Assembly (NCBI GenBank): GCA_008632985.1
Contig: QPGO01000053.1
Location: 310,001-374,000, forward strand
Origin: Psammoneis japonica
Taxonomy: Eukaryota
Length of the DNA stretch: 64,000 nt
Direction of reading: 5' to 3'
The notes beneath the pieces are model-generated. The model had not been told where the DNA came from, made no database searches, and worked only from the letters and a program-made list of their open reading frames with translations. Both the position numbers and the translations under genes were made by a program. Numbering within the stretch: position 1 is the first letter of the stretch; each line of letters opens with the position of its first letter. This document shows, in pieces, positions 1 to 64,000 of the stretch.

Positions 1-465
1 CTCTTTCTTCTCTGGTTGTTCTGAGTCTTGGCTTCACCAGGAGTGTCATAAGCTCCAACCATGTAGTCTGCTGGGGGATCTATTTTTGCTGGCCAATAGC
101 GAAATGCTCCATCCAAAGAATCATCAATCCTCACATTTCCGCTCATGATTCCCTTGTTGTTGACGCTGGCGGCGTATTCAACCTTGTGTTTGCCGTCGGT
201 CTGCGCAAATTGGCAAGCGACTCCATGGATATCTGTCATATACGTCCCCTTGAAGATAATGCAGTACCCATTCTTGAAACTTCTGCCGCTGATCTTGCCA
301 CTACGAAACTCCAAATGAGCTGAAATGTGACCGTAACTCGATGCCTTTGATGTCATTTTGCAATCTCCATTCCAATCACCGGAAGGCAACACAGGGTTCG
401 TGTCTTTTGGACCCACATGCTCGCAACAGCTTGCAACTGGAGTAAGTGGATTGTCCGCAGCCCAT
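1..465 (-). CDS. Partial hypothetical protein running off the window start; start uncertain (possible frameshift)
   Basis: Stop-free minus frame from ~460 to position 1 (…PVLPSGDWNGDCKMTSK…LEFRSGKISGRS…GAFRYWP…). An MGCGQST myristoylation-like start at 465 is one base out of frame with it. In-frame ATG at 356. Confidence 0.4.
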
Positions 466-615
466 GATGATTGTGTGGCTTGTGTTCTTTTGTGGCGAAG
501 TTTTGTGTGAGAGTTTTCTTCGGCGTGGTGGTGAAATTGGGTTTTTGATTCGCGGTTTTACAGTAGTCGCACTTGTGTTATTGGTTACGTGTTTTTGGAT
601 ATTTTCGATGACTTT

Positions 616-763
616 GAAACTGTGGAACACTTGGGGGTCGCGATTTGGAGTTTTTGACCCCCAGACCTATTTTAATGCACGCCCACATGTCTGTAGAATG
701 CATTAAAATACCAACGGTCCAAATCAGGTCGTGTTTAGCATGTCAAAAGTGTTCCACAATTTC
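616..763. repeat. Nested inverted-repeat element (~150 bp)
   Basis: Outer IR gaaactgtggaacactt (616-632) / aagtgttccacaatttc (747-763), one mismatch. Inner hairpins tgggggtc/gaccccca (632-664) and tattttaatgca/tgcattaaaata (668-710). Confidence 0.7.
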
Positions 764-1258
764 GGTTGCTCGCCAATCAAAGAAATGAGGCACAACATTA
801 ATTATTTTAATAATTATATATATTTCAATGATCACACCCAAAACTCATACCTCATCTTCCGAAAAAACCGCCAGAGCTTACCCCCCCATTCCCCCCCCAC
901 GGAATGAGCAGACTCAGCTTTCCATCGATGTATCGCATGTGGGGTAACTGTGCGTACAAAATTTCAACTCATCATAAATACTCAAGTGCACGGTAGGGAA
1001 ACTACCCACTTCATCCCTGGAAGCTGCGCCTGCCTGGGCAAAGGGCAAAGTGACCTGGTCAGTCGTGTATGGGTCGTGGCGGATATACTGAAATACCTAC
1101 GTACGTACTGATTTATTTGGATTCCGGATTCCTCTTCATTCATCATCATCGACACGCGGGGGCTGACGGACAAGTGAGGTAGGAGTGAGGAGTCGTCGTC
1201 GAAGTCCGCGATCCGCGAAAAGAAGCGTGAGGCGTGAGGAGTGAGGAGAGAGTCGACC

Positions 1259-1984
1259 ATGGCGAGAACGCACGCAGTTAGTTGTATGGCAAGAGCATTA
1301 TCTCCACATAGATCATGCCAGAATCTACTGCCTTTGTACAGGTCTTTTTTTGCATCGTCCACAGACCACACAACACTCGTTGCGAACGCCGTAGTGCACG
1401 TGCTTCCAAGCGGCGATGACAAGATTCGCCAGTACATGCTGGTGGCCGACAACATGCCGGTAGATGTAGTGGCAAAGGAACCAAAATTGGGTTTGGCTCG
1501 TTTGTTTGTTGAAGGGAATGCCATGTTTGGAGTCAAAGTGATCAATCGCGCCTTGGGAAAACCGGTAGATGTTTGTGGAAAATTGGTGGACGCCGCCATG
1601 TCTGACATTAGCACGGGACAACCGACTGCACTTGCATCGTTGGATGGCCTTTGCAGTTGGGTAGAAAAGGGGATTATTAAAAACGACAGTCCACTCTTGA
1701 AAGAATTGCAAACACACGACAAGGATGCATTTGAGGCTGTAGAAGCGATCGCGACGGGCAAGCCACGACCCGGTCACCAAGTGCTGGGACAAGGCACGTT
1801 TCGAGACGGCCAGGACGGATGGGAGGCTTTGGCAGCCGAATTTGTAGATCAGGGCTTATCGGACGAGTCTGAGCTATATCTGTCCAAGGGTGGCAAGTTG
1901 GCAGCGATTGAATCTCTCGCCGATACATCAAAAGACTACTTGTCAAGTGCAGGCGGTGCCATGGCACGTTTTTCTTTCTCATGA
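1259..1984 (+). CDS. Hypothetical protein, probable organellar transit peptide
   Basis: Intronless 241-aa ORF from ATG 1259. Basic, Ser/Arg-rich N-terminus followed by globular-looking sequence. No motif recognised. Confidence 0.7.
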   Translation: MARTHAVSCMARALSPHRSCQNLLPLYRSFFASSTDHTTLVANAVVHVLPSGDDKIRQYMLVADNMPVDVVAKEPKLGLARLFVEGNAMFGVKVINRALGKPVDVCGKLVDAAMSDISTGQPTALASLDGLCSWVEKGIIKNDSPLLKELQTHDKDAFEAVEAIATGKPRPGHQVLGQGTFRDGQDGWEALAAEFVDQGLSDESELYLSKGGKLAAIESLADTSKDYLSSAGGAMARFSFS

Positions 1985-2809
1985 GGAATAGTCGTAGTAT
2001 CTCCTCATACTCCGTATACAAGCTACTGTTTATGCTACTGTATAATGTATTGTGCTTTGTGGCGTTTTTGCCACCCTTTGATCGGGTGACTGCTGTGATT
2101 CTTCAAGGTAGCGACCGCTGAGTGAAGAACAGGATACAAGAAAGAAGAAGAAGAGAAGATCTCCTTGTTACGAAATTTTCCGAAATCCTCTCAGCTTGCT
2201 TCCTTGCTTCTAGAACGAATCTATTTCAACTAGAAGCATGTCTATCCGCTAATGATTCAGCTGAAACGATTCAACAAACTGCAGGACCAAGATGGATAGT
2301 GTTAGGTGATTGCAAAGTGATTGCCTTCATCCATGCGAGTTTTCACACGCCTATTCTTGCATTTTTATCCTGCCAGCTCTTCAATCTAGTACCTGGGAGG
2401 TCTCCTTATCCTCCGTGGCTGTTGTCGTCAAAGCCCGCCATTGTCGGGATGACTGCGGTCGAAGAATGCCAAGAAGCTGTTTCGAAATTTCGCTCGGGAT
2501 GTTTGTAATCAGACACGAACAACACTTAAAAAATTTTCAGTGACCTTTCTATAAAATTGAATATTATGCATCGACGTAGATAACGATTTAGGATAACCGG
2601 CAGAGATCGAATGTCCACTTCATACCGAACTTTTGCGTAGACAGCTACGTGGGGGCTCCCTACTTCACCGATAGAAAGGGCTGTTGTGTTGAAGCCGCGA
2701 TGGAAGTCGTGTGCTGTTGTGTTGTTGCTGCCTCGCCCTGTTGCTATTATTCTCCTTGCATTCACGTCTCGCAATTGCGATTGAGACGCAAGGTGTCTCT
2801 ACATTTATC

Positions 2810-5207
2810 ATGTTTGGGAGAAAAAAGAAGAAGAGCGGTCTCAAAGGCGGCTCTGCGAAAGCAAACGGTCCGGGTGCAACGTCGGTCCCCGGAGGGAATA
2901 CCGTGTTTCGCGTGACTGTGCCTGACAATGTGAAACCGGGCGAGGAATTCCAAGTCTATGCCGGCAATCGCATTGTTCGCGTCAAGTGCCCTCCAGACTC
3001 AAGTCCCGGTCAAGCGCTTCAGATTACAGTTCCGACTGATCCCAGCGGCAGTGACAGCGGAAGTCTCGGGAGCGGAAATTTCAAGCCTGCTCCTCCCCCT
3101 CCGCCGGTTGACGATCTCCCCCCGGACTCTCCCAATGTCCGTCAGCTGAACGATAGTAACGCTTACATGGTGACGATTCCTGATGGAGTACTGCCTGGAA
3201 CTCAGTTCCCCGTCACGATCCGTGGACAGCAGCTTATGGTTACATGTCCTCAGAACGCTCGTGCCGGTACTCAGGTGAGAATCGTCCCCCCACCTCCGCC
3301 TGCCTCGCTGGACCGGCCTCCAGAGAACCGTCCAGTGGCACCACAGCGTCCTCCCAAGGATGAGAGCACACAGTTGTTTGAAGTGGAGGTTCCTCCCGGA
3401 GTACAACCGGGATCGCCCTTTGCTCTGTTGGCTGGAGGCGTCCGGGTGTTGGTGACGTGCCCCACGAATGCGTCTCCCGGACAGCGAATCCGATTCAAGT
3501 TGCCCAAGGCCTTGACGGAGAAAACGCGTGAAGCGCCTGCGGATAACTCTGCAGCTGCTATTCGACTCTCGTACGATAAGGATGGATGGACGCGTACCGT
3601 GAGAATTTCAGATATGAAATTCCAATGGGTCCGTATGGATGACAAGGGAGACGTCGATACCAACAAGCGCTTTAGCATAAAGAATTCGGCCTATGTGCGC
3701 AAACTCGAATTGAGGCAAGGCGATGATCCGAGAATCAGAACAGGAATTATCAGTCTTGTGCCAGCCAATGAAGGTCTCGTGGACTCCAAGATTAAGAACG
3801 TTGAAGGCCGCGATTTGGTTTCCTATTCTGATATCGCTGGAGCGCAGATCAAACCCTTTGAAGAAAAGGCACAGTGGTTCCAGGATACTTGCGCTCAGCT
3901 TTGTGTCGAGTGGAACGAAGGTCACATGCGTATGAATGTCCGTCGCGCATTCTTGTTGGGAGATTCCGTCGATGCCGTCATGAGTCTGAGTCGCAAGGAT
4001 TTGCGCAAGTTGTGGAGATTTGAGTTTATCGGTGAGATGGGTATTGACGCCGGCGGACTGGCCAGAGAATGGTTTCAGCTCGTTACAGAAGAAATCTTTG
4101 ATCCTGACATGGGTCTTTGGCAATCCAGTGCGGTCAACCAAATGTCCATGCAAGTCAATCCTGCTTCAGGTGAGTTCAGAAAGAAAATATCGTTTAGCTA
4201 GCTACTTAGTCTTTTCTACACTCTGATGTACCCGTTTCTTCTTCTTTTCTTCCACAGAATTTTGTTGCGAGGACCACTTGGTGTACTATCGTTTCTTGGG
4301 TCGCGTTATGGGAAAGGCCCTCTTTGATCGCCAGTTGTGTTCGGGTCACATGGTGCAGTACATTTACAAGCACATGCTCGGCTGGCCTGTGGCCTTTGCT
4401 GATCTCGAAACCGTTGACGAGGAGTATTTCAACAATCTTAAACAACTAGAAACGCTGGTGGAAAACGGTGAAGACTTGTCCATGATGTGCCTGGACTTTA
4501 CGACCACGACTGAAGTCTTGGGTACAAAGGAAGAGATTGAGTTGATTCCGGGCGGCGCCGACGTTGAATTGGACAACGATAACTTTCCCGAATACCTTGA
4601 GGCCTGTCTCAAATATAAGCTACTCGAGGTCGTCAAGCCCCAGCTGAATGAATTGCTCTTGGGTTTCTTTGATGTCATTCCCGAGCCTCTCCTTACCGTG
4701 TTTGACTTTCAAGAATTAGAGTTGCTCATGTGCGGTCTACCCGAAATCGATATGGACGATTGGAAGACCCACACGGAGTATTCCGGCGAGTACGATGGAG
4801 ATCCAGACCATCCTGCCTGCCATTGGTTCTGGGAAGTTGTTACGGACTTTGATCACGAAATGAAGGCCCGTCTCCTTCAGTTTGTCACGGGAACTTCGGG
4901 TGTGCCGTCGCGAGGCTTTGGTGTGTTGCAGGGAAACGACGGAAATATCCGAAAATTCACAGTGCACGGCGTTCCAGTTGGCGTCTGCCTTTACCCTCGC
5001 GCACAGTAAGTACTGTAGAGGAAATGGGGAGACATTTCGTTCTCATGTTGATGCGACCTGTCACCTAACTTTGTGCTTGAACTTTCGTTTCGTCGTAGCA
5101 CTTGCTTCAATCGGATTGATCTTCCAATGTATGAATCCAAGGAGGAATTGGAGGAGAAGTTGAAGCTTGCAGTGACGATGGTTGCGACGGGCTTCGACAT
5201 TGAGTAG
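2810..5207 (+). CDS. HECT-domain E3 ubiquitin ligase with three N-terminal ~45-aa repeats
   Basis: Exons 2810-4169, 4258-5005 and 5099-5207 joined by GT-AG introns in frame. Motifs EFIGEMGIDAGGLAREWF, LLQFVTGTS and catalytic PRAHTCFNRIDLP (split by intron 2). Confidence 0.95.
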
Positions 5208-5938
5208 CAACCCCAGCCGTGATTTACTTTTATGTTTGTATGTGGAGCTTCTGCGATTAGAGAGATTGTTACCTATTTCTGGCCAATTGCTTCTTTACTG
5301 TAGCGTAAGAGTAACTCCGTCTAGGTAGCATTGAGGAGAAGCAATGAGTCGTTGTAAATAAGCAGTGTGCACCTTCTATCATTAGTAAAAGTTGAATAAA
5401 CATAGGGTCAGTTTCACCTCCGTGCTTCCAAGTTTTGCATTGCATTCCTGTCCCTGTGATTTTCAACGTGAAGTTTCGCTTTGTCGGAAATCAAAATCTA
5501 GTTTAGGGATGAGTTCCTTTGCAATCTAGGTCCACAGGTAACAAAACAAAAGGAAGCGTCCACCATATGACGTGTTCCACAAAGTATACTCCAAGAAGGA
5601 CACGTTTGAATATGTCTTTGTCGTTCATTTATGGGTACAGTATGCATGGATGCATGGACAACCACAGAGAGAAAGAAGAAAAGGGCCTAATAAATATCAT
5701 AATTGTTGGACGGCGGTTGCAATTTGAATTGTTGTATTACATTCATGTATCCATTTTACTGTATATTTTTTGTTCAAAATTTCAAAAAGATGCGTTGGGC
5801 GGAAAAAAAGACAGGAGAGATTTGCATCAATGTCAAAGTATCAAAGCTCGCCTCTTCACAACCTCTAGACCTAGGGCTCTACTACTTTGGGATCGTGACC
5901 CTTGCTACCGCTTGACCTTAACCATTTTTTTTTTCATT

Positions 5939-7516
5939 ATGGCAAGAGGCGTCGTTGTTGAGAGCAAACCCTCCTTCGAACAAACATCCAGAGCGTCAAG
6001 GCAAGGAATAGGTGAATCATCATGCGAGTTGGAATGTGTTGATGTCGACTTTGAGCCAGACACAAAGGTGGATAAAAGAATATCGAGACGACTGTGGTGT
6101 CGAGTTGCTTTCATCTCTATCTCATTGATAACTTTGGTTGCTATTTCAGTGATAACACTGACACTGATCACGGGGAACTTGGACCGCCAAGACGAGCATG
6201 ATGAACCTTCGGTTCTCAGCCCACAAAATTCAGATGATCGATCTCCTTTGCCATCCCATCAAGAGACTTTGATGCCGTCAACGTGGATTCCAGACGAAGA
6301 AAAAGAACTTTTGTCACCTTCTCTGTCTCCTATTGTCGACTTCCAGCCAGTGAAAGACAGTCTCCCAACGACCATTCCGACGAGTACTTTTTCTTCTTCC
6401 AAGTTCAGTGCAGAGTGGCTGCAAGTTGGTAAGGATATTGTAGGAACTCGACCTGATTCTCTATTTGGAACCACGATTGCTTTGTCAGAAGACGGAAGAA
6501 GAGTAGCTGTTGGGGCTAGGCACTATGACAGCGGAGAAAGGATAAAAAACAACGGTCTCTTACGCGTTTTCGAAGATAAAAACGGTGGTTGGACGCAGCT
6601 TGGTAATGATATTGAGGGACAAGGTCCTGAACAAATGTTAGGGAAGACAATTTCAATGTCCAGCAACGGGGAAATAGTCGCCGTGAGTGTTAATTCTTAT
6701 GATGAGCATTTTGACCCTCGTGTTCAGGTCAAAGTGTATCAGTACAGCGACGGTAACTGGCAAATTTTAGGTGCTCCGATTGACGGCAACACTGGAACTA
6801 TGTTGAGTGAGAGTTCTGTAGCAATGTCGAGGAGTGGAGATACAGTTGCAATTGTAAATGAAACGCTCGCAACTGTGTATAAAATACTTGGCGATGGGTG
6901 GTCGCAACTTGGAAACGACGTATTACTCGTTCAAGAAAGCAACAAGGCTAGCTCTATCCCGCAGGTGTCAGTTTCTGACCGGTATCTGATCATTGTCAAC
7001 AAGGGAATGCTTCAAATGTATCAGCGTTTACAAGGTGCTTGGTCGAGTGTGATGTGTGATGTGGACGTAGAATATATCGATGGGCACATCAAAGACGTCG
7101 TTGCAGTGTCACGTGACGGGACAATCATGGCCGCTAAATCAAGAACCACTAATCAGTATGAAGTGATGATGCGTCAAACTAACGCCATTGAAGACAATTT
7201 CTCTTGCTCTTGGGCTCAAATTGGAGGCAAAATTGAGTGGACGGCTAATGATGAGTATTCAAGGGTTGATATTTCCTTGTCAGGCAATGGAACAATGATC
7301 GCCTTCCATGGAGACAGAAGTACTACTACCACTGTATTCAGCTTTGATCAACTAAAAGGTTGGGCTCCAAATGCGCGCGACCTGGATACAGGCAAGTTTT
7401 CCTCAACCGCTGTCGTGCTGTCTGGCGATGGCCGTCGCGTCGCCCTTGGCGTAGGTGGTGACGACAGTCAGTTGGAAAGTGTCCGTGTTCTACATTTTTT
7501 GGAGACTCCTACGTAA
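5939..7516 (+). CDS. Single-pass membrane protein with extracellular beta-propeller (FG-GAP/WD-like repeats)
   Basis: TM segment VAFISISLITLVAISVITLTLI, a P/S/T linker, then repeated W.Q(L/V/I)G.DI.G and (A/S)LS.DG.RVA(V/L)G motifs. The track ORF upstream of ATG 5939 looks non-coding. Confidence 0.8.
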   Translation: MARGVVVESKPSFEQTSRASRQGIGESSCELECVDVDFEPDTKVDKRISRRLWCRVAFISISLITLVAISVITLTLITGNLDRQDEHDEPSVLSPQNSDDRSPLPSHQETLMPSTWIPDEEKELLSPSLSPIVDFQPVKDSLPTTIPTSTFSSSKFSAEWLQVGKDIVGTRPDSLFGTTIALSEDGRRVAVGARHYDSGERIKNNGLLRVFEDKNGGWTQLGNDIEGQGPEQMLGKTISMSSNGEIVAVSVNSYDEHFDPRVQVKVYQYSDGNWQILGAPIDGNTGTMLSESSVAMSRSGDTVAIVNETLATVYKILGDGWSQLGNDVLLVQESNKASSIPQVSVSDRYLIIVNKGMLQMYQRLQGAWSSVMCDVDVEYIDGHIKDVVAVSRDGTIMAAKSRTTNQYEVMMRQTNAIEDNFSCSWAQIGGKIEWTANDEYSRVDISLSGNGTMIAFHGDRSTTTTVFSFDQLKGWAPNARDLDTGKFSSTAVVLSGDGRRVALGVGGDDSQLESVRVLHFLETPT

Positions 7517-7527
7517 GTTCTATTCTT

Positions 7528-8247
7528 TTATTTCTGGGGTAAAAGAATATTCTCCTGCAACCTTAGCCGCGGCAGTATCGAAAGAAGCGACTTCAATGTA
7601 GCTGGTGAGACTATCACAACCTTTCCTATGACTGGATTGAGCAGAGCAATTTCCTGAAAAATGGCTTCAGAAGGAATAAACATGAATACCCAATCCGCCG
7701 TTTCGCCTTCGATAGTATACTTCTCTGGCAGTTTCTTGGCGCGGCTTGTTGTAGCTCTTCGCAACCCGTTAAGCGCTCTTTTGACCTTGTTGGGGTTATT
7801 GGTGGACTTTGCGTGCAAAACTTTTTCATAAGGACGTAATATAAACTTGGAATCAATGCAAATATTACCAAGAGTAGGGATGTGAAGGATTGCATCAGGC
7901 CTGTTTTCATTGGAAAGTGCGGTTTGTAAAGTGTATGAATGGGACCCGATGTTCGACTCTTTCAAAACACGTTTCAATATAATCTCTCCACCTCTACCAA
8001 TCTTGTTGGGACAAAAAGAAGCCTCTTTATTTTTCCGCTTGTTTGCAGCTGCTTCGTGCAAGATATCGGCTAGCTCCTTGTCCGTCTCCAGCGAAGGGGT
8101 CCACAAGATCTCTTTCTGCACTAAAGATGTAAATATTGTTTTGTGGTGCAATCGAAAGACTGACGAAGGTGAAATCCTTGTCTTTGCCCATGTTCCTTTG
8201 CTAGCAAGTGCAGTACCTCTTTGAATCATCATGGTAATTGGCAACAT
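7528..8247 (-). CDS. RmuC-family PD-(D/E)XK nuclease-like protein with putative mitochondrial transit peptide
   Basis: GRGGEIILKRVL, RPDAILHIP…ICIDSKF, KY.IEGETADWVFMFIPSEAIF and VVIVSPATL match RmuC motifs. Intronless. Stop lies 11 bp from the convergent gene's stop. Confidence 0.8.
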   Translation of the reverse strand: MLPITMMIQRGTALASKGTWAKTRISPSSVFRLHHKTIFTSLVQKEILWTPSLETDKELADILHEAAANKRKNKEASFCPNKIGRGGEIILKRVLKESNIGSHSYTLQTALSNENRPDAILHIPTLGNICIDSKFILRPYEKVLHAKSTNNPNKVKRALNGLRRATTSRAKKLPEKYTIEGETADWVFMFIPSEAIFQEIALLNPVIGKVVIVSPATLKSLLSILPRLRLQENILLPQK

Positions 8248-8819
8248 TTTTTCATTGAAGTTGTGAGTGGCCGGAAAAGCAAGGGTGAAAGGCCATTGGA
8301 TTCTCTCTTTTATTTGTAGACCCGCTTTCGCGTGGTTTGACAAACGCTATGCAAAATGGTACTATTCTAGACTGAAGACTAAAGGATTTAATAAACTTTT
8401 TTAAAGTTACATTTCGTAAACTAAAACCAAACGCCAATGTCGCACTTCGCAGTTTGAAGTTCGAAGTCGTCGGCGCGCAGTCGTCGTCGTGCGCGCTTTC
8501 GTCGCGCGAAGCCAATCATGTGAGTACTCTGTGGTACCGTACGTACGTGGAGTTGTACGTATCTTTTTCATATCACTATCACCTATCCAGAACATAAGAA
8601 GTACATAGTTCTGATAGTGACTAACCGTTAAAAAATTTGAAAGACCTAACTTACTCTCCTCTCGTTTTCGCGGCTCTGCATCGCCTCTCAACCAAGGGAG
8701 TGGAGCGTTGACTGAACCAACTGGTTTTTCTGTATGTGTACACAGAACGATCCTTTGAGTCACAATATTCCTTTGTTTTACGTGTGGCAGGTCCATTCCT
8801 AAAAGGCGTCAAACGAAAC

Positions 8820-10602
8820 ATGAAGCCTTCCAGACAGAGACGACAACGTGGTCTGCACAATGTAACAACACAAAGGCGCCTTTTAGTCGTGATTGTTCGG
8901 CTGAGCGGAATAGTGTCGCAGCAGCCAACGTCGTCCCCTACGACGTCGTTTGTACCTTCATTAACAGTGGTTCCTTCTACTTTGCCGTCCATCTCCATGC
9001 TACCCTCGGAGTCGATGTCACCGACAAGCATGCCTGTTCCGCAACCTTCGAGCTCTCCATCGGCTAACCCAACAATTGCTCCGTCAGGCCACCCATCGCT
9101 GTCCTTTGATCCTACGGTTTCAAGTGCGCCGTCATTGACACCAACCATAACGCCTATTCCAACCACATCCGCACAACCTTCGTCTGTACCGTCAGTATCT
9201 TCCGAACCTACTGAGTCTCCAGCACCGAGCCAGATCCCATCCATCTCATTTGTTCCCACGAAGTCAGCCATGCCTTCCGATGTGCCCACTAGAAGTCCTT
9301 CAGTATCGCCTTCAATGAGCCCTACCGTGTCTCTTGTGCCCACAAGTAGTCCTAACCCCAGTATGCAACCATCAGTTTCATTTGGGCCGACAATATCCTC
9401 GGTGCCATCATCTCTTCCAACTGAGAGTCCAGCTCCAACCGAATCATCCGCTCCATCAGCACGGCCATCCACCGGATTTCCGTCAGCTACGCCTTCTGCC
9501 TATCCTACCAAAATGCCTTCCGTCTCACCAACAGACTTTCCCTCTCTCACTCCTTCGGGGGAGCCTACCATGCTTCCGTCATCGGCTCCATCAAGAGAGA
9601 TGATTTCGGTTAAATTTAACAACAACTTCATGTCTATAAGGAATATGGACGATTTAACTGAAGGCAAGAAACTGATTTGGAATGATATTACAAGTGAGCA
9701 CATTGCAACGTATTGGAATGCTCGTCCTCTTATTGACATTGTGAGTTGGTGTTATCTTCGACACATTCTACATTTCTTCGTTGGCCTCTCACAACTCCTA
9801 TTTTTGTTCAATCCTGTAGGTTGTATCCAATGTCACAACAATTAGTCGCGATACAGAACAAGTTTCTGCGGACACCGTTAAAGTATTTTACGCCCAAGAC
9901 ATAACGTACTCTGTCGAGAATGATGCGACCGGAGGAGATGGGGAACAAGCCAAAATCCTTGCGATACGTCCGTTTGAGACTGATTTTCAGCGGTATGCAG
10001 ATGCCTTGCATGCTGCTGATCTTGCGCCAACAAGTTTTCTGACTCTTGTTGAGATCAGTATTGGTGATTCAGATTCCTCTAACAATACAGGGGCGATAGT
10101 CGGCGCCGTTCTTGGGAGTCTTTTAGGAGTGGGTTTGTTGCTTTTCGGATACTACTACTACAAGCGATACCGACGCCAGAAGAGATTGTCGACTGAAGAC
10201 TATCCAGAATACAATGCCGATCTTGCAACACAGGATAATGTCATTCTTCCGCAAGATGTATCCTCACAGTTGCAACCCGAGCCATCGAAACCTCCATCTT
10301 CTGCCGGAATGGCAGGGTCTGACATTGAACCATTTTCGATTGGATCGCAAGGTTACAATGTTGGTGGAAACGTAAGCGAGCTCAGTTTTCATTCAGATTT
10401 ACAACAAGGAGAAGGGTCGATTGGTGAGCAAAGCAGTCTAGAGAATGAGGGAGAAGGACAAGAAATAGAAAGCTCGGAAGAGGAGGAGGAAGAAGAGGTG
10501 GCTGGACCTTTTTCAACTGCTTTTGATATGCAAATTGATGAATTGGAAGACATGCAAATCGACGATTTGGAAGATATGACTTCACTGAAGAAAACTTTAT
10601 GA
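8820..10602 (+). CDS. Type I membrane protein with long P/S/T (PS..PT) mucin-like repeats
   Basis: Intron 9741-9819 (GTGAGT…CTGTAG) joins the two track ORFs in frame. TM GAIVGAVLGSLLGVGLLLFG followed by basic stop-transfer YYYYKRYRRQKR and an acidic tail. Start codon uncertain. Confidence 0.8.
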
Positions 10603-10721
10603 GGCGATTGTCTCGTTCCTTGTTGTGACTCTAGCTATGAATAAAATGGACCTGTATCAGCAGATTCGATTGTTAATTGGCAAAGAAAGCAGTGAAGGTG
10701 TAGACATCAAGTCTCAGTCTG

Positions 10722-11666
10722 CTACGCATTCTGTGATACATGAGATGCTAATTGTCCAAGCCATTTCAAGTCTTGACTTGTAAATGCTGCAAGTAATTGA
10801 TTCGATGACATGAGCCAACAATACTCTTCGTCTCCATCAATGCGTTGTAACACAACACACCTTCCGTTTTCATCGTCGACCAGACTTCTAACAGCAGGAT
10901 GCGTTGGTGGTAAGGATACGCGGCCGCTTGTTGACTTACGGAGCGTTTCTAGCGCTGCCTGTGTGCCATCTATAATATTTTCATCACTCTGGCTCTGTTC
11001 AATATTTCCCAACTGGTATAATACACGACCGGGAGCAAGCAACATCATATTCGTAGCTGGTGTCAAGGCGACAAACGATGCAGCAGACCATTGAACAGCT
11101 TCTTTGAAGTCGTTTTCTGTTGTTAGTTCCTGCGACCAACGTTGGACTAGACTTGCATCATCACGAGTTACACTCTGATAAGATCTGTCGTCCTTTTGGT
11201 CAAAGGAAATCCCCATGGCTTCCCTAGATTGCTTTTCAAATTCAATAGCAGCTTGCAGCAAAAGCAAACAACTGTAGACAACTGCCAATCCCTCAGATGA
11301 ATTGATACCACTGTCAACGTCTGAAGATAGCTTATGATTTACAGCTGTCAGAACCAACACCACCAAGCCAAACAGTAGTCGGACCCGAGGGCCCTCTAGA
11401 CCCGGGATAAAGAATCCAGATCCGCGCTCAATTGCGGCTGATGGTCGACTGTAGACACCCTTTTTTCGATCCTTAGAGGAAGCATACAACGCGGTTTTCT
11501 TTATCCTCGCAGGTGCAAGGGTCTTTGGCGATCTTTTTCGCAAATTTTGGCCCAATCTTGACGATCCGACGCAATTACAAAGTTGTAACGTTGGTGTTTG
11601 TTGAAGGACAAACGAAGAAGCACCGCATGCCGAGTTGCCGACAAGAAGCATCGCCAAGAATTTCAT
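10722..11666 (-). CDS. Cofactor assembly of complex C subunit B (CCB2/CCB4-like), plastid-targeted
   Basis: Signal peptide ending ASS-F plus transit peptide. YSRPSAAIERGSGFFIPGLEGPRVRLLFG, two TM helices and a GAF-like C-terminus (…AFTSQDLKWL). Confidence 0.7.
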   Translation of the reverse strand: MKFLAMLLVGNSACGASSFVLQQTPTLQLCNCVGSSRLGQNLRKRSPKTLAPARIKKTALYASSKDRKKGVYSRPSAAIERGSGFFIPGLEGPRVRLLFGLVVLVLTAVNHKLSSDVDSGINSSEGLAVVYSCLLLLQAAIEFEKQSREAMGISFDQKDDRSYQSVTRDDASLVQRWSQELTTENDFKEAVQWSAASFVALTPATNMMLLAPGRVLYQLGNIEQSQSDENIIDGTQAALETLRKSTSGRVSLPPTHPAVRSLVDDENGRCVVLQRIDGDEEYCWLMSSNQLLAAFTSQDLKWLGQLASHVSQNA

Positions 11667-11919
11667 GGCTTGTTCTTCCAACGTCAGACTTCAAGCTTAA
11701 GTAGCCGATAGAGAGATCTCTAACTATTTCGATTCTTACAGTCGCCGCGATTGTTACAGAGACGTTCTTTTTTTGACTGATGAGAGATGAGGGAAGCACG
11801 CGAGAGCTTTCAGTGACCCGTGCGCACTGCACTGTCGCACTGTGCGATGTGCTGTGTGCTGTGGCCGCAAGAAGACAGACACGCGGACAGAAAAGACATC
11901 AATCGCTTTTTACTCTAGT

Positions 11920-13080
11920 TTACTTCTTTTTAGTTGCTTCAACGATAAACATGGGATCATGAGGAGCGTTATTTGGAACAGTAGCAGCAATGTCAAATGC
12001 CTTTCGTGGTTCGAATCCGCCAGCGTACTGAAAGTAGGCATTGATCAATTCCAAGTGTTGTCTGTCGTTCATAGTTAGCCACATTGAGATTGCTTTGGAT
12101 GGAAAGCAACGATTCGATTGAGATACAATAACCTTTCCTCCGGGACGAAGGACACGGTGGCACTTTTAAGCAAGAAACAAGTTTTGTAAGGACGCAAGAA
12201 ACGTGCAAACAAATAATGGACAGTCCATTGAGAAATAAGAAAGGCTCACCTCTCGCAGAACTTCGATTGGGTGAATCATGTAATCAATCGATACCACGCA
12301 AGTCACCACGTCAAAGGAGTTGTCCTCGTAGGGTAGCGTGGGATCTGTGTTTAGATTCTTAGCCTCAAAGTCAGTAAGCTGGTCATTAAACTTGAGTTCC
12401 AAGGCATTCATTCCGGTTGCAGAGATGCGTCCCATGGTTTCAGGAAATTCTAACGGATAGTGGCTAACCCACGAGGAGCAAATGTCCAGGATATCTGACT
12501 TTTTCGGGATATTCTTTCGATAAAATTGTGTCAATGAAGCTACAGCGGGTTCATCAATATGGTAGACAAGGCGCGGAACAGCATAAAAGCTCTCATCGTC
12601 CAATTCGTCGGCTCGTCGGAAATCAGTTTCCTCAAACGGGCTCTCCTTTGGCCACTCTTTGACCAGGCGGACAGGAGTGACGGGAAACGAGTAGGGTGTC
12701 GAGTCACCGGTAATGCGCCGAACTAATAATCCACGAGTGCGGGGGTTGCCTTTGCCATCCTCGGCATACTTCATCTCCAATTCACGGTCAATGTAACGAG
12801 GATTCTTACTCCCGTCGTCCGCAGCACAGGATTCTTCAGGATCGGATGCCATGATTGCAGCTGACTAAATACAAACGAGAACTGATAGAAATGAGCAGAC
12901 CCTTGATTCACCGTGACTCACCAGCTCACCAAGTGCACTTACGGTTAGAAAGGTTGCTGCACTGGACGACAAAAACTTGGAACGCGACACGGATGATGAC
13001 GATGACAAGCTTCTACAGCGACGAACACACGAAATCAATGCCAAAAACACCACGGGCATCTGTCGCATGACTGAAAACAT
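11920..13080 (-). CDS. Class I SAM-dependent methyltransferase (type 11-like), probably plastid-targeted
   Basis: Three exons (introns ~12865-12921 and 12163-12249). Motifs FYAVPRLVYHID, ILDICSSWVSHYP, LPYEDNSFDVVTCVVSIDY and, after splicing, HRVLRPGGKVIVSQSNRCFPSKAI. Confidence 0.9.
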
Positions 13081-13347
13081 TGCGATTACGGTTTATCTCT
13101 TTTCGATTTGACACTTCTTCGGTTTTAATTGCTGCTGCTGTACTCCGGTTGTATAATAGTGCTGGTTATGTGTCGTGTGGTACTCTAGAGCGCTGACGCA
13201 GAAATTGGAAATTATGGCGGGAAAAAGGACAAGCCGAAAGATCCCCAAAGATATGAGTAGAATATTTCTTCATGTTTGAATAAATAATATTCTCGACCGC
13301 TCTGCCGACCCAAATCCAAAACCGGGCGAAGGGCGAAGGACGCGACG

Positions 13348-14274
13348 ATGACAGATCAGGACCCTGCAACGCCCGCTGAAATTGTGGAACTTCTTGGTTT
13401 GCCACCAGCAACCTTACAAAAGGCAAAGAAAGGGGAGATTGTCGTAATTGAGAACGATGCATGCTGCGATAAGGACTTGTCTCTCATTGTTGTAAACGTG
13501 CTTGACGCACCCGTTGACAAGCTTCGTGAATTCGTATTGGAGCTTGACAACGTTTCAGAACTTCAAGATGCGACACTTTCTCAGGGTTATATTGATCCGA
13601 ATAATCCATCGCTGGACGACATGGATCTTGACGAAGAAACCGTAAAGGAGTTATTGAGAAACCCGTTTTTGTCAAAAGACGAAGCGAGCAGGGTGAGTAA
13701 AGCAGCCAAGCTCGGCAAGGGAGCACAGGTATACAAGGAAGTCCTGTTGGAACGGATCAAAGCCTATTGGGAGAGGGGCCTTGATGGTATTGTTCCTTAT
13801 CAGGGAAAGGGCCGCGACCCTGGTGCAGACCTCAAGCATGCCAGAACGGCTGCTCTGAAAATGGTAGGGGACGCAAGAGTCCTACGAGAGGAACTTCAGG
13901 TCATTCCCTCCAAGAGCACCAATGAGTCAATGCACAAGCTCACCTGGGGTATACAGAAAGGAAACAATCAAGCTGCGCCGGTTCTTAACCATATCTTCAG
14001 AGAGTGGTACGATGAGAAGCACGAATTGGGATTCGTATCCTCGACGAATCGGTTCTACAGCGGAGCCGACTACGATGCGTCCCAGATTGTGGTTGGCCTT
14101 TTTCCGACGGTAGATAACAAAGATCGGTCTGTGCTTTTCTACATTAATCGCACCTTCACGTCGTCAGTCGCTGGATTTGGAGGATCTGCGAAACGTTGTA
14201 TTGGTCGCAAAATGATGAAGTCTTCATTGATCGAAACCATGACCAAAGCAAAGAAAGCTGCTGAATCGTTGTAA
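13348..14274 (+). CDS. Hypothetical protein (308 aa)
   Basis: Intronless ATG-started ORF with normal composition. C-terminal YINRTFTSSVAGFGGSAKRCIGRKMM looks conserved, but no family is assigned. Confidence 0.75.
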   Translation: MTDQDPATPAEIVELLGLPPATLQKAKKGEIVVIENDACCDKDLSLIVVNVLDAPVDKLREFVLELDNVSELQDATLSQGYIDPNNPSLDDMDLDEETVKELLRNPFLSKDEASRVSKAAKLGKGAQVYKEVLLERIKAYWERGLDGIVPYQGKGRDPGADLKHARTAALKMVGDARVLREELQVIPSKSTNESMHKLTWGIQKGNNQAAPVLNHIFREWYDEKHELGFVSSTNRFYSGADYDASQIVVGLFPTVDNKDRSVLFYINRTFTSSVAGFGGSAKRCIGRKMMKSSLIETMTKAKKAAESL

Positions 14275-14443
14275 AACATGTGACTAACTAGACTAGAGCC
14301 ATTAACAAAGCTTTAATTTAGCTGGTCACGCCTCAGCACACCGCACGAACCTCGACAAAATTGCTACCATCCAATCACAACTAGATGGGAAGGAGCTGGT
14401 AAGGTCCCATGAGAACGTACTTTCACTCTGCCGACGAAAGCTA

Positions 14444-15052
14444 TCACCCTTGGTGGCAATTATGATCGCGCCTCAAGGATTTCCGAGAGAGTCGTATGCC
14501 TCCAATTGGTGAAGCCATCGTTGGAGTCAGATATTGAGGGGACAGTCTAGGGAATAGCAAGAGCTCGCTTCTGGGAGCTAAAGATATTGAGCCCCCCCTT
14601 GAATGGGATGATTGAGTTCTCGATGGATGTGAGGGAAGGAATGGGAAGTCGATTGATTGCGGATCAACTAAAACGAAAGGTACGTCGTCCTCAGTCTCGG
14701 CCGGAGACTCATCAACAATCACAGATGGAGAAGGTGCCTTGGAAGCTTGCGATGCGTTTGACTTGTTTTGTGAAACATCATTGAGAGAAGTATTAGATGT
14801 CACGAGGAGGTCTTGAGGTGCGACAAGAACAAACGGAAGCTCGTCTTCAGGACCAAGTTTTTGAGAAGAAAGGTCACGAGCAACTTTGTCCTGCTGATGC
14901 GGTATTCTAAGATCGACATATCTTGGTCTCTTCCAGTTGAGATGCTGTTTGGTTTCACTAGAGGGAGGACGCGGGCGGATCTTTATCGATGGAAACGCCG
15001 CGGTAAGCTGCGTCGAACTAGTCTTCTTTCTTTGATGGTCGGTCGCTTTCAT
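14444..15052 (-). CDS. Disordered hypothetical protein, distant paralog of 16386-17165
   Basis: Shares PS(I/L)KIRPR, acidic-PFVL(V/I) and (L/I)LFP.LS motifs with the divergently transcribed neighbour. Confidence 0.65.
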   Translation of the reverse strand: MKATDHQRKKTSSTQLTAAFPSIKIRPRPPSSETKQHLNWKRPRYVDLRIPHQQDKVARDLSSQKLGPEDELPFVLVAPQDLLVTSNTSLNDVSQNKSNASQASKAPSPSVIVDESPAETEDDVPFVLVDPQSIDFPFLPSHPSRTQSSHSRGGSISLAPRSELLLFPRLSPQYLTPTMASPIGGIRLSRKSLRRDHNCHQG

Positions 15053-15419
15053 GGCGATAGATCTCCTTGCACTAGACAACTCACTAAAAAAATTTAATTG
15101 ATCGTAAGAAGAAGTCAGCCTCACACAGAAATGCCCGCAAATGAGAATGGAGTTGTGGCTATTTCGTCGAATTAATGTGTCAACAGTGATGACAGAGTAG
15201 AAAATCTGCCGGTCATCGCAATTTTTTGGATTTATGCCGGAGAAACTCCCGAATCATCCAATGACCGAAAGATGCAAATTTTCAAAAAGGAATCCACACC
15301 AAAAGTATCAATAAAAATATGAACGAAATTGGCGGGAAAACCACGCTCCCATAACGGCTTTTGAAGTTGCAGTCATATTGTCATCCAAAATGACCTTTGG
15401 CGTCTGAGAGATTTATGTC

Positions 15420-16050
15420 CGGCGCGGAACGCAAGGAATGTCTCCGTGCTCGGGTCGGGCATGACAGTTCAGCTCTCCATCTGACTGAAGAACACCACCA
15501 CCACCTGCTGACTGCCACTGCTGACCGTCGATGATAAAATGACACGCACATTTTTGATGGTGGCATGCAAGATGCACCACATGCACCACACAGCTCTCAG
15601 GCAGTGGAAGGATGCCAGCGCCAACTCCAGCCGTGCAAAGGAGGCTTGAGGGCAGGCTCTCTGCTTTTGAGCTCTTCCAGCTTCGCACCAAACTGCTGTC
15701 AATTTGTTCAAACTCTCTGTGGCACAATTGCCACCAGCTGGGCTGCTGGCCACAAATTGCTGTACAGCCTTGGCTGTTTTGTAAAAGCAGCTGGTGGGGG
15801 GGGGCGGGGCACAAGCTCCTTGGAGCTCCTCCCTGAGCCTGCCCTGGGTGGCAAAAGAAGCGTCACAGAGAGATTGCTGCAACTTCCCCCCTCTCACACC
15901 ACAACTTGGCTGGTGTTCGCATGCTGCACCAGCACCTACCTGGGGTTCTCGCATTTGGTTTTTCGCACATCATGGGGCCTGCAAAAAACTGGGGTCCGCG
16001 GCCCGCGCGTCAAAAAAGGGCAAATGGTTTTCGGAAAAAGAAAGCAGTGT
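15420..16050. other. Small TpA-depleted island (probable degenerate repeat fragment)
   Basis: About 4 TA dinucleotides by eye in ~600 bp, TG/CA-rich, with normal flanks. Confidence 0.6.
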
Positions 16051-16385
16051 GTCATACTCGAAACTTCGTATGTTTCAACGCGATACCGCTTTCTTTGAGT
16101 GGCTGGCGGGCGACCAACTATTTTTTAACAAAATGAGGTGCAGTTTGTTTAACAACTTCATCATTGATGTCAGTTTTACGATTAAAAAGGTCGAATCTAC
16201 AAGATTCATATGGTGCAGGTCATGTCTTGCTTTCTCACCAGCTTCTCTGTTGTTCTCGCAGAGGTCTACTATACTTACTTCTAATACAATACGACTAATT
16301 ACGGTGACGCCGCTTCGGTGGCAATTCTCGCGCGATTGCATGGAGAGGAGGCAGGTTCACTCTTCACTCTTCGTTGAAACACTTC

Positions 16386-17165
16386 ATGAAAAAAATGAGA
16401 AGGACAACGCCGTCGTTAAAGATCCGCCCACGCCGTTACAGTCCGAAAACGCAGAGAACTATTCCTGTTGATCGCATGACTGAGCATCAGTCAATCCCGT
16501 TTCGTGTGACCGGTGAAAACTGCCGTGAAGTTGAACAAGAAGTTCTCTCCTCATCGATTTTGACATCGAAGTGCTCGAATGTGACGCATTACCTCGAAAC
16601 CGATGCGAGGGCTTTTTTAATTGAATCTGAGGAGGAGGGCTCTACTTTTTTGAATACGGTCTCTGCGACATCAATGTCACCAAATGACCAAGATGACGAA
16701 GAGTTTCCTTTTGTTTTGATTGCACCACCGAAAGGCGAAAAAAGGAAGTCGAGAAGCTGCCCCACGGAGGACCTAAAGAGCTTGCGTAGGGAAACTCGAG
16801 TCGTGTCTTTTGATGGAAATGATGATGGTATTGACGTGATTTCGGAAGGATCTTTAGATTCTCTTCCCTTTGAGACTCCGAAAAGTTTGTCGCTTCAGAG
16901 GCGTGTGCAAACGGTACTGGAACCACCCAGGCAAGCAGCGAAAAACGACTTCACTACTTTCGCCAAAGACATCGCCCATGAAACAGATCAAGATATACTT
17001 TTTCCGCTTCTCTCTGATTCAATGGATGATGAACTGCCCCTTTGTGATTGCGATTCAAATAATGCGAGACCTGCTAGGATCAAAAGCAAAATCAGGTTGA
17101 AGCCGGCTGCTCGTCGGTACTCTCCATACGAAAGCCCCTTTGCAACTATTTTACAAACACCATAA
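16386..17165 (+). CDS. Disordered hypothetical protein, distant paralog of 14444-15052
   Basis: Open 259-aa frame with motifs TPSLKIRPRR, DDEEFPFVLIAPP, ILFPLLS and KIRLKP. Confidence 0.7.
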   Translation: MKKMRRTTPSLKIRPRRYSPKTQRTIPVDRMTEHQSIPFRVTGENCREVEQEVLSSSILTSKCSNVTHYLETDARAFLIESEEEGSTFLNTVSATSMSPNDQDDEEFPFVLIAPPKGEKRKSRSCPTEDLKSLRRETRVVSFDGNDDGIDVISEGSLDSLPFETPKSLSLQRRVQTVLEPPRQAAKNDFTTFAKDIAHETDQDILFPLLSDSMDDELPLCDCDSNNARPARIKSKIRLKPAARRYSPYESPFATILQTP

Positions 17166-17298
17166 TCACCAATATACTCCTTCATGCCTTTGAGTTTTCT
17201 ATAACAAGCTGTACTTACGACTAGAGACATTAAACATTGCGCTCACGAGCACTACAGGACAATCGTTTGTCTCTTTCCCAAATGCCGTCGTACCAACG

Positions 17299-18768
17299 CT
17301 AAGCTTCGTCTCCGTGCAATCGAAATCGATAGATACAAGTATAATCTTCGTTTCCCCAGTTGTCCAGAATCTGCACTAAGATACCACCGACGACATCGTC
17401 TTCGTAGCTGAAACTATCGGCGATATCGTCAGGCGGAGCACTGCAGGATGCCGCGGTGACCGAGCATTCAGCACCGCCTTCACTTTCGCCCGAGACTTGA
17501 AAGGTCTGAATACTACTAGACTCCTCATCGATCTTGTATTCAAACGAGACCACTTCAAAAGGATCTTCCATATCAAAACCCATGCCTTTACACCTGACTT
17601 CGTCGCAAGGCGGATATCCCACAACCTTGACATGTCGTGGTGCGCTACTGATAGCGTCGTCTTCCAGCAACAGCTGTGACACATGGTCCAAGGTCACAGC
17701 ATCAACTTTTATAGGACGTGGCAGGCGGAGCAACACTTGACCTTTTCGACCAGGAATGGGCCAACACGAGCCAACATTAGTGTTTGGATTCAAAATCTGT
17801 TCCGCCGAGGCTAAACCACCACCCTTGATTCCCTGAGCGATAGAGAGAGCCAAACAATAGTCACGGTTATCAGCTTGATCGTCGTCAATAATGGCAACAT
17901 TTAAGAGGTATACTTTCATACTCACCAATGACTGCGGAACAGACAACGATGGCACAGCCCAATCTTCCCATCCAGTCGGTAAGATACGTTCCCAATCTAG
18001 TGGAATATACCGCCTCCATGACGCGTTGCCAATCTTATGCTCGGGATTGACCGGTGGAATATACGTATCACTTGTATGCTCATAGACAATAGTCGCACCC
18101 CGAGCCAGATCCATGCGCCCAACTCCGTCCATTTGATGCTTTGTAAGCGACTCTTGAACCTTTTCAACAGCCTCCACAGGAGTTGCACACGATGCCTCTG
18201 GATTGTGGGATGCTTCCCGCCGTTGTCGGACTACTTCCTCCTTGATCAAACTCATGATCCAAGCTTCCAACTGTTTGTCGCTGTCCTCCAGAATACGCGA
18301 TGGACTCAGGGTTTCTTCCAATTCTCGAAGCGGCACTCCCTCTTGTTCATTTTCGTTGCTCGTCTGGCCGATTTCTTTCTGTTTCCCTTCAGCGCGTTGT
18401 CTAATCTCTCGTTCCACCGTCTGGTTCAATTGAGATACCAGCGAGTTGAGCTGAATCGTATTGACCTGCCGAATCAGGTCACGCAGAGCCTCCGTTCGTT
18501 CCAGCAAGTTCTGCTGAAGCGATTGGATCTCAGAGCTTTGTTCCATTAGACCTGCTAATCTCTGGTCGATTTGATCGATCCGTTCCTTTTCTTGATGCTC
18601 TTTCAATAATTCCTCCACGGTCTCTACCGTCAACTCGTCGTCCTTGCTATCTAACGCTTCGTCTTCGTCTTGATACTCATCATCATCATAGGCGCTCTCA
18701 TCGGCTATAGCCACCGAACAAAATGACAAAACCACCAATACAAAGAGCAAACGATATATTCGTTTCAT
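17299..18768 (-). CDS. SUN (Sad1/UNC-84) domain protein
   Basis: N-terminal hydrophobic segment, coiled coil, then HTSDTY, GSCWP, VDAVTLDH…SSAPRH and ILDNWGNEDYTCIYRFRLHG. Likely 93-bp in-frame intron 17833-17925. Confidence 0.92.
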   Translation of the reverse strand: MKRIYRLLFVLVVLSFCSVAIADESAYDDDEYQDEDEALDSKDDELTVETVEELLKEHQEKERIDQIDQRLAGLMEQSSEIQSLQQNLLERTEALRDLIRQVNTIQLNSLVSQLNQTVEREIRQRAEGKQKEIGQTSNENEQEGVPLRELEETLSPSRILEDSDKQLEAWIMSLIKEEVVRQRREASHNPEASCATPVEAVEKVQESLTKHQMDGVGRMDLARGATIVYEHTSDTYIPPVNPEHKIGNASWRRYIPLDWERILPTGWEDWAVPSLSVPQSLVSMKVYLLNVAIIDDDQADNRDYCLALSIAQGIKGGGLASAEQILNPNTNVGSCWPIPGRKGQVLLRLPRPIKVDAVTLDHVSQLLLEDDAISSAPRHVKVVGYPPCDEVRCKGMGFDMEDPFEVVSFEYKIDEESSSIQTFQVSGESEGGAECSVTAASCSAPPDDIADSFSYEDDVVGGILVQILDNWGNEDYTCIYRFRLHGDEA

Positions 18769-19359
18769 GTCTGAGTTCTTTAGTCGGGAAATTTAGCAAC
18801 AGACCGGCACACTGTCGACGGAGGTGACCGCCATTGCTTGATCGGAGACTGAAAAGACCGCCGCACGTCGCATTCCGCGTGCCGATGCCTGCAACCGGCG
18901 ACGGAAGGACCATGATGTGAGGATCGAATATCATCGATCATCATCAATCGAGTGATTTTTCGATAGCCGTTCTTTCGGAAGAGTTACCGACAAGGTCCAT
19001 TGTGGTGTTGGTAATGTAGCTAGGCCCTCGGTATACATTGCAGTTACCAGTTCATCTATATTCATATGGTTTGCGAACATCTGATACGCGGTACCGCACC
19101 CATTTTTGCTGTTGCCGACTCCTCATTCAACTAACTCGTGATCGACACATTCGAATTGAGAATTGCTAGCTGAAACAGAGAAATAAACCTACAATAACAG
19201 TAGATCATAACGTTTGAAAAAATAAAGCCTCTAGAAATGACGATTTAAAACTACATCCTTTCATCTTTTTTATTGCGTTTCCTTTTCTCAATGATAGATA
19301 CACACGTTCACACTGAGACGAATCGAAGACAGAGACAGAGCCTTGAAACCAATCTCTCT

Positions 19360-19776
19360 CTAACGATTCATGGCGTTGACCTTGATGTCCTTGATCCTTT
19401 TGCAGCAACCCACCGAGTGGAATGGGTACAGAGTCAAGCCTCCGACTGTGAGAACGGCAGGAACTTCCTCGTTGCAGGGAATCGCGGCGGACACCACCAA
19501 GCAGCAGCAGTGACCCTGGAAACGGAGGCAGGAGCAAGGTCCCTCGTACTCGCAATTGGGACCACAGCAAATCAATGGAAGCCAGGGAGCGTTTGGCTTG
19601 CAGCAAAACTCAAGGTTAACGCAGCAAGCACCTGCCTTGCCGGAGCAACCACAGCAGTCAGAGCTCGGATAGAGGGACGCATTGGCGCAACAACAGGAAA
19701 GGCACAATAGCAGCTCATCCTCGTCGATGGCGTCTCCTGACTTATTGGATAGATCGGCGCTCGTGTAGTGACTCAT
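19360..19776 (-). CDS. Small cysteine-rich protein (138 aa)
   Basis: ATG-started ORF with many CC/CxC clusters (CLSCCCAN, CCGCSGKAGACC, GHCCCLVVSAAIPC) in normal-composition DNA. Confidence 0.75.
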   Translation of the reverse strand: MSHYTSADLSNKSGDAIDEDELLLCLSCCCANASLYPSSDCCGCSGKAGACCVNLEFCCKPNAPWLPLICCGPNCEYEGPCSCLRFQGHCCCLVVSAAIPCNEEVPAVLTVGGLTLYPFHSVGCCKRIKDIKVNAMNR

Positions 19777-20224
19777 GGTTCTTTCGTTATTCTTGTTCGA
19801 CGTCTTTGCTATTGTGGCAAGTTCTGGTGTTTTTGTGTTCTTTGCGTTCCATCGAGACCCACCTTTCAGTTTGGCGACGCCATTCGATTATGGCGCGACA
19901 AATCGCTCAAAAGTTGGCAGAGCTAAAACCACGTATGAAAAGCTAAGTGCATGTATACTGATAAAAGATTTGAAATTATATTCTTGCTACATTCTCGCAT
20001 GTTTCATACAATGCTGTCTTTGGCGAGTAGTCTTCGGCACTGTAGATAGTATATTTAGCTGTGGGAAAGGCACGACGATTCACTTGACTAAACCCAGGGC
20101 GGTCTAATTTTGAAATTTTCAATTTTCGAGACCTTGGGGAAACCGCGGAAAACTAAAACTAGAGAGTACCGGTACATACAATCTTCAGTTTTCTCTCATA
20201 CTCTACTACCGTATAATGTTTAGG

Positions 20225-20518
20225 ATCGCATGGCAGCAGGGGTCAAACAGTAAGCATATCATTGCTGTCCATCCAGCATTTGAGACCATTGTGCTGTATT
20301 TGGCGAGAAGTCCTCGATGTTGTAGACAGCATATTTTTACAAGTCCGACTCACTTGAGTAAACCCAGGTGATGAGGCAGTTTTTGAGGAAACGCCAAACG
20401 CGGAAAGTGGCATTCCCCGCTGTTTTCTATTGCGCTAATATTTAAGAATGCCGCAATCGCATGGCAGCAGGGCTCAACCAGTAGTCCTAAGCATATCATT
20501 GCTGTCCAGCATCTGAGA
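20225..20518 (+). repeat. Two imperfect ~60-bp direct repeats in intergenic DNA
   Basis: atcgcatggcagcaggg…taagcatatcattgctgtcca…tgaga at ~20225-20285 and ~20456-20518. Confidence 0.8.
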
Positions 20519-20642
20519 TAAAACTAGTTAGCCGCGAGAGACGTAGACAAAGTTGTTGCGTGCTCAGCAAAGCCTGGCGCCAAGCGTCTTTGCTCTCCAA
20601 AACGAAAAGAATAGTTTCGATCATGATCACTTGAGCTACTCG

Positions 20643-21632
20643 TTAGAATGAACCATTCTGCAACAATTCACAATATCGGGTCATATCAACGTTGCCTCCT
20701 GATACAATCACGCCACAATTGCTGCCCTCCTTTACTTCACCGCAGGAAATCATCTTCTTTAATCCAGCCAAGCCGAGACATCCAGTAGGCTCAACGACGA
20801 TCTTCAACTGTTGTGCGAACAAGCCCATACAGCTTACAAGTTCATCGTCAGTGACGGTGACTATCTTCTGCAGGCGTTTGCTCATGATTGCATAATTCAA
20901 TTCTCCAATGTTTTTTGTTTGTGCACCGTCAGCTATCGTTTTGGGAGTCAGGATCTTAACGATTCTTCCTGCGAGCAATGATTGTTGCGCGTCATTTCCC
21001 GCTTCGGGTTCCACTCCAATAATCTTACAATGTGGCGCTAGTTCCTCAAAGGCAAGACAGCATCCGCTTATGAGGCCTCCACCCCCGACGCAGACAAACA
21101 AGTAATCCGGCGAAACACCGCGGTCTGACATTTCTTCCAACAGTTCCTTTCCGACTGTCCCCTGTCCTGAAATCACATACTTGTCATCAAATGGTGAAAT
21201 AAACACGGCACCGGACTCTTTCTCGATGTTTAGAGCGATTTCATCGCCATCCTCCTCGTAGCGATCGTATTTTACAATGTGGCCGCCGTATTCATTGGTT
21301 GCTTCGACTTTACTGACGGGGGCGTCGTGAGGCATGACGATGGTAGACTTGATGTTTAGAATGGACGCACTTAATGCGATTGCTTGGGCGTGATTTCCGC
21401 TCGAAGTTGTCACGACACCAGCCTGCCGTTGCTGCGGAGTGAGATGACTCAGTACGTTGAAGGCACCACGAAACTTGAAGGCTCCCATTCGTTGAAAGTT
21501 TTCACATTTAATGAAGCACGTTACTCCAAGCTGTTTATCAAGAGTCCGACTTGTGTGTACTGGAGTTACATTTGAGACCCCCTTTAGAATTTCAGATGCT
21601 TCCTCAACATCCTTGTAAGTCGGCACATCCAT
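20643..21632 (-). CDS. PLP-dependent threo-3-hydroxy-L-aspartate ammonia-lyase / serine racemase family, copy 1
   Basis: KCENFQRMGAFKFRGA (PLP lysine), SSGNHAQA, CVGGGGLISG, TIADGAQT, VEPTG and SGGNVD. Intronless. Confidence 0.93.
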   Translation of the reverse strand: MDVPTYKDVEEASEILKGVSNVTPVHTSRTLDKQLGVTCFIKCENFQRMGAFKFRGAFNVLSHLTPQQRQAGVVTTSSGNHAQAIALSASILNIKSTIVMPHDAPVSKVEATNEYGGHIVKYDRYEEDGDEIALNIEKESGAVFISPFDDKYVISGQGTVGKELLEEMSDRGVSPDYLFVCVGGGGLISGCCLAFEELAPHCKIIGVEPEAGNDAQQSLLAGRIVKILTPKTIADGAQTKNIGELNYAIMSKRLQKIVTVTDDELVSCMGLFAQQLKIVVEPTGCLGLAGLKKMISCGEVKEGSNCGVIVSGGNVDMTRYCELLQNGSF

Positions 21633-21970
21633 GTTATCAACAACACCAAAACACCTCGTTCACAGATGGATCGAGTCGATGCTACGAAGCATAACCTATC
21701 GCTCAATCTGCTGTTTTCTACCTCGGTGTTTTACCAGCGCACCAAATTAGACTAAAATTGAAGACGCTCCCATCTACAGTGTCGTCATGGTCGGAACTCA
21801 TCACTTTTTTTTTGCGCGGGAATTGTGACGTCATCAGAGTGGAGGGAATTTCGAATTTTCGATATCCAGCCGCAGGAATGGGGAAGTTGTCAGTCCCCAA
21901 AACCCGACCCTTTCCACGCTCGTATTATCCTTTCACATCCCTTCGTCCTCCTTGTGTGTGACATAGAAAA

Positions 21971-23125
21971 ATGCCTCTTGTCATGGAACTGGCTCACCCT
22001 GCTTGTGGCGGTTTGGACGTTAGTATCGCCGCTATCCTGTGAAGGCTTTTCGCCGCTGAATCGCCACGGCGTGTCGGTTAGGCTCTCGCAAGTCTCTTCT
22101 TTGGGTAAGAGCTGCAAGCAACATCCCACTTTTCCCCAAAAGTTCCAATCTCTGTCGGGGGAGACGTATGACTTGTCGGACCATTCGACTTTTCTGCGCT
22201 TGTCGGCAAGTGAAGGGGAAACGGCTGAAAACAAAGGTAGAATCAGTCGGTGGAGCTCTGATTTGAAACATGGAGCACTGAACGTCCATAACAACTATCT
22301 CAGCGTTTGGAAAGGCATTGTTAAGTTGTGGATTGCTTTCGTTATTCCAGTAAGCCTGTTTTTGTTTTTTGGCAGGTTTTGCTTTCCGCAGTTTGCTTCT
22401 TCCGTTCGCTCGGTGCTTTTGAGACTTTTGGTTGGATTTTCATATCTTGGACCTCCTCGGAGATTGCGGCCGAACCTTTCGCGCTGTCAGCCTGGCACAT
22501 CGTTACTTATCTGCTGGCTGCTTGGTCCTTTCATGGAAGAAATGGCATACCGATATGCTTTCAAGTTTGTATGGGACGCCTCTCGATCCGATGAGAAAGA
22601 ACAGACAAGGGAATCCAGAAAATGTTTCGGGTATGCACGGTGGATGATATGTAGCAGCCTCATGTTTGCAATCCTTCATTTAGGAAATTGGCTGCCTCCG
22701 CCAAGTGCTGCCGCGGTTGATTCTAAGCTCGCGCAAAAAGACAGTGCAATCTACGGTTTGGTTATTGAAAAGGTCAAGTCTTCAAAAGGAATCATTGGAC
22801 AGAAAGAAGCTGAGGAAACTGCACGACTCTGGACTGACAATATTCTGCTCTTTGTGCGATATCTTTGCGAAGATCTGCCAATTGTTATGTCTTTAAATCA
22901 AGCTGTCGTCACCTTCGTATTTCACTTCGTTTCTTCTGCCCACTCTTTGACCAAAGAGGGCTTCTCTCTTGTGTTGGAGCACATATGACATGGAACATAT
23001 TTACATTTTATGCGTTTCCAAACATTGTGTTTCGATTGATTGCTCGAGCGGTAAAGCGATTGGTCAGAGGCAAAGCGAACAAGCAGGGGAACGGCGATGA
23101 GGCTGAGATTCATGCCTCTGAATAG
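21971..23125 (+). pseudogene. CPBP/Abi (CAAX protease-like) intramembrane glutamic protease, frameshifted
   Basis: GPFMEEMAYR and FAILHLGN lie in one frame, while the closing GAHMTWN motif lies in another (shift near 22920). The ATG at 21971 is one base out of frame with the signal peptide (…LSCEG-FSP). Confidence 0.65.
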
Positions 23126-23256
23126 CGTCGGATCTTTGTATTTTTGAACCGACCGTCGCTGTTGGGACGCTGGGTTTCATAAACTCTATAGAGCGTAATC
23201 AACATAACATAGTACGGTATGCCTATCTCAACTATTCGGTAGGTTGGAAGCAGAGG

Positions 23257-24234
23257 TTAACCCACCAATTCGCAATATCGAGCCATGTCGACATTGCCAC
23301 CAGAAACAATCACTCCACAATTACTGCCCGGAGTAATTTCACCAGTCGCGACCATTTTCTTGAGGCCAGCGAGGCCCAAACAACCCGTAGGCTCTACAAT
23401 AAGCTTCATTCGCTCACCAAAGAACTTCATGCCTTCCACAAGCTCTTCATCGCTTACTGTAATGATTTTGTGCACCCGTTGGCGCATGATTTCAAAAGTC
23501 AATTGTCCGAGGTACTGTGTTTGTGCTCCATCGGCGATAGTCTTGGGGGTGGCAATTCGAATGATTTCTCCCTTTTCCATGGACTGTTGGGCATCGTTGC
23601 CGGCTTCGGGCTCCACTCCAACGACTTTGCAATCCGGCGCCAGCTCTCCCGCTGCAAGAGCACAGCCACTAATGAGCCCTCCTCCTCCGACACACACAAA
23701 AAGATAATCCAGCTTGACGCCTCTACTGATAACAGTTTCTAAAAGTTCTTTTCCGGCAGTTCCTTGGCCGGCAATCACATGTTTGTGATCATACGGTGGT
23801 ACAACGACGGCGCCCGTCTCTTGTTGAATTCGGGTCGCAATAGCATTCCGATCCTCTTTATAACGATCGTATGGTACAATATTTCCACCATAACCCTTTG
23901 TGGCTTGTACCTTCATTGCGGGTGCATCTGTTGGCATTATAATTGTTGATTTCATGTTGAGTAGTGATGCACTGAGCGCAATTGCTTGAGCGTGGTTTCC
24001 GCTTGAAAACGTAACAACACCAGCTTTCCTCTGTTCAGGAGTCAGATGGCTGAGAGCATTGAACCCACCACGAAATTTGAAGGCCCCCATTCTTTGAAAG
24101 TTTTCGCACTTGATGAAGACATTCACATTAAGCTGTTTGTTGAGTGTCCGACTTGTTTCAACAGGAGTCACGTTGGAAACTCCCTCCAAGATTTTCGCAG
24201 CCTCCTCGACGTCTTTGTAGGTAGGGAGTTCCAT
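23257..24234 (-). CDS. PLP-dependent threo-3-hydroxy-L-aspartate ammonia-lyase / serine racemase family, copy 2
   Basis: Same motifs as copy 1 (KCENFQRMGAFKFRGG, FSSGNHAQA, PPYDH, TIADGAQTQYLG). Intronless, start MELPTYKD. Confidence 0.93.
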   Translation of the reverse strand: MELPTYKDVEEAAKILEGVSNVTPVETSRTLNKQLNVNVFIKCENFQRMGAFKFRGGFNALSHLTPEQRKAGVVTFSSGNHAQAIALSASLLNMKSTIIMPTDAPAMKVQATKGYGGNIVPYDRYKEDRNAIATRIQQETGAVVVPPYDHKHVIAGQGTAGKELLETVISRGVKLDYLFVCVGGGGLISGCALAAGELAPDCKVVGVEPEAGNDAQQSMEKGEIIRIATPKTIADGAQTQYLGQLTFEIMRQRVHKIITVSDEELVEGMKFFGERMKLIVEPTGCLGLAGLKKMVATGEITPGSNCGVIVSGGNVDMARYCELVG

Positions 24235-24591
24235 TATAACATACCAGTTGCAGATTTTACTGTTTGGTGTCAGCAGCACCTATTTTGGCTTGGACGCGTA
24301 GGAGTAGGACTATGGAGCGACGGTCAACAACGCATTTTTCGATACGCTCATTGCTTCCAGCTTCAAACCACGCACTCGAGCCACGCCGACATTTCTGGCA
24401 TTCGCGCGCGAAATTCTAGTACATAATATATATTCAATTTGTATAAACTTATACCGAATCATTACTAAAGCTACTGTAGAAATGTACATACGGCTCTCCC
24501 AGTATATTTCCACTAAATTATCAAATTTCTCCCTCCGACAACGCTTGCCGATTCTTCCAGCCCCGGCCGCAAAGAAGCAACAGCCGTCGTT

Positions 24592-27500
24592 TCAACCATC
24601 AACACGACGACGCAGCAAAGCGTATTCTACCGTCACACCGGGTCCGAAGGCAAGCACACCGAGATCATCATGGTGTCGTAGCGCGTCTTTGTCCTTCAGA
24701 ATGTCGTGTAAAACAACAAGTGTGGCTGTGCTTCCAAGGTTACCTCGCTGGAAAAAGGTGTTCTCGCACGTACGCAACGCATCATCGGGCCATCCGCGTT
24801 CAACGATAGCCTTGTGGACAGCACCTAAAATCCTGGGTCCGCCGGGGTGGACAGCCATTGCCGGTCGCTTTTCGCCGCCCACGGCGTTTTTGAAGCGATC
24901 GATGATACGACGACCGTTCCCGTTAGAGAAATACTCATAGATGGCAGCCGGGACTTCTTTCGAAAGCTTCATCTTGTAGCCTGTCGCTCGGTCAGGATGA
25001 TCTGGAATTAAGCCCAAAAGGGTCTTGGACTCAGGAATGACGTGACAACCACTCTCACGAAAGCGCCATTCGCCCTCTGGAGCAATAATGGCCGCTCCCG
25101 AGCCATCGCAGAAGAGAGACATGGCAAGAATATCCTCTCGGTCCTGTATCGTTATGTCGTGGTGCGCAGAGGGCACTTCGACCCCAACTACCAGCACACA
25201 GCGCCGTCCCGTATTCCCTTGTCCGTCGTCGAGAACATTGCTTGTGCCTTCTCGAGCTGCGGAGTTATCGGAACCTGCGCGGACAATGTCTCGAGCGGCA
25301 CGCAAACAAGTAGCGGCCGCAAAGCAACCGTTCATGTGAAGCTCCTGCTTCTGAACGTCGTGACGAAGACCCAGCTCCTTGATAAGGTGACCTGCGATTC
25401 CAGGCTCACGCCAACCAGAGGCCGTTGTGGTAATCACGTGAGTAATGTCGGAAGCATTTCCGCGATGAGCTGGATGCGGTTTGGTTGCCCAATCTTCTAG
25501 TGCTGCGCGAGCTGACGCAAGCGATGCCTTTTGTGCCACATCCCACCAGATATCTGATCGCTCCGCACTTGATAGCTCATGAGGTTTCTTCCCCTTCAAA
25601 TGGCTCAGCAAATTCTCGCTGAGCCCAGTAGACGAAGATTCCTTTGTTCCGTGATAGGCGGGTAAAGCGAGATGACGAGTTTGGATCCCAGTGCTCTTCG
25701 CCATCTTATGAGAGAACGAAATTGCGTCGTCGTCTTGACCGAAATCCTCTCTCGCAAATTGAATTGCTTTCATCATTTCATCTGTTGAAACTTGATCACC
25801 AACAAAGCCAACACCTGTTGCAGCAATGTACGCTTCTGGTCTTGACGGCGTAGGGGGCTTGAGCATCGATGCAGCAAGAAATCCGCCAGCCGCAAGGGCT
25901 GCAATGGTCTCCAGACTCCTCGTATCTATCGGTAAACCGTTTTGATGGATCAGTTTTGCCATGACTGCGCCTATAGCTGTACCGGATAGAGCAAGAACTT
26001 GGTGGTTGGTAGGAGAAAGGAGTTGCCCAGCGGGGACAATTTGCTTGACACGATTCCACCCATTTGCCAAAGCTGAAGAAGATGGCGTTTTCAACTCTTT
26101 GGGCTCGAGGCGTCCTATAATATCCGACACCGTGATATGTTCATCCATCAACCACGTCACCGGGAAAGCCTCGGGTTCAAGCGAAAGATTTTCGCACAAC
26201 GCGGTGTGAAGTTCGACTGCTTTCATTGAAGATAGGCCCAACTTTGTCAGCTTATCAGCAGGATCGACTGAGAAGCCAAGCGTGTCTTGGAATGTTTTAT
26301 AAACGACAGCGACATCGAATGCTGCAGCAGAAGTCTTTTTTAATGGCTGATCACGACTCCAGACCAAGATGGTATCCTTCGTTGACCACTGGTTTGAGCG
26401 TGATTTCCTTTGCGTTTCGACGCGCTTGAGCTTGCCGGACGTGGTTTTCGGAATTGTGTGGCTCTGCAGAATGCAAACGTAGCCAAGAGCAACGTCACAG
26501 TTGCTTGAGACCATGCTGCAAAGCTCTTTGGCTGTCGGAGCATCGTAAGAAGTTTTTCCTTTTCGAATCTCAAGCACGAGGCCGACATTGTCTTCCTCGT
26601 TCTGAAAGGCGACAATACATCCAGGGCGTACGGTCTCTGGATATGCCTTTTCGACGGCCCGCTCGATATCAACAGGGAAAACATTGCGTCCATTCAGGAT
26701 AATGACCTCTTTCGAGCGTCCCGTAACGTAGATGTTGTCGTCGACCACCTTTCCTAGGTCGCCAGTCGAAAGCCAATCCCCATCTTCGTCTTGTAACTTG
26801 TTTCGAAACGTTTCGTTGGTAAGCTCTGGCTTGTTCCAGTATCCGTCTGCTACAAGGTATGGGGCGCGGATCCATATCTCACCAATTGTTCCGTCTGCAA
26901 CAGCCTTCGGATTCCCGCTTGTTGAATCTACAACTCGGAGTGCTGCTGGACTGTGAATGGAGGTCGTGCCGTCCACAGGGACACTAGCAACAAGGTTGTC
27001 GTTCACGGTATATTTAGCCCATCCAGCGGCAACACCGAGCTCTGCCATTCCGTAACCAACCCTTGAGATGAAAGAGAAAGCGCCAAGAAAAATGAGATTT
27101 TTGATCGGAAGGAAGAGCGCAAAAAAAAAAGGTTTGAACGTACCGTAGGTATTCTGGTTTGACGCCGAGGACTTCTTTCGCTTGCTCCATCACGGTGGGA
27201 TCGACTGGCTCTGCTGCGTTGATGAGTGTTCTGATCGAAGTCCACTTTTCGTAGTGCTTTCCGCTTTGCTGTAGACGCTTGACCAAGAGACCGTAGGAGA
27301 AATTCGGCGCCAGAGTAGAATGGGCCTTGTACTTGACAACAGCTTCATGCCACAAAAGAGGATTTTGGATGAAATCGATTGGGGAAAAGCTAATGCCGTG
27401 GAACCCAGAGTAGATGGCAGTCATGAAGTATCCCAATAGTCCCATGTCGTGATACTGAGGCAACCATGACACACCGACCTTGGGTTCATCTGGTGAATGA

Positions 27501-28435
27501 AGATCCCCGACGACCATGCAGTTGTGAACGTTGTGAATCAGAGAGCGATGAGAGATGATAACTCCCTTCGGCGATCCTGTAGAGCCCGATGTGTACTGAA
27601 TAAAGGCCGTGCTTTCTTGAGTTGGTAGGCTCTCCTCGTCCACATTGGCGGTCCCGGAGCTCCTGTCGGTCGCGATCCATTTTACCTGAACAAAGCGAAA
27701 ACAAAAGAATGAGTTTCAAATGCGGCTCACAAAAAATGCGTTGTACGATTTTTGCAATGCACCTACACCAAGTCCAGCGCTACCGAATAGTCGAAATCCT
27801 AGATAGAGCTTGAACTTTGTCGTCGTTAAGGCAAAATTTGCTCCGGCATCGTTCACTTGATTTTGGAAGGCTTCCAAATCAGACGCCTTGGCGGGATTGG
27901 GAGGATAAACGCTGCAGGCAATGACCCCTGCCCGCATGCACCCTACAATGCCTGCCAAGAACTCGAGTCCAAATGGGTACGCAATCATGACACGATCGCC
28001 TTGCTGGACTCCATTGGATCGAAGCAAGCTAACGACACCTGTCGACTGCTGCCATAGATCGATGTAGGTCAAATGCTGAGATTCGTTTCCTTTCTCGTCG
28101 AGCCACGTCAAGATGAGACGATTTGGCTGTTTTTCAACGTGAGTCTTGAGGACAGAGACCAACGTGTCGTTCTCCCCCGGAGCGGTCGGTCTTGAATTCG
28201 AAGTCCTCGAGTGACTTTCCTTATCGCTGCTCAGCTCTGGTACTAACATGATAACGTCTCTCGTTGTGACGTTTTCAAAACCGCCACTCTTGTTTGCACT
28301 GTTGTCGGCGGCCGTGAGAGCGTCGGTTGGTGGAGCGCCGTCGCGTGGAGGAGTCGGTGGCGTCGCATTGGATGTTGCGGAAGAAGCTGGAGATAGCGGC
28401 GGCGATAGCCCCGCGTCAATAATGTCGTTGATCAT
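24592..28435 (-). CDS. Fatty acyl-AMP ligase - acyl carrier protein - type III polyketide synthase fusion (~1226 aa)
   Basis: Exons 28435-27767, 27685-27144 and 27061-24592 (81- and 82-bp GT-AG introns, total 3681 nt). FAAL motifs FIQYTSGSTGSPKGV, SWLPQYHDMGL, GYGMAE, TGDLG, GRSKE and PKTTSGK. ACP LGLSSMKAVEL. Type III KS triad MNGC, HPGG and GNLGS, plus LFCDG and AFGPG. Confidence 0.92.
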
Positions 28436-29297
28436 TTTTCAAAATCCAACCGTCAAATCAAAATGACAGCGCGGAGAAACGGCTTTAGAGTCGTCGGAAG
28501 AATGAAAGGCTTGCAGAGGAAATGAGAATGCACGGTGTCTCAACAACACGAACGTTGTCTTGGAACAAGCTGTAAGATGTCTTTATCAAGTGAAAGTCGT
28601 AACAAGTTGTTCTTGTGTCGCTTGACAGTTCTGAAAATTATGTTGTGTTTGGCGGTTTGCTTTGTGCGGCATCCCAAGTTTGGTTTTGGTCGCGGAAGAA
28701 GAAGTGACAGAAAGACGGATGGACGCTCGTGACTGAATACGAATCATTCGAATGCCTCCATTCCCGAAACCTGTTTATCCAACTCGCCACGAAAGATTTT
28801 ACGGGGGCTCATATGACTATATTAACTATATGACATTTAAAATATATGTATTGTTGCGTTCGGTCATTCTCTAAGATATCTTTACTGATTTTATATTAAG
28901 ATATGTAGGTGTTTATATTGATCGAAACCCATACAAATCCGCCGTTCAACGGACGAATCTAACTGTCGCCAACCTGTCGCCACTCCGCGAGGCCACGCAC
29001 AGCAAATTCAACCTTGGACCTTGAGATCGCCGCGTTGGCACTGTTGGCAAGATCGGTTCATTCCCGGCGGTGCTTGTTGTGGTACGACTGTACATCTCGT
29101 GTCGACTTTGCTGCAACGTTAGACCTTAGAATCACTGACAAGAGACCTAGTGAGCTATAGAGAAAACTGAGCTGTTGAGTTGTTCCTACTTGACGAGGAA
29201 ACTACAACTTACGCAGCCACACAAAAACTATACACAACCCAGGTTCAGTTTTGAGAGAAAGCCCCTCCTATTCATTATGCATACTTTCAACCTTATC

Positions 29298-31189
29298 ATG
29301 ACGAGGCTTCTGCTTGCCGCGGTACTTTTTGTATCTGCCATGGCGCAGACGCCAAGTGTGTCTCCATCAATGATGTCGGAGATACCTACCGCTTCACCGA
29401 CTGTTGCTGAATCGGAGAGTCCCACTGATGCGCCTGATACCGATCAACCTACAGTGACTCCCGAGGAACCGAGTAAGTCTCCTACTGATGCCCCTACGAT
29501 CGCGCCTTCGAGTACCCCTACGGTCGCCGCTACTCAAGCTACCACCGCTCCCTCTAGTTCTCCGACCGATGCTCCGACCGGTACTCCAACCGTAGCTCCC
29601 TCTGGTTCGCCAACCGAAACACAAGAGACCGATTCCCCGACAGCCGATATCCCATTGACAGAAGTGCCTAGCGTTTCTCCAACAATCGCCCCATCTGCGG
29701 AGGACACCACCCCTTCAGCAAGTCCGACGGAGACTGCAACAGTGTCCTCGGCACCAACAGCGGAGGTTCCGGAGCCAACTGTCTCACCAACTGGAGTGCC
29801 TACGAGCATGCCGTCGGTTGCTTCTCAAGTCCCATCCATGATGCCCAGCAGCAATGGTACTAGTAGTGGGCCTCCAACCACCACTAGTCCACCAGTCACT
29901 AGTCCTCCAACCACTGCACCACCAACGCCCCCGGTCATAACAGACAGTATTTCTGGATTGAGAATGGGTTTGGTGGGTCTCGTTGAACAGTTCTCCACTT
30001 CAGACTCGGAGCTATGGCAGAATGCAACCAAGGAGTACTTTGAGGGGTTTTACAATGATCGTCGTCGTCGTTTGCTACGCACGTTGCAAGCTGTATCTGT
30101 GGAAAACGTTGAAACCACACTCAAGGTGACTGACACCCAAGTCTTGAACGACCCTGATACTTTGGAAGTTACATATGATCAGGAAGTCTCGTATGTTTCG
30201 GATAGCGGTCCAAATAGTGATTTGACAAACAAGCTGGTATCAGAACCATTTGAGGGTGCAACGAATCAACAGGTTTATGCAAGTGACCTTCGAGCAGCGG
30301 GACGGGCTGCGGGCAATGATGTCTTTGACAATTTGGTTACAACCACGGGTGTTGCACTGCCTGAGGAGTCTAGTGGAGACAGCGGATTGTCTACTGGTGC
30401 CATTATTGGAATTGCATGTGGTGGAGCCGCCGGATTGTTGTTGCTTGGTGGTGGCGCTATGTATTGGAGAAGCAGGAGGAATGCTGGAGGAGCGGCAGCA
30501 GGCTCTGGGTATCTGAAGTCGGATTCGGAAGATGCTCCTCCTCAGTCGTTGTCAGGGTGAGTTTCTGCATTGCAGCGTGGATGTGTCTGTTCGAAGGCGT
30601 TATCTCAAAGTTTCTGCTTTTTTTTCCTTTTAGCGCGCGGAGCGATGAAGTTAGCACTCTTGGAGACCCAAAAACGAAATCTGGAGTGGCATCCGGCGAT
30701 GAGTTTACGGGGTATGGCGATCAAAGTGTGGCCACGGTTGATTATGACTATTCCAAGGCCTATGGAGGAGCTGGAGAATCGGTTTCTTCAGCTGGGGGTA
30801 CCTTTGGTTCCAACACACAGGGACAAGCATCCATGGCTGCAGGCATTGGTGCCGGTGCTGCGCTAGCCGGTGCGGCGGCGTATAGCGACGATGAATCCTT
30901 TGATGCACAATATCGTGGGAATCAGAGAGAAGAAGTAATTGACGTTTACGCTCCATCAGGAAAGCTAGGAGTCGTGATTGATACACCAGACGACGGCCCT
31001 CCCGTGGTCCACGCAATTAAGGATTCTTCTGTGATTGCCGATAAGTTGCAAGTGGGAGATCAGCTTGTTTCTGTGGATGATGAAGACGTTCGATCCATGA
31101 CAGCCATCAAGGTATCGAAGCTCATTTCTCGCAAGAGTGGTAACGCAACCCGGAAGCTAACTGTTATCCGCAGAGTTGCGGCTGAGTAA
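29298..31189 (+). CDS. Type I membrane protein: signal peptide, P/S/T repeats, TM helix, C-terminal PDZ domain
   Basis: Intron 30557-30633. RRRLLRTLQ RxL motif, TM GAIIGIACGGAAGLLLLGG, PDZ APSGKLGVVIDTP…LQVGDQLVSVDDEDV. Alternative ATG at 29277. Confidence 0.9.
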
Positions 31190-31499
31190 AGCTGGATTCG
31201 ATTGTGTTTCGTTCGCTCGCATTTGTGTTGTTTGTTGTGAAGCCATGGTTAAAAAGTTTCTAGATCTCGTGTTAAACTATCAGCCTATCTTGACGTAAAT
31301 GGATTTTACTCTACACAGTAGGGTCCTCTTGCTTTTAAAACGTTGGAGCTCGCTCCTTATCCGTGTAATGACGACCATTTGAGAGGGGAGAGAACTTCTT
31401 TTTTGGCGACAGCGTTGCGAATTTCGTCGAGTGGAGATTACGACGACGCCTCAAGAAGTAGTCTAACGTGCCTTTTCCCAGTCGAAAAGAGGGCAGAAA

Positions 31500-33200
31500 T
31501 CAACTTGGGTGTGCATCTTTGGTTCGTTCTACGTGCAAACCTGACTGCTGTCTCTTAGCAAGCACAACACATTCACTTCCGTCGCCAAAGAAAAGACCAC
31601 CGGTGCCATCCACTCCTTCACATGCCGACTTGAAGGTCACAAGGCATTGAAAGAACTTGTCACAACATGTTCCAATGGGTTCCTTGATGGGGCTTGGGTT
31701 TGGAGATGGCATGGGAGAAAGCATTGGGTAAACGGGCAAATCATTGTTGTCAGCACATTCGCCACCGCGTCCCTGAAAGACTCCACTTGCATCCTCACAG
31801 TTTCCAGGCATCTTGCGCTCACATGTTCCACCAGCAAGAAGGCAGCAGGCACCTTTCCGAGGACAACCTGCACTTTCACAAGTCATGTCATTGCCTTTGC
31901 ACATTCCAGGCTGCAAGGTGCAATCTTCTTCTGAGAGAAGTTTGCATGATTTGTTTGTCTCTGAGTGGCACACCACAAGCTCCTTTCTTCTCTCAATGTT
32001 TTTGAGGGGTGTCAGAGAGGGCATGGCATTGTTGCATGTTGAGTGCTCACCAAGGAAGTGAGCTCCAGCCACACCATTGCAGCTTGACTCTGTGACTTTG
32101 TCAATGCACTCTCCTTCAGGATTGCAGCATGCTCCCGGGACCAGTGGGGTGCCTGTTGGGCTGGGGGGTTGTGGGATGGTGTGGGAAAAAGTGTCGGGCA
32201 AATGCAGGTGGGCAAATCATTCTGTTCTGCAGAAGACTGCACTCTCAATGGGGGAGGCACATGCCAAGGAGGAGATGGCAAGATGTTCAGTGATGATGTG
32301 TTTTGCCCCCAGGGACTGGAGCTTGCTGCTTTGCCAATGCAGCTTGTGAAAGGAAAACTTTGTTCATTTGGGAAACCAGCCCCCTCTTTTACAACTGCAG
32401 GAGGCATTGGAGAGGGAGCAGGAAAAGGGGCAGGAGACAGCATCAGGCAGATTGATGCCCTGTTGTCACCATTGCATCCACTGCTGTGGCCCTCAAAGAC
32501 TCCATTCATGGAGCTGCACATCTCAAAAGTCTTGTGCAGCCACAAACCCCATTGGCAATGCAACAGGCTCCTTTTCTTTGACAACCTGCAAGCTGGCACA
32601 ATGTGCCATCTCCTTGGCATGCTCCCCACCCAAAGTGCAATCTGCCTTGGAATGAAGCTTGCATCTGTTGCTTCTGAAGGGCAAGCAACAAGCTCCTTCT
32701 CTGGGATGCAGCACAGGAGAGGGCACAGGAGACTCATCTGGGAGGGTGTCCGGCAAATTTGTGACAACTCATTGTCATCCACATGTTCCCTGCTCCTGTG
32801 ACCCTGAAAAACTCCACTCCTCTGGTGCATTGCCCCAATGCAGTCTTCTCAAAAGTTCTGTCAGCAAGAAGACAGCCCACAATTTTCCTGGGGCAATGTG
32901 CAGTGTCATCTCCCTTGCATCCTTCACTTTGGCTTGAGAAGTGCAGTCTTTCTCTGAGAGAATGCCACACTTGTCAGCTCCAAATGGCAAACAGCATGTG
33001 CCCTCCATGTCCAAGGGAGGTCCCACCTTGGCAATTGTGATCACACTGTGGCAGCTCACAACTTCCTGGGCAACACCTCTGCACACCTTCATGCGTTGGG
33101 AGTGTTGCTGGTGCCAGGGACTGAACAGCATGTCCCATGTCACCACCAAACTTGATCTGATGCATCTCACTCTCCTTTTCTGCAGCTTTGCACAAAAACT
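31500..33200 (-). pseudogene. Degenerate paralog of the GACC-repeat protein
   Basis: GACC/GTCC repeats with Pro-rich linkers are scattered over several frames (e.g. GACCLPFRSNRC vs intact GACCLKFGDNRC). Lies inside the TpA-depleted domain. Confidence 0.8.
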
Positions 33201-36200
33201 CCCTTGTCAGGGGCTCAAACAGCTAAAACTGGGCAAAGGAACAGTGCCATGAAGTCAACATCCCAGCAGCTGTTTGTCCATGCACTCCAGCTTTCCTTTT
33301 CACCTCCTGGCAAGTGTGTGTCTTGCCCGTGGCATTTTTTGGACAGTTTGTGAGGCAGAAGAGAGTTGCAAAAAACAATGCATGGAAGTGGGGGTCATTG
33401 CACCACAGTTTTTTGTTGCCATCAACCCACAGGGCCCACTCTCCATGGCATGTGAGGTGCTGCAAAAGAGATGTTGACAATGACAGATGAAACTCTCATG
33501 AATTTTGCACACCACACACACCATGTGCAAAATGCTGCAAGAAGGAGGGAAAGAAACAAGGGGGGGGGGGGGGGGGGAGCACAAAGGTGCTGTGCAGCTG
33601 TGAACCCCACGGCAGTGAAACAAGGTTCATTGAGCATGATTTTTGGTGCAATTTTCAGCACCAGGCATTCTTTTGTCATCCTTGCCTGCCAGCCAGAGCT
33701 TGCATTTTTTTTGGCTTGTGTTGGCAACAAGCATTCATTGTGACAAATTGACAAAAATGTTCACTTTGTGCATGTCCCTGCACACACAAAGGTTTTCATT
33801 CAATTAGAGCAGGAAATGTGGCAGGCCAAATTGGTGCTCATGGGAGACTCACCACAGGCTGTGCAGACTGTGCACCTGGAGATGTTCCACTGCATGATGG
33901 CATGCAGCACAGATGCATTGGCACAGCACCTGAGGCTGCTCAAAAACACCTGGCTGCAGGCTTGAATTTTGTGTGCAGCAGATCTGTCACACTTGGTGTT
34001 TCACACTTGAGGGGAGGAGGAGCTCCCATCAGAGAGTGCTGCTGCTCACCCTGTGACAACACTCAGCTGACTTGGACACATCTCTTTCTCCCACTGGAGC
34101 ACAGTTGCAAGTGCAATGCAAGTGTGCAACAAACACAATTGACACGCCTTTTGGGAATGCACCACATTGAGGAATGAGTGGAAACTCTCATTGACTGCAA
34201 CTGAAATTGCCAGAGAATGTGCTGCCAATCAACCAACACCAAAAATGGCTCACTGACATGGCCTGCTCTCTGGACTGTCATTGTTGTGCAATGCAAGTTT
34301 GCAAGAAATGCAGGTGGTTGGCCCTTTGAAGGCACTGCATTGGGCAAAAAGTGGAAGCTGTTTTGTTGGCTGCGTCAAAGTGTGAAATTCTTTGTTTGCT
34401 GGAGCTGCCAAAAGCCCTGGTTTTTTAAGTGCAGAACTTGTCACTTTTGTTGACATGAAAGTTGGCAAGAAAGATTTCTTGGATGATCTGCTTCTGTCCC
34501 TTCCTGGTGCTGTCATTGAAAGACAGCCTTTGCATGATGCAAAGCTTTCAACTCAAGAAAACAAAAAAGTTAAAGCTCAAGCTGTGAGTGGCTGCAATCT
34601 CACACAGAAAAACTCTGATCTAAAAAATCACATGGCTTGACTTTGGCAGAGCATTGTGCATGACAGCCAAAGGAACAGTGAGTTTGAGATCATTGCAGCT
34701 CAAGGTTTGATTGTCAAGTTTGCCAGTTGAAATGAGCCCAGGGCCACTTTCATGGCAAAGAACTGGTGGGAGAAGAGCAGCAGTTGTGGCTTTGCTCAAT
34801 TGAAGTTTCAACTCAAGGTGTGTGACTTTTGTCACACTCAATCCACAGTGCGTGCATTGAGTGAGAAGTTTTGATGCAAACCATGATTTTTTCTTTGCCC
34901 AATGTGTTGTGCTCTCTTGTTTCTTGCAGCAAAGACACACAAGTGACATGCAAAGGAGGGGAGGGGGAACAAGCAAGCCAACTGGCAGGCAAGGAAAGTG
35001 TGTGTTGTGAGCTCATTGTTTTCACACTCAGAAGGTGAACTCCTCCAAGAGTTTTCTGTGCTTTTTGCTGGACCCGGCTTCTGTGTGGACATGACAAACC
35101 ACCTTGTTGGGCTCAACAAAGCTCAGCAGCAGACTCACCTTCAACACCACCAACTCCAAGAGCTTGAGAGTTTGCACAGCTTTCAGGCTTTGCTTTTGGA
35201 GGGTTCAAAGACTCCGAGAACAAATGTCCTCTGTCACAAGGCCACAGCAACAAGTCATGCTGTGCAGGTCAAGGAAAGCTTTTAGGGCCAGCCTGGCATC
35301 AATGCCTTTTGAGCACCACCTCTTGGTTGGTGTTTTGTTGTGGCCCCTGGCTCAACAAAGCTTGTCAATGGGGGCAACATGCTTCAGGAGCAGCAGCATC
35401 AATGAAGTGCAGCTGGTGGGTTGTTTGCAAGGTGTGCTTGAAGGGGCCAAAGCTTCTGGCACACATGTGCTCCAAGTTTGATGTGTGCCCTTGCTGCGGC
35501 ACATGGTGTTGGAGCAACTGAAGCTGATGGCAGAAGCAAGAATGACAGCTTTGTTGCTTGCCAACCCTGCAGCCTTTCCAAGTGGTCAAAAAGGTGTGCA
35601 CTGCCTGTCTTCAATGATGGCCCATTGTCACAGCTCTCTCTCAAATGTCAGCACAGCTTGCACACAGATGCAAGAAGCACAAGTGGCAGTTAGAGCAATG
35701 TCAGGCAGCAACAGTGCACAAAGCAGCAGTGCATCAGCTTGCTGCTCTGGAGCAGTGCCGGCACAACACAAGATGGAGGCTCTTGTTTTGGGTGCAGCAA
35801 GGCACTTTGCTTGTCAAGGACCATCAAAGCACTTTGCAAAAGCCCAAGGATTGAGGCTTTGTGCTGCAATTTTTGCAAAGGTTGCTGTGCCAGAAGGAGC
35901 AATGTCACCTTCTTGAGCAATGGAAGGGCTGTTGGCAGCTTGGTCAGAGGTGCTGCTGGAGGGAGCTGCAGCTGTTGCAGTTTCAGCCAGCATGAGTTGG
36001 GGGGCAAAGTGGCACCCTTGGAGAAGACTCTTTTTGGCAAAGTCAAAGTGCAGTTTTTTATGACTTGTGTTGGTGGGAAACTTCAAATTTTGGTCTTGTG
36101 ACACATCAAATCTCATTGCCATTTTTGCCTGCAGATTTTTTTTTATTTTGGGAAGCTGAGATTTCATGTTTGCTCACATTTTCAATTTGTGTGTGATGGT

Positions 36201-39200
36201 CTTTTTAATTTTAATTTCAAAAGAGACAATGTTTGTTTTGGAACAAACAAACTTCTCACCCAACATCTCTGGGCAAAGCTTGAGTGGCAACAGCATTTTG
36301 CAATCTTGTGCTCACTGCTGTGTGCTTTAATTGACCAGACACAACACCATTTTGTGACATGAACTTGTTCTTGCTGCTCAATTTCCATTGGCCAGCAGCA
36401 CAACTCCATGCAACAAATGCTTGCATTGCCATGAACAACTTGTGTCATCAACTGTCTCAAAGCTCCACAGCCAGATCAAGCTGTCCAGCGGCCCAAGTGC
36501 TGAGCTGGATGATGGCCACTTTGTAAAGACCACCCAAGACCTCCAGAGTCTCATGATGGACAAAAAACCTTCTGCAATGCCAAGAATGCTGGCTGCAAAG
36601 TCATGCTCCTGTTCAACTTTGTGCAGCCCAGGATCTTGAGACTGAGTGCAAAAATTGCCTTTTGAGGCCACTGGCAAATGAAGCTTGTGACAACTTCAAG
36701 ATGGGTGACATTGTGTGTTCCATCTGAGCTCCTAACAAAGCCACAAAATCACAGAGAATTGTGTCTCAAAATGACTGAAGTCAAGCTCAGACAAACATGG
36801 ACAACAACAGCAAATGTTCCAGTGGATGTTGCAGCAGCTTTCAAAAAAAACTTGTGGTTCTGCCATCAGATTCCTGCCCTCCTGGCAAGGACTGCACCAA
36901 GCTTGTGGCCAAAGCCCTGCATCTTGTCAAGATCATGATGCAGATGGGCTGTGGCTGCCCTGGCTGTAAAATGGGCTCTGCCATTGTGTGCAAAGTGCCC
37001 AGTGGAGTTGCCTTCTCTGAGCTCTTCAATCAACAAGCTTCGTCATTTGGGGGCCATGCAAGCAGCCGAAGGGAAAGTGTCATCTCTGCAACCCTGCCAA
37101 ATCTCCCAAGAGCTCTGCTCATGCTGACTGCTGTCCTGCCAAGACAAGTGGTGGGCCAGCTGCAGACAAAAAACTGGCCTGCCTTGTCCCCCCAAGCTCC
37201 CTTGAGAGCAGCCATGCTCCCAATGGTTGCAACTTGACCACCAAGCATGTGCTGTTGTGGGCATTGCCAGGAACACTGACATCCAATGCTGAACATTTTG
37301 AGTTTGCTTGCCCTGCATGCAAGAACCAAGCTGGCACAAAAATGGTCAAAAGAAGAAAGACCAAGACACTGGCAACTCCAACAAGGACACTCGCCCTCCA
37401 AGAAAGAGAAACCTTCCAAGCCTGTCTGGCATTTTGCCAACATTTTTTGTGACATGCTGACAAGAACAAATGCATGGTCTAGAAATGACTTGACAAGTGT
37501 GCCAACAGACAAAGAAAGTGGCAAAACTGGGACAAGCCAAAAGGGCCTTCAGCTGCTGAGTGGGCTGGTGCAAGCACCCTGCCAAGTCCAGCACAGGTGC
37601 TTTGACCAATTTTTCCATTGCGGGCCCTTTTTCAGGTGCTCCATTTGGGCTGCAGCAGTGCATGATCCTGGCCACTGCTTCAGCAAGCAAACTCCTGCAG
37701 ATCTGAGGCACTGAGCCCAAGCCCATCCCTTTCACAATGTCAGCTCCTTCTTTGACACACAGGGCTGCAAAAAGATGCCCTTGGACAATTGCTCAAGAAG
37801 CCAGCTTGCTGTTTTGACTCAGCCAAAAAGTTTCTGCCCCCAGAGCTTTTTTTTCTTTGACAAAAGTTGTTCCCCATGCTTCTTGGCTCTGTTGACACTG
37901 CTCCCTGGCAGGATCCTGGCCAGGCTGCACCTTCAAAATCTGCAGACAGAGTTGCTGCCCCCACCCAAGCCCCTCCCCTTGAGGCAGCACCCCTTGCCAC
38001 TGCTCCCCAAGCTCTGCTGAGTCTTGTGCATGGCCAGCACATGATGGGGAAGCACAAAATGAAGCTCCCACTTCTGTGCTTCCTGCACATCTGTTTGCCC
38101 CAATTCAGGTGGCTTGCCCTCCTTCCGTGAACCCTGCAACCATCATTGTTCTGCAATGTTGACACATCTTGCGCACAACAATCATCTGGATGTTGCCTGT
38201 GCTGCTGCCCATCAAGTCATCAGCAGGCTCTCATTTGCTCCCAAGGTCTCTCTCTCTCTCTTGCAATTGCCACTTGGAATGTTTTTTGTCATTTGAACCC
38301 ATGGACCAACATCTCAGCTGTCATGAAAGTGTGCATTTTGAGTTGCTGCTCCCCAGCATTGAAGACTGTGATGCACAACCCAACTTCTCTGTCAAGTCAC
38401 CAAGGGCACACCACTTCTTGTGCAGGACATCTGGCCATTGCATGGCCATCCAAGCTGTGGCCTCTTTTTGCACTTTCTGTGATGGAAGCCAAGCGTGTTG
38501 CTCTCTCTGAAGCAGCACACAGTCTCATTTCACTGTGCATGATTTTCAGCAAAGTTGGCGCACGCACTTCTTGTTCCTGCAGCTCAGCCATCAGAAAACA
38601 AGATCATTTCCCACACACCAACAGGCCCCCTTTCCCCCATGACAATGATGATGGGGCCAAATCTCAGCCCATTGTCTGTGCCAACTCACCTTCATCTGTT
38701 GTGCACGAGCGCGATGCTGCTTGTCTTCAACTTGCTTGTGAGCAAAAAACAAATGCCAGAGCCAAGCACACAGGCACTCCACACTGCTGGCTCTGTGCTG
38801 AAGCAGAGGCTTTGGCCCAACTGTCTCTGCTGCAAAGCCAGCAGACCAGCTCAATGAGGGACATGGGTTGGCAACTGCGCACCCCATTTTGGTTGAGAGG
38901 AAGAGTCGTGAGTCTGGCTTGCAGATGGGCAACTGCACTTGAAGTGTCGCACCAGCCAAATTGTCATGCACAATGCAAAGAGGAATCTCCTCACACTTTG
39001 AGTCATTGCAGTGCCTTGTTGTCTTCTGCTGCATCTGTCATCTGCTGTGCCACACTGCACAACCTCAAGAGGCACCTTGTCTTCCACATGAGTGCTGCAC
39101 AACCCGAGTGTCAAGAGATTCTCTCCCCCTGGGTTTCACATGGAGGTTTTTTCTTCTCCACAAAAGCACCAGCATGTGGCAAAGTGGAGGCCATAAGATG

Positions 39201-39290
39201 ATTCAGCTTTTCTCTTGCTGCACTGGCTGGAGTGTGCGACTGTGTTTCGGTTGAACACGAAGCGACAAGAAAATCCCACGAGCGGGCGGC
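31540..39290. other. TpA- and CpG-depleted hypermutated domain 1
   Basis: About 20 TA by eye in ~7.7 kb: one in 31741-33180 and none seen in ~37490-39190. Track ORFs are nearly Tyr-free and rich in Cys/His/Gln. Confidence 0.9.
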
Positions 39291-39594
39291 GGTAGCGTTC
39301 TTTGTCACGTCTGTGCGTTGGGAAGGATGCAGATAGAACGACGTCTTCATACACAAGACGAAGATCGAAAGCTGCTACGCAACAGTTACGACAGACTATG
39401 TCAATGCTGTTGGACATATTGTGCACAATACATGAACGCTTTAGTTACTGCTATATCCAAACTCCATAGACGGCATCTTCTTCAAAGCCAGCTCGGACAG
39501 CAGCGGGAGACTGAACACAGATGCACTTGCAGCAATAGAATATCGACTTCAACGCTTCGCCGTCTTCTCTTGCGGCAGGTTATTCGCTACTCTC

Positions 39595-41695
39595 CTAACA
39601 GGAAATGCCTTTGTCACTGCAAGTTGTGCCGCGACCCTTGAAGTTTCCTTTTATTCTGTCGCATGCCGACTTTTGGATCTTAAGACAATTTCCATTCTTG
39701 CAGCAGGCTCCATTCCTTGGACAAATTTCATTCTCACACGTCGTGGCATCTCCTCGATAATCCCCAGCACATTTCGACGCTGTACGGAGTTCGCATCTGT
39801 TATCTCCGAACTTCAAACAGCAAGCTCCCTTATTGGGGTCCACTGGCTGTGGAGGAGGAGGGGGAGTGGGAGGTGCCGTTTGACGCTTGTCACTCCCAGG
39901 GCATTCAATACTCTCACAACTCGTTCCAAAGCCCTGAAATTTGCCACTGAGCCGATCAATGCACCTGTTTCTTTTCTGATTAGGGACACAAATTCCTGAC
40001 TCTCGGCAGCATCCGCCCCTCTCACTGCAGCGGGCTGATACGCAGGTCTGAAACAGCAAAACGCAGGAGCGAGTGGCGTTTAGGATCAGAATCATTCAAA
40101 CAATATCATATTCGACAATTCTTACCTTTCCAGCCTGGAATATTCCATCCAACTTTTCACACGAGCCCTCCGTGACATCTTTGCATTCTCTCCTGTTAAC
40201 AACAAGCGATCATTACAAGACGTTCCGCTTAAGAAGCACTTAAAGGAATAAACAAAATGATGTATGCAGATAATCGATACGTACTTGTACTTCAAGCAGC
40301 ATGCTCCAGGTGGGTCGCAAATTCCAGCGCTGCACTCGGTGCCAAAACCCTTGAAGTCACCTGAAGATCATTCAATAAACGAGAAACAAAGTTTGAGAAC
40401 ATAAGTAGTGACACAGAGCCGCATCCTTCTGTGGTTATGAAAGCACTCACCTCCGCACCACTTCTTCTTGATTTTATTGCACACTTTCTTTCCTTTCACA
40501 GTCGTGCAGCAAGCACCTTTCAGTGGGCATGTCTTTTCATCACAGGTTGTGCCCTACAGACAATATTAGAAAGATACACGACACAGAGGTAAATTGAGAT
40601 GAAAGACTTCCAAATGAAGCCAGACTCACTGCCGGTAAAACAACGACGGCAACTTACAGGTCCTAGGTAGACGCCCGTCTTACAGAATTTTGGCTTGATA
40701 ACGTCACAGTTTCCGCCCTCTAAGTCACAGCAGGCACCGCGAGGATTGCATTTCTTATTGGCAGGCTGGGGAACAAGAGCACGACGAACATCAGTTCACA
40801 GACGGTTTCAAAAACGAAGAATGAAATCATATTGTGGGAGGGACTAACTTACACATTCGGTTTTGGAACCCGTGAAAAAACCTCCCTTGTCATCGCAGAC
40901 CTTCCTTCTTAGCACAGCGCAAGATGCATCAAGCAAGCAGCAGGCGCCTTCTTGGCAATCGCCACACGTCGTACCCTCGCCCGCGAAATCGCCTAAATAT
41001 TTGAAATGGACACGAGTGTTATCAGAGGGATGCAAACGAGACGTAGTCACTAAAACATTACTCATTACTGACGTACCTTTCTTTTTGTCACACTCAAACT
41101 TCCTCGCTAGGAAGCATTGTCCGTCTGGATCGGGATCGCAACATCCCCCATAAGCTTCTGGGCATCTGTCGGCACGACAGGTGATTCCATCTCCAAGATA
41201 TGCGCCGCCTATAGAATCGCAACTGCTTTCGTCGAGCCACGTGCAAACCGGTGGATTTGCAGATGGTTGACAACACCCTCCCTTAGGAGGGTCAGTATTC
41301 TGAAACATGTAAAGATAAACAGAAGCAATGAGAATGCAAAAACAGTGAACGAAAACAGTTGAAGCGTTTGGATTCGCATACCGTCAGGATCCGCTGAGAC
41401 CCAGCCTTTGATAGAAGAAGTGAAATTACAGAGTAGAAAATGTGAGAACAGGAAATAAAATCATGCTATCATCGTGATAGTTGCTAATTCACTCTTACGT
41501 ACGTTGGAAGAGGCACCGTCCTTTGGTCCGTACTCCGCCGACACGTCTGAGGAAGAACACAGCGTAGGAAAGCAAATTCGTGAGCCATTCCTGTCTACTC
41601 GAAACAAGTGGCGCCAACATTAAACGTTTCATACCTGTCGCCTCGCAAAGAGCAAACGCAACCAAGAGCAAAAGACCGTTGTAATTGAATTTCAT
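39595..41695 (-). CDS. Secreted cysteine-rich protein with tandem G(A/G)CC repeats, 10 exons
   Basis: Signal peptide MKFNYNGLLLLVAFALCEA. Nine GT-AG introns splice into one frame (…ASSN|AGSQRILT|NTDPPKGGCC…). Repeats GACC-x5-8-C-x7-C-…G.(Y/F).G.GTTC. Stop TAG at 39595. Confidence 0.85.
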
Positions 41696-43026
41696 CTTTG
41701 TCTTCGACTCGATACTTGTTACTAATCTTACGAAATTCTTTTTTGTGAGATGGATTCCGGGGCGCCACGATCAACACAAGATTGTGACGCGAATTGTCGT
41801 AGTGCGGTTGTGCCGAGAGAGAGTCTTTTGGTGGTCACGAACCACCTCATATATTAAATGATATTAGTCCCTATGCACTTGCGTAGCTTTTCTTCTTTTT
41901 GATTAATGACTGTTCTTTTAAAAATGATTTGTCGCTATCAGAAGTCATAGTCATATGATCAATTATAGACATCCATTACATAAGTCATAGATTTTATCGG
42001 ATTTCAAAGCAGTATGGTGTAGTCATACTATAAATGTTGCTCCACATTTATACTCTAGCAGGTCATCATCCGGCTTACTTAGTTGCTAGCTTGCAGAGTT
42101 TTCTTCGAGACTTTTCGTTATTGGTCAGATCACTCATCCATGTCCTTTCGGCGCAGAATCCTGTGGTTTTTGTACTGGAAATAAAAACAATTATTGCTAG
42201 TGACCGAATGACCATGGCATCTGATGCGACGACTCATTCGACGAGCTCGTGTGCACGCTCGGGAAACGCACACGCCCACACAAGTGGAATCATGGATTCC
42301 TCCTCCTTGATTTGTTTCCATGCAAGGCTTCCTCAATGCACTCCGCTTCAAACAGTGTGCTCTCCAGGATTTGGGTGCAACAGGAAGGTGTCTCTTGATT
42401 GGGAGCTGAAGTGCTGAGCTGCTGTGGTCTGTGGTGTGACAGCGAGGTGGATGACCGGATGGCGTGTCCATCGACGACAACTTTGGGCCCATCAAAGGGG
42501 CGAAAAAGGTGGCATGAATCACAGATCATTGCCCCCCGCACTGAGCCATTGTGTGCACATCTTCATTCATTGGGTGGACCCCTTGCTGATTAAATGACAC
42601 GGCCACTTGTTGGAATCTCACCTTTTTTGTTTGTTTGCACGGTGCCCGCGTTTGTCCTTCATCTGATTGTTGCCCACAGACACTGTGGTGTTTTTTTTGT
42701 GTCCCCACTTCAACCAAACAATTGACGCACCTGACTGGCACATGTTTGTGGATGTTCCAGCATTTTCATTGTGTGCTCTCTTTCTTCATTTGCACTCAGC
42801 GACATTTCCAATTTCCAGTCGCAAGCTGGGCATTTGATGTGTTCGTGTTGTTTGATGACACAACACATTTTGGTGGCAGCATGAATGGCAGTGTGATCAT
42901 GAACACATGCTGTGCATTGAGTGAACTGAATCACGTTGAAAACACTTTGTCTTTCTTGTGATCATTTCACGGCAATTTTGCCATGTCAATTTTTGCTCAC
43001 TTCATTTTTTTCCGAAATCGACACAG

Positions 43027-43286
43027 GGCCTGTTCCAGCTCCAGGTGCTCCTCGCGGGTTCGATTCCCATCATTTGGAAATTTGTGCATTTGGCACAATT
43101 GACTTTTTCCAAATCCGTTTTTTGCCAAATCAAAGGGCAAGTGCACACTTTACATGTGTTTTCGGGTGTGCACTCACCTTTCGATTTTCGAAACGATCAA
43201 AATTGAAGGAGTTGATTGCGCTAAACTGCGCAGAAAATCGGCCTCTCGAGTGATGAAAAGCAGAGCACCTGGAGCTGGAGCAGGCC
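43027..43286. mobile_element. MITE-like element, 260 bp with 24-bp terminal inverted repeats
   Basis: ggcctgttccagctccaggtgctc (43027-43050) vs gagcacctggagctggagcaggcc (43263-43286), 23/24 match. No clear TSD. Confidence 0.75.
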
Positions 43287-43479
43287 ATTGGGGAATTCAC
43301 GCAGCCTCACTCAGCCTCCATGGCCCTTTTTCCTTGTGACCATGTGTCTGATTGCATCACCTCCACCATCCCACATTGCATGAGACAAGTCCGTTGATGC
43401 CGTTGTCTCCGCTGATGATTGTTCCAAAGACTGCAATAGCAGCGTTTGTCTTGACACTTCTTCACGTGATGACACACAT

Positions 43480-44100
43480 CAATGTCAGCCTTTGTTGTGC
43501 ATCAGTGTTTTTCTGTTGACTTGTTTCCACAACTCACTCCAAAACAAAGCAACAAATGATGCCAGGAGCAAGCAATCTTCGTGAGCTTTCCTCTTCACAA
43601 TGAGGGTGCAAAACAGCCAGAGTTCAAGCGGACATCGTTGGCACATGTCAGCTCCTGTCTGGTCTGCATGCAAATCAGTTGGAAGAAGGAGGTCCTTCTC
43701 TGGATTGAAATCTTCAGGGAGATTGTTGCATGTGTTGAAGCACCATTTGATGCAAACTGTTTCTCCCAGGTCACAGTCATCCACGGGGACAAACTTTCGG
43801 CGCTGTTCTGCATCGATTGGTTGACATTTAGACTGTGATGGTCATCAAAAAGGGAGTGGGCAAGCAAGTCCTTTGACATGTCCTGCATTTGAAAACAGGT
43901 GGCTTGGCACCCAGAAATGATGCGTGTGTCTGGTTTTGGCATGCACACCTTCATGCAGATGCTTTTCAGCAACTGTTTGCACTGAAGAGCCTTGCATGCA
44001 TTGAACTTCTTTTCTTGTGGAGATGTCATGGCAGAGTGAGCAGCGAATCATAAAATCCTTGAGTGGCACAGGAATTGTCACACAGTGTGATCAGCTCAAG
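43480..44100 (-). mobile_element. Plavaka-like transposase relic
   Basis: KDLLAHSLF…KWCFNTCNN…LLLPTDLHADQTGADMCQRCPLELWLF reads as WY..TY…LLP..LYAD.TG.D.YQRYPLE after restoring Tyr. Resemblance to Plavaka-type transposases is from memory only. Confidence 0.5.
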
Positions 44101-45086
44101 AGAAGCTCCCTCAGCCAACGTGAAGCTGCAACCAAGCAGAAGGGATGACTGTTCCTTGCCAACACAATCAGGGGGTCAGCCGGCGAAACTTGCTCTTCTT
44201 CATCAATGCCGCAATTGTCGGCAGAGTTGGTGCTGGGAAGCATCTCAAAAGGACACAGCTCATCCTCATCGTCTCCATCTGAGTGAGATCCATCACAGTG
44301 CTTGTGGAGTCATTGTCTTCTTCAATGGAGGTGCTGTTCTCAAAATCCAAAACAGCACCGCTGAACTCTGCATCGCATCCCGCCGTGGCACCACATGACA
44401 AAAGGGAGGAAACAGAGGAAGCACCTGTTGGGGAGCCGATGTCGGATCTGTCGGTGGGGTTTCTGGAGGTGCCCTCAGAAGTTGGGCAATGTTGGCAGGA
44501 GGACATCAACAAGGACTCCTCATCGTGGCCTTGACGAATGAGCAACACAGTGGCTTGGGACAGCATGCCCAAATCACTGGTGGCAACGTTGACACAACCA
44601 ACTCAGCAAGGCTGGTGCCAGCAATGGCAGAAACAAACCATGTGCAAGGATCTGTTTGCAGGGTGGGGATTGCCAAGACAGACAAAAACAAAGGGAGAGT
44701 CATTGGAAGTGAGTGTGAACTGATTGATTTTAAAATCAGATTGTTGTGCGGGTGTGAGAGCTGATTGAGAGTGCACGTGCCTTGCAGCCAGACAGACATG
44801 AATGTTGGAATGATGGGAAATGGAATTTGAAAAAACAGGGATCCAAACATTCGGTCATGGCCAAATGCAATGTTTTTGAAACTCAGGCAAGCAAACTCAA
44901 GTGTTGCATTGGCGAACATGTGATGACAAACAAAATCAATGGCCACACAATGTTTGGGTCACAACATTTGCAAATGCAGGGAAATCCAGGTTGCAGCGGC
45001 AAATGGCTGGGTGCCAATGTTCACATGACTGGCGCTGGGAGGAGCACTGACAAAACAAACCACTCAGAAAACAACAACACAAAGTC

Positions 45087-46500
45087 ATGGCAACCACGGT
45101 GCAGAGACTTGTCAATCCAGCCAAGTTGATGGACGATGACAAGAAGGTGGGCAGAGACACAGTCAAGGTGAGAAACCATGTCAAAGAAAAGGTGTTTCTC
45201 AGCATCATGTTTGTCTTTGATGCAAGGCAGCTGGAGGAAACCGGCATGCTGCACCAAGACTGCACCCAGAATTGCAGACTGACACTGATGGATGGAATGC
45301 TGGCAGACCTGCCAGAAGTGGAGCAAAAAAAAAAACACCTGCATTTCCTGTGGATGAAAATGAAACAAAACAGGTTGTGCCAGGCTTGGCCAGCAACAAA
45401 GCAATCCAATGCATGTCAGGCCAAGCAAGACAAATTTCACAGCAAGCGCTGTTGCCAAGGCTTGTCGTGGATGAGGGGATGACAAACTGATGTCAGGAAC
45501 ATGTTGTTGCTGACACAACACAGTGCTTTGTGCATGCTGTGATGAACACAATTGCATCTTGCCTTCACCAGAATGACTCCAGGAGCAATTGTTGAATCCA
45601 ACATCATTGCAGACAGTGACTGTTTGTTGCAGCCGGTCATGGGAAATGCTTGTTGGAAGAAGAGCCTCTCCAACAACACAAGGTTGGGCATGTTGCATGC
45701 TGAGGCATTCACCCACATGCTCCTGAAGAACAATTTTGTAGCGTGGCACATGGAGCACACAAGAGCAACAACAAGGACAGTCGTTTGTGATGTCAGACCA
45801 TGGTGCGGAGCTTGATGACCAAGGAAACCCCACCAGAAGGCAAGACTTGTGTGGGACGACAATGCCAGATGTCAGCGTTGCTGAGCCAAAGGATGCAAAC
45901 GGATCAAGCTCATTTGCCATTTTGGAAGGAGACCCCAAAGAGCCAACAGAGCAATGTGCAGCAGAGGAAATGTTGAACAAATTCAAAGAGGCACAGGAGA
46001 AGTCCCTCGAGAGCTGCAACGAATGCATCAAGAAGGTGAGAATGGAGCAAACAACACAGGAGCAATTGGTCATTTTGATGGAGGTCACGAACAAGCTGGA
46101 GAGCAACAAGAACCTGCCTGACAGGGAACGTGGCACTGAGAAAAGAAAGTGCTTAAGATGCCTGGAGCACTTCACAGCAGGGAACTCCAGGAATGGAGTG
46201 GAAGAAGGTGCACCGAGGACATGATGAAAGACACCCAGGAAGTGCAAAGGATGGTCCCTGAGGGCAAACAAGTTCTTTGAGAAACTGGTGAGCGAAATCA
46301 AACAAGATGTTGTGAGCAAACAACTGGGACAATGGGAGGATTTGCACAGGAAGTTTGTGGCAGGGTGCAATGAGAGAAAGTGGAGGATGACAATGATGAG
46401 TCAGGGGACAAGGGCAGCCACATGGTGAACTGCACCAAGATGTGCAAGCTGCAGTTGATGCCAGTTTGGTGGATGACACACATAAGCAGCATTGACGTCA
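45087..46500 (+). mobile_element. Degenerate transposon accessory ORF
   Basis: Broken frames with VRNHVKEKVF, EAFTHMLLKNNFVAW and GWSLRANKFFEKL fragments, divergent from the Plavaka-like relic. Assignment is by recollection only. Confidence 0.35.
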
Positions 46501-47149
46501 TTGCAAATGACATTGCAGAGCAAATCTAAATTGAAAAACTGGGTTCCAGGGTGCTGATTGGCAAGTGAATTTGGAAGGATGCATCACAAAATGGGCAGTT
46601 GGAATGCCAGTCACCCAATCCATTGTCAGTCAGTTGACAGAAATCATCAAATGGAAAGTCGTGCAAGAGTCGACTTGTTGTGTTGCAACAAACTCATTGG
46701 TTTGCGCGTCCTTGGTTTGAAACCACAGACATTCATTGGAGGAGCCGGACATTCATTTGTTTCTGGATCACACTTGTTTGTCACAAACAGCTGTGATTTG
46801 TGTCAAATCAGACTCATTCTTCAGTTGTGCACACATTGACGTGCTTGTGCTCACACATGTTTTGGCAGACTGAAGCCTGGCCATCTGTGAACATGAGGAT
46901 TCATTGATTCGGGCCCCTGATGTTCTGCCCACACAACACACCACAGATGGAGTCAAGGGCAGCTGTGATGAGCCATCTGATTGTGGCTTTAAAGCAAGCT
47001 CAATGAGCTGACTCTGAGCCCGTTTTTGGATGGCTCATCTCTCCAATCTGTTTTGCACTCTTTGTTTGCCATGTTCTTCATGATGTCATCAAGGAGCTCA
47101 CTCACCAAAAACACTGCAGCACCAGGGCACACAAAAGAAAAAAGAACAA

Positions 47150-47410
47150 GGTGCAACAAGTGCAAGTCACCAGGGTGCAGCTGCCCAAGCCACCCAAAGT
47201 CACCAGGATGCACAAAAAATCTCAACTCGCCAAAAGTGCTTCTGCTCTAAATCCAACCACCCGCCCAGCCGCCCAGCCACACAGCGGAGGGCAATTTTTG
47301 GCAAACATGTCTCTGCTCACATGCATGGGACATTTGTCCATTTGCCAAGCCAGCTGTTTTTTTTTTGAAACATTGAAAAACAAGCAAAGAAACAACACCC
47401 AGCCACAGTT
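47150..47410 (+). repeat. Dispersed repeat copy A (partner at 62780-63005)
   Basis: Shared ccaggatgca…aatctcaactc…gcaatttt(t)ggcaaa..tgtctctg…ttgtccatttgccaagcca. Confidence 0.8.
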
Positions 47411-48919
47411 GATGTGCACGCCAAAAAAGCAGTCATGCTTCTTGGTGCGTGCACATGCTGGAGTTTTGCGGCTCACCCACTTGCACATGTTTGGTCTCAC
47501 CAACCCCAAACTCACCACGCAGCTTGCAAACACCTTCTCCATGCTGTTGACAGTTGTTGCCATGTGAGCAAATGCAAAAGCCAAAAACAAGTGAGCACAA
47601 GACCCGCAACTCAACCCAAGCTGCAAATGCAATTTTGCTGTGTTGTCCATGAATCTGTGCAGATGTTTTGTCTCCATTTTCTTTGTGGTGAACTTTGAGC
47701 AGCTCCTCTCTTTTTTGTCTTTTGTGTGCTGGAAACAAGTCCACAACATGCAGTGTGCACAAGCAGGGACTGAGTTGTCCTGATGCCACCAGCACAGTTT
47801 TCGCTGCCTTTTGCTGCACAGAACAGCAAGTGGCTGCTCTGGCTGGAGCTGCCGGTCACAACTCTCCCAGAACTCGGTGTTCTGGTGGCGGGTGGTTGAA
47901 GAGCATCTCACTTGGCAGGCAGGAGTGGAGCTTGTCCTTTCTTGTGCACAAACAAATGAGCTGAGTGACAATGATCCCAGAAACATCAACACAAGAAATC
48001 ATGCATGTCCCAACCTTGTCCCAACATTTAAATTGGTTTTTGCTGCATGGCAAGGTTCAAGCAGCTGCTTTCCAATCAACCAATCACCTGCTTCAACTTG
48101 TTGCAGTCTCCTCAAAACACAGGATCCAAACCACAGGGAACACACATGAAATTGCCTGCCAAAACATGCATCACACCAACAAATCATTGCCATCTTCAGC
48201 AGGGTGGACAAGGGCAATGATGAGTTGAAAGGGAGTTGTCATGGTGCTCAGGAGATTTCTCCATCTGCCGTTGTTGTTGCATTTTGGTCCACACAAATCC
48301 CTGCACCAATCTTCCCCTGATCAAATTTCAACAAAACGCGGTGAGCAGAAGTTGACAGGGTGAAATTCTCACAGAAGTCTCATGGAAAGGACAAAAATGT
48401 TGCAACGGAGGTCGCTTCATGCAACGGACACAGTGGGTTTGTGGGAGCTCACCCTCTGTCAACATTCACTTGGACTTCGCCAAAGCCAGAACAAGTTGAC
48501 AGCCAGAAAATTCATGCAGAAGTGTCACAGAGAGGACAAACAAATGCAATGTAAGTTGCTTCACTCAACGGACCAAGTGAGTTCATGGTCGCCTCACTCT
48601 TTGCACTGCCCTGACAGCTGAGCATGTGAACATCACATCCAACGTGAAAACATCAAATGCAAAAAATTTGTTGACATTTTTGAAAAATTGCTGAACGGAA
48701 ACATTTGGGGCAACAATCAAATGCAACTGCAAAGATTTGAGTGAGATGGTGCCGGGCTGGCTCGGCTGTTGTTGCATTTAAGTCGGAATGTGAAAAATGA
48801 ACAATTTTTGTCATGGGGCAATGATCGTGTGAAGGCTAAATAAAAACATGGTGTGAAAATAAAAAAGGTCAACTGCCAACAAGTGAGTGTGCATTTTAAT
48901 CAGCAATGTGCCGACGCAA

Positions 48920-50420
48920 TGGGCAAGCCATGTGCAGGGGTTATGAGTCCCAAAAAACAGGGTTTGGGCCAATTTCTGGCACAAGTTCCATGTGGCAAAT
49001 TCACGCAGAACATCTTGTTCATCGTGCTTTTCTCCCATGCTTTGCAAAAAATGGGCCACAACATCAAAGAATTGACTTCAGTCAGAACAGCTGACACTTT
49101 GCGTGCTTGCTTTTTGACAACAAACACGATGATTTCCATCATTCTGTGAAGCTCCACAATTGGAAAATGTTCGCCGTGGTGGGCCCGCAATGAAGTGTTG
49201 ATCACCAAAATTCTGAAAACAGAATTTTGAAGTGTTTGTGCACAGAGGCGTGTCACTCATGCAAAAGTCATCAGGCAAAGTGTCAATGGTTTCAGGGGAA
49301 AAGGATTCCTTGAGGTGCTGGCCGTTCACGGCAGAAGCACGAGAAAAAAAATCAGCTCAAACCCTGACTTTCATGTTTTTTTTTTGCACAAAATTTCTGC
49401 ATGATTTTTGCACCACAGTGCACATGGCTCATCCAAGAGTGCACTCACTGGGTCAAAGCCCCAAACAATGACCTGCAACCAATGCACTCTTTTTTGCCTC
49501 TCTGACATCATGCACCAATCGTGGATGCGGACGAAGGTCAGAATGACCACCACACAGAGTTGACTGGAAGCCAAAAATTGCAAATTGATCCCATGATGTG
49601 ATGTTGACACACAAGGTGTCAATGTCAATCACATCCAGACAATCTGTTGTCACAGTCTTGTTTGCTGATGGGCCTTTTGTCCTGTGGGACTGGTGCAATT
49701 GCTTTGGGCCATTGAGAGCTCATTCGGAGAAACCCAGAACGATTGACTGGAATTTGTTCTCATGATTTTCGCTTTTCGTGTTTTGTTCCACTTTCGTTTG
49801 CACTCAATCTTCAAGCACAGTGCAGTCTTGCCACTGTCCAAGGCAGTGAACATGGATGTCAACAACAACTGATGTCAATGTTTTGCTGTTTCTGTCACAG
49901 GTGCAGCGCTGACAAGCCATGTGCAGGGGTTGTGAGTCCCGAAAAACAGGGTTGGGCTGATTTCTGGTGCAAAACTCACATAGAAAATTCGCGCAGAATG
50001 TCTTGTTCATCGTGCTTTTCCTGTGCTTTACGAAAAATGGGCCATGACCTCAAGGAATTGATTTCAGTCACAATGGCTGACACTTTGCGCACTTGCTTTT
50101 TGATGACAAACACGACGATGTCCACCACTCAGCAAAATTCCATCATTGGAAAATGTTTGCCGTGGTGGGACCGCAGTGAAGTGTTGATCGAATTTCTGAA
50201 AATGGAGCTTTGAAGTGTTCACGCACAGAATCGTGTTGCTCATGTTAAAATCATCATGCAAAGTGTCAATGGTTTCAGGGGAAAACGATTCCTTGAGGCG
50301 TCAGTGGAGCAGAGAAGCACGGCAGAAGCATGAGAAAAAATCGGCCCAAACCCCAATTTTCACAATTTTTTCTGCACAGAATTTCCACGTGATTTTTGCA
50401 CCAGTGCACATGGCTTGTTC
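48920..50420 (+). repeat. Diverged ~500-bp direct duplication (48920-49430 and 49910-50420)
   Basis: Collinear from caagccatgtgcaggggt to gatttttgcacca…gtgcacatggct. Differences are dominated by TG/CA swaps. Confidence 0.9.
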
Positions 50421-50448
50421 TGCGGGCGCATGCACGTGCAGAAAATCT

Positions 50449-50571
50449 GGGGTGACACCCAAAAACAGGGGGTCTGGTGCCCGTTCTGCATCAGCTGCCA
50501 TTGGATGCGGGGTGACGCCCAAAAACAGGGGATCTGGTGCCCGTTCTGCATCAATTGCCATTGGGTGCGGG
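50449..50571 (+). repeat. Tandem repeat, 2 x 60 bp
   Basis: ggggtgac(a/g)cccaaaaacagggg(g/a)tctggtgcccgttctgcatca… repeated with period 60. Confidence 0.9.
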
Positions 50572-51125
50572 ACGTTAAACCCCTTCCAATCACAGATTCG
50601 CAACCAACCAGTCATGATGAGATGCAAAAGGATGTCTGCTTCTAAATGAACCTGTTGAGTTTTGCCACTCGAACGGCTGTCGCTAAAGTGAAAATCCGGG
50701 TGCTGCACCCGGGCGCGGCCGAACTGAACAATGTGCAGCGGCAAAATTGTGCTCTCACCACAAAAGAAATTTGTGCTCTCACCACAATGTAGAAATGTGC
50801 CAGGCACCACATAGAAGAAAAAGCACTGTCAATGGATGAGGAATCTCGACCGAGCCCTCCGACGACACAACACTCTCGAGGTCATTGCTTGCCGTCTCCG
50901 CAAAGATTTTGTGCTTTTGGGAGAGACTCTCAATGCACTGCATGCATTGCTCTAAGCCATGTGATTCTTGGAGTTGCAACGTGGAGTTGCTTTGTGCATG
51001 GATTGAAGCCCAGAGTTGTCCACAGGCAGAGCATTTCCTGACATGAGCTTGTTCCATTTGTCATTCTTGTCACATTTCTGCGGCAACTGTTCCATCAAAA
51101 AAGAAGGCAACTGTGGAATCTGACT

Positions 51126-54100
51126 GTGTCTCATGACATTTCTCTGCAGGGAAGAGACAGCGACGGCGATGGTGATGATTTGTTCAACACCATGCTTCGC
51201 GATCTCGATGATGCTGATGGCAGACACGAGGCAGCTCACAGCAACAACGAAACTGCTGTTGACCTCACCGCATCAGAAAGTGACGATGACGTCGCCTCGG
51301 CAGCTGTGGGGCGAGTGAAGGACCCTCGTGACCATGTGCACGACTCTGGCATGGCTGTCGACCTCACCACAACCAGCTCATCAGAAAGTGACGGAGACAA
51401 TGGATGGTCCATGAATGATGGCATCGCCTCAGCAGATGCGGGTCAAGTCAAGGACCCTCGTGACCGTGCGCACGACTCTGGCATGGCATCCGCAGCACGC
51501 AAGCATGGTTGCATGTCCAAGGAATCAGAAATGTTGGTTGCTCATGGTTGTTTCTGTTTCTCTTGTTTCATTTTATTTTCAGCAGCTGTGGTTTCATTGC
51601 CAGTGGGCAACATTGCATCCAGCACACCGGCTCCTTTGTCAATGCAACCTGCTCCTGTGTCTCAATCGCCACCTGAACGCCGCAAGAAGAAAGCTCCAGA
51701 ATCCCGTTCCAATGGCAGGGATGGCAGTGGAGACTGGTTCCCATTGTGGTCTGCTCCGTCATCAGACTCGGCGATGCAGCATTCAAAAATGCCTTCCGCG
51801 TCTGAAAAGCATGTCATCGAATTGTGGAATGCTCCAGATGGATTTAAGTTCCTTGTCAACTCGTCAGTGTCAAATGTGGTCATAAAATGCTGGGACTGCG
51901 CCGACCATGGATGCTCGGTGCAGGTGAAGATTGAGCGTTCCGGCTCAACACTTGTCAAAGAGCAACGAGGAGCACACAACCACCCCCCGCCCGCAGGAGG
52001 AATGCCTGCAAATGCAACAAACCCGCCATTGCCACGGCCTGCCCCAGCACGCAAGTGGCCAGCAAATGTGGAGCTCTCGGACTGCCTTTTGCAGCATGCG
52101 GCAAACATGGAACAAAACACACTCGAACAGCATGGCTTGGAGGATGAAGCCATGCTGGATCAAAAGATGCGTCCTGTGAAAGCCTTGCGCGCCGCCGCTC
52201 CCAATGTTGGGAATGCAAGTGTGCCGCCAACTTTCAATTTGCCGCATGCTCCAAAAATGATCTGACGATTTTTTCCTTTCTTTTTGCAATGGGCAAATTG
52301 TCAAATTTGAGGAGTCATGCTCCATTCTCTGAAAATGTTTGCTGCTGTACACAATGAAGGCCAGCGAGGGAGAATGCGAGTGCAGCATCAGCCGTGCTTC
52401 TAGGCCGTGTGGCATTGGACGCCACAACATTGAAGGTGTCGGTAAATGGACTGCCAAGCTCATGGTGGAGTGCAAGCATTTTCAATCTCTCTGTTGTACG
52501 ATGTGGCTTTCTCAGTCATGCTGCAGTTGCAAGGAATGACGTGCTTCAATTGTCACTGCTGGAGAGTGTTGGAACAGCCACACAATCAACCTCAACATTG
52601 TCACTGGCATGGTGATTGTTTGCATTGGCGTCACCAGCACAATGGTGGATCACTGGCATTGTGGGTGCATGCACCTGTCATTCGCATCGGCGCTGCCTGC
52701 ACATCGCCTCCAGCAGAGCACAATCTAGAAACTGATGTGTGCTTGTTAGTCAGATCATGGCATGTGACAACAGCATCGAGCGCAACTGCAACATGTTGAA
52801 AAAACCATCGTTGCCGATGTCGATCATGCTCCGTGTGTGGAGACGAGTGCGATTGTGGTGTGGATCACCAACCGTGATGTTTCACTCCATGGCGTTTGTC
52901 ACGATCCGTGGCATGATCACGATCCGTGTGCATGCCGCCCTGCATGGCAGTGACTGCTGCAGTCTGCAAATGAAACAGCAAGTTACTTCTTTCCTCTGGT
53001 TCTTAGAACATTTGCATCTATGATGATTCAAGACAATGATGACGCAGACTCGCCGCCACCCAATCTGGAGGGTTGGCGTTTAGCGCGTTTTCTTCCTTCA
53101 CCCACTTCTGGTTCATGTGGCACCACAACAGATGATGAGAAACACATTGTTGAGACACTGCAGCGGATTGAGAATGACGGACTGCATGGCATCCATCAGG
53201 GTCAACAGAACAACAGGCTGTGCTCGTTGATTTGCCAATCTCCAAATTGTCATGTTGGTGCCAGGATCCAGCGCTTTCCAGGGAAGCTCGGCATGCATTT
53301 GCCGGAGGGACAGCATCACAAGCAACATGATGAAACACTGGCCAAGGGCCTCAAGAAACCAGCATTGCGACAGGTGCAAGAAAAACCGCACATGAGTCGG
53401 GCGCAGCTGTGTGATCACCTGAAAGGGTTGGGGTCGCACAACAAGTCGAAGTCAAAAGAAAAGCAACCTCAAATCCATTGCAAATGCAATGAGAGCAAAG
53501 GGAGCAACAAAGCAATTTGTTGATGGTGGCACATTTGACAACCTGGAGGAGCTAAAACTGTCCCTCGATTCACGTCGCCAATCCATTGACGAGTTTCTAG
53601 CCGGAAGGAATGAAGCGGAGCCTTCTGTTGCAAGACTGCCTGCAATGAAGGCGGAAGACCCACTGCGAAACATTGCAGTTCTTGATCATGACGTTGATGA
53701 TGGCACTGACGGGCTGCATCAAGATTGGTCTCACATCATTTTTGCATTTCCAAGTGCTCGAATGGTGCTTGAGAATGTGCAACAGCTTTGGAAGACCGGG
53801 AAGGTGCAACTTGAGATGGACCATGCAAAAGGTTTTTGGGACAATGATCTTCGTCAACTTGGCATGGTGGGAATCAGTGACGCCAACAGAATGTTTTTTC
53901 CGCTCGTCGTTGGCATTCAAAAGGCAGAAGACAGTGATGGCAGTGCTGCCATTCTGCTTCGTTCAACAGAAATGACATTGAAGAGTTGAGGAATGCCGTG
54001 CACATGCCTGAAAGATGGTTCCCTGGCACTGGCCAATGGCGCCAATCAGGTGCAGTTGACTGACATGGATTGCTGGGCTCACTTTGTCCGGGTGCCATTT

Positions 54101-56334
54101 GCACGGGGCGGAGGTTGTCGCGGCTCCAAAGGATCCTTCTCCTGGCACATGCTTGAGCAGAAGTTCCCAATGGAGTTCGTGTTTGGTGTTCTTTCTTGCT
54201 TTTTTGCTTTCTCGCACCTCACCACAGCACACAACTGGGTGATGGCAAGAAGACTGTACAAGGATGAAAACCCTGAGCTTCCGGACCACTTCTGCGCACA
54301 GCACCCACCACTTTTCCCTGGATTTGGGTCAGCATGTCATGAGCCAGGGGAGGCACAATCGGGCCAGGGACTTGAAAGAACTTGGGGGCACCTAAAAGAC
54401 CAAAAGAGAGACTGTGACAAAACAAATAAAACGGCCGACATTGAGTCAATCTTTGAAGCCACATCAAGGTGGGAGGAAACGCATGCCGAAGATGCCTTTG
54501 CTGCCGAGCCAACAACACCAAAATCCGGGTGGGATGTCATTGCGAATTGCCACAGAAAGGATGCCGGCATCGATTTCAAGAGCTGCGCACACTGCTCGTT
54601 AGAGACCTGCCAGCCATTGACGCGCCAGGAAGCAATCAGAAAATCAGCGATCGTTGGTGGATGCGTGGTGCACATGCCAACCTTCCACTTCTGTTCAGCG
54701 TGGAAGGAACAAGCCATTGACCGGATGGTTGGTGTGGATGATTCGACAGGGGGATTGACAATTGAGCAAATCACCATACAACAAGAAGCCAAGAAGAAAA
54801 TGAATCAAGCATGCACATCCGCTAGACCCACTCCAGTCAAGTCTGCGTTCATGGAGATTGTTGGCACCCACCTTCTAAACAACACGCTGTCACCTCTTGA
54901 AGGGGAAGACTGCCGTTCATTCCTGTTGCGACGGTCTCAGCACTTCATTTCAGTGAATCAAATGGGGTTACATGGAAAGAAGAACCAAGGCAAGAAAAGA
55001 GGAAGAAAGGTGAGACGAGTGATCACGAATTAGATTTGGAAAACAAAAAGTGGGAAGCTGACGCTGGGGCAGAATTTGAGAGCAACTTGCAAAGAGAACT
55101 GCCAAAGGATGCAAACAAGGATGCTGAAGAGGAATCAAGAGCTCGTGCATTGTTGTCTGAATTAAAAGAGTCGGCGCAACAGATGCCGATGGTTCAACCG
55201 TCTCGTGACGCCAACCGTGACTCGGTTTCGACAAAGCCAAGGCACCACAGGCTGTGCAGCCGGGCTTGCGGACACTTCAAGGAAACAACCGTTCGAGCAG
55301 GAGTGCACGCTTTGTGCAATTGTGAAGTGTTCATGAGAAATGGTTGGTGTTGCGACACCCTCATCCACAACTCAGTGGAGCTCGGGGAAACACCACCAGC
55401 AAAATGCCGCGATGCCGACGGCGTCGGTTGGGACAACATCAGAATTGGATGGACAAGACAGTTGATGAGCACCGTGTTTGGTGGAGAAGGGGAAAAGAAC
55501 AATGCAGCAAACATGCACAAGACTCACTTTCCAGCAGTTGATCTGCTCTTTCACTTCCAATCTGTTGTTGAAGCTGTGCCGGTTCCATGGATGGCAGACA
55601 TTGACACCAAGGAGCCAAAAACCCTGGGCATCACAACAGCTCGCAATGCTCACACAAACCAAGCATGCGTTGCATCAGTTCAGCCAAATTCAAAGGGAAG
55701 AGCAATTGTGGACGATGTCACAGTGGGGGTGAACGGAGTTGCTGTTGTGTTGCAGGACGATGGATCCCTTCTGGCGGGGCACAAGCTGGATTGCATTGTT
55801 GACATGATCAATCGCTGCAAGGAAGAGAGTCGCATTGTTAGATTCGATGTGCTGCGCAAGCACAGGAAGGGGCAAGAAGGGCAAACGCATGGCTTGCCGC
55901 ACAGTTGGAAGTTTTCAAAAAGTTGTTTGCAAAAGAGATGGGGCTGAAAATGGCCACGCGATTCACGTTGAGCGAAGGCAACAAGGGCATGGGAACAGGT
56001 CTTTTTTGCGACAGCAAAGGGGGGTGAGCTTGCACCCAGGCCTGGGTTCATTTCGGAATCTCCATCCGGCATGGTCAGGTTCCTGGGACTGCAAAAAGGA
56101 AGAACCCCCGATGGAGATGTTGGCGGCAAGTTCCATGACGCTGTGATGCAACTGAGGAAACGTTTCAACTTTCAGCCCCTCGATTGCTCTCATGGTCGAA
56201 ACTGCACCCTCGTTGACGGAGAGGACAATGAGGAAAAGCCACTCATTGTTGATCTTGAGCACTGGAAAGATCTTTCCAAGAGGAAACAGTTTGGAAAGAC
56301 TAAACTTCCGTGGTGTCCATTAGGATTTCTATGA
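51126..56334 (+). mobile_element. Mutator/MULE transposon relic (WRKY-like Zn finger, DDE transposase, SWIM)
   Basis: CADHGC…GAHNH zinc finger. LEMDHAKGF, CLKDGSLAL, DCWAHF (CxxH) and GLERTWGHLK give the MULE D-D-E layout. LCNCEVFMRNGWCC is SWIM-like. Interrupted by stops and frameshifts. Confidence 0.72.
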
Positions 56335-56499
56335 CAATGGCACCAGAGTCTAAATGGAGCTGCTGAATTTGAAGTCAGCATTGGCAAAGTGTCTCACAGA
56401 GGTTGCGTGCGCAAAAGAAGTGCGACGGCGTGATTTTGAATTCTTCGTTGTTGTTTTTTTCTCACTCCCAACATGTTGTCAAAATGCAACAGCACAGCT

Positions 56500-57560
56500 C
56501 TGTATGTCTTGTCATGTTTCACCACAATCCGTCGTCGTTTTGGCAAGAACAAGAACACAGCAGCCAGGTGACAAGGCAGCAGTGATGGATTCAATGACAA
56601 AACCCGCCTCTTGCGCAAGCTCGCTCCATTCACGCTTGGTCCGTGCTCGCTCACAACCCAGCAACAGGTGCAAAACATCCACGCACAGTTGTAGATTGTT
56701 GCTTCCAGAGGCATTGCTGGGCAACACGGCTTCACCTGTTGCAATCTTGCCATCTTGTGGCAAGGCAGCATGACAAGATTTGAGAATGTCAATGGATTTT
56801 TGTTCGCTCCACATGCACTCATCAAGAACATGTTTCATGAAAATGGCATTGCACCCTGGAATGGTGGATGAATCAAACACACGTCACCAGCAATCAGCTC
56901 GACCATGTCATTTGCAGAAGCGGGTGCCGACTCCACCACCTCAGCAAGATCAAGGCATTTGCACTTGACTTTGGGAATTTGCAAGCACTGTGGCATCCAC
57001 CGACATTGACAACCATCTTGCCCGAGAGTTGATTCCAAACAAATCCTTTCAACACAGCCTCAACCTTGCCGTTGTGACATGAATCACCACCAATCCAAGG
57101 GTGTGCGCTGTTTGTCTGCAAAGACTTTGAGCAACAGCATCAATGGCTGAACTGTTTCGCCAAACTCAGAGGAAACCACCAATTTAAAGATGATCCAGTG
57201 TGCTGGGGTGAGATTCTTTCATGCTTTTGAACAACTCAAGGGTTGGCTGGAGATGATGTGAAGGAGGTCAACAAGCACATGATTGCCTCTGGTTGGGCCA
57301 AATGAAAGTGAGGACATTCCAAGCAATGCAGCCCATGCTGTTGTCGCCAAACTTGACAGGACGAATGACGTCAGCAAATGACAGCATTTTCAAGAAAGAG
57401 CTGGAAGGAGCACACTCAACACCACTTGCACAGCCACCTTTCCAGCAACCCACACTGCTGTCCTCCAAGCAAGCAACCTCAAGCAGAAAAAGCAGAACAC
57501 CAGGCACAAGCATGTCAGCCTTCAAGATGAGAGCTGTCCAAGGACATTTTGTTTGCAGCC
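56500..57560 (-). pseudogene. COMT-type O-methyltransferase pseudogene
   Basis: Fragments across frames: KMVVNVGG, CLDLAEVVESAP…ELIAGD, FDSSTIPGCNAIFMKHVL…WSEQKSIDILKSCHAALPQDGKI…EAVLP and RARTKREWSELAQEAGF. Confidence 0.8.
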
Positions 57561-58149
57561 TGTCCAGATGTGCATGTCAAGCAAGCTGGAAATGTGAGTC
57601 AAGGCATGTGGGCCCACTTCTCAAGCTTTTCCATGGTCGCTCTCTGATGATGTGATGAACCTCAAGAGCTGGGGTGGCGTTGAGCCCATTGTCTTGAGGC
57701 GCGAGAGGAAAAGGCAGGGGTGTGTGTGTTTCATGTGGCTCCAAGGATGAGAGCAACATTTGTTGTCAACTTTTCTGTCCCTGTCATGTGTTTTGTTGAC
57801 AAGAGAACTCCAAAAATCAGCCAGAGGATGCAAAATGACCCAGCTCCCAGTTTTGTGCAACAGCGCAGCAGATGCATGCGCAAGCTCTGGGGGGAGGGCA
57901 ATTGAGAGCCTCTGGTTGTCAACAGCTTTGACTGCAGAGACAACTGGGTTTGTGTGTGTGTGTGCGGTTCTGTCCAAAGCAACACAACAAGAAAGGGGCT
58001 TCTTCTCAGGAAGAAGCTTGATGGCAGGAAAACAAAGGGCACGTCATTGGCATCAAGCAAGCTCCTTGGTTGCTTCAGGAACACAAATGAGAGAGGGCTC
58101 CTCCAAGAAGGCTGTCAGGCTCCTGCTGCAAATGACCATGCAAGCAGCG

Positions 58150-58610
58150 TCATAAAATCGCCAACTCGATTGCAGTCCTGTTTGCAGCTCGATTGCGGAC
58201 TGCGATCGAAACGACTGCAATCTGCTGATTGTTTGTCTGGCGCTGGTCACAAAGATCGCAGTCGTGTTCGCGATCGATCGCGATCGATTCGTGTCTAAAA
58301 TTCAGTCGTGAATCGGGATTTTCATCGCACACGGGACTAAAAATTGACCGAAAGGTGGCACACATTCACGAAAAATGCGTCCTTGCGCAGAGGGCGCCCC
58401 TGCGTGGGGCGCGCGAATTCCGCGCGGTGGCCCAATCACGATCGCGATTGCAGTCGATTGTCACACGTGGCAAGCGCGCGCGCATTGCGATCTTTTGATT
58501 GCTGCGAAGCCGCGTGCAATCGATGGTTGCAATCCGTGATTGTTGGGAGAAAGTTGACGATTTTGTGACACTGCATGCAAGGCATTGCAGCTGAAGATTG
58601 CAGTCATCAG
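58150..58610. repeat. CpG-rich array of cgatcg/cgattgca-type motifs around a GC hairpin
   Basis: Many cgatcg, cgattgcag and cgactgcaatc units in both orientations. Hairpin gcgcccc-tgcgt-ggggcgc at ~58394-58412. Confidence 0.65.
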
Positions 58611-59449
58611 ACAATGATTTTTAATGATGCAGCAACAACCTGGGCTTGCATCATGTGACTGTCCTTGTCAGGCACAGAAACAAGGGGGTTGAGTTGTTTG
58701 CACAGACAACCCCCGGTTTGAGCATGTGGTGCGGCGCATGTCGTGACATGCATGCATGTGCAGTGTGTGTGGGGGCCCTGAAGAGCACAAAATCCAAAAA
58801 TCCATCATCTCAACAGAAAAAATGCTGCATCACATGCGTGGATGAAGGTCAACAAATAAAAGACAAAAGCAACTGGTGCTCAAATGGTCAAAATCAATGA
58901 CCTCAAAACAGAAAAACAGCCAATCGATTGGCCAGGAGTCAATGGCATCCCAACCCAAAAATGACTGAGGCAACACAAAATTCAGAATGTTTTGCGTGTG
59001 CAAGCATCACAATTTTTATAAAACCCCAAACCATGCAAAAGTCATTGCATTCTGTTTTGTGTGCAAAGACTGCTTGTGAGCAAAATTGGTCATTTTGAAA
59101 GTGGTCAGCCCCCAAACCCGTGACCCCGACTTTGTCTCACCCATCTATCTCCAGTCGGTTTGGGGTCAGGACAGGGGGGAGACACAGACAAATTTGATGA
59201 CTCAGCTGAACCCCAAATGTCACAGTGACAGACAAGCATGCGCAATCATTCTCAAGTGCCATGAGTCACTGTAAAAACTTCAACTCATGACCTGGTTGAC
59301 CCCCAAAACAAATTTTTGGTAAAACCGGCATTGATGTGTGTGCTGTGTCACATCGTTGGAGATCTTGGATCTTGTTGAAGGCCAATGACAACAACGTTGA
59401 GACACTCAAAGAACCAGGATTGTCTCTGCATCTTGTCGCTGTTTTGCTT

Positions 59450-59558
59450 TCACCATGGCTGAAGAAGGAGAGGAAGTGGTGGCGTCCTGGTCCAGGATTT
59501 GCTTTCTCACCATGGCTGAAGAAGGGGAAAAAGTGGCGGCATCCTGGTCTGGGATTTG
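59450..59558 (+). repeat. Tandem repeat, ~2 x 57 bp
   Basis: tcaccatggctgaagaagg…aagtgg.ggc.tcctggtc..ggatttg at 59450 and 59507. Confidence 0.85.
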
Positions 59559-61049
59559 GGAGATGCTGCTCATTTCCTTTGTTCAGGGCATCATCTTTTG
59601 TTGGTTTTTTCTCAGACAGCACTGCAAGGAAAAGGAAAAGCAGTGTTGTGACTTGCGCGAACCATGCCAAAACACTCATCAACACTGTTCCCCACCTTCA
59701 TTTGAGGACAACTGGATCAAGGCAGCCCACAATGTGTCTGACGAGGAAATGCTGTGGTGCATCAGATTGGATTTGCACATCACCCCAATTGCCTTTCAGC
59801 GGTGGTGGTGGTCATGAATGCAGCAGCAACAACAGTTGCCAACCCAAGTCCTGGGGATTCACACAGCTGTGAACAGCAGCGCAGCTGGCCAAAAAAAGAG
59901 CAACAACCTCTTTGGGGCTCTCATTTCTGCACAGTTTCCACACCTTGCTTGTTCATGCATTTTTGTGAGAGCATTGTTGTGCCTTGCCATGTGCCGCCAA
60001 TGCTGCTTCATTTGCTTCTGCAAAGACAACTCCCTCTCCATGTTGCAATGCTGTGGTCTGCTCCTCTCACTCTGCACACAAATTGAACTGTCCACCTCTT
60101 TCTGCTGTCTGATCTTGTTGCTTCCAACAAGGAATGTCTCCCACTTGTTTCTTTCCACAGACTTGGATCCATTCCTTTTCCATGGACAGCTTTGCTGTTT
60201 GCAATTGTTTCACTGCAGAGGCGTGTCTCTGCCAGGTGATGGCTTCCTGGATTGCACAAGTCCTTTCTCTGCACAGCCACAACACCTTTTCTCTTTGAGA
60301 TCCCCCTGCTTTCACCATTCAAGACAAGTCATGGGACATCATGGATCTTGCTGCGTGCTCCTCTTGATTGCAATGAATGATCATGGGACAGATGTGGTGT
60401 GGCTCAGCCCTGCCAGATGGCAATGAATGTTTGTTGCATTGGATGTGAAGTTGCTCCCATCATGCCTGCCACTGCTTCCATCCCATGGATTCAAAGATTT
60501 AAGCTGTCATGTTGGTGGCCATGAAAGTTTTCCTGAGCACTGAATGAGGACCAATGTGCAGCTGTTGGCTGGAAAATGCTCAATGAGTTTGCAACTGATG
60601 GCCTTTTTCTGTGGGTTGATTGAGAAAAAGAATGCTGTCTGACAAGTCTTGTTTGCATGGCAGCTCTCAAACACAAGGTTCACGTGAATCATGACAAGGT
60701 CCATGGTCCATGGATGATCACATGTCAAATGGTGACAGACACAGCTCATGCACTGCCCAACAGTGATGTGAGGCTGCAAGAGTGAGTGCTGCCAAGACAA
60801 AAGGAATGACAGAGATGGTGTCTTCTGTGGCTGCTGACCAACAATGCCTTGCATTGCGGTCATCACATGGGCTGCAATTTCTTTGAAATGGCGCTGCTTT
60901 CTGACAGCAGCACTGGTTGTTTGCAAGAGATTTGCAAGCAACAAGAGAGCCTGGAAACAAAAAATGACAATGCCACGTGAATCATCATCTCTCTTGCAAC
61001 ATCCTTGGGTGCTTTCTGACTCTGGCTCCTTGATGGTCACCAGTTCAAA

Positions 61050-62130
61050 AATGTCTCAGATTTGAAACTTAAAAAAATGTTCAACCTGGCTGCAACAGTG
61101 TGTGGTGGATGGGTTTTTGAACTTCCCCATGCTGCTTTGTCTCCTCCACCCCAAGTTGATCTTCTAGAGACATTTGTTGACCAACTGCATGCCTCGCCAG
61201 CTTGGGATGGGCTGTGTGGTTTGCAGAGGAGGAACTGTGCACATCTCCAGACACTTCGGTGCAGTGCACTTCATGCCATTGACCCTTGCAGCTGGCAGCA
61301 ATGGACCAGCAAATGAAGGTGCTGCCCTTGGTTGGACAATTGCACACAACAGAGTCCCATCGGTGGATTGTGCAGGACCAGTTTTTAGAAAACAACCATC
61401 ATCCTGTCAAGCAGAAAAGCTGATCTTTCTTTTCATTTGTCATTTTGTGGAATGCTGCAGAATTGAACTGATTTACAGAGTGGATGTTTTTTGTGACAAC
61501 AAAGCTCTGGTGACTTGCTTGGATTGTTTGTCTCTCACTTGTCCTGCTCCAATTTCTCCCAGAAGAATCCAACAATGACCAAGACTTCTGCTTGAGACAC
61601 CATGGGCAGAGCCAAGAATGCTCTTGCTTCCAATTGGGACATTGTCAATGAAATGCTCCATGCAGGGATTCAACCAGAAGATCAACGCCAGGGTGCAACT
61701 TCTTCATCCAGCCTCACAGTTCAATGGGTCAAGGGCCATCAAGACAGACACATGCCCCTCTCCACGCTCTTCCCTTGCCAGCCAGAGTGAATGCAAGAGT
61801 GGACAAGTCAGCCAGTGCTTGCCAAGGTCATTGTCCAAGAGATGCAATGCAAGCAAAGCTGGTTCCCCATTGCTGCTCACATTTGGCAGTGGATGAACAA
61901 GGCACATTGACTTCAAATTGTGCAAGAAACAGATCCGGCATGCAGCCACTGCACCCCAGTCATTGGAACACATCTCCGAGTGCAATCAGTGGCATCCTGA
62001 TGTTGCAGCATTGACAGATTGGGAATCTCATGCAGTGCTCATTAAATGACACTCCAAGAAACATGTCAATGCGGCCAAGCTCTTCCACAACCTTCTTCCA
62101 ATGAACAAGATTGCTCATTGGCAGTGAAAT
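61050..62130 (+). mobile_element. Non-LTR retrotransposon relic, RNase H region
   Basis: SNG…LGWTIA…CAGPVF…PSSCQAE (SSYRAE-like), VFCDNKALV, NWDIV, QWVKGHQD and ARVNARVDK occur in the RNase H motif order, across frameshifts. Confidence 0.65.
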
Positions 62131-62779
62131 CCAGTCTGCACCGCAAGATGAGAGCTCAGTTTTTCGATGAGCAATTTATGACTGCATTCATGTGCATTTA
62201 AACAACATTGATTTTGCTGTTGAATGCGACACAAACAATGTTTTGTCAAATCATTTGAACACAAGTGCTGCTCTCAATGGTTTTTAAATGGAACATTCAT
62301 CGATCAACAAGTTTCAGATGATGTGAGAAGAAGCGAAGCTCAGCGCACACAATGGCATCAACTTTGGACCCCTTTTCACTGATCTGTTGGCACAAATGAC
62401 TGACACACTTGCGTGAGTCAACCCTGTGGAGGAATCACACATGGAAATGAAATGGTCCCCAGAGGCAAATCGGCGGCAAATTAAGGCTCAATTGTTGGCT
62501 GCAACAAGCATTTTCATTGTTGTGATGGATGACACAGACCACATTAAATGCTGCGGTCCTTGTCATGACATTCAATTTTCCACAAGGTTGAAAAAAGCAT
62601 GCCATCATGGCAACTGAAATCCATGGCCATTTTGGCTGTTTGTTGGCTCGAATGTGCTCTGTTTGTTTTGCTTAAAAGCCATCAACATGATCAACGCAAC
62701 AAAACACATTTGATGTTGAACAAAGCATTGAGCACACATTTTTTGTGCAAAAACGGGCATGAGCATGCCACCTCAAGTC

Positions 62780-63005
62780 TGGAACAAGTCCCAAGCCACC
62801 TGAGGAAGTTGCCAGGATGCAAGGAATCTCAACTCACACCAAAATCAGGTGCTGGTGCTAAATCAAGCCACCCACCAGAGAGCAATTTTGGCAAATGTGT
62901 CTCTGTCCATGTTTGGGGCACTTGTCCATTTGCCAAGCCAATTGTTTTCTGGAGATGTCAAAGAAAACAAGCCAAGAGCCAAGACCCAGGCATGGACACG
63001 CAATT
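62780..63005 (+). repeat. Dispersed repeat copy B (partner at 47150-47410)
   Basis: Same shared sequence as copy A. aagtcacc/aagttgcc and aaacatgt/aaatgtgt differ by CA vs TG. Confidence 0.8.
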
Positions 63006-64000
63006 GAACAACAGGGCAGGCAGGGCCACGCAGGCTCTGCCGCAGGCTTCAACAATTCGTCCTCGTTCAATCAGCGCAGGACCAGTTGCTGGCCGGCCTC
63101 CCATTTCCAGTGTGATTGTACATCGACTGCGGGGACTTCGAGTTTTTGTGTGCTAAATTTCACGGGGCGGAGCTTTTTCAACGCATCGATCCAAATCTGC
63201 ACCACGCACCGTGTTGCATCTTTTCAAAAATCAACATCCATTGGTGCACGTTCTAAGGTGTGTCACAATGGCACATGTCCACTTTGTCTTGCTCCTCTTG
63301 TTCTTGCCAATGTTGTCTTGATCTGCTGTTCTCTTCTTTGATGCATGCTCTTTTGTCACTTGTTCAGATTTGACCATGAGCTCCGTTCTGAACGCTGCTT
63401 TTGCACTCCCCTTCGCTCTGTGATCTGTGGTTTGCTTTCTGTGTTTTTGGCACTCGACTTTGGCTCAGGCATGGACAACCTTTTTCACAAGATTCTTCCA
63501 CGTGCACTTCAGCGATGCAATGGTCAATCGTTTGCTGCTGTTCTCTTGGGCTGTTTTCAAGAAGGAGCGTCGCAAAGCCTCGTCTCCCATTGCCTTCTCC
63601 ATGCAGAAGTCAAGAAAATCATTGCCACGACGTTCAAAAGCTTTTGCGACACAGCACCCCCGCATCTGATGCAACAGTGTCTTTGCAACTGTAAAATGAG
63701 GCTTGGAAACCAAGGCAAGCCAACCCATGTTTCGACTTTGTTCTCCTCGTGAATGACAGTTGCTCATGTGATCGTCGTCCAATGTCGCTTTGTTGTGAAA
63801 GATTCTCATGCTGTCTAAGAATTCTGTCATGTCTTCAAGGGCTTCAATGGATCTCCATTTTCTGCCACCGTGAAAGCTTCTTCCGAAGAGAAAATGTCGC
63901 CCAACCAAAGAATCGAATGACCTTGCCGTTTGCGTCATCCTTCTTTGGCCATGCATTGGCAAAGTCTTTCTTCTGCATGCTTCGTTTGGGTGCCGAGAAA

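Follow-up and report, generated by a model that had tools for sequence, protein, structure and literature searches.

A predicted three-domain protein joining a FAAL-type adenylation domain, an acyl carrier protein and a type III polyketide synthase from a diatom

Textbooks present type III polyketide synthases (PKSs) as stand-alone, carrier-free enzymes, and the two Dictyostelium Steely proteins are to our knowledge the only well-known natural fusions that contain one. A locus in Psammoneis japonica (assembly GCA_008632985.1, contig QPGO01000053.1) raises the question of whether a type III PKS can share a single polypeptide with the domains that would activate and carry its starter acid. The window analysed here is a stretch of 64,000 nucleotides (contig positions 310,001 to 374,000), and all coordinates below are those of the window. 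A preliminary description placed in it an algal nuclear gene encoding a fatty acyl-AMP ligase (FAAL), an acyl carrier protein (ACP) and a type III PKS as one protein. The host, as judged from the genes around the locus, is a diatom, the coordinates given for the gene are exact and the three parts are joined in a single frame, as seen from the exon 3 open reading frame and Pfam matches. The locus is likely to be an intact diatom nuclear gene, the single product of which (approximately 1226 residues) would do in cis what three separate proteins do in bacteria.

The gene lies on the minus strand (28435..24592) and consists of three exons, with an in-frame TGA (28441-28439) two codons upstream of the start ATG (Table 1). 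Two canonical introns had been proposed to join its parts; both have GT...AG boundaries and both are needed, the splicing being predicted from sequence. Intron 1 is required because the exon 1 frame, when read onward unspliced, runs into a TGA at 27718-27716, and leaving the second junction unspliced changes the frame. Two in-frame donors are available for intron 1, at 27766 (GTAGGT) and 27730 (GTGAGC); the spliced product scores 462.3 bits against the FAAL profile described below with the 81-nucleotide intron and 454.7 bits with the 45-nucleotide one, a difference of 7.6 bits that favours the donor at 27766 and leaves the shorter intron disfavoured. The intron 2 junction yields ...PEYLR-VGYGMAE..., in which the A5 motif is back in register with the homologues. 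The fusion itself stands whichever way the introns are modelled, since exon 3 alone is one 822-residue frame that extends from the A5 motif of the FAAL across the ACP to the end of the PKS.

Table 1. Features of the fusion gene in the window, with the supporting evidence or sequence details
Feature	Position	Strand	Details
Start codon	28435-28433	-	ATG
Exon 1	27767..28435	-	223 codons; ORF, Pfam AMP-binding, homologue alignment (P0122, P0133, P0272)
Intron 1	27686..27766	-	81 nt, GTAGGT...CAG
Intron 1, alternative	27686-27730	-	45 nt, donor GTGAGC; exon 1 would then end at 27731
Exon 2	27144..27685	-	180 codons + 2 bases; FAAL core with A3 motif YTSGSTGSPKG
Intron 2	27062..27143	-	82 nt, phase 2, GTACGT...AAG
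Exon 3	24592..27061	-	822 codons + stop, unbroken frame: FAAL A5-A10, ACP, linker, entire type III PKS
FAAL-type adenylation domain	26356..28171 (introns within span)	-	FAAL profile, NCBIfam, PDB matches
ACP	26107..26313	-	exon-3 residues 250-318; Pfam, AF2 model, homologue alignment
Presumed phosphopantetheine Ser278 (full-length Ser682)	26229-26227	-	in LGLSSM
ACP-PKS linker	25837..26106	-	exon-3 residues 319-408, ~90 residues
Linker hydrophobic stretches, Ala/Gly-rich	25948-25998 and 25861-25911	-	Kyte-Doolittle
Type III PKS domain	24595..25836	-	exon-3 residues 409-822; Pfam, PDB phmmer, AF2
Catalytic Cys579 (full-length 983)	25326-25324	-	MNGC
Catalytic His738 (full-length 1142)	24849-24847	-	HPGGP
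Catalytic Asn774 (full-length 1178)	24741-24739	-	GNLGS
Stop codon	24594-24592	-	

Exon 1 opens with an extension of approximately 88 residues that is rich in Ser, Pro, Thr and Ala and has no counterpart in the homologues (alignment with P0122, P0133 and P0272), and continues with the N-terminal part of the FAAL. Such an unusual extension of low complexity is what might be seen in a decaying or non-functional gene or in an assembly chimera. This explanation is barely credible, however, in view of an open frame of 1226 codons, intact catalytic motifs in all three domains and an identical domain order in independent sequences from other organisms.

The adenylation domain contains the motifs YTSGSTGSPKG, YGMAE, STGDLG, GRSKEVIILNGRNVFP and PKTTSGKLKR. 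The Pfam AMP-binding profile is matched piecewise by exon 1 (profile positions 2-100, E 1.4e-16), exon 2 (positions 153-312, E 1.8e-28) and the adenylation part of exon 3 (positions 318-384), which additionally matches AMP-dom_DIP2-like (35 bits). Scored as a spliced domain against a FAAL profile built from 71 sequences, it reaches 462 bits. FAALs outrank acyl-CoA ligases among both its PDB and its NCBIfam matches. In the PDB the highest-ranking FAALs for exon 2 are 3kxw, 7r7e-g, FadD28, 3pbk, FadD23 and FadD32; in NCBIfam the leading families are of FAAL type, none of which attains its curated cut-off when the exon pieces serve as the query.

The domain had been called a complete FAAL, a designation that the core motifs and the FAAL-like matches bear out but that does not extend to the FAAL-specific insertion. 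The spacing between A5 and A7 is 96 residues here, whereas the median over 104 FAAL-like hits is 113, and the insertion region is approximately 18-19 residues short of the profile consensus. A spacing of 99 residues or fewer is found in five of the 104 hits, one of which is named a FAAL by NCBI. The insertion thus appears to be shortened and is not clearly absent. A mycobacterial FAAL from which the insertion has been deleted reacts weakly with CoA, as reported in the part of PMC11837247 available to us; taken together with the shortened insertion, this means that strict rejection of CoA is not assured for the diatom domain.

The ACP that follows gives a Pfam PP-binding score of 19.8 bits (E 9.5e-4; gathering score 20.8), and the aligned ACPs of P0122, P0133 and P0272 pass Pfam with 30.6, 36.2 and 40.0 bits, respectively, and align at the serine position as GL(S/Q)S. 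In the AF2 model the domain is predicted to form four helices (exon-3 residues 250-261, 278-292, 301-305 and 311-318; pLDDT 80-89), with Ser278 of the GLSS motif at the N-terminus of helix II, which agrees with the proposal of an ACP with an intact serine. Alternatively, the adenylation domain could be an acyl-CoA ligase and the PKS could be primed by free acyl-CoA, with the ACP being vestigial or serving another role. The shortened insertion, the weak CoA reaction permitted by its removal (PMC11837247, the same available part) and a PP-binding score 1 bit below the gathering score would fit this reading. It is nevertheless improbable, given that the ACP serine and the predicted fold are kept, that an ACP lies between FAAL and PKS in all of the complete homologues, that the C-terminal subdomain of the adenylation domain matches a DIP2/FAAL-type Pfam model and that a similarly short spacing occurs among the FAAL-like hits.

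The linker between ACP and PKS had been described as hydrophobic and as possibly anchoring the protein in a membrane. Two hydrophobic stretches do exist, but they are weakly hydrophobic, with Kyte-Doolittle 19-residue means of 1.32 and 1.51 that buried strands in other parts of the protein equal or exceed. The AF2 model has pLDDT below 50 at exon-3 residues 321-360 and low-confidence helices at residues 360-399. A fragment of a relative, P0150, has more pronounced values (2.36 and 1.59) at the equivalent linker position, where P0122 and P0137 have no hydrophobic stretches. Membrane anchoring through the linker of the diatom protein is therefore, as judged from these means and the low pLDDT, weakly supported, and the linker was left as a weak candidate for a transmembrane anchor.

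The PKS domain forms the C-terminal third of the 1226-residue protein and, with the ACP ahead of it, is not carrier-free. Its matches to Chal_sti_synt_N and Chal_sti_synt_C, at 55.2 and 39.2 bits, lie above the cut-off of 27, and with a threshold of E ≤ 0.001 a phmmer search of the PDB returned 99 sequences of solved type III PKSs, the best being 3wd7 (E 8e-22). The best solved relatives are plant enzymes that are approximately 30% identical. The Cys-His-Asn triad attributed to this domain is present: the MNGC, HPGGP and GNLGS motifs align with the catalytic motifs of the solved enzymes 3wd7 and 6l5u, and among 17 aligned sequences there is no variation at columns C179 and N374, and conservation at H338 is 90% or more. 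The AF2 pLDDT is mostly above 90, with a disordered insert of approximately 20 residues at exon-3 residues 599-621 that is shared with P0122. Ketoacyl-synt, Acyl_transf and KR had no Pfam match in any exon of the fusion gene.

The architecture recurs in other organisms. An exhaustive phmmer search with the PKS domain returned 1607 proteins at E ≤ 0.001, and 31 relatives (30 among the best 150 of the 1607, plus P0273) were scanned with Pfam; eight of the 31 carry FAAL and/or ACP parts. Three have the complete FAAL-ACP-PKS order (P0122, P0133 and P0272), P0124 and P0121 are FAAL/ACP-bearing PKS relatives that are cut at the N-terminus, P0125 and P0271 are ACP-PKS proteins and P0228 has the order FAAL-ACP-KS-AT-MT-ACP-PKS. 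P0122, with a PKS domain that is 56-60% identical, is labelled as a complete ORF on a single MMETSP transcript, and the relative thus expresses the fusion on one mRNA.

These relatives also bear on whether the diatom enzymes might be separate proteins that act in trans as in bacteria, arising from alternative transcripts that start within exon 3 or through proteolytic cleavage of the long linker. Linker residues 321-360 are indeed predicted to be disordered, and the database relatives include several that consist of a PKS alone or of ACP-PKS, although many of them are likely to be fragments. The diatom reading frame is, however, continuous with no internal stop, three homologues are completely fused and the whole fusion is encoded on the single transcript of a relative, all of which make separate proteins very improbable.

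In a tree of 71 PKS rows, the diatom protein and all seven carrier-bearing rows fall in one 28-row clade (SH-aLRT 100); P0228 was outside the tree sample. The same clade contains bacterial enzymes, some of which adjoin FAAL-ACP genes: among 27 loci of this clade in bacterial genomes, a FAAL lies within 6 kb at five, with a FAAL-ACP-containing ORF overlapping the start codon of the PKS at one locus (L013) and a PKS followed by FAAL-ACP-KR at another (L019). The most likely origin of the diatom gene is a FAAL-ACP gene of bacterial type that became joined to the gene of its partner type III PKS. A scan of metagenome contigs with exon 3 gave 69 loci that matched the FAAL part only (26-46% identity); none of the 69 covered the PKS, and the scan thus yielded no additional genomic copy of the fusion. 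A feature search of the ESM Atlas returned only FAAL/PP-binding clusters (scores ≤ 0.84), none with the fused architecture, and was uninformative.

The FAAL matches, the ACP serine and the adjoining FAAL-ACP genes of the bacterial clade members make a self-loading enzyme, as had been suggested, the reading best supported by homology, and we infer that the three domains of the one frame act together. The FAAL-type domain would adenylate a free carboxylic acid, most probably a fatty acid of medium or long chain, and pass the acyl group to the adjoining ACP, where a phosphopantetheine arm at Ser682 would receive it. The linker, if flexible, could then bring the acyl-ACP to the C-terminal PKS, where the acyl group would be taken onto Cys983, extended a few times with malonyl-CoA and cyclized to an alkylresorcinol, an alkylresorcylic acid or an alkylpyrone. 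The product would thus probably be a fatty-chain phenol or pyrone.

A different starter would change the product and preserve the one-protein loading. The acid that the adenylation domain selects might be a hydroxy acid or one that is branched, dicarboxylic or aromatic, and what is made would then differ from a simple alkyl phenol or pyrone. In its closest FAAL relatives an FAD-oxidoreductase domain is fused to the FAAL, a hint that the wider family may handle modified acyl chains, and according to the available part of PMC12820801 chain length is not reflected in FAAL phylogeny. The best matches of the diatom domain are, on the other hand, long-chain fatty acyl-AMP ligases (FadD32-like, FadD23, FadD28 and PRK12476), and the characterized FAAL-primed type III PKS systems take fatty acids, for example C18:0 for the Myxococcus alkylpyrone FAAL in the accessible portion of a supplementary table of PMC12820801. 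A starter other than an ordinary fatty acid is accordingly unlikely. That a FAAL can provide the acyl-ACP which primes a type III PKS has a precedent in Myxococcus FtpA/FtpD (Hayashi 2011, as cited in the part of PMC10896814 consulted). The three catalytic parts of the diatom fusion are also those of the Myxococcus xanthus Ftp system (the type III PKS FtpA, the FAAL FtpD and a separate ACP) and of similar bacterial operons.

Bacterial FAAL/ACP/type III PKS operons consist of separate genes, usually accompanied by a methyltransferase and a flavin hydroxylase. Their logic, in which the FAAL loads a fatty acid on the ACP and the type III PKS takes the acyl-ACP as starter for alkylresorcinol or alkylpyrone lipids, may by analogy be common to the diatom protein. 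The latter differs in being one eukaryotic polypeptide encoded with introns and in its surroundings, since a scan of the 18 flanking ORFs gave no match to a tailoring gene (methyltransferase or monooxygenase). Dictyostelium Steely A and B are likewise eukaryotic single polypeptides in which a carrier-containing module feeds a C-terminal type III PKS (PMC12625978, in the part available). The Steely type I FAS/PKS module builds its starter de novo, whereas the diatom fusion lacks KS, AT and reductive domains and its FAAL would recruit a ready-made acid; P0228 is intermediate between the two. In the FAAL-ACP didomain loaders of bacterial PKS/NRPS pathways, such as HapA, NocH and AmbG, a FAAL is likewise fused to its cognate ACP, but these deliver to type I PKS or NRPS modules or to free-standing ketosynthases, and the available part of the review that describes them (PMC11837247) contains no FAAL-ACP loader fused to a type III PKS. 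The Ectocarpus phloroglucinol synthase PKS1 and similar enzymes of stramenopile algae belong to the same superfamily, but are stand-alone, CoA-dependent proteins of approximately 400 residues without carrier or adenylation domains (PMC10366177 and PMC7284882, each in part).

In the sections of the literature available to us, the usual type III PKS is described as a free-standing homodimer that has no carrier domain and uses CoA-linked starters (PMC12625978), algal type III PKSs are treated as self-contained (PMC10794256), and Phaeodactylum and Thalassiosira pseudonana, both of them model diatoms, are stated to be without type III PKSs. The accessible part of a 2026 survey (PMC12820801) lists 'Bacillariophyta (FAAL-PKS)' without giving the PKS type, and that of its supplement has no chalcone-synthase entry for diatoms. 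Eukaryotic FAAL architectures are the subject of Supplementary file 4 of PMC8460268, which may bear on novelty; a search of part of that supplement found nothing on a FAAL-ACP-type III PKS fusion. A full-text literature search likewise found no description of such a polypeptide. The architecture is not unique to this locus, as the eight carrier- or FAAL-bearing relatives attest, but no published account of it was found; the fusion is uncharacterized and is common to a few other protists.

A FAAL-ACP-type III PKS polypeptide would represent a second and simpler way of supplying such a PKS with a lipid starter, and would show that fatty-acid-derived polyketides are made by diatoms, the model species of which have long been said to lack type III PKSs. 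It would be a clear example of how an operon evolves into a fusion once it has passed from bacteria into eukaryotes, and would give a compact single-gene module for biosynthetic engineering, with an acid in and a phenolic lipid out. A wider and more tentative proposal, for which the odds fall somewhat short of even, is that these proteins form an unrecognized diatom and protist family of one-protein, membrane-tethered synthases of phenolic or pyrone lipids, descended from a fusion of bacterial FAAL-ACP with a partner type III PKS with a C-terminal tail anchor as the tether of one subclade and a hydrophobic hairpin of the ACP-PKS linker as that of the other. If this is true, the family would make an undescribed class of diatom lipids and would contain a type III PKS that is obligatorily primed in cis by an ACP.

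The preliminary description read this gene as encoding a fatty acyl-AMP ligase (FAAL), an acyl carrier protein (ACP) and a polyketide synthase (PKS) of type III on one polypeptide, and exon 3 by itself bears this out: it is one 822-codon open frame containing, in order, the adenylation motifs A5 (YGMAE), A7, A8 and A10, a carrier domain, a linker of ∼90 residues and a complete type III PKS. Because this single frame spans part of the adenylation domain together with the ACP and the PKS, the fusion is independent of any intron model. Pfam profiles distribute the AMP-binding domain across three exons (profile positions 2–100, 153–312 and 318–384) and additionally place in exon 3 a DIP2/FAAL-type C-terminal subdomain, a PP-binding domain (19.8 bits, one bit under the gathering score) and both chalcone/stilbene synthase halves. 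The PKS part matched 99 type III PKS sequences of solved structure (best 3wd7, E 8e-22), with MNGC, HPGGP and GNLGS coinciding with their Cys, His and Asn motifs, as expected for the catalytic triad originally proposed. In an AlphaFold2 model of exon 3 (59-row alignment, mean pLDDT 83; numbering within exon 3), residues 250–318 are predicted as a four-helix unit (pLDDT 80–89) with Ser278 of LGLSS at the beginning of helix 278–292, consistent with the claimed ACP with an intact serine (GLSS). The PKS is mostly above pLDDT 90, loop 599–621 excepted; residues 321–360 fall below 50 and residues 360–399 form low-confidence helices.

Three open pieces in differing frames are connected through two GT..AG introns, the canonical pair described earlier, with both splice junctions predicted from sequence and homology. 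Removal of intron 2 regains PEYLR-VGYGMAE across the junction. The intron 1 acceptor is the CAG at 27686, and candidate donors at 27766 (GTAGGT, 81 nt) and 27730 (GTGAGC, 45 nt) both preserve the frame. Against a profile of 68 database FAALs and the FAAL regions from three homologues with the fusion, the donor-27766 model scores 462.3 bits versus 454.7 bits for the donor-27730 model, which requires a 12-residue insertion. The predicted donor-27766 model (1226 aa) was adopted, with the 45-nt intron 1 retained as an alternative. An in-frame TGA lies two codons upstream of the ATG at 28435; the true start codon could be a downstream Met. The N-terminal extension has no counterpart in an alignment with the homologues P0122, P0133 and P0272; it is not hydrophobic, and there is therefore no obvious signal peptide.

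Features of the gene, its surroundings and its homologues (P0xxx, database proteins; L013, a bacterial locus)
Feature	Position	Strand	Length	Description
FAAL-ACP-type III PKS gene	28435..24592	minus		First ATG of frame at 28435, frame end at 24592
N-terminal extension	28172-28435	minus	∼88 residues	Ser/Pro/Thr/Ala-rich, low complexity
Intron 2	27143..27062	minus	82 nt	GTACGT...AAG
CCB2/CCB4-like gene	10725-11690	minus		Cytochrome b6f cofactor assembly; marker of photosynthetic host
PALP-family paralogue	20646-21659	minus		1.6 kb from the next
PALP-family paralogue	23260-24279	minus		Directly downstream of PKS gene
Divergent ORF	29154-30560	plus		Ser/Thr/Pro/Ala-rich repetitive protein; signal-like N-terminus, hydrophobic C-terminal segment
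L013 FAAL-ACP protein	L013:2781-6005			Stop overlaps start of same-clade type III PKS
P0122			1152 aa	Complete FAAL-ACP-type III PKS
P0133			1273 aa	Complete FAAL-ACP-type III PKS
P0272			1192 aa	Complete FAAL-ACP-type III PKS
P0124, P0121				FAAL-ACP-PKS, N-terminally cut
P0125, P0271				ACP-PKS
P0228			2522 aa	FAAL-ACP-KS-AT-MT-ACP-type III PKS

The description of the FAAL as complete calls for a qualification. The first PDB matches of the adenylation parts are FAALs (7r7e-g, 3kxw, FadD23, FadD28, FadD32 and 3pbk), with acyl-CoA ligases lower, and the NCBIfam ranking agrees, the exon pieces lying below every curated cut-off. However, the FAAL-specific insertion is shortened: A5 and A7 are 96 residues apart versus a median of 113 (n = 104 with both motifs located, of 125 examined; ≤99 in five of the 104), and in the profile alignment ∼18 residues are missing after YGMAE, ahead of the conserved strand that follows it. 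Passages of PMC11837247 propose that the insertion blocks acyl-CoA formation and state that its deletion permits a weak CoA reaction. Precomputed Pfam annotation shows the proteins nearest to the C-terminal part of this FAAL (P0002, P0004 and P0006, 45–48% identity) as fusions with FAD-dependent oxidoreductase domains.

With the PKS domain as query, an exhaustive phmmer search of 1.84 billion representatives retrieved 1607 proteins with E ≤ 0.001, of which 34 had E ≤ 1e-30. Adenylation and/or carrier parts occur in eight of 31 relatives scanned with Pfam (30 from the best 150 of the 1607, plus P0273), so that the architecture, being wholly or partly common to these eight, is not unique to this genome. 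Full-text literature searches turned up no paper describing a FAAL-ACP-type III PKS polypeptide; the supplements of PMC12820801 and PMC8460268 (Supplementary file 4) may list it. The closest relative among the matches listed, P0122 (PKS domain 56% identical by BLASTP, 60% by phmmer), is annotated as a complete ORF from an MMETSP transcript, so that in a relative the entire fusion is expressed from a single message. P0228 resembles the Steely hybrids of Dictyostelium but has a FAAL loader, and is thus intermediate between the window protein and those enzymes. In P0121 the FAAL-C and ACP are followed by a tandem pair of letter-identical PKS domains, which would reflect a duplication of very recent date or else an artefact of assembly, and P0140 (4818 aa) contains 12 tandem type III PKS domains (12 stretches each of Chal_sti_synt_N and _C in Pfam).

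A quick maximum-likelihood tree was calculated for 71 PKS domains, comprising the window and 70 of 131 near-complete-domain matches (the top-ranked matches, extra sequences from a separate search and every third of the remainder, with P0228 left out). The window and all seven sampled carrier-bearing rows fall within one 28-row clade (SH-aLRT 100), in which the window and P0122 (99) stand apart from the group holding the other six (99), and the carrier label requires at least two changes on the starred branches. This pattern may reflect one fusion with later losses, or fragments miscounted as 'PKS-only', or it may reflect two independent fusions. When one genome of each prokaryotic species was scanned with a PKS alignment of 17 rows, 27 loci emerged (Burkholderiales, Terriglobia, Planctomycetota, Myxococcales, Sporocytophaga and others), which share 32–45% identity with the window and as much as 55% with P0133; a FAAL lies within 6 kb of five of the 27. 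At L013 an ORF of 1075 aa containing FAAL-ACP terminates 11 bases within the PKS ORF (its last ∼400 residues have no Pfam match at E ≤ 1e-4), and at L019, another bacterial locus, a FAAL-ACP-KR directly follows the PKS. Since these same-clade PKSs adjoin FAAL-ACP genes, the diatom protein looks like a bacterial pair of genes in fused form.

The hydrophobic linker reported between the ACP and PKS is present as two stretches immediately preceding RPEAY(I/L)AATG, but their 19-residue Kyte–Doolittle means (1.32 and 1.51) are below the usual threshold of 1.6 and do not exceed those of buried strands elsewhere in the protein. Within the window's own subclade, where four sequences cover the linker region (the window, P0150, P0122 and P0137), the fragment P0150 has far more hydrophobic stretches at the equivalent position (2.36 and 1.59), and P0122 and P0137 have none. 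Together, two such segments could make up a hairpin, keeping the ACP and PKS on one side of a membrane, the signal in the window being weak. Strongly hydrophobic C-terminal segments (1.8–2.6 inside the last 40 residues), which fit tail anchors, are found in the carrier-bearing P0133, P0272, P0121, P0124 and P0125 and also in the PKS-only P0130, P0131 and P0128; the window protein and P0122 end immediately after the PKS fold.

The window is dense in genes with short introns. The CCB2/CCB4-like gene, the named sequences that best match the neighbouring PALP enzyme (Odontella, Grammatophora, Cylindrotheca, Thalassiosira and Cyclostephanos, 63–74% identity) and the closest named FAAL relatives, from Seminavis, together identify the genome, rightly called algal nuclear, more precisely as that of a diatom. 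Bacterial threo-3-hydroxy-L-aspartate ammonia-lyases are nearly as close to the PALP enzyme (63–64%) as other diatoms are, which suggests a bacterial origin of the PALP genes. In a Pfam scan of 18 flanking ORFs, neither a methyltransferase nor a monooxygenase nor any other evident tailoring gene appeared. The divergent ORF, which has no Pfam match, looks as if it encodes a mucin-like surface protein.

The analysis shows the order of the domains, their catalytic residues and the families to which they belong; cis self-loading is the best-supported reading, with the chemistry inferred from precedent. A fatty acid would be adenylated, passed onto the ACP arm and moved to the PKS cysteine, and a few malonyl-CoA extensions followed by cyclization would yield an alkylresorcinol/alkylresorcylic acid or an alkylpyrone. 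One precedent is reportedly the Myxococcus pair FtpA and FtpD (Hayashi, 2011). FtpA is also mentioned in a sentence of PMC10896814, and a supplement row of PMC12820801 pairs a Myxococcus alkylpyrone FAAL with C18:0. In portions of PMC12625978, type III PKSs are presented as homodimers without carrier domains and the two Steely hybrids are termed unique; in the latter a starter on a carrier is handed to the fused type III PKS, a further precedent for the transfer proposed here. According to PMC12820801, diatoms exceed all other eukaryotes in FAALs per genome, and its diatom 'FAAL-PKS' multidomain arrangements, given there without PKS type, are the nearest statement found. The fusion is real, as yet uncharacterized and conserved across a small protist family, but the parts that compose it are known ones and its logic is predictable.

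Follow-up and report, generated by a model that had tools for sequence, protein, structure and literature searches.

In a 64,000-nucleotide stretch of the diatom Psammoneis japonica (contig QPGO01000053.1; hereafter the window), the dinucleotide TA almost vanishes from two long domains, which raises the question of what removed it. A preliminary description had proposed a RIP-like system in repeat domains, in which a targeted mutator converts TpA on either strand. The Tyr columns and TG/CA counts presented below agree with such a mutator, whose changes lead from TA to TG or CA on both strands within sharp borders; the likeness to RIP stands in part.

TA erasure in two sharply bounded domains

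Across 1-kb bins, the observed/expected ratio (o/e) of TA lies between 0.34 and 0.76 for 1-31 kb and between 0.58 and 0.68 for 40-42 kb, but only between 0.00 and 0.14 for 32-39 kb and 43-64 kb. The first erased domain, M1 (31560..39290), retains 18 TA within 31,600-39,190, close to the "about 20 sites in 7.7 kb" given previously. The second, M2-M4 (42250..64000), continues past the window end; it retains 91 TA (42,250-63,998) and is a mosaic with respect to CpG (o/e 0.07 to 1.28). Together, 109 TA are left where the density of neighboring normal DNA predicts ~1,180, a survival of about 9%; the erasure is thus almost saturated across 29 kb or more, and its earlier account (~31.5-39.3 and ~42.2-64 kb) was correct but understated. 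Each of 200 mononucleotide shuffles of the erased DNA contained at least 1,857 TA. Runs of more than 1 kb, previously described as TA-poor, include four that are entirely TA-free, the longest being 1,714 bp (37,480-39,194), as against a maximum of 228 bp in the normal parts.

As had been noted, the remaining composition is ordinary apart from an enrichment of TG and CA (o/e 1.4-2.1 in the 32-39 kb and 43-64 kb bins). The G+C content of these bins is unchanged at 0.44-0.52, and other steps are kept (AA o/e 1.23-1.32, TT 1.20-1.32, AT 0.71-0.98). Per kb, the losses of TA (-36.5) and CG (-34.1) sum to 70.6, and TG+CA gains 74.5, so that losses and gains balance.

The borders are sharp: the last dense TA lies at 31,556, TA is back at 39,194/39,293, and the final TA ahead of the second domain is at 42,198. 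Between the domains lies a spared island of normal composition (39300..42198; TA o/e 0.59, CG o/e 0.96), which holds an intact Cys-rich modular gene (~39,350-41,600, minus strand). A contig from a spliced-looking run (X2) covers this gene at 40,553-41,030. Erasure ends ~100-400 bp from the adjoining normal genes, and the genes flanking the domains are diatom-like. Insertion of the spared island following an old burst is another possible source of such abrupt borders. Within the domains lie multi-copy repeats alongside the relics of transposons and defunct copies of ordinary genes.

The pattern is also present in the raw reads. Two long contigs, assembled separately from reads of a single sample, match 29,001-42,631 (13.6 kb) with 0 differences, which excludes assembler error; the sample is possibly the assembly's own source, and the match is hence not independent biological support.

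Direction of change

The polarity of the change was read from protein columns and paired copies rather than from a nucleotide spectrum against an unmutated copy. The most informative gene is a DDE-transposase relic (53056..55896, plus strand) whose reading frame shifts twice, near 53,450 and near 54,960, and in which all Tyr positions are lost. Its family is without a Pfam model and combines an RNase H-like core with a C-terminal PDZ domain, the fold being taken from the homologue P0123. Open frames of 190-350 aa and 46% identity to a homologue remain, and the relic is therefore not ancient. At 24 sites where at least two of eight homologues have Tyr, the relic has nine His, five Cys, six Phe, one each of Ser, Asn, Trp and Asp, and no Tyr; at the eight columns with Tyr in at least half of 13 homologues, it has four His, three Cys, one Phe, and again no Tyr. 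The homologues themselves keep Tyr in those transposase columns (P0001 7/7, P0123 11/13, P0124 9/11). Similarly, the 21 Tyr of P0123, the closest full-length homologue, align with nine His, five Cys, four Phe and three others. His and Cys products thus occur within one gene, the mark of changes on both strands; the preceding purine predicted for His products is found for 6 of 9 His versus 1 of 5 Cys, which is a trend only (Fisher p 0.27).

Two further genes show the same replacement. In the C-terminal fragment of an O-methyltransferase gene (56515..56883, minus strand; Methyltransf_2, E 3.5e-13), "SCH" stands where solved plant enzymes have a conserved "NCY", a change from Tyr to His. In the relic of a Cys-rich modular gene (31503..32848, minus strand), whose intact paralogue lies at 39.35-41.6 kb, five modules carry one His, one Cys, three Phe and no Tyr at their aromatic position, versus three Tyr and three Phe in six intact modules; the two were compared as protein modules, their DNA alignment being too divergent to tabulate. 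The peptides quoted earlier as instances of lost Tyr are all present, namely WCFNTCNN (43,722-43,745, minus), LHAD (43,662-43,673, minus), SSCQAE (61,399-61,416, plus) and GMCKGND (31,887-31,907, minus), the ancestral residue having been compared with paralogous modules only for GMCKGND. These columns indicate that the TA deficit is mutational and arose by change of TA to TG or CA after the genes had been functional.

Repeat copies give a complementary view. Two local direct repeats on the plus strand (48922..49434 and 49911..50420) are 80% identical, rising to 93% in purine/pyrimidine code. They differ by 65 transitions and 20 transversions, and 15 of their 110 shared YpR steps are CA/TG double steps; a control pair of normal paralogues at 20.7/23.3 kb shows 1 of 149, with 145 transitions and 155 transversions. 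The multi-copy repeat families at 42650..49500 match many diverged read-set contigs, up to 31 at one site. Transitions predominate among these copies (A>G 67, G>A 77, C>T 57, T>C 68, versus 81 transversions), and adjacent TG/CA swaps recur, such as the paired changes at 43,715/6, 43,890/1 and 45,208/9. The copies show mutation in place, after duplication and independently in each copy. Both strands are affected about equally, the TG/CA counts in four blocks being 796/796, 730/817, 897/930 and 547/536.

The "repeat domains" of the preliminary description hold for the multi-copy families at 43-49 kb. For M1 (31.6-39.2 kb), however, the read-set contigs contain no further copy of at least 85% likeness, so that a repeat-induced process, dependent on duplication, is not shown.

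Context of the surviving TA

The retention of TA depends strongly on its neighbors (chi-square 138, p 2e-25). With ancestral context frequencies taken from neighboring genic DNA, no more than a stand-in for that of transposons, retention is 0.46 for TTAA, 0.31 for CTAA/TTAG, 0.12 for CTAG, and at most 0.10 in every other context, with 0 of 123 expected-class sites for ATAT; the survivors may include new mutations. The best retention, at TTAA and CTAA/TTAG, and the complete loss of ATAT make T-A-Y the preferred target. A model with independent strands gives survival by 3' neighbor of 0.72 for A, 0.36 for G, 0.13 for C and 0.11 for T (chi-square 11.8, 6 df), and the TG excess is greatest in NTGC and NTGT and smallest in NTGA. 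The target rule is thus set by the base 3' of the A, with T and C above G and G above A; T-A-Y equals R-T-A for a T-to-C change. This context rule is new.

CpG loss as a separable process

The domains have also lost CpG, which the earlier reading overlooked. For the intervals 32-39, 43-50, 50-59 and 59-64 kb, CpG o/e is 0.07, 0.34, 0.63 and 0.32, respectively; it ranges by block from 0.03 to 1.28 across the erased domains, whereas TA is uniformly low in the same DNA. Inside M1 lies a nearly CpG-free core (31900..38100) with 18 CG left in 6,201 bp (o/e 0.03-0.10), and TA loss outreaches CpG loss there by ~0.3 kb leftward and ~1 kb rightward. Conversely, the block 58001..58500 keeps 45 CG (o/e 1.28) yet has only 3 TA, showing that local CpG decay is not required for TA erasure; in 50-56.5 kb, CpG is mildly decayed (o/e 0.55-0.86) and TA is erased all the same. 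The uniformity of the one loss and the mosaic of the other establish TA erasure and the loss of CpG to TpG/CpA as distinct, overlapping processes and, as had been argued before, 5-methylcytosine decay does not explain the loss of TA. CpG retention has a weak context dependence (p 0.006 and 0.03). The CpG loss is probably ordinary 5-methylcytosine decay of methylated silent DNA: such deamination accounts for CpG to TpG/CpA, for the block-wise variation and for the weak context dependence, but cannot remove TpA. According to the accessible part of one study, diatom transposons are CpG-methylated, and the RID/DNMT4 link drawn there could bear on the CpG part only (PMC9998398).

Relation to known systems

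A process of this type has already been described. The accessible text of a preprint by Mettrop et al. (bioRxiv 10.64898/2026.01.13.699255, 2026-04-14) reports TpA-only hypermutation in Bigelowiella natans, observed by mutation accumulation. Two integrated viral regions there received 231 of the 302 de novo single-nucleotide mutations, almost exclusively A>G or T>C and always at TpA; the genome holds 124 clusters that are TpA-poor and CpA+TpG-rich, and DDE and RT domains are enriched in TpA-free CDS. As far as that text goes, the two cases share the targeting of TpA alone, with TpG and CpA products and hence on both strands; discrete regions that adjoin normal DNA, a single-copy region being a possible target; and many affected sequences that cannot be annotated, DDE/RT domains being among the TpA-free CDS there.

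The cases also differ. The host here is a diatom (stramenopile) rather than a chlorarachniophyte (rhizarian), and the evidence is compositional and comparative rather than a set of de novo mutations. Instead of integrated viral DNA, the targets here comprise repeats, dead host-type genes and the relic of a transposase (viral genes were sought in the window, and none were found), and, unlike in the preprint's account of B. natans, erasure is near-saturated over the span given above. CpG loss accompanies TpA loss here; the preprint's main text has no mention of CpG, context, trinucleotide or diatom, nor does it contain the T-A-Y rule. Our literature searches found no report of such TpA hypermutation in diatoms.

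Like ascomycete RIP, the process hypermutates transposons domain by domain, through transitions that approach saturation, stop at sharp borders and follow a dinucleotide rule, and it leaves mobile DNA as unrecognizable relics. Its direction is the opposite: RIP turns C into T, chiefly at CpA, and thereby produces TpA and stop codons, whereas here TpA is destroyed and stop triplets are removed (TAA+TAG from 17.8 to 2.9 per kb). Furthermore, RIP needs duplicated DNA, and the 7.7-kb M1 shows no second copy among the read-set contigs. APOBEC3 and ADAR, which act on animal viruses and retroelements, are also deaminase editors that serve in defence and leave a dinucleotide signature in relics; they work strand-polarly on single-stranded cDNA or double-stranded RNA intermediates, in contrast to the two strands of resident chromosomal DNA, including non-retro elements, affected here.

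Explanations of the erasure

The probable explanation is a TpA-specific A:T-to-G:C hypermutation in silent or foreign chromatin, kin to the B. natans process and conceivably driven by an ADAT/TadA-type agent. A change of A to G would make each TA into TG when it falls on the top strand and into CA when it falls on the bottom strand. The process introduces no stop codons and removes TAA and TAG. It would presumably run much faster than CpG decay, with silent or foreign chromatin as its target rather than duplicated sequence as such, and may be of the same kind as that measured in B. natans.

Several other explanations can be weighed against hypermutation by adenine deamination. In one, unlikely though indistinguishable in the present data given that T to C at R-T-A mirrors A to G at T-A-Y, a TET/JBP-type dioxygenase oxidizes T in R-T-A of silent chromatin to 5-hydroxymethyl- or 5-formyl-uracil, which mispairs with G. 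In dinoflagellates, 5hmU is concentrated at TpA and TpC, and 5-formyluracil does mispair with G, both in keeping with this chemistry. Near-complete conversion, however, would require very efficient mispairing, and in the accessible text the B. natans authors favor A deamination. Still less probable is that no dedicated system exists, and that a long-standing mutation or repair bias of heterochromatin slowly moves TA and CG to a TG/CA equilibrium. The CpG decay does fit old silent DNA, and composition alone yields no rate; yet TA is equally erased where CpG is intact (58.0-58.5 kb) or mildly decayed, the borders lie within 100-400 bp, the transposase relic is not ancient, and the B. natans rate, per the preprint's accessible text, is episodic and ~1000-fold over background.

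Editing of RNA by an ADAR- or ADAT-like A-to-I enzyme, followed by reverse transcription and insertion of the edited copies, is highly improbable: although, by the partial accounts consulted, RNA adenosine deaminases typically prefer a 5' U, both strands are equally affected, local duplicates diverged by CA/TG swaps after duplication, and one continuous domain takes in intergenic DNA and dead host-type genes as well as the relic of a DNA transposase. Pol eta-type error-prone patch repair (A to G at WA), an alternative in the preliminary description, can scarcely be credited. Of the two WA motifs one is TA, but the other, AA, shows no depletion (o/e 1.23-1.32 within the domains versus 1.15), AG is not raised (0.89-1.13 versus 0.98), and T-A-A is the least mutated context. 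There is likewise very little chance that no mutation occurred and that the domains are foreign DNA natively avoiding TA, or a sequencing or assembly artefact. The sole read run with this DNA may indeed be the assembly's source; however, Tyr columns conserved in 13 homologues are His or Cys here, the transposase gene is frame-shifted, unrelated elements in the mosaic are every one TA-free, the separate read assembly is identical over 13.6 kb, and the effect is confined locally, normal genes lying to either side.

As for the agent of the preferred hypermutation, one tentative suggestion is a DNA-acting polynucleotide adenine deaminase of the ADAT2/TadA type. The TadA/ADAT-like enzyme proposed earlier was a reasonable candidate, T-A-Y including TadA's U-A-C, and stays a candidate. 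ADAT2/ADAT3 shares the A-to-I chemistry, read as G, and the accessible part of one study documents DNA deamination by amphioxus BjADAT2/3, with BjADAT2 preferring GAA and TCG in E. coli (PMC10354150). Fungal sexual-stage ADAT2/ADAT3 (Tad2/Tad3), in the accessible parts of PMC11087585, PMC10962958 and PMC11156358, edits mRNA with a strong U preference at -1, in RNA hairpin loops and often at UAG/UAA. Here the context is T-A-Y, and the change is domain-wide on both strands of chromosomal DNA; as the fungal (U-A-G/A) and amphioxus preferences both differ from T-A-Y, the enzyme assignment is weak.

A role of the process in genome defence may be envisaged. The erased domains of P. japonica bear the mark of a targeted A:T-to-G:C mutator, of a kind reported before only in 2026, in an unrelated alga.

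Extent and borders of the TA-depleted domains

A dinucleotide scan of the window in 1-kb steps gave TA observed/expected (o/e) ratios of 0.34–0.76 in 1–31 kb, where CG lay at about 0.6–1.4, and of 0.58–0.68 in 40–42 kb. In two stretches, one of about 31.6–39.2 kb and the other starting at 42.25 kb and continuing to the end of the window, the TA ratio fell to 0.00–0.14, with TG and CA at 1.4–2.1 and G+C steady at 0.44–0.52. Only 109 TA remain in 29,340 bp of this erased DNA, against 1,180 expected from the density in neighbouring DNA, and every one of 200 shuffles of the erased sequence itself gave 1,857 or more. TA is absent from four runs of more than 1 kb, of which the longest measures 1,714 bp; in normal DNA no such run is longer than 228 bp. 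The scan and the count of surviving sites confirm the near-absence of TA with gain of TG and CA reported in the preliminary description, which had overlooked an accompanying loss of CpG.

The balance per kb is −36.5 for TA, −34.1 for CG and +74.5 for TG and CA combined, and AA, AT and TT are not depleted in the erased domains. TG and CA are evenly represented in each of four blocks (796/796, 730/817, 897/930 and 547/536). TAA and TAG together drop from 17.8 to 2.9 per kb, TGA changes from 19.5 to 24.3 per kb, and the TpA process creates no stop codons. The loss of TAA and TAG leaves many long frames on both strands, making spurious gene calls likely throughout 31,600–64,000; stop-to-stop frames of 150–459 aa are abundant on both strands there, and 36 frames of at least 150 aa overlap 31–64 kb.

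The borders are sharp: dense TA ends at 31,556, returns at 39,194/39,293 and ends again at 42,198, which places the transitions within 31,556–31,729, 39,194–39,293 and 42,198–42,591. Inspection of the border sequences by eye revealed no obvious terminal repeats. The spared island between the two erased domains (39.3–42.2 kb) consists of one gene and its flanks, including a TA-dense upstream region. Since selection acting on the coding sequence would not by itself have kept this upstream region, the island borders suggest either targeting of the process or a later insertion of the island.

A small patch at 15,535–15,937, in otherwise normal intergenic DNA, has the same TA-poor signature: 500 bp there hold 4 TA and 13 CG, and TG/CA o/e stands at 1.5–2.0. 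The two longest stretches without TA in the normal part, 228 and 155 bp, both lie in this patch, which may be a short hypermutated insert.

The genes of the normal part are intron-poor and encode CCB2/CCB4, Sad1/UNC, two PLP-dependent dehydratase-like proteins and a fused AMP-binding/type III polyketide synthase. For one of these genes the best named relatives are all from diatoms (Odontella, Grammatophora, Cylindrotheca, Thalassiosira, Cyclostephanos and Cyclotella), with a top identity of 71%, which places the window in a diatom that has no near sequenced relative among the sequences searched. The dehydratase-like genes form a tandem pair on the minus strand (20,643–21,659 and 23,257–24,279) with 68.5% DNA identity, and their nearest relatives beyond diatoms are bacterial threo-3-hydroxy-L-aspartate ammonia-lyases, at 55–60% identity. 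The fused gene (24,592–27,189, minus strand) is a single frame of 865 aa that joins an AMP-binding/DIP2-like region to the N and C chalcone/stilbene synthase domains of a type III polyketide synthase.

Contents of the erased DNA

The largest recognisable element is a transposase relic at 53,056–55,896 on the plus strand, a broken gene from a family of proteins of about 1,000 aa that has no Pfam model. For its frame at 53,990–55,030, a word search returned one homologue and a full HMMER search 64. The closest full-length homologue, P0123 (1,027 aa), aligns to 53,056–55,866 in three segments, with two changes of frame between them, and the copy in the window is therefore a broken gene. The structural model of P0123 (pLDDT 76, pTM 0.75) contains a predicted RNase H-like core at residues 305–555, which compares with retroviral integrase cores at Z of about 10 and with the P element transposase at Z of 10 over 242–249 residues. 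Foldseek likewise matched the model to the IS256-family ISCth4 transposase (probability 0.96–0.98, E 0.009–0.02) and indicated a C-terminal PDZ domain.

Pfam scans of 15 transposase homologues (10 of them at E 0.001, 11 at E 1) gave nothing above threshold, the one sub-threshold MULE match being that of homologue P0167 (E 0.021); the ESM Atlas neighbours of the family were MULE/SWIM proteins at only 0.77, and a sequence-profile search of the PDB with the family gave no match. Because profile matches are absent and the MULE leads weak, the relic family is named a putative DDE transposase by its predicted fold only. With 64 representatives in public metagenomes and genomes, this DDE/PDZ protein family looks like an unnamed branch of a transposon superfamily.

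The process has affected not only this relic and the multi-copy repeats at 43–49 kb, but also a fragment of an O-methyltransferase gene, a dead copy paralogous to the Cys-rich host gene nearby and DNA that can no longer be recognised. The O-methyltransferase was the sole significant Pfam match among 94 stop-to-stop frames of at least 90 aa in 42–64 kb. No family was matched by 14 long frames, nor by six-frame translations of 31.5–42 kb with stops read as X, and 33–38 kb holds no recognisable content. No viral gene was found by the Pfam scans of 31.5–64 kb or by a scan of viral contigs with P0123. The Cys-rich module family (C..C..G-x-[YF]-x-G-x-G-x-x-C) has no Pfam match either; its intact copy lies at 39,350–41,600 and its dead copy at 31,503–32,848, both on the minus strand, and an Atlas search with the gene was uninformative.

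Direction of the change

When a single step turns TA into CA or TG, a tyrosine codon, TAY, becomes CAY (His) or TGY (Cys) and nothing else. At the eight columns of the transposase relic where at least half of 13 homologues carry Tyr, the window encodes His in four, Cys in three, Phe in one and Tyr in none, whereas homologues treated likewise keep Tyr at 7 of 7 (P0001), 11 of 13 (P0123), 9 of 11 (P0124) and 8 of 9 (P0125) positions. Over the whole relic, His (9) or Cys (5) occupies 14 of the 24 sites at which at least two of eight homologues have Tyr; six others are Phe, one each is Ser, Asn, Trp and Asp, and none is Tyr. The conserved Tyr of the O-methyltransferase 'NCY' motif is similarly replaced by His in the fragment at 56,515–56,883. 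At the aromatic position of the Cys-rich gene, the intact copy in the spared island has three Tyr and three Phe over its six modules, and the dead paralogue at 31.5–32.8 kb has one His, one Cys and three Phe over five.

Paired copies within the window record the same change. Two repeats at 48.9 and 49.9 kb, in the mutated domain, are 80% identical in four letters and 93% identical in purine/pyrimidine code; they differ by 65 transitions to 20 transversions, and CA faces TG at 15 of 110 shared pyrimidine-purine steps, as compared with 145 to 155 and 1 of 149 for the gene pair at 20.7 and 23.3 kb in normal DNA. Since TG can face CA only if a TA or CG ancestor was resolved separately in each copy, the hypermutation took place in this genome, after the duplication. 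That both strands were mutated follows from the even counts of TG and CA, the occurrence of His and Cys products in one gene, and the exchange of CA and TG between copies.

The polarity is thus read from protein columns and paired copies rather than from a nucleotide-level polarised spectrum. The paralogous sequences of the first erased domain and the spared island had diverged too far for tabulation, a self-comparison in purine/pyrimidine code added only short or doubtful pairs, and two scans of metagenome contigs found no DNA from unmutated relatives. Together with the sharp borders, the Tyr columns, the copy pairs and the balanced products support the earlier proposal of a targeted mutator that converts TpA to TpG or CpA on both strands; repeat induction, a role in defence and the enzyme are hypotheses.

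Sequence context of the surviving sites

The surviving TA are distributed non-randomly by context (chi-square 138, 9 df, p 2e-25). Retention relative to normal DNA, with ancestral context frequencies borrowed from adjacent genic DNA and some survivors possibly being new mutations, is 0.46 for TTAA, 0.31 for CTAA/TTAG, 0.12 for CTAG, 0.10 for GTAA/TTAC, 0.09 for ATAA/TTAT, 0.055 for GTAC, 0.046 for ATAG/CTAT, 0.018 for CTAC/GTAG, 0.011 for ATAC/GTAT and 0 for ATAT. A model of independent hits on each strand, set by the 3' neighbour of the A, fits acceptably (chi-square 11.8, 6 df) and gives per-strand survivals of 0.72 before A, 0.36 before G, 0.13 before C and 0.11 before T. Correspondingly, the TG excess is greatest in NTGC and NTGT and least in NTGA. 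The retention values and the strand model together define the target as 5'-T-A-Y-3' or, equally, as 5'-R-T-A-3' if it is the T that is mutated. The predicted His product after a purine appeared only as a trend (6 of 9 His versus 1 of 5 Cys, p 0.27); a 4 of 4 result in a smaller set calls for the same caution.

Separation of TA loss from CpG loss

While the erasure of TA is uniform, CpG loss is a mosaic across the erased domains. CpG o/e is 0.07 in 32–39 kb, and three blocks further on have 0.34, 0.63 and 0.32; on a finer scale it is 0.03–0.10 at 31.9–38.1 kb, 0.20–0.45 at 43.5–49 kb, 0.44–0.86 at 50–56.5 kb, 0.07–0.15 at 60–62 kb and 0.67–0.82 at 63–64 kb. In the first domain, a CpG-free core is nested within the TA-free zone, which reaches about 0.3 kb and about 1 kb further. 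Context has hardly any influence on which CpG are retained (p 0.006 and 0.03), the effect of TCG being weak. The two losses are two processes, of which that acting on TA appears to be the faster and broader. A block at 58,001–58,500, within the TA-erased domain, is CpG-rich (45 CG, o/e 1.28) but holds only 3 TA; it could be an island free of methylation or else a very recent insert.

Read support and copy number

Two contigs assembled independently from the reads of one public sample span 29,001–42,631 with no differences. This check therefore excludes an assembler artefact for this stretch, yet it lends no independent biological support, as the sample may be the assembly's own source.

Over 43–49 kb, the same reads yield numerous diverged contigs, up to 31 of them with an alternative letter at one site, and this region thus belongs to multi-copy families, copy number being judged by the count of distinct diverged contigs and not by summed word depths. 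The differences comprise 67 A>G, 77 G>A, 57 C>T, 68 T>C and 81 transversions, and adjacent paired changes exchange TG and CA between copies at 43,715/6, 43,890/1 and 45,208/9. Among the matches listed, no second copy of 31.6–39.2 kb was found at 85% likeness or more, and no diverged contigs at 29.0–42.6 kb, copies below 85% likeness lying outside the reach of the search.

No RNA sample is listed as containing the stretch. A run with contigs matching the window, X2, is recorded as 'DNA?' but behaves like RNA, since one of its contigs skips 77 nt (30,556–30,632) with GT..AG ends; the skip links the frames at 29,154–30,560 and 30,374–31,189 and defines an intron. Within 31.7–39.6 kb, X2 provides only scraps of 36–37 nt, and this lack of cover was not taken as evidence.

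Relation to known processes and possible mechanism

Fungal RIP changes C to T at CpA, makes TpA and stop codons, and acts on duplicated sequence only. The process in the window, unlike RIP, removes TpA and with it TAA and TAG, and while 43–49 kb is multi-copy as RIP would need, the matches listed for 29.0–42.6 kb contain no diverged contigs. Decay driven by 5mC converts CpG to TpG and CpA, and such a loss with matching gain is also present here, but it would account for the CpG part only. Error-prone synthesis of the Pol eta type, offered as an alternative in the preliminary description, turns A into G at AA as well as at TA; it is at odds with the window, since AA o/e is 1.23–1.32 in the domains versus 1.15 outside and T-A-A is the most resistant context. 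Diatom DNMT4 is described as related to RID, the fungal RIP enzyme, with its function unknown (PMC9998398), and could be relevant to the CpG part only.

A full-text literature search returned one description of hypermutation at TpA only, from the rhizarian alga Bigelowiella natans (Mettrop et al., bioRxiv 10.64898/2026.01.13.699255). According to that account, 231 of 302 single-nucleotide mutations in mutation-accumulation lines fell in integrated giant-virus and virophage regions; those mutations were nearly all A>G or T>C, all at TpA, and arose at about 1000 times the background rate, only in some lines. The genome is reported to hold 124 TpA-poor, CpA- and TpG-rich clusters and 324 TpA-free coding sequences enriched in DDE and RT domains, and its authors suggest that ADAT2 and ADAT3, as a pair, are responsible; the main text of the preprint mentions neither CpG nor sequence context nor diatoms (10.64898/2026.01.13.699255).

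The window shares with B. natans the change of A:T to G:C at TpA only, as seen from the balance of TA against TG and CA, the replacement of Tyr by His and Cys and the intact AA, AT and TT; it also shares the TpG and CpA products, the action on both strands and the discrete domains adjoining DNA of normal composition. As to targets, the mutated regions of B. natans are viral; those recognised in the window include a transposase relic and multi-copy repeats, which would fit a foreign origin, and also an O-methyltransferase fragment and a dead paralogue of a host gene, which would not point to one. The window is thus a diatom case of a TpA hypermutation described so far in a single rhizarian alga, by a 2026 preprint. 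Beyond that case, it shows near-saturation, the T-A-Y rule, a TpA loss separable from CpG decay and borders that lie close to normal genes. We searched the literature on diatoms for RIP-like or TpA effects without finding a relevant report; the kind of process itself is already described, from B. natans.

Deaminases of the ADAT2/TadA type carry an HxE-PCxxC motif. An enzyme like ADAT or TadA would deaminate the adenine of T-A-Y in the chromosomal DNA of silent chromatin, and the sequence pattern tentatively points to this as the likeliest mechanism. The main chemical rival is oxidation of thymine in R-T-A, with which the context data agree equally well. Enzymes of the ADAT2/3 type can work on substrates other than tRNA: fungal Tad2/Tad3 edits mRNA with U at −1 (PMC11087585, PMC10962958, PMC11156358), and the amphioxus ADAT2/3 acts on DNA, where it favours TCG and GAA in E. 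coli (PMC10354150); neither preference, as given in these sources, matches the T-A-Y of the window.

Implications

The erased domains hide transposons from homology searches, their long TGA-only open frames inflate gene predictions, and methods based on composition can mistake them for foreign DNA. Should the agent be a natural, T-A-specific deaminase of chromosomal DNA, it would be of interest to both genome-defence biology and base-editing technology.

Taken together with B. natans, the window raises the doubtful but possible reading that diatoms and chlorarachniophytes, and perhaps SAR more widely, share a natural, chromatin-targeted editor that rewrites A:T as G:C at 5'-T-A-Y-3' in both strands of any silent or foreign DNA, at whatever copy number, far faster than 5mC decay, and that erases Tyr codons along with TAA and TAG without making new stops. 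If true, this would constitute a principle of genome defence that differs from RIP, and nature's own equivalent of the engineered adenine base editors. The saturated footprint in a diatom suggests a wide occurrence of the process in ecologically dominant algae.

Follow-up and report, generated by a model that had tools for sequence, protein, structure and literature searches.

Programmed adenine hypermutation of genomic DNA is so far known in one alga, Bigelowiella natans, described in one 2026 preprint (Mettrop et al., 10.64898/2026.01.13.699255). In the mutation-accumulation lines described there, the mutation rate rose ~1000-fold, and in two integrated viral regions all but one of the 231 mutations that arose were A>G or T>C. 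According to the text of the preprint, all 230 transitions fell at TpA, and the targets are of foreign origin (virus, virophage, transposon). The authors suggest an ADAT2-like adenine deaminase on the grounds of sequence and predicted structure (10.64898/2026.01.13.699255).

Several better-known systems share parts of this behavior. Fungal RIP introduces defence-like transitions in one dinucleotide context into selected DNA and kills genes; it changes C to T mainly at CpA, making TpA, and acts on duplicated DNA. ADAR deaminates A to I, read as G, in dsRNA and prefers a 5′ U, with a 5′ A also accepted and G the favoured 3′ neighbour. The sequence edited by natural TadA, in the anticodon loop, is U-A-C-G, and TadA/ADAT2-3 and the adenine base editors act on an A that follows U or T, the natural enzymes working on RNA loops. 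One TadA-8e variant is described in a review as preferring A in a 'YAC' context (PMC13109818). Decay of methylated CpG produces TpG/CpA and is unable to remove TpA.

The window, that is, the whole stretch of 64,000 nucleotides analyzed here, holds two domains from which TpA has nearly disappeared. It represents the end state of the signature seen in B. natans, probably in a different organism. The features are as follows.

31560..39190, unstranded, domain 1, a single-copy TpA-erased stretch
31860..38490, unstranded, CpG-poor core, nested ~300-700 bp inside the TpA-poor limits
31536..33008, minus strand, decayed Cys-rich modules with the pattern 'G-x-C-C ... C ... C ... G-x-F/Y-x-G ... C' and in-frame TGA
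39194..42198, unstranded, unmutated island, TpA observed/expected (o/e) 0.62, CpG o/e 0.96
39574-41287, minus strand, intact Cys-rich modules of the island, same family as the domain 1 copies
42200..64000, unstranded, domain 2, TpA-erased, 91 TpA left
42567..48921, unstranded, ~6.35-kb element with terminal inverted repeats, arms ~174 bp (42567-42740 and 48750-48921)
48924..50415, plus strand, two paralogous copies (48924-49429 and 49913-50415), 80% identity
53056..55896, plus strand, degenerate gene for a ~1000-residue protein in two frames (phmmer and tblastn)
56515..56883, minus strand, O-methyltransferase pseudogene, C-terminal part (Pfam PF00891, E 3.5e-13, profile 122-209 of 210)

Domain 1 retains 18 TpA against ~303 expected at flanking density, and domain 2 retains 91 against ~863. 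From a value of 0.58 in the flanks, the TpA o/e drops to 0.037 in domain 1 and to 0.042-0.098 across the three parts of domain 2. The borders at 31560, 39190 and 42200 are each sharp to ~100 bp and adjoin DNA of normal composition; domain 2 reaches the end of the window (64000). CpG is also depleted, a point absent from the original prediction, most strongly in domain 1 (o/e 0.086), and CpA + TpG o/e stands at 1.6-1.8 (1.8 in domain 1), an excess that is fed by both TpA loss and CpG loss. For each flanking context, the summed density of TA, CG, TG and CA is roughly constant, with TA and CG gone and TG + CA up. Neither strand is favoured: TG and CA counts are similar in all 1-kb bins of the domains but one (60001-61000, z 2.15), and runs tests gave z from -1.6 to +1.3. 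GC content is unchanged (0.47-0.51 vs 0.48), AA/TT o/e is higher rather than lower (1.25-1.31 vs 1.15 outside), and among the A/T steps TA is the primary loss, AT falling secondarily. The original prediction had preferred a sequence-reading mutational process to GC-biased conversion, and it holds, since GC is unchanged, AA/TT is up, and TA and CG reappear as TG and CA in the same flanks. GC-biased gene conversion, or a uniform A/T>G/C change, was rejected on the same figures.

TpA loss outpaces CpG decay, and the two processes are separable. The 50400-56600 part of domain 2 has a CpG o/e of 0.64 together with a TpA o/e of 0.098; CpG o/e is 0.37 in 42250-50400 and 0.41 in 56600-64000. Around domain 1, CpG is dense to 31626 and partly to 31858, sparse to 38494 and dense again from 39237; TpA is already absent from 31560 and is back at 39194. 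TpA loss thus begins ~300 bp outside the CpG-poor core, and it begins ~370 bp outside the left end of the transposon. Erasure that runs ahead of CpG decay and 300-400 bp past the core or transposon end would point to recruitment by chromatin instead of sequence homology.

The direction of change was read from conserved codons, counted as such where two or more homologues align and half of them or more agree on the residue. For the 53056-55896 gene, phmmer found 28 representative homologues of P0005, and tblastn maps them to these coordinates. Where Tyr is conserved (21 codons), the window encodes His at 9, Cys at 5, Phe at 4, other residues at 3 and Tyr at none, so that 14/21 are now CAY or TGY; other conserved residues are retained at 35-86% (Phe 19/29, Trp 12/14, Gly 38/52, Ile 13/37). 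In one O-methyltransferase relative with 41% identity, Tyr aligns with Cys of the window. Between paralogous copies in domain 2, 15 of 27 double differences are CA/TG swaps, compared with 1/85 in a PALP gene pair of normal DNA, indicating that the same ancestral site was converted independently in each copy. Judged from this end state, the change is TpA to TpG/CpA by A>G or T>C transition.

With this direction, the signature matches the TpA hypermutation of B. natans and adds a motif rule to it. As far as the main text of the preprint goes, both consist of TpA changing to TpG/CpA in discrete regions beside normally evolving DNA, with TpA depletion and CpA/TpG enrichment in clusters of 1-kb windows (124 in B. 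natans), and in both the affected DNA is mostly unannotated with transposon or viral traces. Repeats are unnecessary in either case: the 186-kb region of B. natans is single copy, as is domain 1. The systems differ in that loss is near saturation here (TpA o/e 0.04-0.10 vs 0.45 in the B. natans viral region) and that searches of the window found no viral gene, family or relative. The words 'context', 'flanking', 'trinucleotide', 'tetranucleotide' and 'CpG' do not occur in the main text of the preprint (10.64898/2026.01.13.699255), relative to which the +1/+2 rule described below is new, as are the nested borders and the accompanying loss of CpG.

RIP makes TpA, whereas here TpA is destroyed and CpA/TpG made; with a TpA o/e of 0.04-0.10, a CpA o/e of 1.6-1.8, a single-copy domain 1 and an intact paralogue, 64-75% similar, 400 bp away, it was rejected. 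ADAR-type editing was rejected as well: AA is undepleted, a 3′ G is disfavoured (fitted loss half that of C or T), and genomic DNA is changed in situ with sharp borders. The likeness to TadA/ADAT2-3 and the adenine base editors lies in the loss of TpA alone and in TAC being among the best contexts; here, however, TAT ranks level with TAC, and the +2 base has an influence. Methylated-CpG decay could account for the CpG loss in the same domains, presumably through 5-methylcytosine, as a slower process beside that acting on TpA. Among the window ORFs that were compared with Pfam, none hit a deaminase family.

Exactly 19 TpA occur in 31700-39200: GTAA three times, TTAC once, CTAA three times, TTAG three times, TTAA five times, TTAT twice, CTAG at 37480 and ATAA at 39194. 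As the original prediction had stated, all but the CTAG (18/19) read TAA or TTA, and ATAT, ATAC, GTAT and GTAC are absent. Taking flanking gene-dense DNA as a stand-in for the ancestral sequence of the domains, VTAB sites (no 5′ T, no 3′ A) make up 821/1387 TpA in normal DNA (59%), 1/18 in domain 1 and 20/91 in domain 2 (Fisher p 3.1e-6 and 3.7e-12, respectively). The same bias had been claimed for domain 2 with a few exceptions, and these are real: GTAC occurs with TA at 52348, 52497, 54257 and 63119 (the first three already listed), ATAC at 54777 and GTAT at 56503. The share of survivors in sensitive contexts is 35% in the least decayed part (50400-56600) and 6% in domain 1, the most decayed. 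Survivors are grouped in A/T-rich patches, e.g. 36059-36328, 48837-48942 and 62043-62673.

Survival of each NTAN context, measured as density relative to flanking DNA, is graded: TTAA 0.46, CTAA/TTAG 0.31, CTAG 0.115, GTAA/TTAC 0.096, ATAA/TTAT 0.087, GTAC 0.055, ATAG/CTAT 0.046, CTAC/GTAG 0.018, ATAC/GTAT 0.011 and ATAT 0 of 105 expected. Survival proportional to background, the outcome that would have spoken against a context preference, was not found, as a single loss rate for all contexts was rejected (likelihood ratio chi2 123, 3 df). An additive per-strand loss model fits (Pearson chi2 11.8, 6 df; 109 survivors in all), with fitted log-losses of 0.32, 1.03, 2.01 and 2.24 where the A is followed 3′ by A, G, C and T, respectively. 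GTAC survives above this model (4 observed vs 1.3 fitted), and the fitted TAAA value is slightly negative, which leaves room for an original excess of A-tracts in the domains. The context effect amounts to a rate difference of ~6-7 fold per strand, and 'preceded by T' on one strand is 'followed by A' on the other, a single rule.

The +2 position adds chi2 97.9 (3 df), A at +1 and A at +2 each being protective. Half-site survival is 0.41 for TAAA, 0.22 for TAGA, 0.11 for TACA, 0.023 for TAGT, 0.005-0.006 for TACT and 0.005 for TATC; TAA without a second A survives at 0.06-0.09, compared with 0.03 with no A. At TTTAAA there is no loss (6 survive vs ~5 expected). Beside survivors, A is enriched at +1 (52% vs 23%), +2 (61% vs 27%) and +3 (39% vs 27%). 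The rule is thus kinetic and not strict, and one base longer than first seen. The preference for TA without a 5′ T and without a 3′ A is real in the sense of a bias; its strictness did not hold up, and strong protection needs the +2 A too. Products are skewed in the same way (TTGC > GTGA, TTGT > ATGA, TTGG > CTGA), which shows the flank influencing the base pair next to it, in an analysis blurred by mutation of the flanks themselves, by TGCA and TGTG being sinks of adjacent YR steps and by some excess-to-pool ratios above 1.

We regard it as probable that a domain-targeted TpA to TpG/CpA process that reads its flanks has acted here, that the survivors are its slowest substrates and that a DNA adenine deaminase is the likeliest agent. 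What is seen directly is the loss with its direction, its domain limits, the context rule and the evenness between strands; the class of enzyme, a role of chromatin in recruiting it and 5-methylcytosine as the source of the CpG loss are inferences. Both domains would be silenced, decaying DNA, with high-copy repeats and pseudogenes in them as well as an inverted-end transposon and a dead paralogue of an adjacent gene. In them nearly all TpA has been converted to TpG or CpA by transition, with slower CpG to TpG/CpA decay in the same stretches. With loss near saturation, the slowest sites alone remain, and surviving TpA would need no functional protection. The A:T pair of a TpA is converted ~6-7x more slowly if its A is followed by A (equivalently, its T preceded by T), and a second A at +2 protects about equally again, making TTTAAA practically immune; TAC and TAT followed by a non-A are erased completely. 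The motif 5′-T-A-(not A)-(not A), acted on independently on either strand, may be the trace of a base-reading enzyme, whose inosine product would be copied as G, and which would be drawn in by the domain's chromatin state, spreading ~300-400 bp past the core.

DNA shape or chromatin might instead shield the survivors, TpA in A- or T-tracts being rigid, narrow-grooved or nucleosome-free and out of reach of the mutator. Protection does rise with the length of the A-run, with A enriched at all of +1, +2 and +3, and survivors cluster in A/T-rich patches. Nevertheless, A at +2 protects after G or C too, where no A-tract exists (TAGA and TACA vs TAGT and TACT), and the intermediate effect of G at +1 fits graded base reading better than tract geometry, which makes this reading unlikely. 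Shape reading and base reading are compatible with each other. TpA is self-complementary, so that deamination of A is indistinguishable from a change starting at the T of the same pair; a JBP/TET-kind hydroxylase could make 5-hydroxymethyluracil at 5′-(not T)-T-A in silenced domains, which would then be miscopied or misrepaired as C. By sequence, T>C on one strand is A>G on the other, and the rule is equally well stated as 'T not preceded by T'. In some protists 5-hydroxymethyluracil is reportedly enriched at TpA, for which a literature search found no papers, and we know of no pathway from modified T to C at near-100% yield. The sole experimental system with this signature was read as adenine deamination, its ADAT2-like candidate coming from sequence and predicted structure, and we consider an origin at thymine quite improbable. 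Polymerase eta offers another route to A>G, through error-prone patch repair drawn to methylated DNA by T:G mismatches. It would explain why CpG decay and TpA loss occur together in these domains and why the TpA-poor stretch outreaches the CpG-poor core by a few hundred bases, like a repair tract. Its WA motif, known from somatic hypermutation, implies A>G at both TA and AA, and AA/TT is raised and not depleted. All 230 B. natans transitions were likewise at TpA, as the text of the preprint has it (10.64898/2026.01.13.699255), and such repair is a highly improbable source.

It is very unlikely that the survivors were kept by selection as stop codons (TAA, TAG), poly(A) signals or TATA-like promoter elements. 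The contexts absent from domain 1 (ATAT, ATAC, GTAT, GTAC) are exactly those unable to form TAA or TAG on either strand, and AATAAA-like survivors occur at 48841, 48860, 54427 and 58857. Even so, frames closed by surviving TAA/TAG are no longer than those closed by TGA (median 21 vs 23 codons, Mann-Whitney p 0.53), TAG-forming CTAC/GTAG and ATAG/CTAT survive no better than non-stop GTAC, and coding capacity is destroyed, with no Pfam family in domain 1, in-frame TGA in the recognisable genes and all conserved Tyr lost. Present TpA could also be later mutations of the abundant CA/TG, with contexts mirroring theirs; at the TTAA/TTAC sites 46155, 46991 and 50030 most other run X1 copies have G, making G>A possible there. 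The contexts predicted from CA/TG were rejected (chi2 112, 9 df), with TTAA at 7% predicted vs 24% observed and CTAA/TTAG at 10.5% vs 30%, and even if some sites were new the bias would still require a mutator removing the other contexts; the chance of this reading is very slight. A sequencing or assembly artefact, such as base-calling errors at modified bases, would affect both self-complementary YR steps, as is seen. Against it stand the ~60-65x run X1 contigs that match domain 1 with 0 differences (the run possibly being the assembly source), the sharp borders, paralogous copies with different outcomes at the same site, and homologues showing the matching Tyr to His/Cys changes, and we give an artefact almost no credence.

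Domain 1, a single-copy stretch, includes a paralogue of the gene beside it. Two run X1 contigs, built from exact 31-letter words, cover 31001-42631 at a depth of ~60-65 with 0 differences, and in this run (one sample) domain 1 has no variant at a share of at least 5%. Its frames gave no Pfam family, and it has no terminal repeats above shuffles. The 31536..33008 modules are paralogous to the intact island modules (module scan; DNA repeats D1, D4, D6, D16). At 10 aligned positions with CG in the island, domain 1 has TG 6, CA 2 and CG 0, and the aromatic position of the module, read by eye, takes F or Y in the island copies and F or H in those of domain 1. These are two neighbouring paralogues of which one was erased and the other, untouched 400 bp past the border, was spared; for domain 1, a single copy with such a paralogue, 'foreign' targeting would be at most a possibility.

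A wider proposal can be made only tentatively, and is somewhat doubtful: that a chromatin-guided DNA adenine deaminase with the four-base footprint T-A-notA-notA serves genome defence in two or more lineages of eukaryotes. Entire domains would be marked by it, host-like single-copy DNA among them, with a spread of a few hundred bases outside the silenced core and at a pace above that of methyl-CpG decay. If true, a TpA-free scar with TAAA survivors would be diagnostic for finding new hosts and the enzyme. The quantitative motif (+1 and +2 bases, TTTAAA immune) is a standard that any candidate deaminase must reproduce in vitro, and base-editing research would have an interest in a natural DNA adenine editor whose short motif is defined.

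Within domain 2, 43000-51000 is repetitive in run X1 (depth up to 14434 vs ~70), and its copies differ by 1013 transitions vs 385 transversions. The inverted repeats of the ~6.35-kb element have a local alignment score of 42 (shuffles 9.9 +/- 1.5; reached by 0/200). The 48924..50415 copies differ by 64 transitions vs 20 transversions, 44/64 of the transitions lying within YR steps. Among 7 homologues of the 53056-55896 protein, Pfam gave no match in 5 and weak PDZ_6 matches below the Pfam cut-off in 2. The frame of the O-methyltransferase pseudogene holds TGA and TAA stops upstream to ~57240. Two observations favour an organism other than B. natans. For the SUN-domain protein of the window, a collection of 5.8 billion clusters yielded no relative with more than 39% identity, which counts on the assumption that an annotated B. 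natans proteome would be included there. The genes of the window have long uninterrupted ORFs.

TpA counts per 500 bases fall from 11-34 in the surrounding DNA to 0-7 in two domains, at ~31560-39190 (domain 1) and from ~42200 to the window end (domain 2); the lone low bin outside them is 15501-16000, with 4. The observed/expected ratio of TpA drops from 0.58 in the surrounding DNA to 0.037 in domain 1 and to 0.042-0.098 in domain 2, with CpA and TpG at 1.6-1.8 times expectation in the domains and base composition unchanged. CpG is also low, with ratios of 0.37-0.64 in domain 2 and as little as 0.086 in domain 1. A public sequencing run, X1, which may itself be the source of the assembly, contains every sampled word of 30501-40500, and two of its contigs span 31001-42631 at a depth of ~60-65 with 0 differences, so domain 1 is single copy and its lack of TpA is present in accurate reads. 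The stretch 43000-51000 of domain 2 is repetitive in this run (depth up to 14434), and the copies of its repeats differ by 1013 transitions vs 385 transversions.

TA, CG, TG and CA taken together keep roughly the same density in the domains for every flanking context, so TA and CG have become TG or CA in place. The direction of this conversion can be followed in two features:

48924-49429 and 49913-50415: duplicated segment inside domain 2
53056-55896, in two frames: degenerate gene, homologues placed by tblastn

The two copies of the duplicated segment differ by 64 transitions and 20 transversions, and CA/TG swaps make up 15 of the 27 double differences; in a tandem pair of PALP-family genes in normal DNA, 1 of 85 double differences is such a swap. 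A swap of this kind means that one ancestral TA (or CG) had opposite outcomes in the two copies. The product of the degenerate gene has 28 representative homologues elsewhere, and residues were counted at codons where at least half of at least two aligned homologues agree. At the 21 codons where Tyr is conserved, the window encodes His (9), Cys (5), Phe (4) or another residue (3) and never Tyr, and other conserved residues are retained at 35-86% of codons. The single-transition products of TAY are CAY (His) and TGY (Cys). The loss of Tyr from these codons is the clearest proof of the direction of conversion. An O-methyltransferase pseudogene (PF00891, E 3.5e-13), carrying TGA and TAA stops in frame and a Tyr to Cys change vs its relative, agrees with it; a homologue search with its read-through gave 1 match only.

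The TpA sites left in the domains (18 in domain 1 and 91 in domain 2) largely follow the flank rule of the original prediction, that survivors read TAA on at least one strand. All 19 TpA listed by eye lie at the positions assigned to them, 18 of the 19 read TAA or TTA, none is ATAT, ATAC, GTAT or GTAC, and the exceptions named in domain 2 are present in the sequence. TpA lacking both a 5' T and a 3' A account for 821/1387 sites in normal DNA, 1/18 in domain 1 and 20/91 in domain 2 (Fisher test for the 5' T/3' A bias vs normal DNA, 3.1e-6 and 3.7e-12, respectively).

Survival of TpA by flanking bases, relative to the density in flanking DNA
TTAA: 0.46
CTAA/TTAG: 0.31
CTAG: 0.115
GTAA/TTAC: 0.096
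ATAA/TTAT: 0.087
GTAC: 0.055
ATAG/CTAT: 0.046
CTAC/GTAG: 0.018
ATAC/GTAT: 0.011
ATAT: 0

An additive model, in which each strand adds a loss set by the base 3' of its A, fits these values (Pearson chi2 11.8, 6 df), with a fitted loss of 0.32 for A, 1.03 for G, 2.01 for C and 2.24 for T. Uniform loss over contexts was rejected (chi2 123, 3 df). The +2 base matters as much as the +1 base: it is A in 61% of survivors vs 27% in normal DNA, and a +2 term added to the model gives chi2 97.9 with 3 df. Half-site survival is 0.41 for TAAA, 0.22 for TAGA, 0.09-0.15 for TAAB and 0.005 for TATC and TACT, and TTTAAA, which reads TAAA on both strands, survives fully (6 observed vs ~5 expected). Among sites with no TAAA, survival is 0.06 with one TAA, 0.087 with TAA on both strands and 0.03 with no TAA. 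The survivor rule is hence a good first approximation, but the preference is graded over four bases rather than strict. Surviving TpA at 44051, 51883 and 58153 share the 9-letter setting TCA-TA-AAAT, beyond which their flanks show no further similarity; the recurrence may be coincidental, or may mark a short word that is functional or refractory.

The base pair that changes was examined at sites with one A/T flank, an analysis that is noisy, as flanks mutate too and host DNA had to serve as the baseline. Products per kb were 9.3 for TTGC vs 3.3 for GTGA, 6.9 for TTGT vs 3.0 for ATGA, and 3.0 for TTGG vs 1.0 for CTGA. In all three classes the excess product is the change in the pair adjoining the non-A/T flank, so the flank acts on the adjacent pair. 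"A then A slow" and "T preceded by T slow" are equally good, equivalent readings. The +2 effect cannot be read from products because adjacent YR steps (TA, CG, TG, CA) convert together.

Were surviving TAA and TAG kept by selection for stop codons, the frames that they close might be longer than those closed by TGA, yet the median lengths are 21 vs 23 codons (p 0.53). Present TpA could also be newly arisen rather than survivors; three surviving sites have G in most other copies, which leaves room for a few new or polymorphic TpA among the survivors, but the contexts of survivors depart from the expectation for TpA arising from CA/TG, which was rejected (chi2 112, 9 df). GC-biased gene conversion is excluded, as had been argued from the survivors, since AA/TT is raised in the domains, not lowered; a WA-type polymerase signature fails for the same reason. 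Strand-coordinated clusters of TG vs CA were not found in the domains, where runs tests were null and TG and CA are balanced in each kilobase except 60001-61000 (z 2.15).

The mechanism is most likely a deamination of adenine that is specific to TpA, targeted to domains and biased towards T-A-notA-notA. The observation behind the original prediction is confirmed, and its interpretation as an enzyme-like target preference is partly supported and sharpened. The natural substrate of tRNA adenosine deaminases is U-A-C-G. With its strict 5' T and with TAC as a good context, the process in the window resembles these enzymes and some of the editors derived from them (PMC13109818). This kind of mutation has been described once before, in Bigelowiella natans, and the window adds a testable motif rule. 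In the mutation-accumulation lines of that 2026 preprint, two integrated viral regions gained 231 new mutations, of which 230 were A>G or T>C, all 230 at TpA and at ~6e-7 per site per generation; 124 clusters of TpA-poor, CpA+TpG-rich windows in the genome and an ADAT2-like candidate deaminase were also reported (10.64898/2026.01.13.699255). The terms "context", "flanking", "trinucleotide", "tetranucleotide" and "CpG" are absent from its main text, although a motif logo in its figures, or its Table S2, may already show part of the flank rule. Beyond this preprint, literature searches turned up no account of DNA hypermutation specific to TpA and none on hydroxymethyluracil at TpA in dinoflagellates; for 5mC in B. 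natans they yielded only a giant-virus paper, the retrieved passages of which hold no host methylation data.

The domains and the unmutated island between them contain the following features:

31536-33008, minus strand: decayed Cys-rich modules, domain 1
39574-41287, minus strand: intact Cys-rich modules, unmutated 3-kb island 39194-42198
42567-48921: 6.35-kb element bounded by 174-bp inverted repeats, start of domain 2 (alignment z 22)
51042-52262, plus strand: P0003, open frame of 407 residues that contains acidic repeats

TpA loss begins at 42200, ~370 bp to the left of the 42567-48921 element, and domain 1 has no terminal repeats above shuffles. The Cys-rich module (G-x-C-C ... C ... C ... 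G-x-F/Y-x-G-x-x-x-C) has no Pfam match; its intact and erased paralogue sets lie ~6.5 kb apart, and CG positions of the island are TG or CA in 8/10 cases when aligned to domain 1. A CpG-poor core, ~31860-38490, is nested within the TpA-poor limits of domain 1, and 50400-56600 keeps the most CpG and the most TpA in domain 2, and the largest share of survivors in sensitive contexts, 35% vs 6% in domain 1. Hence TpA is erased faster than CpG decays, and survivors become confined to slow contexts over time. Two short tandem duplications in domain 2, 50449-50568 (60-bp unit, 92% identity) and 51285-51487 (71 bp, 132-bp spacing, 86%), differ between copies mostly by CA/CG and TG/CG, reflecting CpG decay after duplication. 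Among 231 ORFs in 31400-64000 (147 + 84), read from stop to stop and 75 aa or longer, PF00891 was the sole clear Pfam match, and three weak zinc-finger-like or PDZ-like matches were set aside; 17 read-through frames of domain 1 and 17 standard ORFs gave 0 families. P0003 has 0 Pfam matches and 0 homologues; by eye it carries a WRKY/FLYWCH-type zinc finger-like stretch (W-x-C ... H-N-H). Neither it nor the window proteins P0004 and P0005 had relatives in viral contigs.

Genes are densely packed in the first 31 kb, eukaryotic DNA with a GC of ~48% that includes:

first 31 kb: Sad1/UNC (SUN) domain protein
first 31 kb: CCB2/CCB4 plastid cytochrome-assembly protein
first 31 kb: HECT ligase
20646-21659 and 23260-24279, minus strand: two tandem PALP-family (threonine/serine dehydratase-like) genes
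24595-28438, minus strand: AMP-binding/AMP-ligase, DIP2-like AMP domain, phosphopantetheine carrier and type III polyketide (chalcone/stilbene) synthase

In a large protein collection no relative of the SUN protein exceeds 39% identity, so the proteome of the source organism is absent from it. The PALP genes share 68.5% DNA identity, and their nearest Atlas clusters are bacterial; the clusters matched in the Protein Atlas were all bacterial or mixed and so gave no guide to lineage. The 24595-28438 feature is one large gene in several reading pieces, and its fusion of AMP-ligase, carrier and type III polyketide synthase is unusual in a eukaryote. An ORF with an RmuC-family domain (7531-8346, minus strand, E 3.8e-26) also lies in this eukaryotic part; the family is annotated mostly in bacteria. 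Rfam and tRNA scans across the window gave 0 matches. A patch of ~400 bp in the normal region, 15537-15937, is also TpA-poor, CpG-poor and CA/TG-rich, with 4 TpA at its edges and middle (15535, 15763, 15782 and 15937), 3-7 CpG per 200 bp and 36-43 CA+TG vs ~26 per 200 bp, and may be a miniature erased domain.

Follow-up and report, generated by a model that had tools for sequence, protein, structure and literature searches.

In the RIP process of ascomycete fungi, near-saturating transitions that obey a dinucleotide rule are limited to regions of silent or repeated DNA with sharp borders; neighbouring genes stay intact, and cellular genes lying beside repeats can be caught. RIP changes CpA to TpA by cytosine deamination, needs duplicates of about 80% identity over some hundred bp, both of which become mutated, requires a sexual stage and an enzyme of the RID/DNMT4 type, and is recognized by a TpA/ApT index above about 0.9. 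Decay of 5-methylcytosine, as in the methylated transposons of vertebrates and plants, converts CpG to TpG/CpA site by site, at random with respect to strand and only in silent DNA, and leaves TpA untouched; methylation of transposable elements (TEs) is known in diatoms. In enterobacteria, the scarcity of CTAG is ascribed to very-short-patch repair, whose bias from T:G to C:G can erode the TA within a short palindrome to CA/TG. APOBEC/ADAR hypermutation of retroelement intermediates places dense context-dependent transitions in mobile DNA, acts on a single RNA or cDNA strand and is one-sided; ADARs are animal enzymes that change A to G with a 5' U preference. Editing of LTR elements by APOBEC has been described (PMC4866542), and the DNMT4 enzymes of diatoms, described as having no known function, are related to RID, a factor in fungal RIP (PMC9998398).

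Here we analyzed a 64-kb stretch of DNA of diatom nuclear origin (the window), in which two blocks have lost nearly all TpA. The composition counts and the context model described below come from this one window, with the assembled sequence taken at face value. The blocks share with RIP the regional, near-saturating transitions under a dinucleotide rule, the sharp borders and the intact neighbouring genes. The TpA excess that is the signature of fungal RIP was rejected, as the TpA/ApT index of the blocks was 0.00–0.19 in 500-bp windows and the observed/expected ratio (o/e) of TpA was 0.04–0.06, with TpG/CpA approximately doubled; whereas RIP deaminates cytosines and raises TpA, the TpA changes seen here need A-to-G or T-to-C chemistry. 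The blocks do carry the marks of CpG decay (CG o/e 0.09 and 0.47, TG+CA 1.7–1.8, TG about equal to CA) and are presumably silent; however, TpA loss is fuller than CpG loss and reaches further at every edge, and in block 2 it is complete while half of the CpG survive. Very-short-patch repair is bacterial, genome-wide, mild and directed at a tetranucleotide, whereas the TpA loss here is near-total and confined to blocks. Unlike the products of APOBEC/ADAR, the changes fall equally on both strands and strictly at TA/CG, and the blocks contain remnants of cellular-type genes.

Two TpA-depleted blocks around a spared gene

In normal DNA (positions 1–31464) the o/e values were 0.58 for TA, 0.99 for CG and 1.13 for TG+CA. 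The last normally dense TA lies at 31464, after which TA is sparse (31530, 31556, 31729, 32390 and so on, with a single isolated TA at 39194) until 39293; density is normal from there to 42198, and TA is sparse again to the window end. The 7,631 bp of block 1 between 31560 and 39190 hold 18 TA (o/e 0.04) and 40 CG (o/e 0.09), and the 21,801 bp of block 2 (42200–64000) hold 91 TA (o/e 0.06). By simple arithmetic, a TG+CA o/e of 1.7–1.8 is the value predicted if all TA and CG at normal densities had been converted. The CpG-depleted core of block 1 (around 31860–38500) lies 300–700 bp inward from the TA edges, and at three of three borders the CpG edge lies 60–700 bp inward of the TA edge. An isolated patch of approximately 0.5 kb, poor in TA and CG, was also seen in normal DNA at 15.5–16.0 kb. 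Outside the blocks the assembly is clean, with open reading frames (ORFs) of up to 865 aa. Coordinates are collected in Table 1.

Table 1. Features of the 64-kb window (strand: +, forward; -, reverse;., none)
Feature	Position	Strand	Details
Block 1, TpA-depleted	31470..39292	.	TA o/e 0.04, CG 0.09 (core 0.05), TG+CA 1.81
Dead GACC family member	31503..33206	-	~7-8 modules, 7 in-frame stops, at least 2 sure frameshifts, lost CC motifs
Still-open 3' part of dead copy	31500..32216	-	238 codons; four modules, one frame
Internal duplication of dead copy	31696..31987, partner 32721-33006	-	13/44 shared pyrimidine-purine steps discordant, CA vs TG
Dead copy segment best aligned with island gene	32461..32733	-	against 39606-39867 (modules 8-9); 78.5% purine/pyrimidine identity, 275 nt
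Spared island, normal TA and CG	39293..42198	.	~300 bp 3' flank, gene, ~500 bp 5' flank
Intact GACC gene	39595..41695	-	ATG 41695, stop 39595; 9 exons, or 10 with optional 24-nt exon
Intact gene, exons 1-5 (optional exon counted)	41695-41635, 41546-41503, (41405-41382 optional), 41299-41077, 40992-40853	-	
Intact gene, remaining exons	40765-40658, 40553-40451, 40360-40285, 40192-40126, 40047-39595	-	
Block 2, TpA-depleted, CpG about half depleted	42199..64000 (to window end)	.	TA o/e 0.06, CG 0.47, TG+CA 1.71
~560-bp repeat, two copies in block 2	48909-49470, 49896-50457 (span 48909..50457)	+	TG or CA reached independently in each copy at matching sites
Plant-type O-methyltransferase remnant in block 2	56512..57139	-	PF00891, E 3.5e-13, 49.8 bits, cutoff 22.3

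Between the blocks, an intact gene with normal TA and tyrosine content had been proposed to occupy a sharp-edged island of about 2.9 kb, and this was borne out: the edges fall at 39293 and 42198, and the coding sequence contains 30 TA and encodes seven Tyr. All exon junctions carry AG/GT, and the product of 424 or 432 aa has a signal-peptide-like start and is predicted to be secreted. It consists of nine six-cysteine modules of around 40 aa with all six Cys columns kept, three of them encoded without introns in the final exon (exon 9, not counting the optional one). These modules conform to the pattern of the family (G-A-C-C ... C ... C ... G-x-aromatic-x-G ... C ... C), for which we found 779 relatives at E≤1e-3, the named top relatives being Phycisphaerae proteins. 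Pfam and NCBIfam returned no matches for the GACC six-cysteine modules, a family without a curated model.

Introns (802 bp in total), promoter side and 3' flank of this gene are as unmutated as its exons, with TA o/e of 0.40 in exons, 0.75 in introns, 0.80 in the 3' flank and 0.82 in the 5' flank, and CG o/e of 0.82, 1.07, 1.14 and 1.08, respectively. As introns and flanks are spared, site-by-site selection is excluded; of the proposal that expressed genes are protected or retained by selection, what stands is a sparing of the region, which both protection and selection against events affecting the whole region would explain. That the gene is active is suggested by its intactness.

The preliminary description offered spreading from TEs as one route by which the process might reach host genes. 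Within the blocks, none of the 196 ORFs of at least 75 aa carried a TE domain and one had a Pfam match above the family cut-off. Block 2 gave a weak hint of a Mutator-like remnant, and for most of the block DNA the window contains no second copy. Block 2 also contains the O-methyltransferase remnant, with a C-terminal ORF of 123 aa (56512–56883), upstream parts that, by eye, lie in other frames, and a His where the family has a conserved Tyr. It is a second cellular-type gene remnant within TA-free DNA, besides the GACC copy of block 1.

A broken GACC gene inside block 1

The 1,704 bp of the dead copy contain 4 TA and 16 CG, seven internal stops in the main frame and at least two sure frameshifts, where overlapping coordinates carry module halves in different frames. 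It was thus correctly described as frameshifted and nearly TA-free, and the peptide pair first quoted for the two genes (GMCKGNDMTC in the copy, GDYRGDATTC in the intact gene) is real. The family model recovered five modules at E<0.05 plus fragments; the still-open 3' part encodes one Tyr, eight His and six Met, and by eye the GACC start of one module lies in another frame. Neither of the observations that the preliminary description named as refuting applies: no intact translation of the copy is possible, and at the key column its relatives elsewhere abound in Tyr. The damage does fade toward the 3' end, as had been noted, mainly with respect to CG (positions up to 31858 hold 12 of the 16 CG and 3 of the 4 TA). 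No intron-sized gaps separate or interrupt the 7–8 modules, and inspection by eye shows no poly-A downstream of the stop; the three uninterrupted modules in exon 9 of the island gene mean that this lack of introns proves little.

The loss of TA and CG is derived and not a family trait. Across the family (1,740 modules), the aromatic position is Y in 985, F in 553, W in 148 and C in none, whereas TGC (Cys) occupies it in two model-aligned modules of the dead copy and, by eye, in a third. Its internal duplication points the same way, as its 13 discordant CA/TG steps compare with 4/159 in the control. Moreover, of the pyrimidine-purine steps that the two genes share, 14 are TA or CG in the island gene, and all 14 read TG or CA in the dead copy, while control paralogs keep TA/CG at 23 of 54 sites. 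A loss that is derived implies that the process covers a cellular-type gene.

The relationship between the two genes is less close than the preliminary description assumed. The term ‘tandem paralog’ holds for the shared module family, strand and neighbourhood (about 6 kb apart), but is overstated: amino acid identity is 43–55% over 22–37 residues, nucleotide identity is 64% over 152 nt and 75% over 55 nt, and 258 aligned bases contain 39 transversions (transitions to transversions 78:39, against 189:153 in the control). The dead ORF lies as near to the family at large as to the island gene (rank 130 of 152). Judged from these alignments, they are old, distant paralogs, so the pair does not offer a base-by-base comparison of before and after, and the idea of a clean natural control had to be given up. 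The claim that the process destroys host genes survives in part: cellular-type genes are covered (the GACC copy and the O-methyltransferase), but transitions cannot have produced the frameshifts or the lost Cys codon of the dead copy. The gene may already have been dead before it was mutated, in which case its presence in the block would be no sign of the destruction of host genes.

Pattern of the changes and competing explanations

Both products of the conversion are equally frequent, with 845 TG and 870 CA in block 1 and 2260 TG and 2355 CA in block 2, and their scatter is binomial (chi2/df 0.8–1.2 in 200- and 500-bp windows); on these grounds, edits confined to a single strand of RNA or cDNA were rejected. 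The two copies of the block 2 repeat differ by CA<->TG in 15 of 27 adjacent double differences (1/85 in the control), and 11 sites are CG in one copy and CA/TG in the other. Among the surviving TA of the blocks, 59 of 109 lie in TTAA, CTAA or TTAG, and an additive per-strand context model, which assumes that the blocks formerly had the TA contexts of normal DNA, fits far better than a single rate (LR chi2 123, 3 df). The rate at which TA is hit varies with the base 3' of the A, being highest for C or T, then G, and lowest for A, a preference resembling that of an enzyme that works on one strand at a time. Given that CpG and TpA loss differ in their edges and completeness, they may be two unrelated processes.

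A possible, though unlikely, explanation is that the dead gene is irrelevant: indels came first, silent chromatin followed, and the decay of TpA and CpG is slow neutral erosion and not a defence. Frameshifts and a lost Cys codon that transitions cannot make fit this order of events, as do independent per-site hits without strand runs, much like ordinary CpG decay, and the graded CpG loss between blocks. However, apart from pyrimidine-purine steps the repeat copies have diverged by only about 8% plus indels, against a TA loss of about 95%, which indicates hypermutation and not erosion; by our estimate TpA changed at a rate on the order of a hundred times the background, and the surviving TA are outnumbered by those that ordinary mutation would be expected to restore at such divergence. 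Otherwise slow erosion departs from the explanation that we favour in the order of events and intent only.

An error of base calling or consensus building seems improbable. Here, the real TA and CG of the blocks would be heavily modified on both strands, CpG by 5mC and TpA by an unknown mark; a long-read caller would misread the modified bases as their transition partners, and the read-based consensus would pick TG or CA at random. An active gene free of such modification would account for the island. Indeed, all changes are transitions at self-complementary dinucleotides, as expected from symmetric modification, and the specificity of a methyltransferase would equally give a random TG/CA choice and a context effect. 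Yet a majority consensus per column would be expected to leave TA/CG about half the time, while the ratios found were 0.04–0.09. Common base callers cope with 5mCpG, we know of no TpA mark in diatoms, and elsewhere the assembly is clean. The 8% divergence and indels of the repeats and the frameshifts in two gene remnants attest to real age within the blocks, and the artefact itself would require an undescribed dense DNA modification.

Very unlikely is a homology-triggered defence of the RIP type, which would recognize duplicated DNA, mutate both copies and have struck the GACC copy as a duplicate of the island gene. The supposed partner is untouched, introns included, and its identity to the copy, given above, lies far under what RIP needs; the duplicate trigger, also put forward in the preliminary description, was therefore rejected for this pair. 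Furthermore, the lack of second copies for most block DNA within the window and the opposite dinucleotide rule, by which TpA is lost and not gained, argue against it, although the block 2 repeats were mutated after their duplication and the RID-related DNMT4 enzymes exist in diatoms (PMC9998398).

Finally, insertion of blocks that had been mutated beforehand, through editing of RNA, cDNA or extrachromosomal copies of TEs, or later insertion of the island into a mutated block, is highly improbable: sharp TA edges, a retro-copy-like dead gene facing 8–9 introns in the island gene and the lone patch at 15.5–16.0 kb would suit it, but the TG/CA balance lacks the one-sidedness of single-strand editing, target-site duplications and terminal repeats are absent at 39.29 and 42.20 kb, the inward shift of the CpG edges speaks for graded spreading in place and not for a joint, and the intronless exon 9 modules and missing poly-A weaken the case for a retro-copy.

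A candidate regional mutation process and its meaning

The observed composition, edges, strand symmetry, context effect and derived changes, together with one intact and one broken gene, are probably best explained by a dead GACC gene at the margin of a silent domain, subject to a DNA-level conversion of TpA/CpG to TpG/CpA that spares the active gene. The element at 31.5–33.2 kb is a dead, apparently intronless family member; the 7.8 kb at whose edge it lies would be a silent domain, and its position within or beside that domain would be the reason for its capture. In such domains, which are or were presumably modified heterochromatin, about 95% of TpA would have become TpG or CpA, and 50–95% of CpG, depending on the block, would have shared this fate. 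Hits would fall site by site with an equal chance for each strand, and since one hit destroys the self-complementary target, TG/CA is the end state. We infer that CpG loss reflects deamination of 5-methylcytosine and TpA loss an enzymatic A-to-G (or T-to-C) change; to our knowledge, no enzyme or DNA modification gives TpA-specific transitions. A complete transcription unit, from its promoter side through exons and introns to the 3' flank, would bring the process to a halt over a few tens of bases at each border. Sparing would be regional and not per site, with the chromatin or DNA-modification state of the active gene as its most likely cause.

More tentatively, the locus may represent a defence-like hypermutation of diatoms with a new chemistry, which converts TpA (TAY > TAG > TAA) and CpG of silent chromatin to TpG/CpA, respects the borders of active units and erases genes as collateral damage. 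If so, its first examples would be the two GACC genes together with the remnant of the O-methyltransferase, and the strand-by-strand, context-dependent A-to-G (or T-to-C) change at TpA would go beyond the known DNA mutators.

The locus thus points to a region-limited mutation process, undescribed so far, that would stop at a working gene. If the sequence is right, this regional mutator would follow an undescribed dinucleotide rule that converts TpA as well as CpG to TpG/CpA, would reach cellular-type genes and not mobile DNA alone, and would end abruptly, over some tens of bases, where an intact gene begins, so that even neutral positions such as those in introns are spared. Because the blocks defeat homology searches, annotation pipelines will label such DNA ‘unknown’; alignment in a purine/pyrimidine alphabet restores the lost homology. 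For diatoms, this raises the questions of which DNA mark or enzyme acts at TpA, how an active gene is insulated and what share of gene loss and of ‘dark’, unalignable DNA is owed to this process.

The TpA-depleted blocks and their edges

All results come from one assembled sequence, the 64-kb window of diatom nuclear DNA, in which depletion was mapped by a 500-bp dinucleotide profile together with the positions of every TA and CG. This profile delimited two nearly TpA-free blocks, separated by an island of normal composition, with sharp TA edges: the last normal TA is at position 31464, TA resumes at 39293 and the last TA of the island is at 42198. By our own arithmetic, a TG+CA observed/expected ratio (o/e) of ~1.9 would result if all TA and CG at their densities in normal DNA were counted as TG and CA. 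The TG+CA excess in the blocks is close to this value, and is therefore what a complete conversion of TA and CG to TG/CA would give. At all three borders CpG loss begins later and stops earlier than TpA loss, by 60-700 bp, and about half of the CpG is retained in block 2 while TpA is gone. Given these different extents, TpA loss and CpG loss are two signals on a common territory. Margins with TA lost and CG kept lie at 39237-39296 and 42205-42273, and also at 31470-31860; the two at the island borders are CG-dense, with about 10-12 CG per 60-75 bp. The first 31 kb of the window are gene-dense with clean reading frames, the longest of 865 aa. Within these normal, gene-dense surroundings we observed an isolated intergenic patch of the same kind, so the affected unit can be very small.

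Features of the window with their dinucleotide composition (counts, with o/e in brackets)
Feature	Position	Strand	TA	CG	TG+CA o/e	Remarks
Normal DNA	1-31464		1249 (0.58)	1772 (0.99)	1.13	
Isolated patch	15460-16050		(0.15)	(0.25)	1.71	~0.5 kb
Tandem threonine dehydratase / threo-3-hydroxyaspartate ammonia-lyase-like paralogs	20620-21660, 23225-24280	minus				69% nt identity
Threonine-dehydratase-like gene	23260-24234	minus				Best relatives 64-79% identity in diatom transcriptomes/genomes
Broken GACC copy	31503-33206	minus	4	16		1,704 bp; open 238-codon 3' part at 31500-32216
Block 1	31560-39190		18 (0.04)	40 (0.09)	1.81	7,631 bp
ORF, 356 aa	38131-39198	plus				TA-less DNA, without family match
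Island gene	start 41695, stop 39595	minus				Exon reading by coordinates
Island exons			(0.40)	(0.82)		
Island introns			(0.75)	(1.07)		802 bp
Island 3' flank			(0.80)	(1.14)		302 bp
Island 5' flank			(0.82)	(1.08)		503 bp
Block 2	42200-64000		91 (0.06)	601 (0.47)	1.71	21,801 bp
ORF, 459 aa	45024-46400	minus				TA-less DNA, without family match
Three long ORFs (407, 347, 348 aa)	51042-55944	plus				WRKY/FLYWCH-like and SWIM-like zinc-finger pattern by eye
O-methyltransferase C-terminus ORF	56512-56883	minus				PF00891, E 3.5e-13, 49.8 bits, cutoff 22.3
O-methyltransferase remnant, plant-type	56512-57139	minus				Upstream pieces in other frames by eye

The intact GACC gene and its broken relative

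Read by coordinates, the island gene has 9 exons, and a tenth if an optional in-frame exon of 24 nt is counted; AG and GT stand at every junction, and the 10 exons of the preliminary description were thus a fair reading. Its product of 424 or 432 aa has a hydrophobic, signal-peptide-like start followed by nine modules of ~40 aa, which share the pattern G-A-C-C ... C ... C ... G-x-aromatic-x-G ... C ... C and keep the six Cys columns in each of the nine. Neither Pfam nor NCBIfam holds a model for this GACC module, and a word-based protein search with the last exon of the gene gave no match. At E<=1e-3, a full HMMER pass with the same exon over 1.84 billion representatives returned 779 relatives; the majority are long proteins that match in 5-20 stretches. 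Of eight relative clusters that we looked up, four were named: three come from metagenome bins of Phycisphaerae/Phycisphaerales, the fourth from one of Acidimicrobiia. Phycisphaerae (Planctomycetota) proteins of up to 23 modules are the best-matching named relatives of this intron-rich diatom gene, and a transfer of genes between bacteria and diatoms is possible. Two profiles, one derived from the island's own nine modules and the other from 1,747 modules found in 151 relatives, detected credible modules at just two places in the whole window, both on one strand: the island gene and 31.57-33.00 kb.

The copy at 31.5-33.2 kb is a member of the GACC family, and it is broken. Its main frame contains seven internal stops from 33206 to 32216, and module halves overlap in different frames (32595-32696 with 32578-32625, and 32512-32571 with 32468-32530); as these overlaps leave no space for an intron, at least two frameshifts are sure. 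No intron-sized gaps were found between or within its 7-8 modules. By eye, one CC motif is short of a codon, and the GACC start of one module in the open 3' part lies in another frame. Three of its four TA and 12 of its 16 CG lie in the last 360 bp beside the block edge, so that the fading of damage toward the 3' end noted in the preliminary description is real, and stronger for CpG. The observation itself, a sharp-edged spared island with an intact gene and a broken, nearly TA-free copy, was likewise confirmed. Searches of metagenomes for the copy returned no match to an exact 34-mer and, at the protein level, one locus of normal composition with 52% identity over 31 residues, which was uninformative.

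By sequence comparison, the broken copy and the island gene are old paralogs of one family and not a recent tandem pair. Between the two, tblastx aligns stretches of 22-37 residues at 43-55% identity, a level that modules within the island gene also reach among themselves. Plain blastn of the island against the window detected no DNA similarity, and blastn with short words aligned the two genes over 152 nt (64%) and over 55 nt (75%). A purine/pyrimidine alphabet hides all transitions, and matches in it are noise unless they reach about 100 bits; the best segment in this coding pairs 32461-32733 with 39606-39867 at 78.5% identity over 275 nt, with 39 transversions among 258 aligned bases. BLASTP with the open part of the broken copy ranked the island protein 130th of 152, after long relatives. 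The pair had been put forward as a clean before/after control; at such a distance it does not serve as one, and no base-by-base use can be made of it.

The idea behind that proposal nevertheless passes three other tests, based on the aromatic column of the module, on shared dinucleotide steps and on an internal duplication. Among 1,740 family residues at the aromatic column there are 985 Tyr, 553 Phe, 148 Trp, 7 His and no Cys, and the nine island modules read Y, F, F, Y, F, F, F, Y, F. In the broken copy, two model-aligned modules carry TGC (Cys) at this position (32619 and 31901), as does a third by eye, and the rest have Phe. TAY to TGY at this column is exactly the proposed change, and the peptide pair quoted in the preliminary description does contain one such site. 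In the best alignment, the island has TA or CG at 14 shared pyrimidine-purine steps, and all 14 are TG or CA in the broken copy, while the unmutated control pair, the threonine dehydratase-like paralogs at 20.6 and 23.2 kb, keeps 23 of 54 under the same treatment. Third, the broken copy contains an old internal duplication (31696-31987 and 32721-33006). Of the 44 pyrimidine-purine steps that its halves share, 13 read CA in one half and TG in the other; in the control this holds for 4 of 159. Paired double differences of this kind are expected where a single ancestral TA or CG changed separately in the two halves. The residue composition of the open part agrees with this derived state: Tyr is low (0.4%, against 1.6% in the island protein and 2.4% in the family), and both His (3.4%, 0% and 1.0%) and Met (2.5%, 0.2% and 1.1%) are high.

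As for the control genes themselves, the best relatives of the threonine-dehydratase-like gene include Odontella, Grammatophora, Cylindrotheca and Thalassiosira, and in the match list of the paralogs the nearest non-diatom relatives are betaproteobacterial.

Escape of the island and content of the blocks

The entire transcription unit of the island is spared, even at sites beyond the reach of protein-level selection. The preliminary description had considered expressed genes to be either protected or retained by selection; with introns and flanks spared, site-by-site selection is excluded, and selection against rare events affecting the whole region is compatible with the data. The island borders lie ~300 bp beyond the stop and ~500 bp ahead of the start of the gene, distances in keeping with the footprint of a putatively active domain of chromatin. 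Neither a target duplication nor terminal repeats were found that would mark the island as an insertion.

Pfam detected no transposon domain in any of the 196 block ORFs of >=75 aa; it gave seven sub-threshold matches to unrelated families and one real match, to an O-methyltransferase, and the first 20 long ORFs had no domain match. Aligned to solved plant-type enzymes, the O-methyltransferase ORF carries His at a Tyr conserved in the three best matches; a word-based search with it among longer proteins gave no match. It is the remnant of a second cellular-type gene in TA-less DNA. The claim that the process destroys host genes thus stands by half: cellular-type genes lie inside the mutated territory and bear its signature, but the frameshifts in both the broken copy and this remnant cannot come from transitions, so that the gene may have died first.

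One of the three ORFs at 51-56 kb lies near MULE/SWIM transposase clusters in a language-model atlas (0.84-0.89, below the 0.9 line), and Pfam gave nothing for them even at E<=10; they may represent a degenerate Mutator-like element, which we treat as a lead only. The 356- and 459-aa ORFs exceed chance length under TGA-only stop statistics (own estimate). No mobile element was identified by Pfam among ORFs of >=75 aa in block 1 beside the broken GACC copy, whose position at a graded block margin fits spreading from putative TEs. The other proposed route, recognition of duplicates, does not fit the pair: the island gene is untouched and far too diverged, and the dinucleotide rule is opposite to that of fungal RIP.

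Signature and possible origin of the mutations

A repeat in block 2 that is unrelated to GACC (48909-49470 and 49896-50457) has 27 adjacent double differences between its copies, and 15 of them are CA/TG exchanges; in the control genes only 1 of 85 is. At 14 further sites a CG or TA still present in one copy faces a CA or TG in the other. The discordant and half-converted sites approach the number of TA and CG that such a stretch would have held, and we therefore estimate that most conversion followed the duplication. Away from pyrimidine-purine steps the divergence of the copies is ~8%, against a TpA loss that is ~95% complete; by our estimate, TpA has thus changed on the order of a hundred times as fast as the background. 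Each block contains TG and CA in balanced numbers (845/870 in block 1 and 2260/2355 in block 2), the counts in windows of 200 and 500 bp scatter binomially (chi2/df 0.8-1.2), and long strand-biased TG or CA runs were not found in the blocks. Hits were therefore independent from site to site and fell on either strand, which favours an event on duplex DNA over the editing of one RNA or cDNA strand.

Of the 109 surviving TA, 59 are in TTAA, CTAA or TTAG, compared to 14% in normal DNA, and none is in ATAT or CTAC. On the premise that the blocks formerly had the TA contexts of normal DNA, we fitted a model in which the A of each strand is hit at a rate given by its 3' neighbour, additively per strand. 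It returned exponents of 0.33 for TAA, 1.02 for TAG, 2.02 for TAC and 2.25 for TAT, and beat a single rate (LR chi2 123, 3 df). Under this model, the context effect resembles an enzyme's sequence preference. A more daring reading is that of a new DNA mutator directed at adenine or thymine and bounded by active genes; we rate its chances as slightly short of even.

Alternatively, TA and CG heavily modified on both strands might have been misread by the long-read caller, a read-based consensus then giving random TG/CA. A column-wise consensus, however, would retain many TA and CG, the remainder of the assembly is clean, the blocks carry independent signs of age, and the TpA mark that this reading requires would be new in itself. 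We consider such an artefact unlikely, and less likely than real mutation. Selection for TA/CG avoidance was rejected, as the blocks hold broken genes and duplicate copies resolve the same sites differently.

To our knowledge, no known system matches the TpA part of the signal, and among titles and abstracts in the literature none describes blocks of TpA-to-TpG/CpA change, whether in diatoms or in other organisms. The CpG part fits ordinary decay of methylated CpG, and the regional, saturating and bordered character of the locus is like RIP, whose dinucleotide rule in fungi is nevertheless the reverse. Diatoms have RID-related DNMT4 enzymes of unknown function (PMC9998398). Because its TpA part is unmatched, even though its CpG part is that of decay and its regional character RIP-like, we file the locus as a new form of regional hypermutation, outside every named system. 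The interpretation in the preliminary description is supported in part, although the pair is not a clean control. A cellular-type gene does carry a derived mutator signature, and a neighbouring, putatively working gene did escape as a unit, as shown by the family profile together with the internal duplication and the spared introns.

Follow-up and report, generated by a model that had tools for sequence, protein, structure and literature searches.

Introduction

To our knowledge, the point-mutation defences described against mobile DNA, namely RIP, RIP-like CpG hypermutation and APOBEC, all deaminate cytosine. RIP of Neurospora and other fungi, with its CpG-targeted RIP-like form in basidiomycetes, affects only repeated or mobile DNA, makes only transitions, mutates copies individually, has sharp edges, disrupts reading frames and imprints a strong signature on the dinucleotides, and in these respects the locus described here appears to resemble it. 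RIP, however, turns C into T, mainly CpA into TpA, so that TpA is created and GC content is lowered, whereas at this locus of a diatom-like algal host TpA is removed, by replacement of T with C or of A with G and preferentially in an R-T-A context, and GC content stays constant. Decay of methylated CpG is like the CG part of the present pattern, in that CG becomes TG or CA independently of its flanks, to an extent that depends on the block and in transposon domains only, but it leaves TpA alone. Hyper-editing by APOBEC or ADAR is likewise an enzyme-driven, context-dependent hypermutation of mobile elements; it differs in its single-stranded or RNA substrates, its strand bias and its other contexts, and it causes no symmetric, near-complete loss of one dinucleotide from resident DNA.

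Further likenesses are found in DNA modification. In the diatom T. rotula, 84% CpG methylation is given for transposons in the relevant section of PMC11842555. The TET/JBP-dependent thymine marks 5hmU and base J, of dinoflagellates and kinetoplastids, are enzymatic marks enriched on transposons in a related supergroup, and the passages of PMC11572971 on a dinoflagellate in which 5hmU marks transposons cite an older report of a TA/TC preference. Those passages describe 5hmU and base J as silencing marks and report no mutational erosion of TpA; the footprint at our locus is TpA-specific and repeat-confined, and is not itself a base modification. A full-text literature search, over a collection lacking most subscription journals, turned up no account of hypermutation of repeats that is specific to TpA. 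Here we analyse such a footprint in a window of Psammoneis japonica DNA, by which we mean the whole 64-kb stretch.

Results

Observed/expected ratios (o/e) of TA and CG were computed across the window, with the TA o/e of its normal part, 0.58 (40 TA per kb), as reference, and the ancestral TA and CG content of most blocks was taken as equal to that of the window's normal DNA. TA o/e is 0.04-0.10 inside two sharp-edged domains (31.6-39.3 kb, and 42.2 kb to the window end). Domain 1 (31601..39300) holds 2.6 TA per kb, with CG o/e 0.07 over 31901-39200. It is followed by an island of normal composition (39301..42198; TA o/e 0.61, CG o/e 0.98), the last 400 bp of which (41801-42200) are very TA-rich, at 85 TA per kb up to the edge. 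Domain 2 (42199..64000) holds 4.2 TA per kb throughout and extends past the window end. An initial annotation of this DNA had described domain 1 as depleted of both dinucleotides, and a transposase relic in domain 2, labelled MULE, as keeping abundant CG with only ~30 TA in ~5.4 kb. Both descriptions were reproduced by the counts, with 17 TA (o/e 0.04) and 29 CG (o/e 0.07) in 32000-39000, and 30 TA and 218 CG in 51000-56400; the two sequence strings quoted in that annotation are present at 51161 and 55414. Over 50200-56400 there are 37 TA (o/e 0.10) against ~219 expected at o/e 0.58 (Poisson P 2e-52), and 252 CG (o/e 0.64).

Segmentation of the depleted DNA gave one TA state and seven CG blocks (CG o/e 0.07 to 1.61), those of domain 2 having CG o/e 0.34, 0.65, 0.30, 1.61, 0.21 and 0.75. 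Among them is a CpG island (58201..58600; 112 CG per kb, CG o/e 1.61) that is TA-poor as well (5 TA per kb), and the CpG-poorest blocks hold fewer TA than the MULE block (TA o/e 0.04 vs 0.09). The same signature is seen in an isolated 0.4-kb island amid normal, gene-rich DNA (15536..15945), with 3 TA (o/e 0.15; Poisson P 0.004), 7 CG (o/e 0.22; P 1e-7), TG o/e 1.74 and CA o/e 1.75. GC content is the same inside the domains (0.47-0.50) and AA is not depleted (o/e 1.2-1.3). GC-biased conversion was rejected as a cause, because GC content is constant and TA alone is lost among the A/T dinucleotides. Domain 1 has an excess of the GC dinucleotide (o/e 1.38) and a deficit of AT (o/e 0.71), which the flank rule given below explains only partly. 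Surviving CG showed only faint and unconvincing bumps near 200, 400 and 580 bp at the scale of nucleosomes.

The missing TA and CG resurface as TG and CA, with little change in how many pyrimidine-purine steps there are overall. Normal DNA has 237 of these steps per kb, compared with 234 for domain 1 and 244 for domain 2; TA and CG together go from 96 per kb to 6.7 and 31.6, and TG and CA together from 141 to 227 and 213. TG and CA are equally frequent in every domain, at an o/e of 1.6-1.8. The direction of change was read from an alignment of the relic to its closest intact homologue, P0150 (910 positions, 419 identical). No TAY codon is kept at any of the 21 tyrosines of P0150 (0/21), where the relic has nine His, five Cys and no Tyr, and over the whole alignment tyrosines number 21 in P0150 vs 1 in the relic. 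Opposite changes, from His or Cys to Tyr, are absent, and Ile to Thr is found six times with none in the opposite direction. Changes of the CpG type are near balance (Arg to Gln 5 vs 6 reverse; Arg to His 3 vs 1).

One direct repeat pair in the window bears on the timing of these changes. Its plus-strand copies, at 48922..49434 (CG 11, TA 1) and 49911..50420 (CG 18, TA 3), are 80% identical in nucleotides and 93% identical in a purine/pyrimidine alphabet, and differ by 68 transitions and 20 transversions. Pyrimidine-purine steps contain 46 of the 68 transitions, and at 16 of the 111 aligned steps one copy has CA and the other TG, where ~2 would be expected from adjacent chance transitions at the 13.5% transition rate. 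Ancestral sites shared by the two copies were resolved separately in each, once the duplication had occurred and on both strands.

The survival of TA follows its flanking bases, being 0.30 for YTAR, 0.075 for RTAR, 0.049 for YTAY and 0.017 for RTAY (chi-square P 1e-23), and the rule is seen in each of the two domains. A two-rate, strand-wise model predicts a survival of 0.013 for RTAY, against the observed 0.017. Gained CA is chiefly RCA (+27 per kb vs +12 for YCA) and gained TG is chiefly TGY (+24 per kb vs +10). CG survival is flat over the same four flank classes (0.36-0.47, P 0.14). Relative to the normal part, each of the 28 one-kb windows taken from the domains has a TA survival of 0-0.29, and CG survival in the same 28 windows ranges over 0.02-0.89. 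These ranges support the proposal of the initial annotation that TA loss is the faster process, and its further proposal that TA loss is separate from CpG decay finds support in a flank rule that holds for TA alone and in edges that are offset. The two losses are nevertheless not fully independent, since residual TA and residual CG correlate weakly (Spearman 0.43, P 0.02, n=28) and domains and products are common to both.

The edges of the domains are steps. At 42.2 kb, TA had been described as ending while CG persists, and this is what we find, with 38 TA in 41700-42198 (76 per kb), the last of them at 42198, then 0 TA and 11 CG (54 CG per kb) in 42199-42400, and 2 TA and 27 CG in 42401-43200. 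The CG edge trails likewise at the left end of domain 1, where the TA state switches at ~31600 and the CG state at ~31900, and the offset between TA and CG edges by segmentation is 100-300 bp. Over 38000-42631 and 54062-57233, contigs of a public sequencing run (X1) agree with the window letter for letter, apart from one gap in the latter stretch, and exact 31-letter words of X1 span both kinds of edge at a depth of about 65. Run X1 is perhaps the source data of the assembly itself and its platform is not on record, so that an artefact of sequencing chemistry is very unlikely, yet formally possible.

The transposase gene relic of domain 2 (52954..55944, plus strand) consists of three overlapping frame pieces (52954-53520, 53423-55030 and 54901-55944) with one in-frame TGA, at 53987, and is putatively assigned to the Mutator-like (IS256/MULE superfamily) transposases through P0150 and the predicted fold of a second homologue, P0152. 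P0150 is the best homologue (47% identity, E 1e-135) in a protein family with 94 database representatives; a word-indexed protein search with the relic gave three matches at 44-47% identity and no close paralogues. The model of the family member P0152 (pLDDT 78) has an RNase H-like DDE fold nearest to a Mutator/IS256 transposase: its four top-ranked PDB entries are all of the ISCth4 transposase (E values from 7e-4 to 6e-3; nearest 6xg8_A, E 7e-4), over about 265-277 aligned columns and with a TM of only 0.24-0.32, and retroviral integrases rank next. ISCth4 is an IS256-family member, related to MULEs. Neighbours in the ESM Atlas carry MULE and SWIM domains (score 0.77), which is a lead only. 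Strings like the CxC...CxxxxH of a SWIM-type zinc finger or a WRKY/FAR1-type DNA-binding domain are readable in the translations; Pfam does not call them. Pfam, including MULE (PF10551) and Transposase_mut (PF00872), gave no match for five relic ORFs at E <= 10 and none for 35 of the 94 homologues at E <= 0.01, and a sequence profile had 0 matches among PDB chains. In metagenome contigs, a search with the transposase alignment gave 177 pattern matches, of which 0 were confirmed. The MULE label of the initial annotation is kept here as putative: it is only indirectly supported by the family homologues and by the fold of P0152 near ISCth4, against the lack of a Pfam match in the relic ORFs.

The long frames that the same annotation had noted are real in that the three longest, of 407, 348 and 347 aa, exceed those of dinucleotide-preserving shuffles of the block (sum 1102 vs 559 +/- 74, reached in 0/200). 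Their lengths are inflated, however, because loss of TA deletes TAA and TAG, two of the three stops, and they are weak evidence of youth; the longest ORF in the shuffled block is 214 +/- 41 aa vs 162 in normal DNA. The 407-aa frame lies upstream of the relic (51042..52262, plus strand), contains a 132-bp internal duplication and has no Pfam match.

An inverted repeat, with a left arm of ~400 bp (42487..42888, plus strand) and a right arm at 48601..49000 (minus strand), bounds an element of ~6.5 kb (42.5-49.0 kb), the neighbour of the 49.7-56.7 kb block that contains the transposase relic. Local alignment of the arms in a purine/pyrimidine alphabet scores 317 vs 220 +/- 13 in 200 shuffles, and the nucleotide seed (42568-42632 vs 48857-48921) is 75% complementary. 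No ends of the 49.7-56.7 kb block were found, and repeats in either orientation did not rise above shuffles, whether sought at the two ends of domain 1 or between 42.2-42.7 or 49.4-50.5 kb and 56.3-57.3 kb. A fragment of an O-methyltransferase pseudogene lies within the depleted domain (56515..56883, minus strand; Pfam Methyltransf_2, E 3.5e-13), and stops break the upstream continuation of its frame. This was the sole Pfam match among 141 ORFs of both domains, and the 48 ORFs of at least 90 aa in domain 1 had none. A tRNA scan of 42-64 kb came back empty, although a string resembling a T-loop lies near 43.06 kb, and no gene for a TET/JBP or other candidate enzyme is found among the ORFs of the window.

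Copy number differs between the domains. From 38000 to 39333 the X1 depth stays level at about 65, so that domain 1 is single-copy there at a threshold of at least 85% identity, as is the O-methyltransferase relic. Over domain 2, summed X1 contig depth runs from hundreds to 14154, and much of this domain is therefore multi-copy. Run X2 holds a paralogous contig, 91% identical over 50856-52516, and between paralogous contigs and the window transitions outnumber transversions, 583 to 164. A 25-letter word of the high-copy element had 0 matches in metagenome contigs.

Discussion

Transposon-derived DNA in this window has been hit, once in place, by a strand-symmetric transition hypermutation acting at the level of DNA. 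TpA is rewritten to CpA or TpG, only in inserted or silenced DNA with step-like edges, and the rate on each strand is ~3.6 times higher when a purine precedes T, which amounts to R-T-A becoming R-C-A or, equivalently, T-A-Y becoming T-G-Y. Loss of TpA is nearly complete in every block regardless of CpG level, with decay of CpG to TpG or CpA proceeding more slowly in the same domains as a second process, a distinction that follows from its slower pace, its indifference to flanks and its slightly narrower footprint. In keeping with decay of 5-methylcytosine, CG is turned into TG or CA independently of flank and its loss is limited to the domains, and on sequence grounds the CpG loss is probably deamination of 5-methylcytosine on methylated transposons. 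The TpA loss may be the work of an enzyme that acts in silenced chromatin and modifies the thymine or the adenine of TpA; in one candidate chemistry, a TET/JBP-type enzyme would oxidise thymine to 5-hydroxymethyl- or 5-formyl-uracil. These bases mispair with G, and such a mark would be akin to the 5hmU of dinoflagellate transposons. Targeting may be guided by sequence, through small RNA or homology, and not by spreading heterochromatin, since the 0.4-kb island was hit alone and flanking TA-rich DNA is untouched. We regard it as probable that these parts, namely TpA transition hypermutation of transposon DNA, a distinct and slower CpG decay and enzymatic modification of TpA, jointly explain the locus. 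On whether the action is ongoing or repeated as opposed to a single burst we lean slightly to the former; no block of intermediate TA occurs among the 28 one-kb windows, and an all-or-none burst would fit as well. We give even chances to the reading that this is a new natural DNA base-editing defence, which would replace T with C, or A with G, specifically at R-T-A / T-A-Y, be guided to mobile DNA and stop at base-pair-sharp limits. Such a defence would quickly erase every tyrosine codon and most TpA and inactivate transposons without RIP-type AT-enrichment and independently of cytosine methylation.

RIP itself is excluded as chemistry, because a RID-type enzyme is unable to make these changes, and its gain of TpA with loss of GC is absent (TpA o/e 0.04-0.10; GC 0.47-0.50). 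A RIP-like process could still have recognised duplicates through their homology, perhaps ahead of meiosis, and mutated them once or a few times at TpA in place of CpA, with CpG decay coming later on the methylated relic. The step edges, the independent mutation of both direct-repeat copies (the 16 discordant steps of the one pair) and the all-or-none state of TA in the 28 windows would all suit such a burst, and diatom DNMT4 enzymes, present in many diatoms without known function, group with the RIP factor RID according to the section of PMC9998398 that treats them. After a burst, however, TA should creep back, yet the CpG-poorest blocks have the least TA; domain 1, from 38000 onward, and the O-methyltransferase pseudogene are single-copy at the identity threshold given above; and an enzyme of the C5-methyltransferase type is unable to turn T into C or A into G. 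We therefore hold a RIP-like single burst to be somewhat unlikely. Nor do we favour, as an unlikely reading, a single machinery with two substrates, which would recognise symmetric pyrimidine-purine steps in which each strand bears a 5-methyl group. TpA would always be a substrate and CpG would become one only once marked by a methyltransferase, which would place TpA ahead and convert both to CA or TG; a 5-methylpyrimidine dioxygenase or an editor guided by a methyl reader would be candidates. The products and domains common to both losses, the conserved pyrimidine-purine total and the correlation of residual TA with residual CG agree with such a machinery, as does the activity of the TET/JBP family on both thymine and 5-methylcytosine in the account of PMC11572971. 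It fits poorly with a flank rule confined to TA, with TA and CG edges 100-300 bp apart, and with the CpG island at 58.2 kb, which is intact though its TA is gone, unless that island was unmethylated, which would explain it.

Two further explanations are far less probable. Hypermutation of mobile elements by known enzymes reportedly proceeds via RNA or single-stranded intermediates, and ADAR favours A after U or T, so that editing of the ADAR or APOBEC type on such an intermediate, copied back into DNA in transposition, would have a precedent and a suitable context. Strand-specific changes would be expected from this route, but no strand-specific A to G clusters are found, TG and CA are equally frequent domain by domain, and a single element contains both outcomes; moreover, AA is not depleted, the best-identified element is the relic of a cut-and-paste DNA transposon, and the repeat pair dates the changes to a time when the copies were in place. 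We consider this route extremely improbable. The extremity of the pattern might also raise the suspicion of a sequencing or assembly artefact, the more so as modified bases mislead some base-callers, or of selection within the elements for TA avoidance; both are very improbable. The X1 words reproduce the sequence over the edges, the changes from Tyr to His or Cys, the in-frame stops and the lost tyrosines are damage and not adaptation, and neither explanation fits CA-against-TG outcomes in duplicates.

The suggestion of the initial annotation that CpG level may date each insertion is plausible, since the CG blocks are internally uniform. The CpG island at 58201-58600 shows that the CpG level may in places reflect protection instead of age.

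If true, this would be a targeted A:T to G:C process, dinucleotide-specific and sharply bounded, unlike the cytosine-deaminating defences. It would add a new branch of genome defence in ecologically dominant algae that carry DNMT4/RID-like enzymes without an assigned role and possibly thymine modifications, and it would provide two clocks of different speeds for dating insertions. It could also lead to a natural enzyme that turns T into C, or A into G, within double-stranded DNA, which would be of interest for base editing. Since TA loss deletes TAA and TAG, long open frames in such regions are no evidence of intact genes, and the process would explain why relics that lack tyrosine, abound in Cys and His and contain spuriously long ORFs are missed by homology-based annotation.

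Results

GC content holds at 47-50% across the whole window. In the gene-rich part (1-31.5 kb and 39.3-42.2 kb), observed/expected ratios (o/e) are 0.58 for TA, 0.99 for CG and 1.13 for TG/CA; in domain 1 (about 31.6-39.3 kb) they are 0.04, 0.07 and 1.82, and throughout domain 2 (42.2 kb to the window end) TA stays at 0.04-0.10 while CG varies. Likelihood segmentation returned 42201-64000 as a single TA state and found seven CG blocks, with o/e of 0.07, 0.34, 0.65, 0.30, 1.61, 0.21 and 0.75. The initial annotation had described 50200-56400 as poor in TA yet retaining CG, and this block indeed holds 252 CG and just 37 TA, where the normal level of the window would give ~219 (P 2e-52); the stated 30 TA in 5.4 kb is the precise count for 51000-56400, and the two strings quoted from the block both occur.

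The deficit arose by mutation in the direction TpA to CpA/TpG, as established by mass balance, an outgroup, repeat-pair timing and strand symmetry. Pyrimidine-purine steps number 237 per kb in normal DNA, 234 in domain 1 and 244 in domain 2, the losses of TA and CG being matched by gains of TG and CA. Over 910 aligned positions, the 21 tyrosines of P0150, the closest homologue of the transposase relic, correspond in the relic to His (9), Cys (5), Phe (4) or other residues (3) and never to Tyr, with no reverse of the Tyr to His/Cys changes, which implies that TAY codons were turned into CAY or TGY. Ile to Thr (ATA to ACA) occurs six times from P0150 to the relic and never in reverse, and residue totals in the relic against those in P0150 are 1 to 21 for Tyr, 42 to 25 for His and 31 to 16 for Cys. 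In the sole sizeable internal repeat (48922-49434 and 49911-50420; 80% nucleotide identity, 93% in a purine/pyrimidine alphabet), 16 of 111 aligned pyrimidine-purine steps have CA in one of the copies opposite TG in its partner, where by our own arithmetic adjacent transitions arising by chance would account for ~2; another 11 steps have CG opposite CA or TG, and three have TA opposite TG. TA and CG were thus still present when the copies separated and were resolved independently on either strand, a timing drawn from one informative repeat pair in one window. TG equals CA in every domain, which excludes strand-specific editing of RNA or of a single-stranded intermediate.

The claim that TpA is converted faster than CpG is lost, and by a separate process, is supported by its speed, its flank rule and the offset edges of the domains. 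Relative to normal DNA, TA survival is 0-0.29 in 28 of 28 one-kb windows, against 0.02-0.89 for CG; in the transposase block it is ~0.16 against ~0.66, so that, per site, TA loss is no less than four times faster, a minimum estimate given that TA is at its floor. TA survival depends on flanking bases (YTAR 0.30, RTAR 0.075, YTAY 0.049, RTAY 0.017; chi-square P 1e-23) in the same order in both domains, and CG survival is equal across flank classes (P 0.14). A model in which the strands act independently, with T slow after a pyrimidine (kt 0.60) and fast after a purine (kt 2.18), fits these data, predicting 0.013 for RTAY where 0.017 is observed. The gained CA is mostly RCA and the gained TG mostly TGY, in agreement with this model, and the R-T-A to R-C-A rule accounts in part only for the GC dinucleotide excess (o/e 1.38) and AT deficit (0.71) of domain 1 (32000-39000). 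Independence of the two losses is not complete, since domains and products are common to both: residual TA and CG correlate weakly (rho 0.43, P 0.02), and the CpG-poorest blocks are also the TA-poorest (0.04 against 0.09), which we read as a sign that the process kept acting and was not a single burst.

At the left edge of domain 2, TA runs at 76 per kb to 42198 and is then absent for 392 bp, as CG goes on at 54 per kb; on the left side of domain 1, the shift in TA state comes ~300 bp ahead of that in CG state. Just outside the domain 2 edge, 41801-42200 carries 85 TA per kb, twice normal. The domain 2 element adjoins, or is inserted into, this AT-rich spacer without leakage of the TA-erasing process. 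A 410-bp island at 15536-15945, isolated in normal gene-rich DNA (TA o/e 0.15, CG 0.22, TG/CA 1.75), suggests that the process is able to strike a small lone insert. Taken together, the abrupt edges, the TA-rich flank left untouched and this lone 0.4-kb island suggest targeting guided by sequence rather than by spreading chromatin. Within domain 2, a CpG island at 58201-58600 (o/e 1.61), made of GATCGCGATCG-like and GCGCGC strings and with its few TAs all in YTAA context, may be a protected promoter or element terminus, and shows that CpG level, a candidate insertion clock, can reflect protection and not youth.

Frames 52954-55944 (+) fall in a protein family that has 94 representatives in the database (best P0150, 47% identity, E 1e-135). 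The relic has no Pfam match even at E <= 10, none of the 35 homologues scanned with Pfam matched, and a sequence profile found no PDB chain. The predicted structure of the family member P0152 (pLDDT 78) has as its best match the ISCth4 transposase (E 7e-4), an IS256-family enzyme of solved structure related to eukaryotic Mutator elements, followed by retroviral integrases; ESM Atlas neighbours with MULE and SWIM domains (score 0.77) are a lead only. The proposed identification as a MULE relic is therefore reasonable as that of a MULE-like relic, on fold and weak leads. The long frames of the block are real (407 aa against 214 +/- 41 in dinucleotide-preserving shuffles), but with TAA and TAG impossible where TA is absent, the shuffles already exceed those of normal DNA (162 aa). 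A neighbouring element at 42.5-49.0 kb has inverted repeats of ~400 bp. An O-methyltransferase pseudogene at 56515-56883, inside domain 2, implies that the process also strikes non-transposon sequence, or that an element had captured this sequence.

Contigs built from the public run X1 equal the window over 38000-42631 (domain 1 right edge, normal island and domain 2 left edge) with no other letters, and over 54062-57233 with no other letters and one gap, both at word depth ~65. Exact 31-letter words at this depth argue against a base-calling artefact, even if X1, with no platform on record, may be the assembly's own data. Multi-copy sequence makes up much of domain 2 (summed X1 depth hundreds to 14154), and between paralogous contigs and the window there are 583 transitions and 164 transversions. 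A palindromic element at 43027-43290, with arms pairing around 43088-43226 and a tRNA T-loop-like string inside, is very high-copy (summed X1 word depth about 14000 in its bin); ARAGORN found no tRNA there. From X2, a second run of the same sample with no library type recorded, one contig (depth ~55) is ~91% identical to 50856-52516, a frame upstream of the transposase relic, and almost nothing else of the 20 kb compared is covered.

Among the open frames of the window are a plastid cytochrome-assembly factor (CCB2_CCB4) and further eukaryotic genes. The best named relatives of one dehydratase ORF are in the diatoms Odontella, Grammatophora and Thalassiosira (56-66% identity), and the nearest match found for a SUN-domain protein reaches only 37%. 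We take the window to come from a diatom or close relative that lacks a near neighbour among sequenced genomes. Two paralogous PLP-dependent dehydratase genes (20646-21659 and 23260-24279, both (-); 68.5% nucleotide identity) lie on either side of a CAAX-protease-like ORF, their closest non-diatom relatives being bacterial threo-3-hydroxy-aspartate ammonia-lyases (55-60% identity). Adjoining frames at 24592-28438 (-), with AMP-binding, carrier-protein and type III polyketide synthase (chalcone-synthase-like) domains, may form a fused loading-module/type III PKS gene. An ORF at 7531-8346 (-) with a bacterial-type RmuC domain (E 4e-26) has eukaryotic genes as neighbours.

Discussion

Our data show that TpA is converted in place to CpA or TpG, within repeats and on both strands alike, by a process that prefers R-T-A and differs from CpG decay. 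The latter would be 5mC deamination; CpG methylation of diatom transposons is heavy, at 84% in T. rotula, for instance (PMC11842555). TpA loss, given its speed and specificity, would require an enzyme. The chemistry could be thymine modification, such as TET/JBP oxidation to 5hmU or 5fU, the latter of which pairs with G, or adenine deamination at T-A-Y; both would fit, and the sequence does not separate them. A precedent for the thymine route is the 5hmU that marks transposons in a dinoflagellate, of a related supergroup, placed by earlier work preferentially at TA and TC (PMC11572971).

The nearest analogue in logic is RIP, with the opposite chemistry: RIP converts CpA to TpA and GC content falls, whereas here TpA is removed and GC content is unchanged. 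Diatom DNMT4 enzymes cluster with RID, the RIP factor, and no role is known for them (PMC9998398). Enzymes of the DNMT4/RID type are unable to make T to C changes. In the full-text literature searched, of incomplete coverage, no description of repeats hypermutated specifically at TpA came to light. We regard the process as a variant of repeat-targeted hypermutation, and give even odds that the enzymology behind it is of an as yet undescribed kind.
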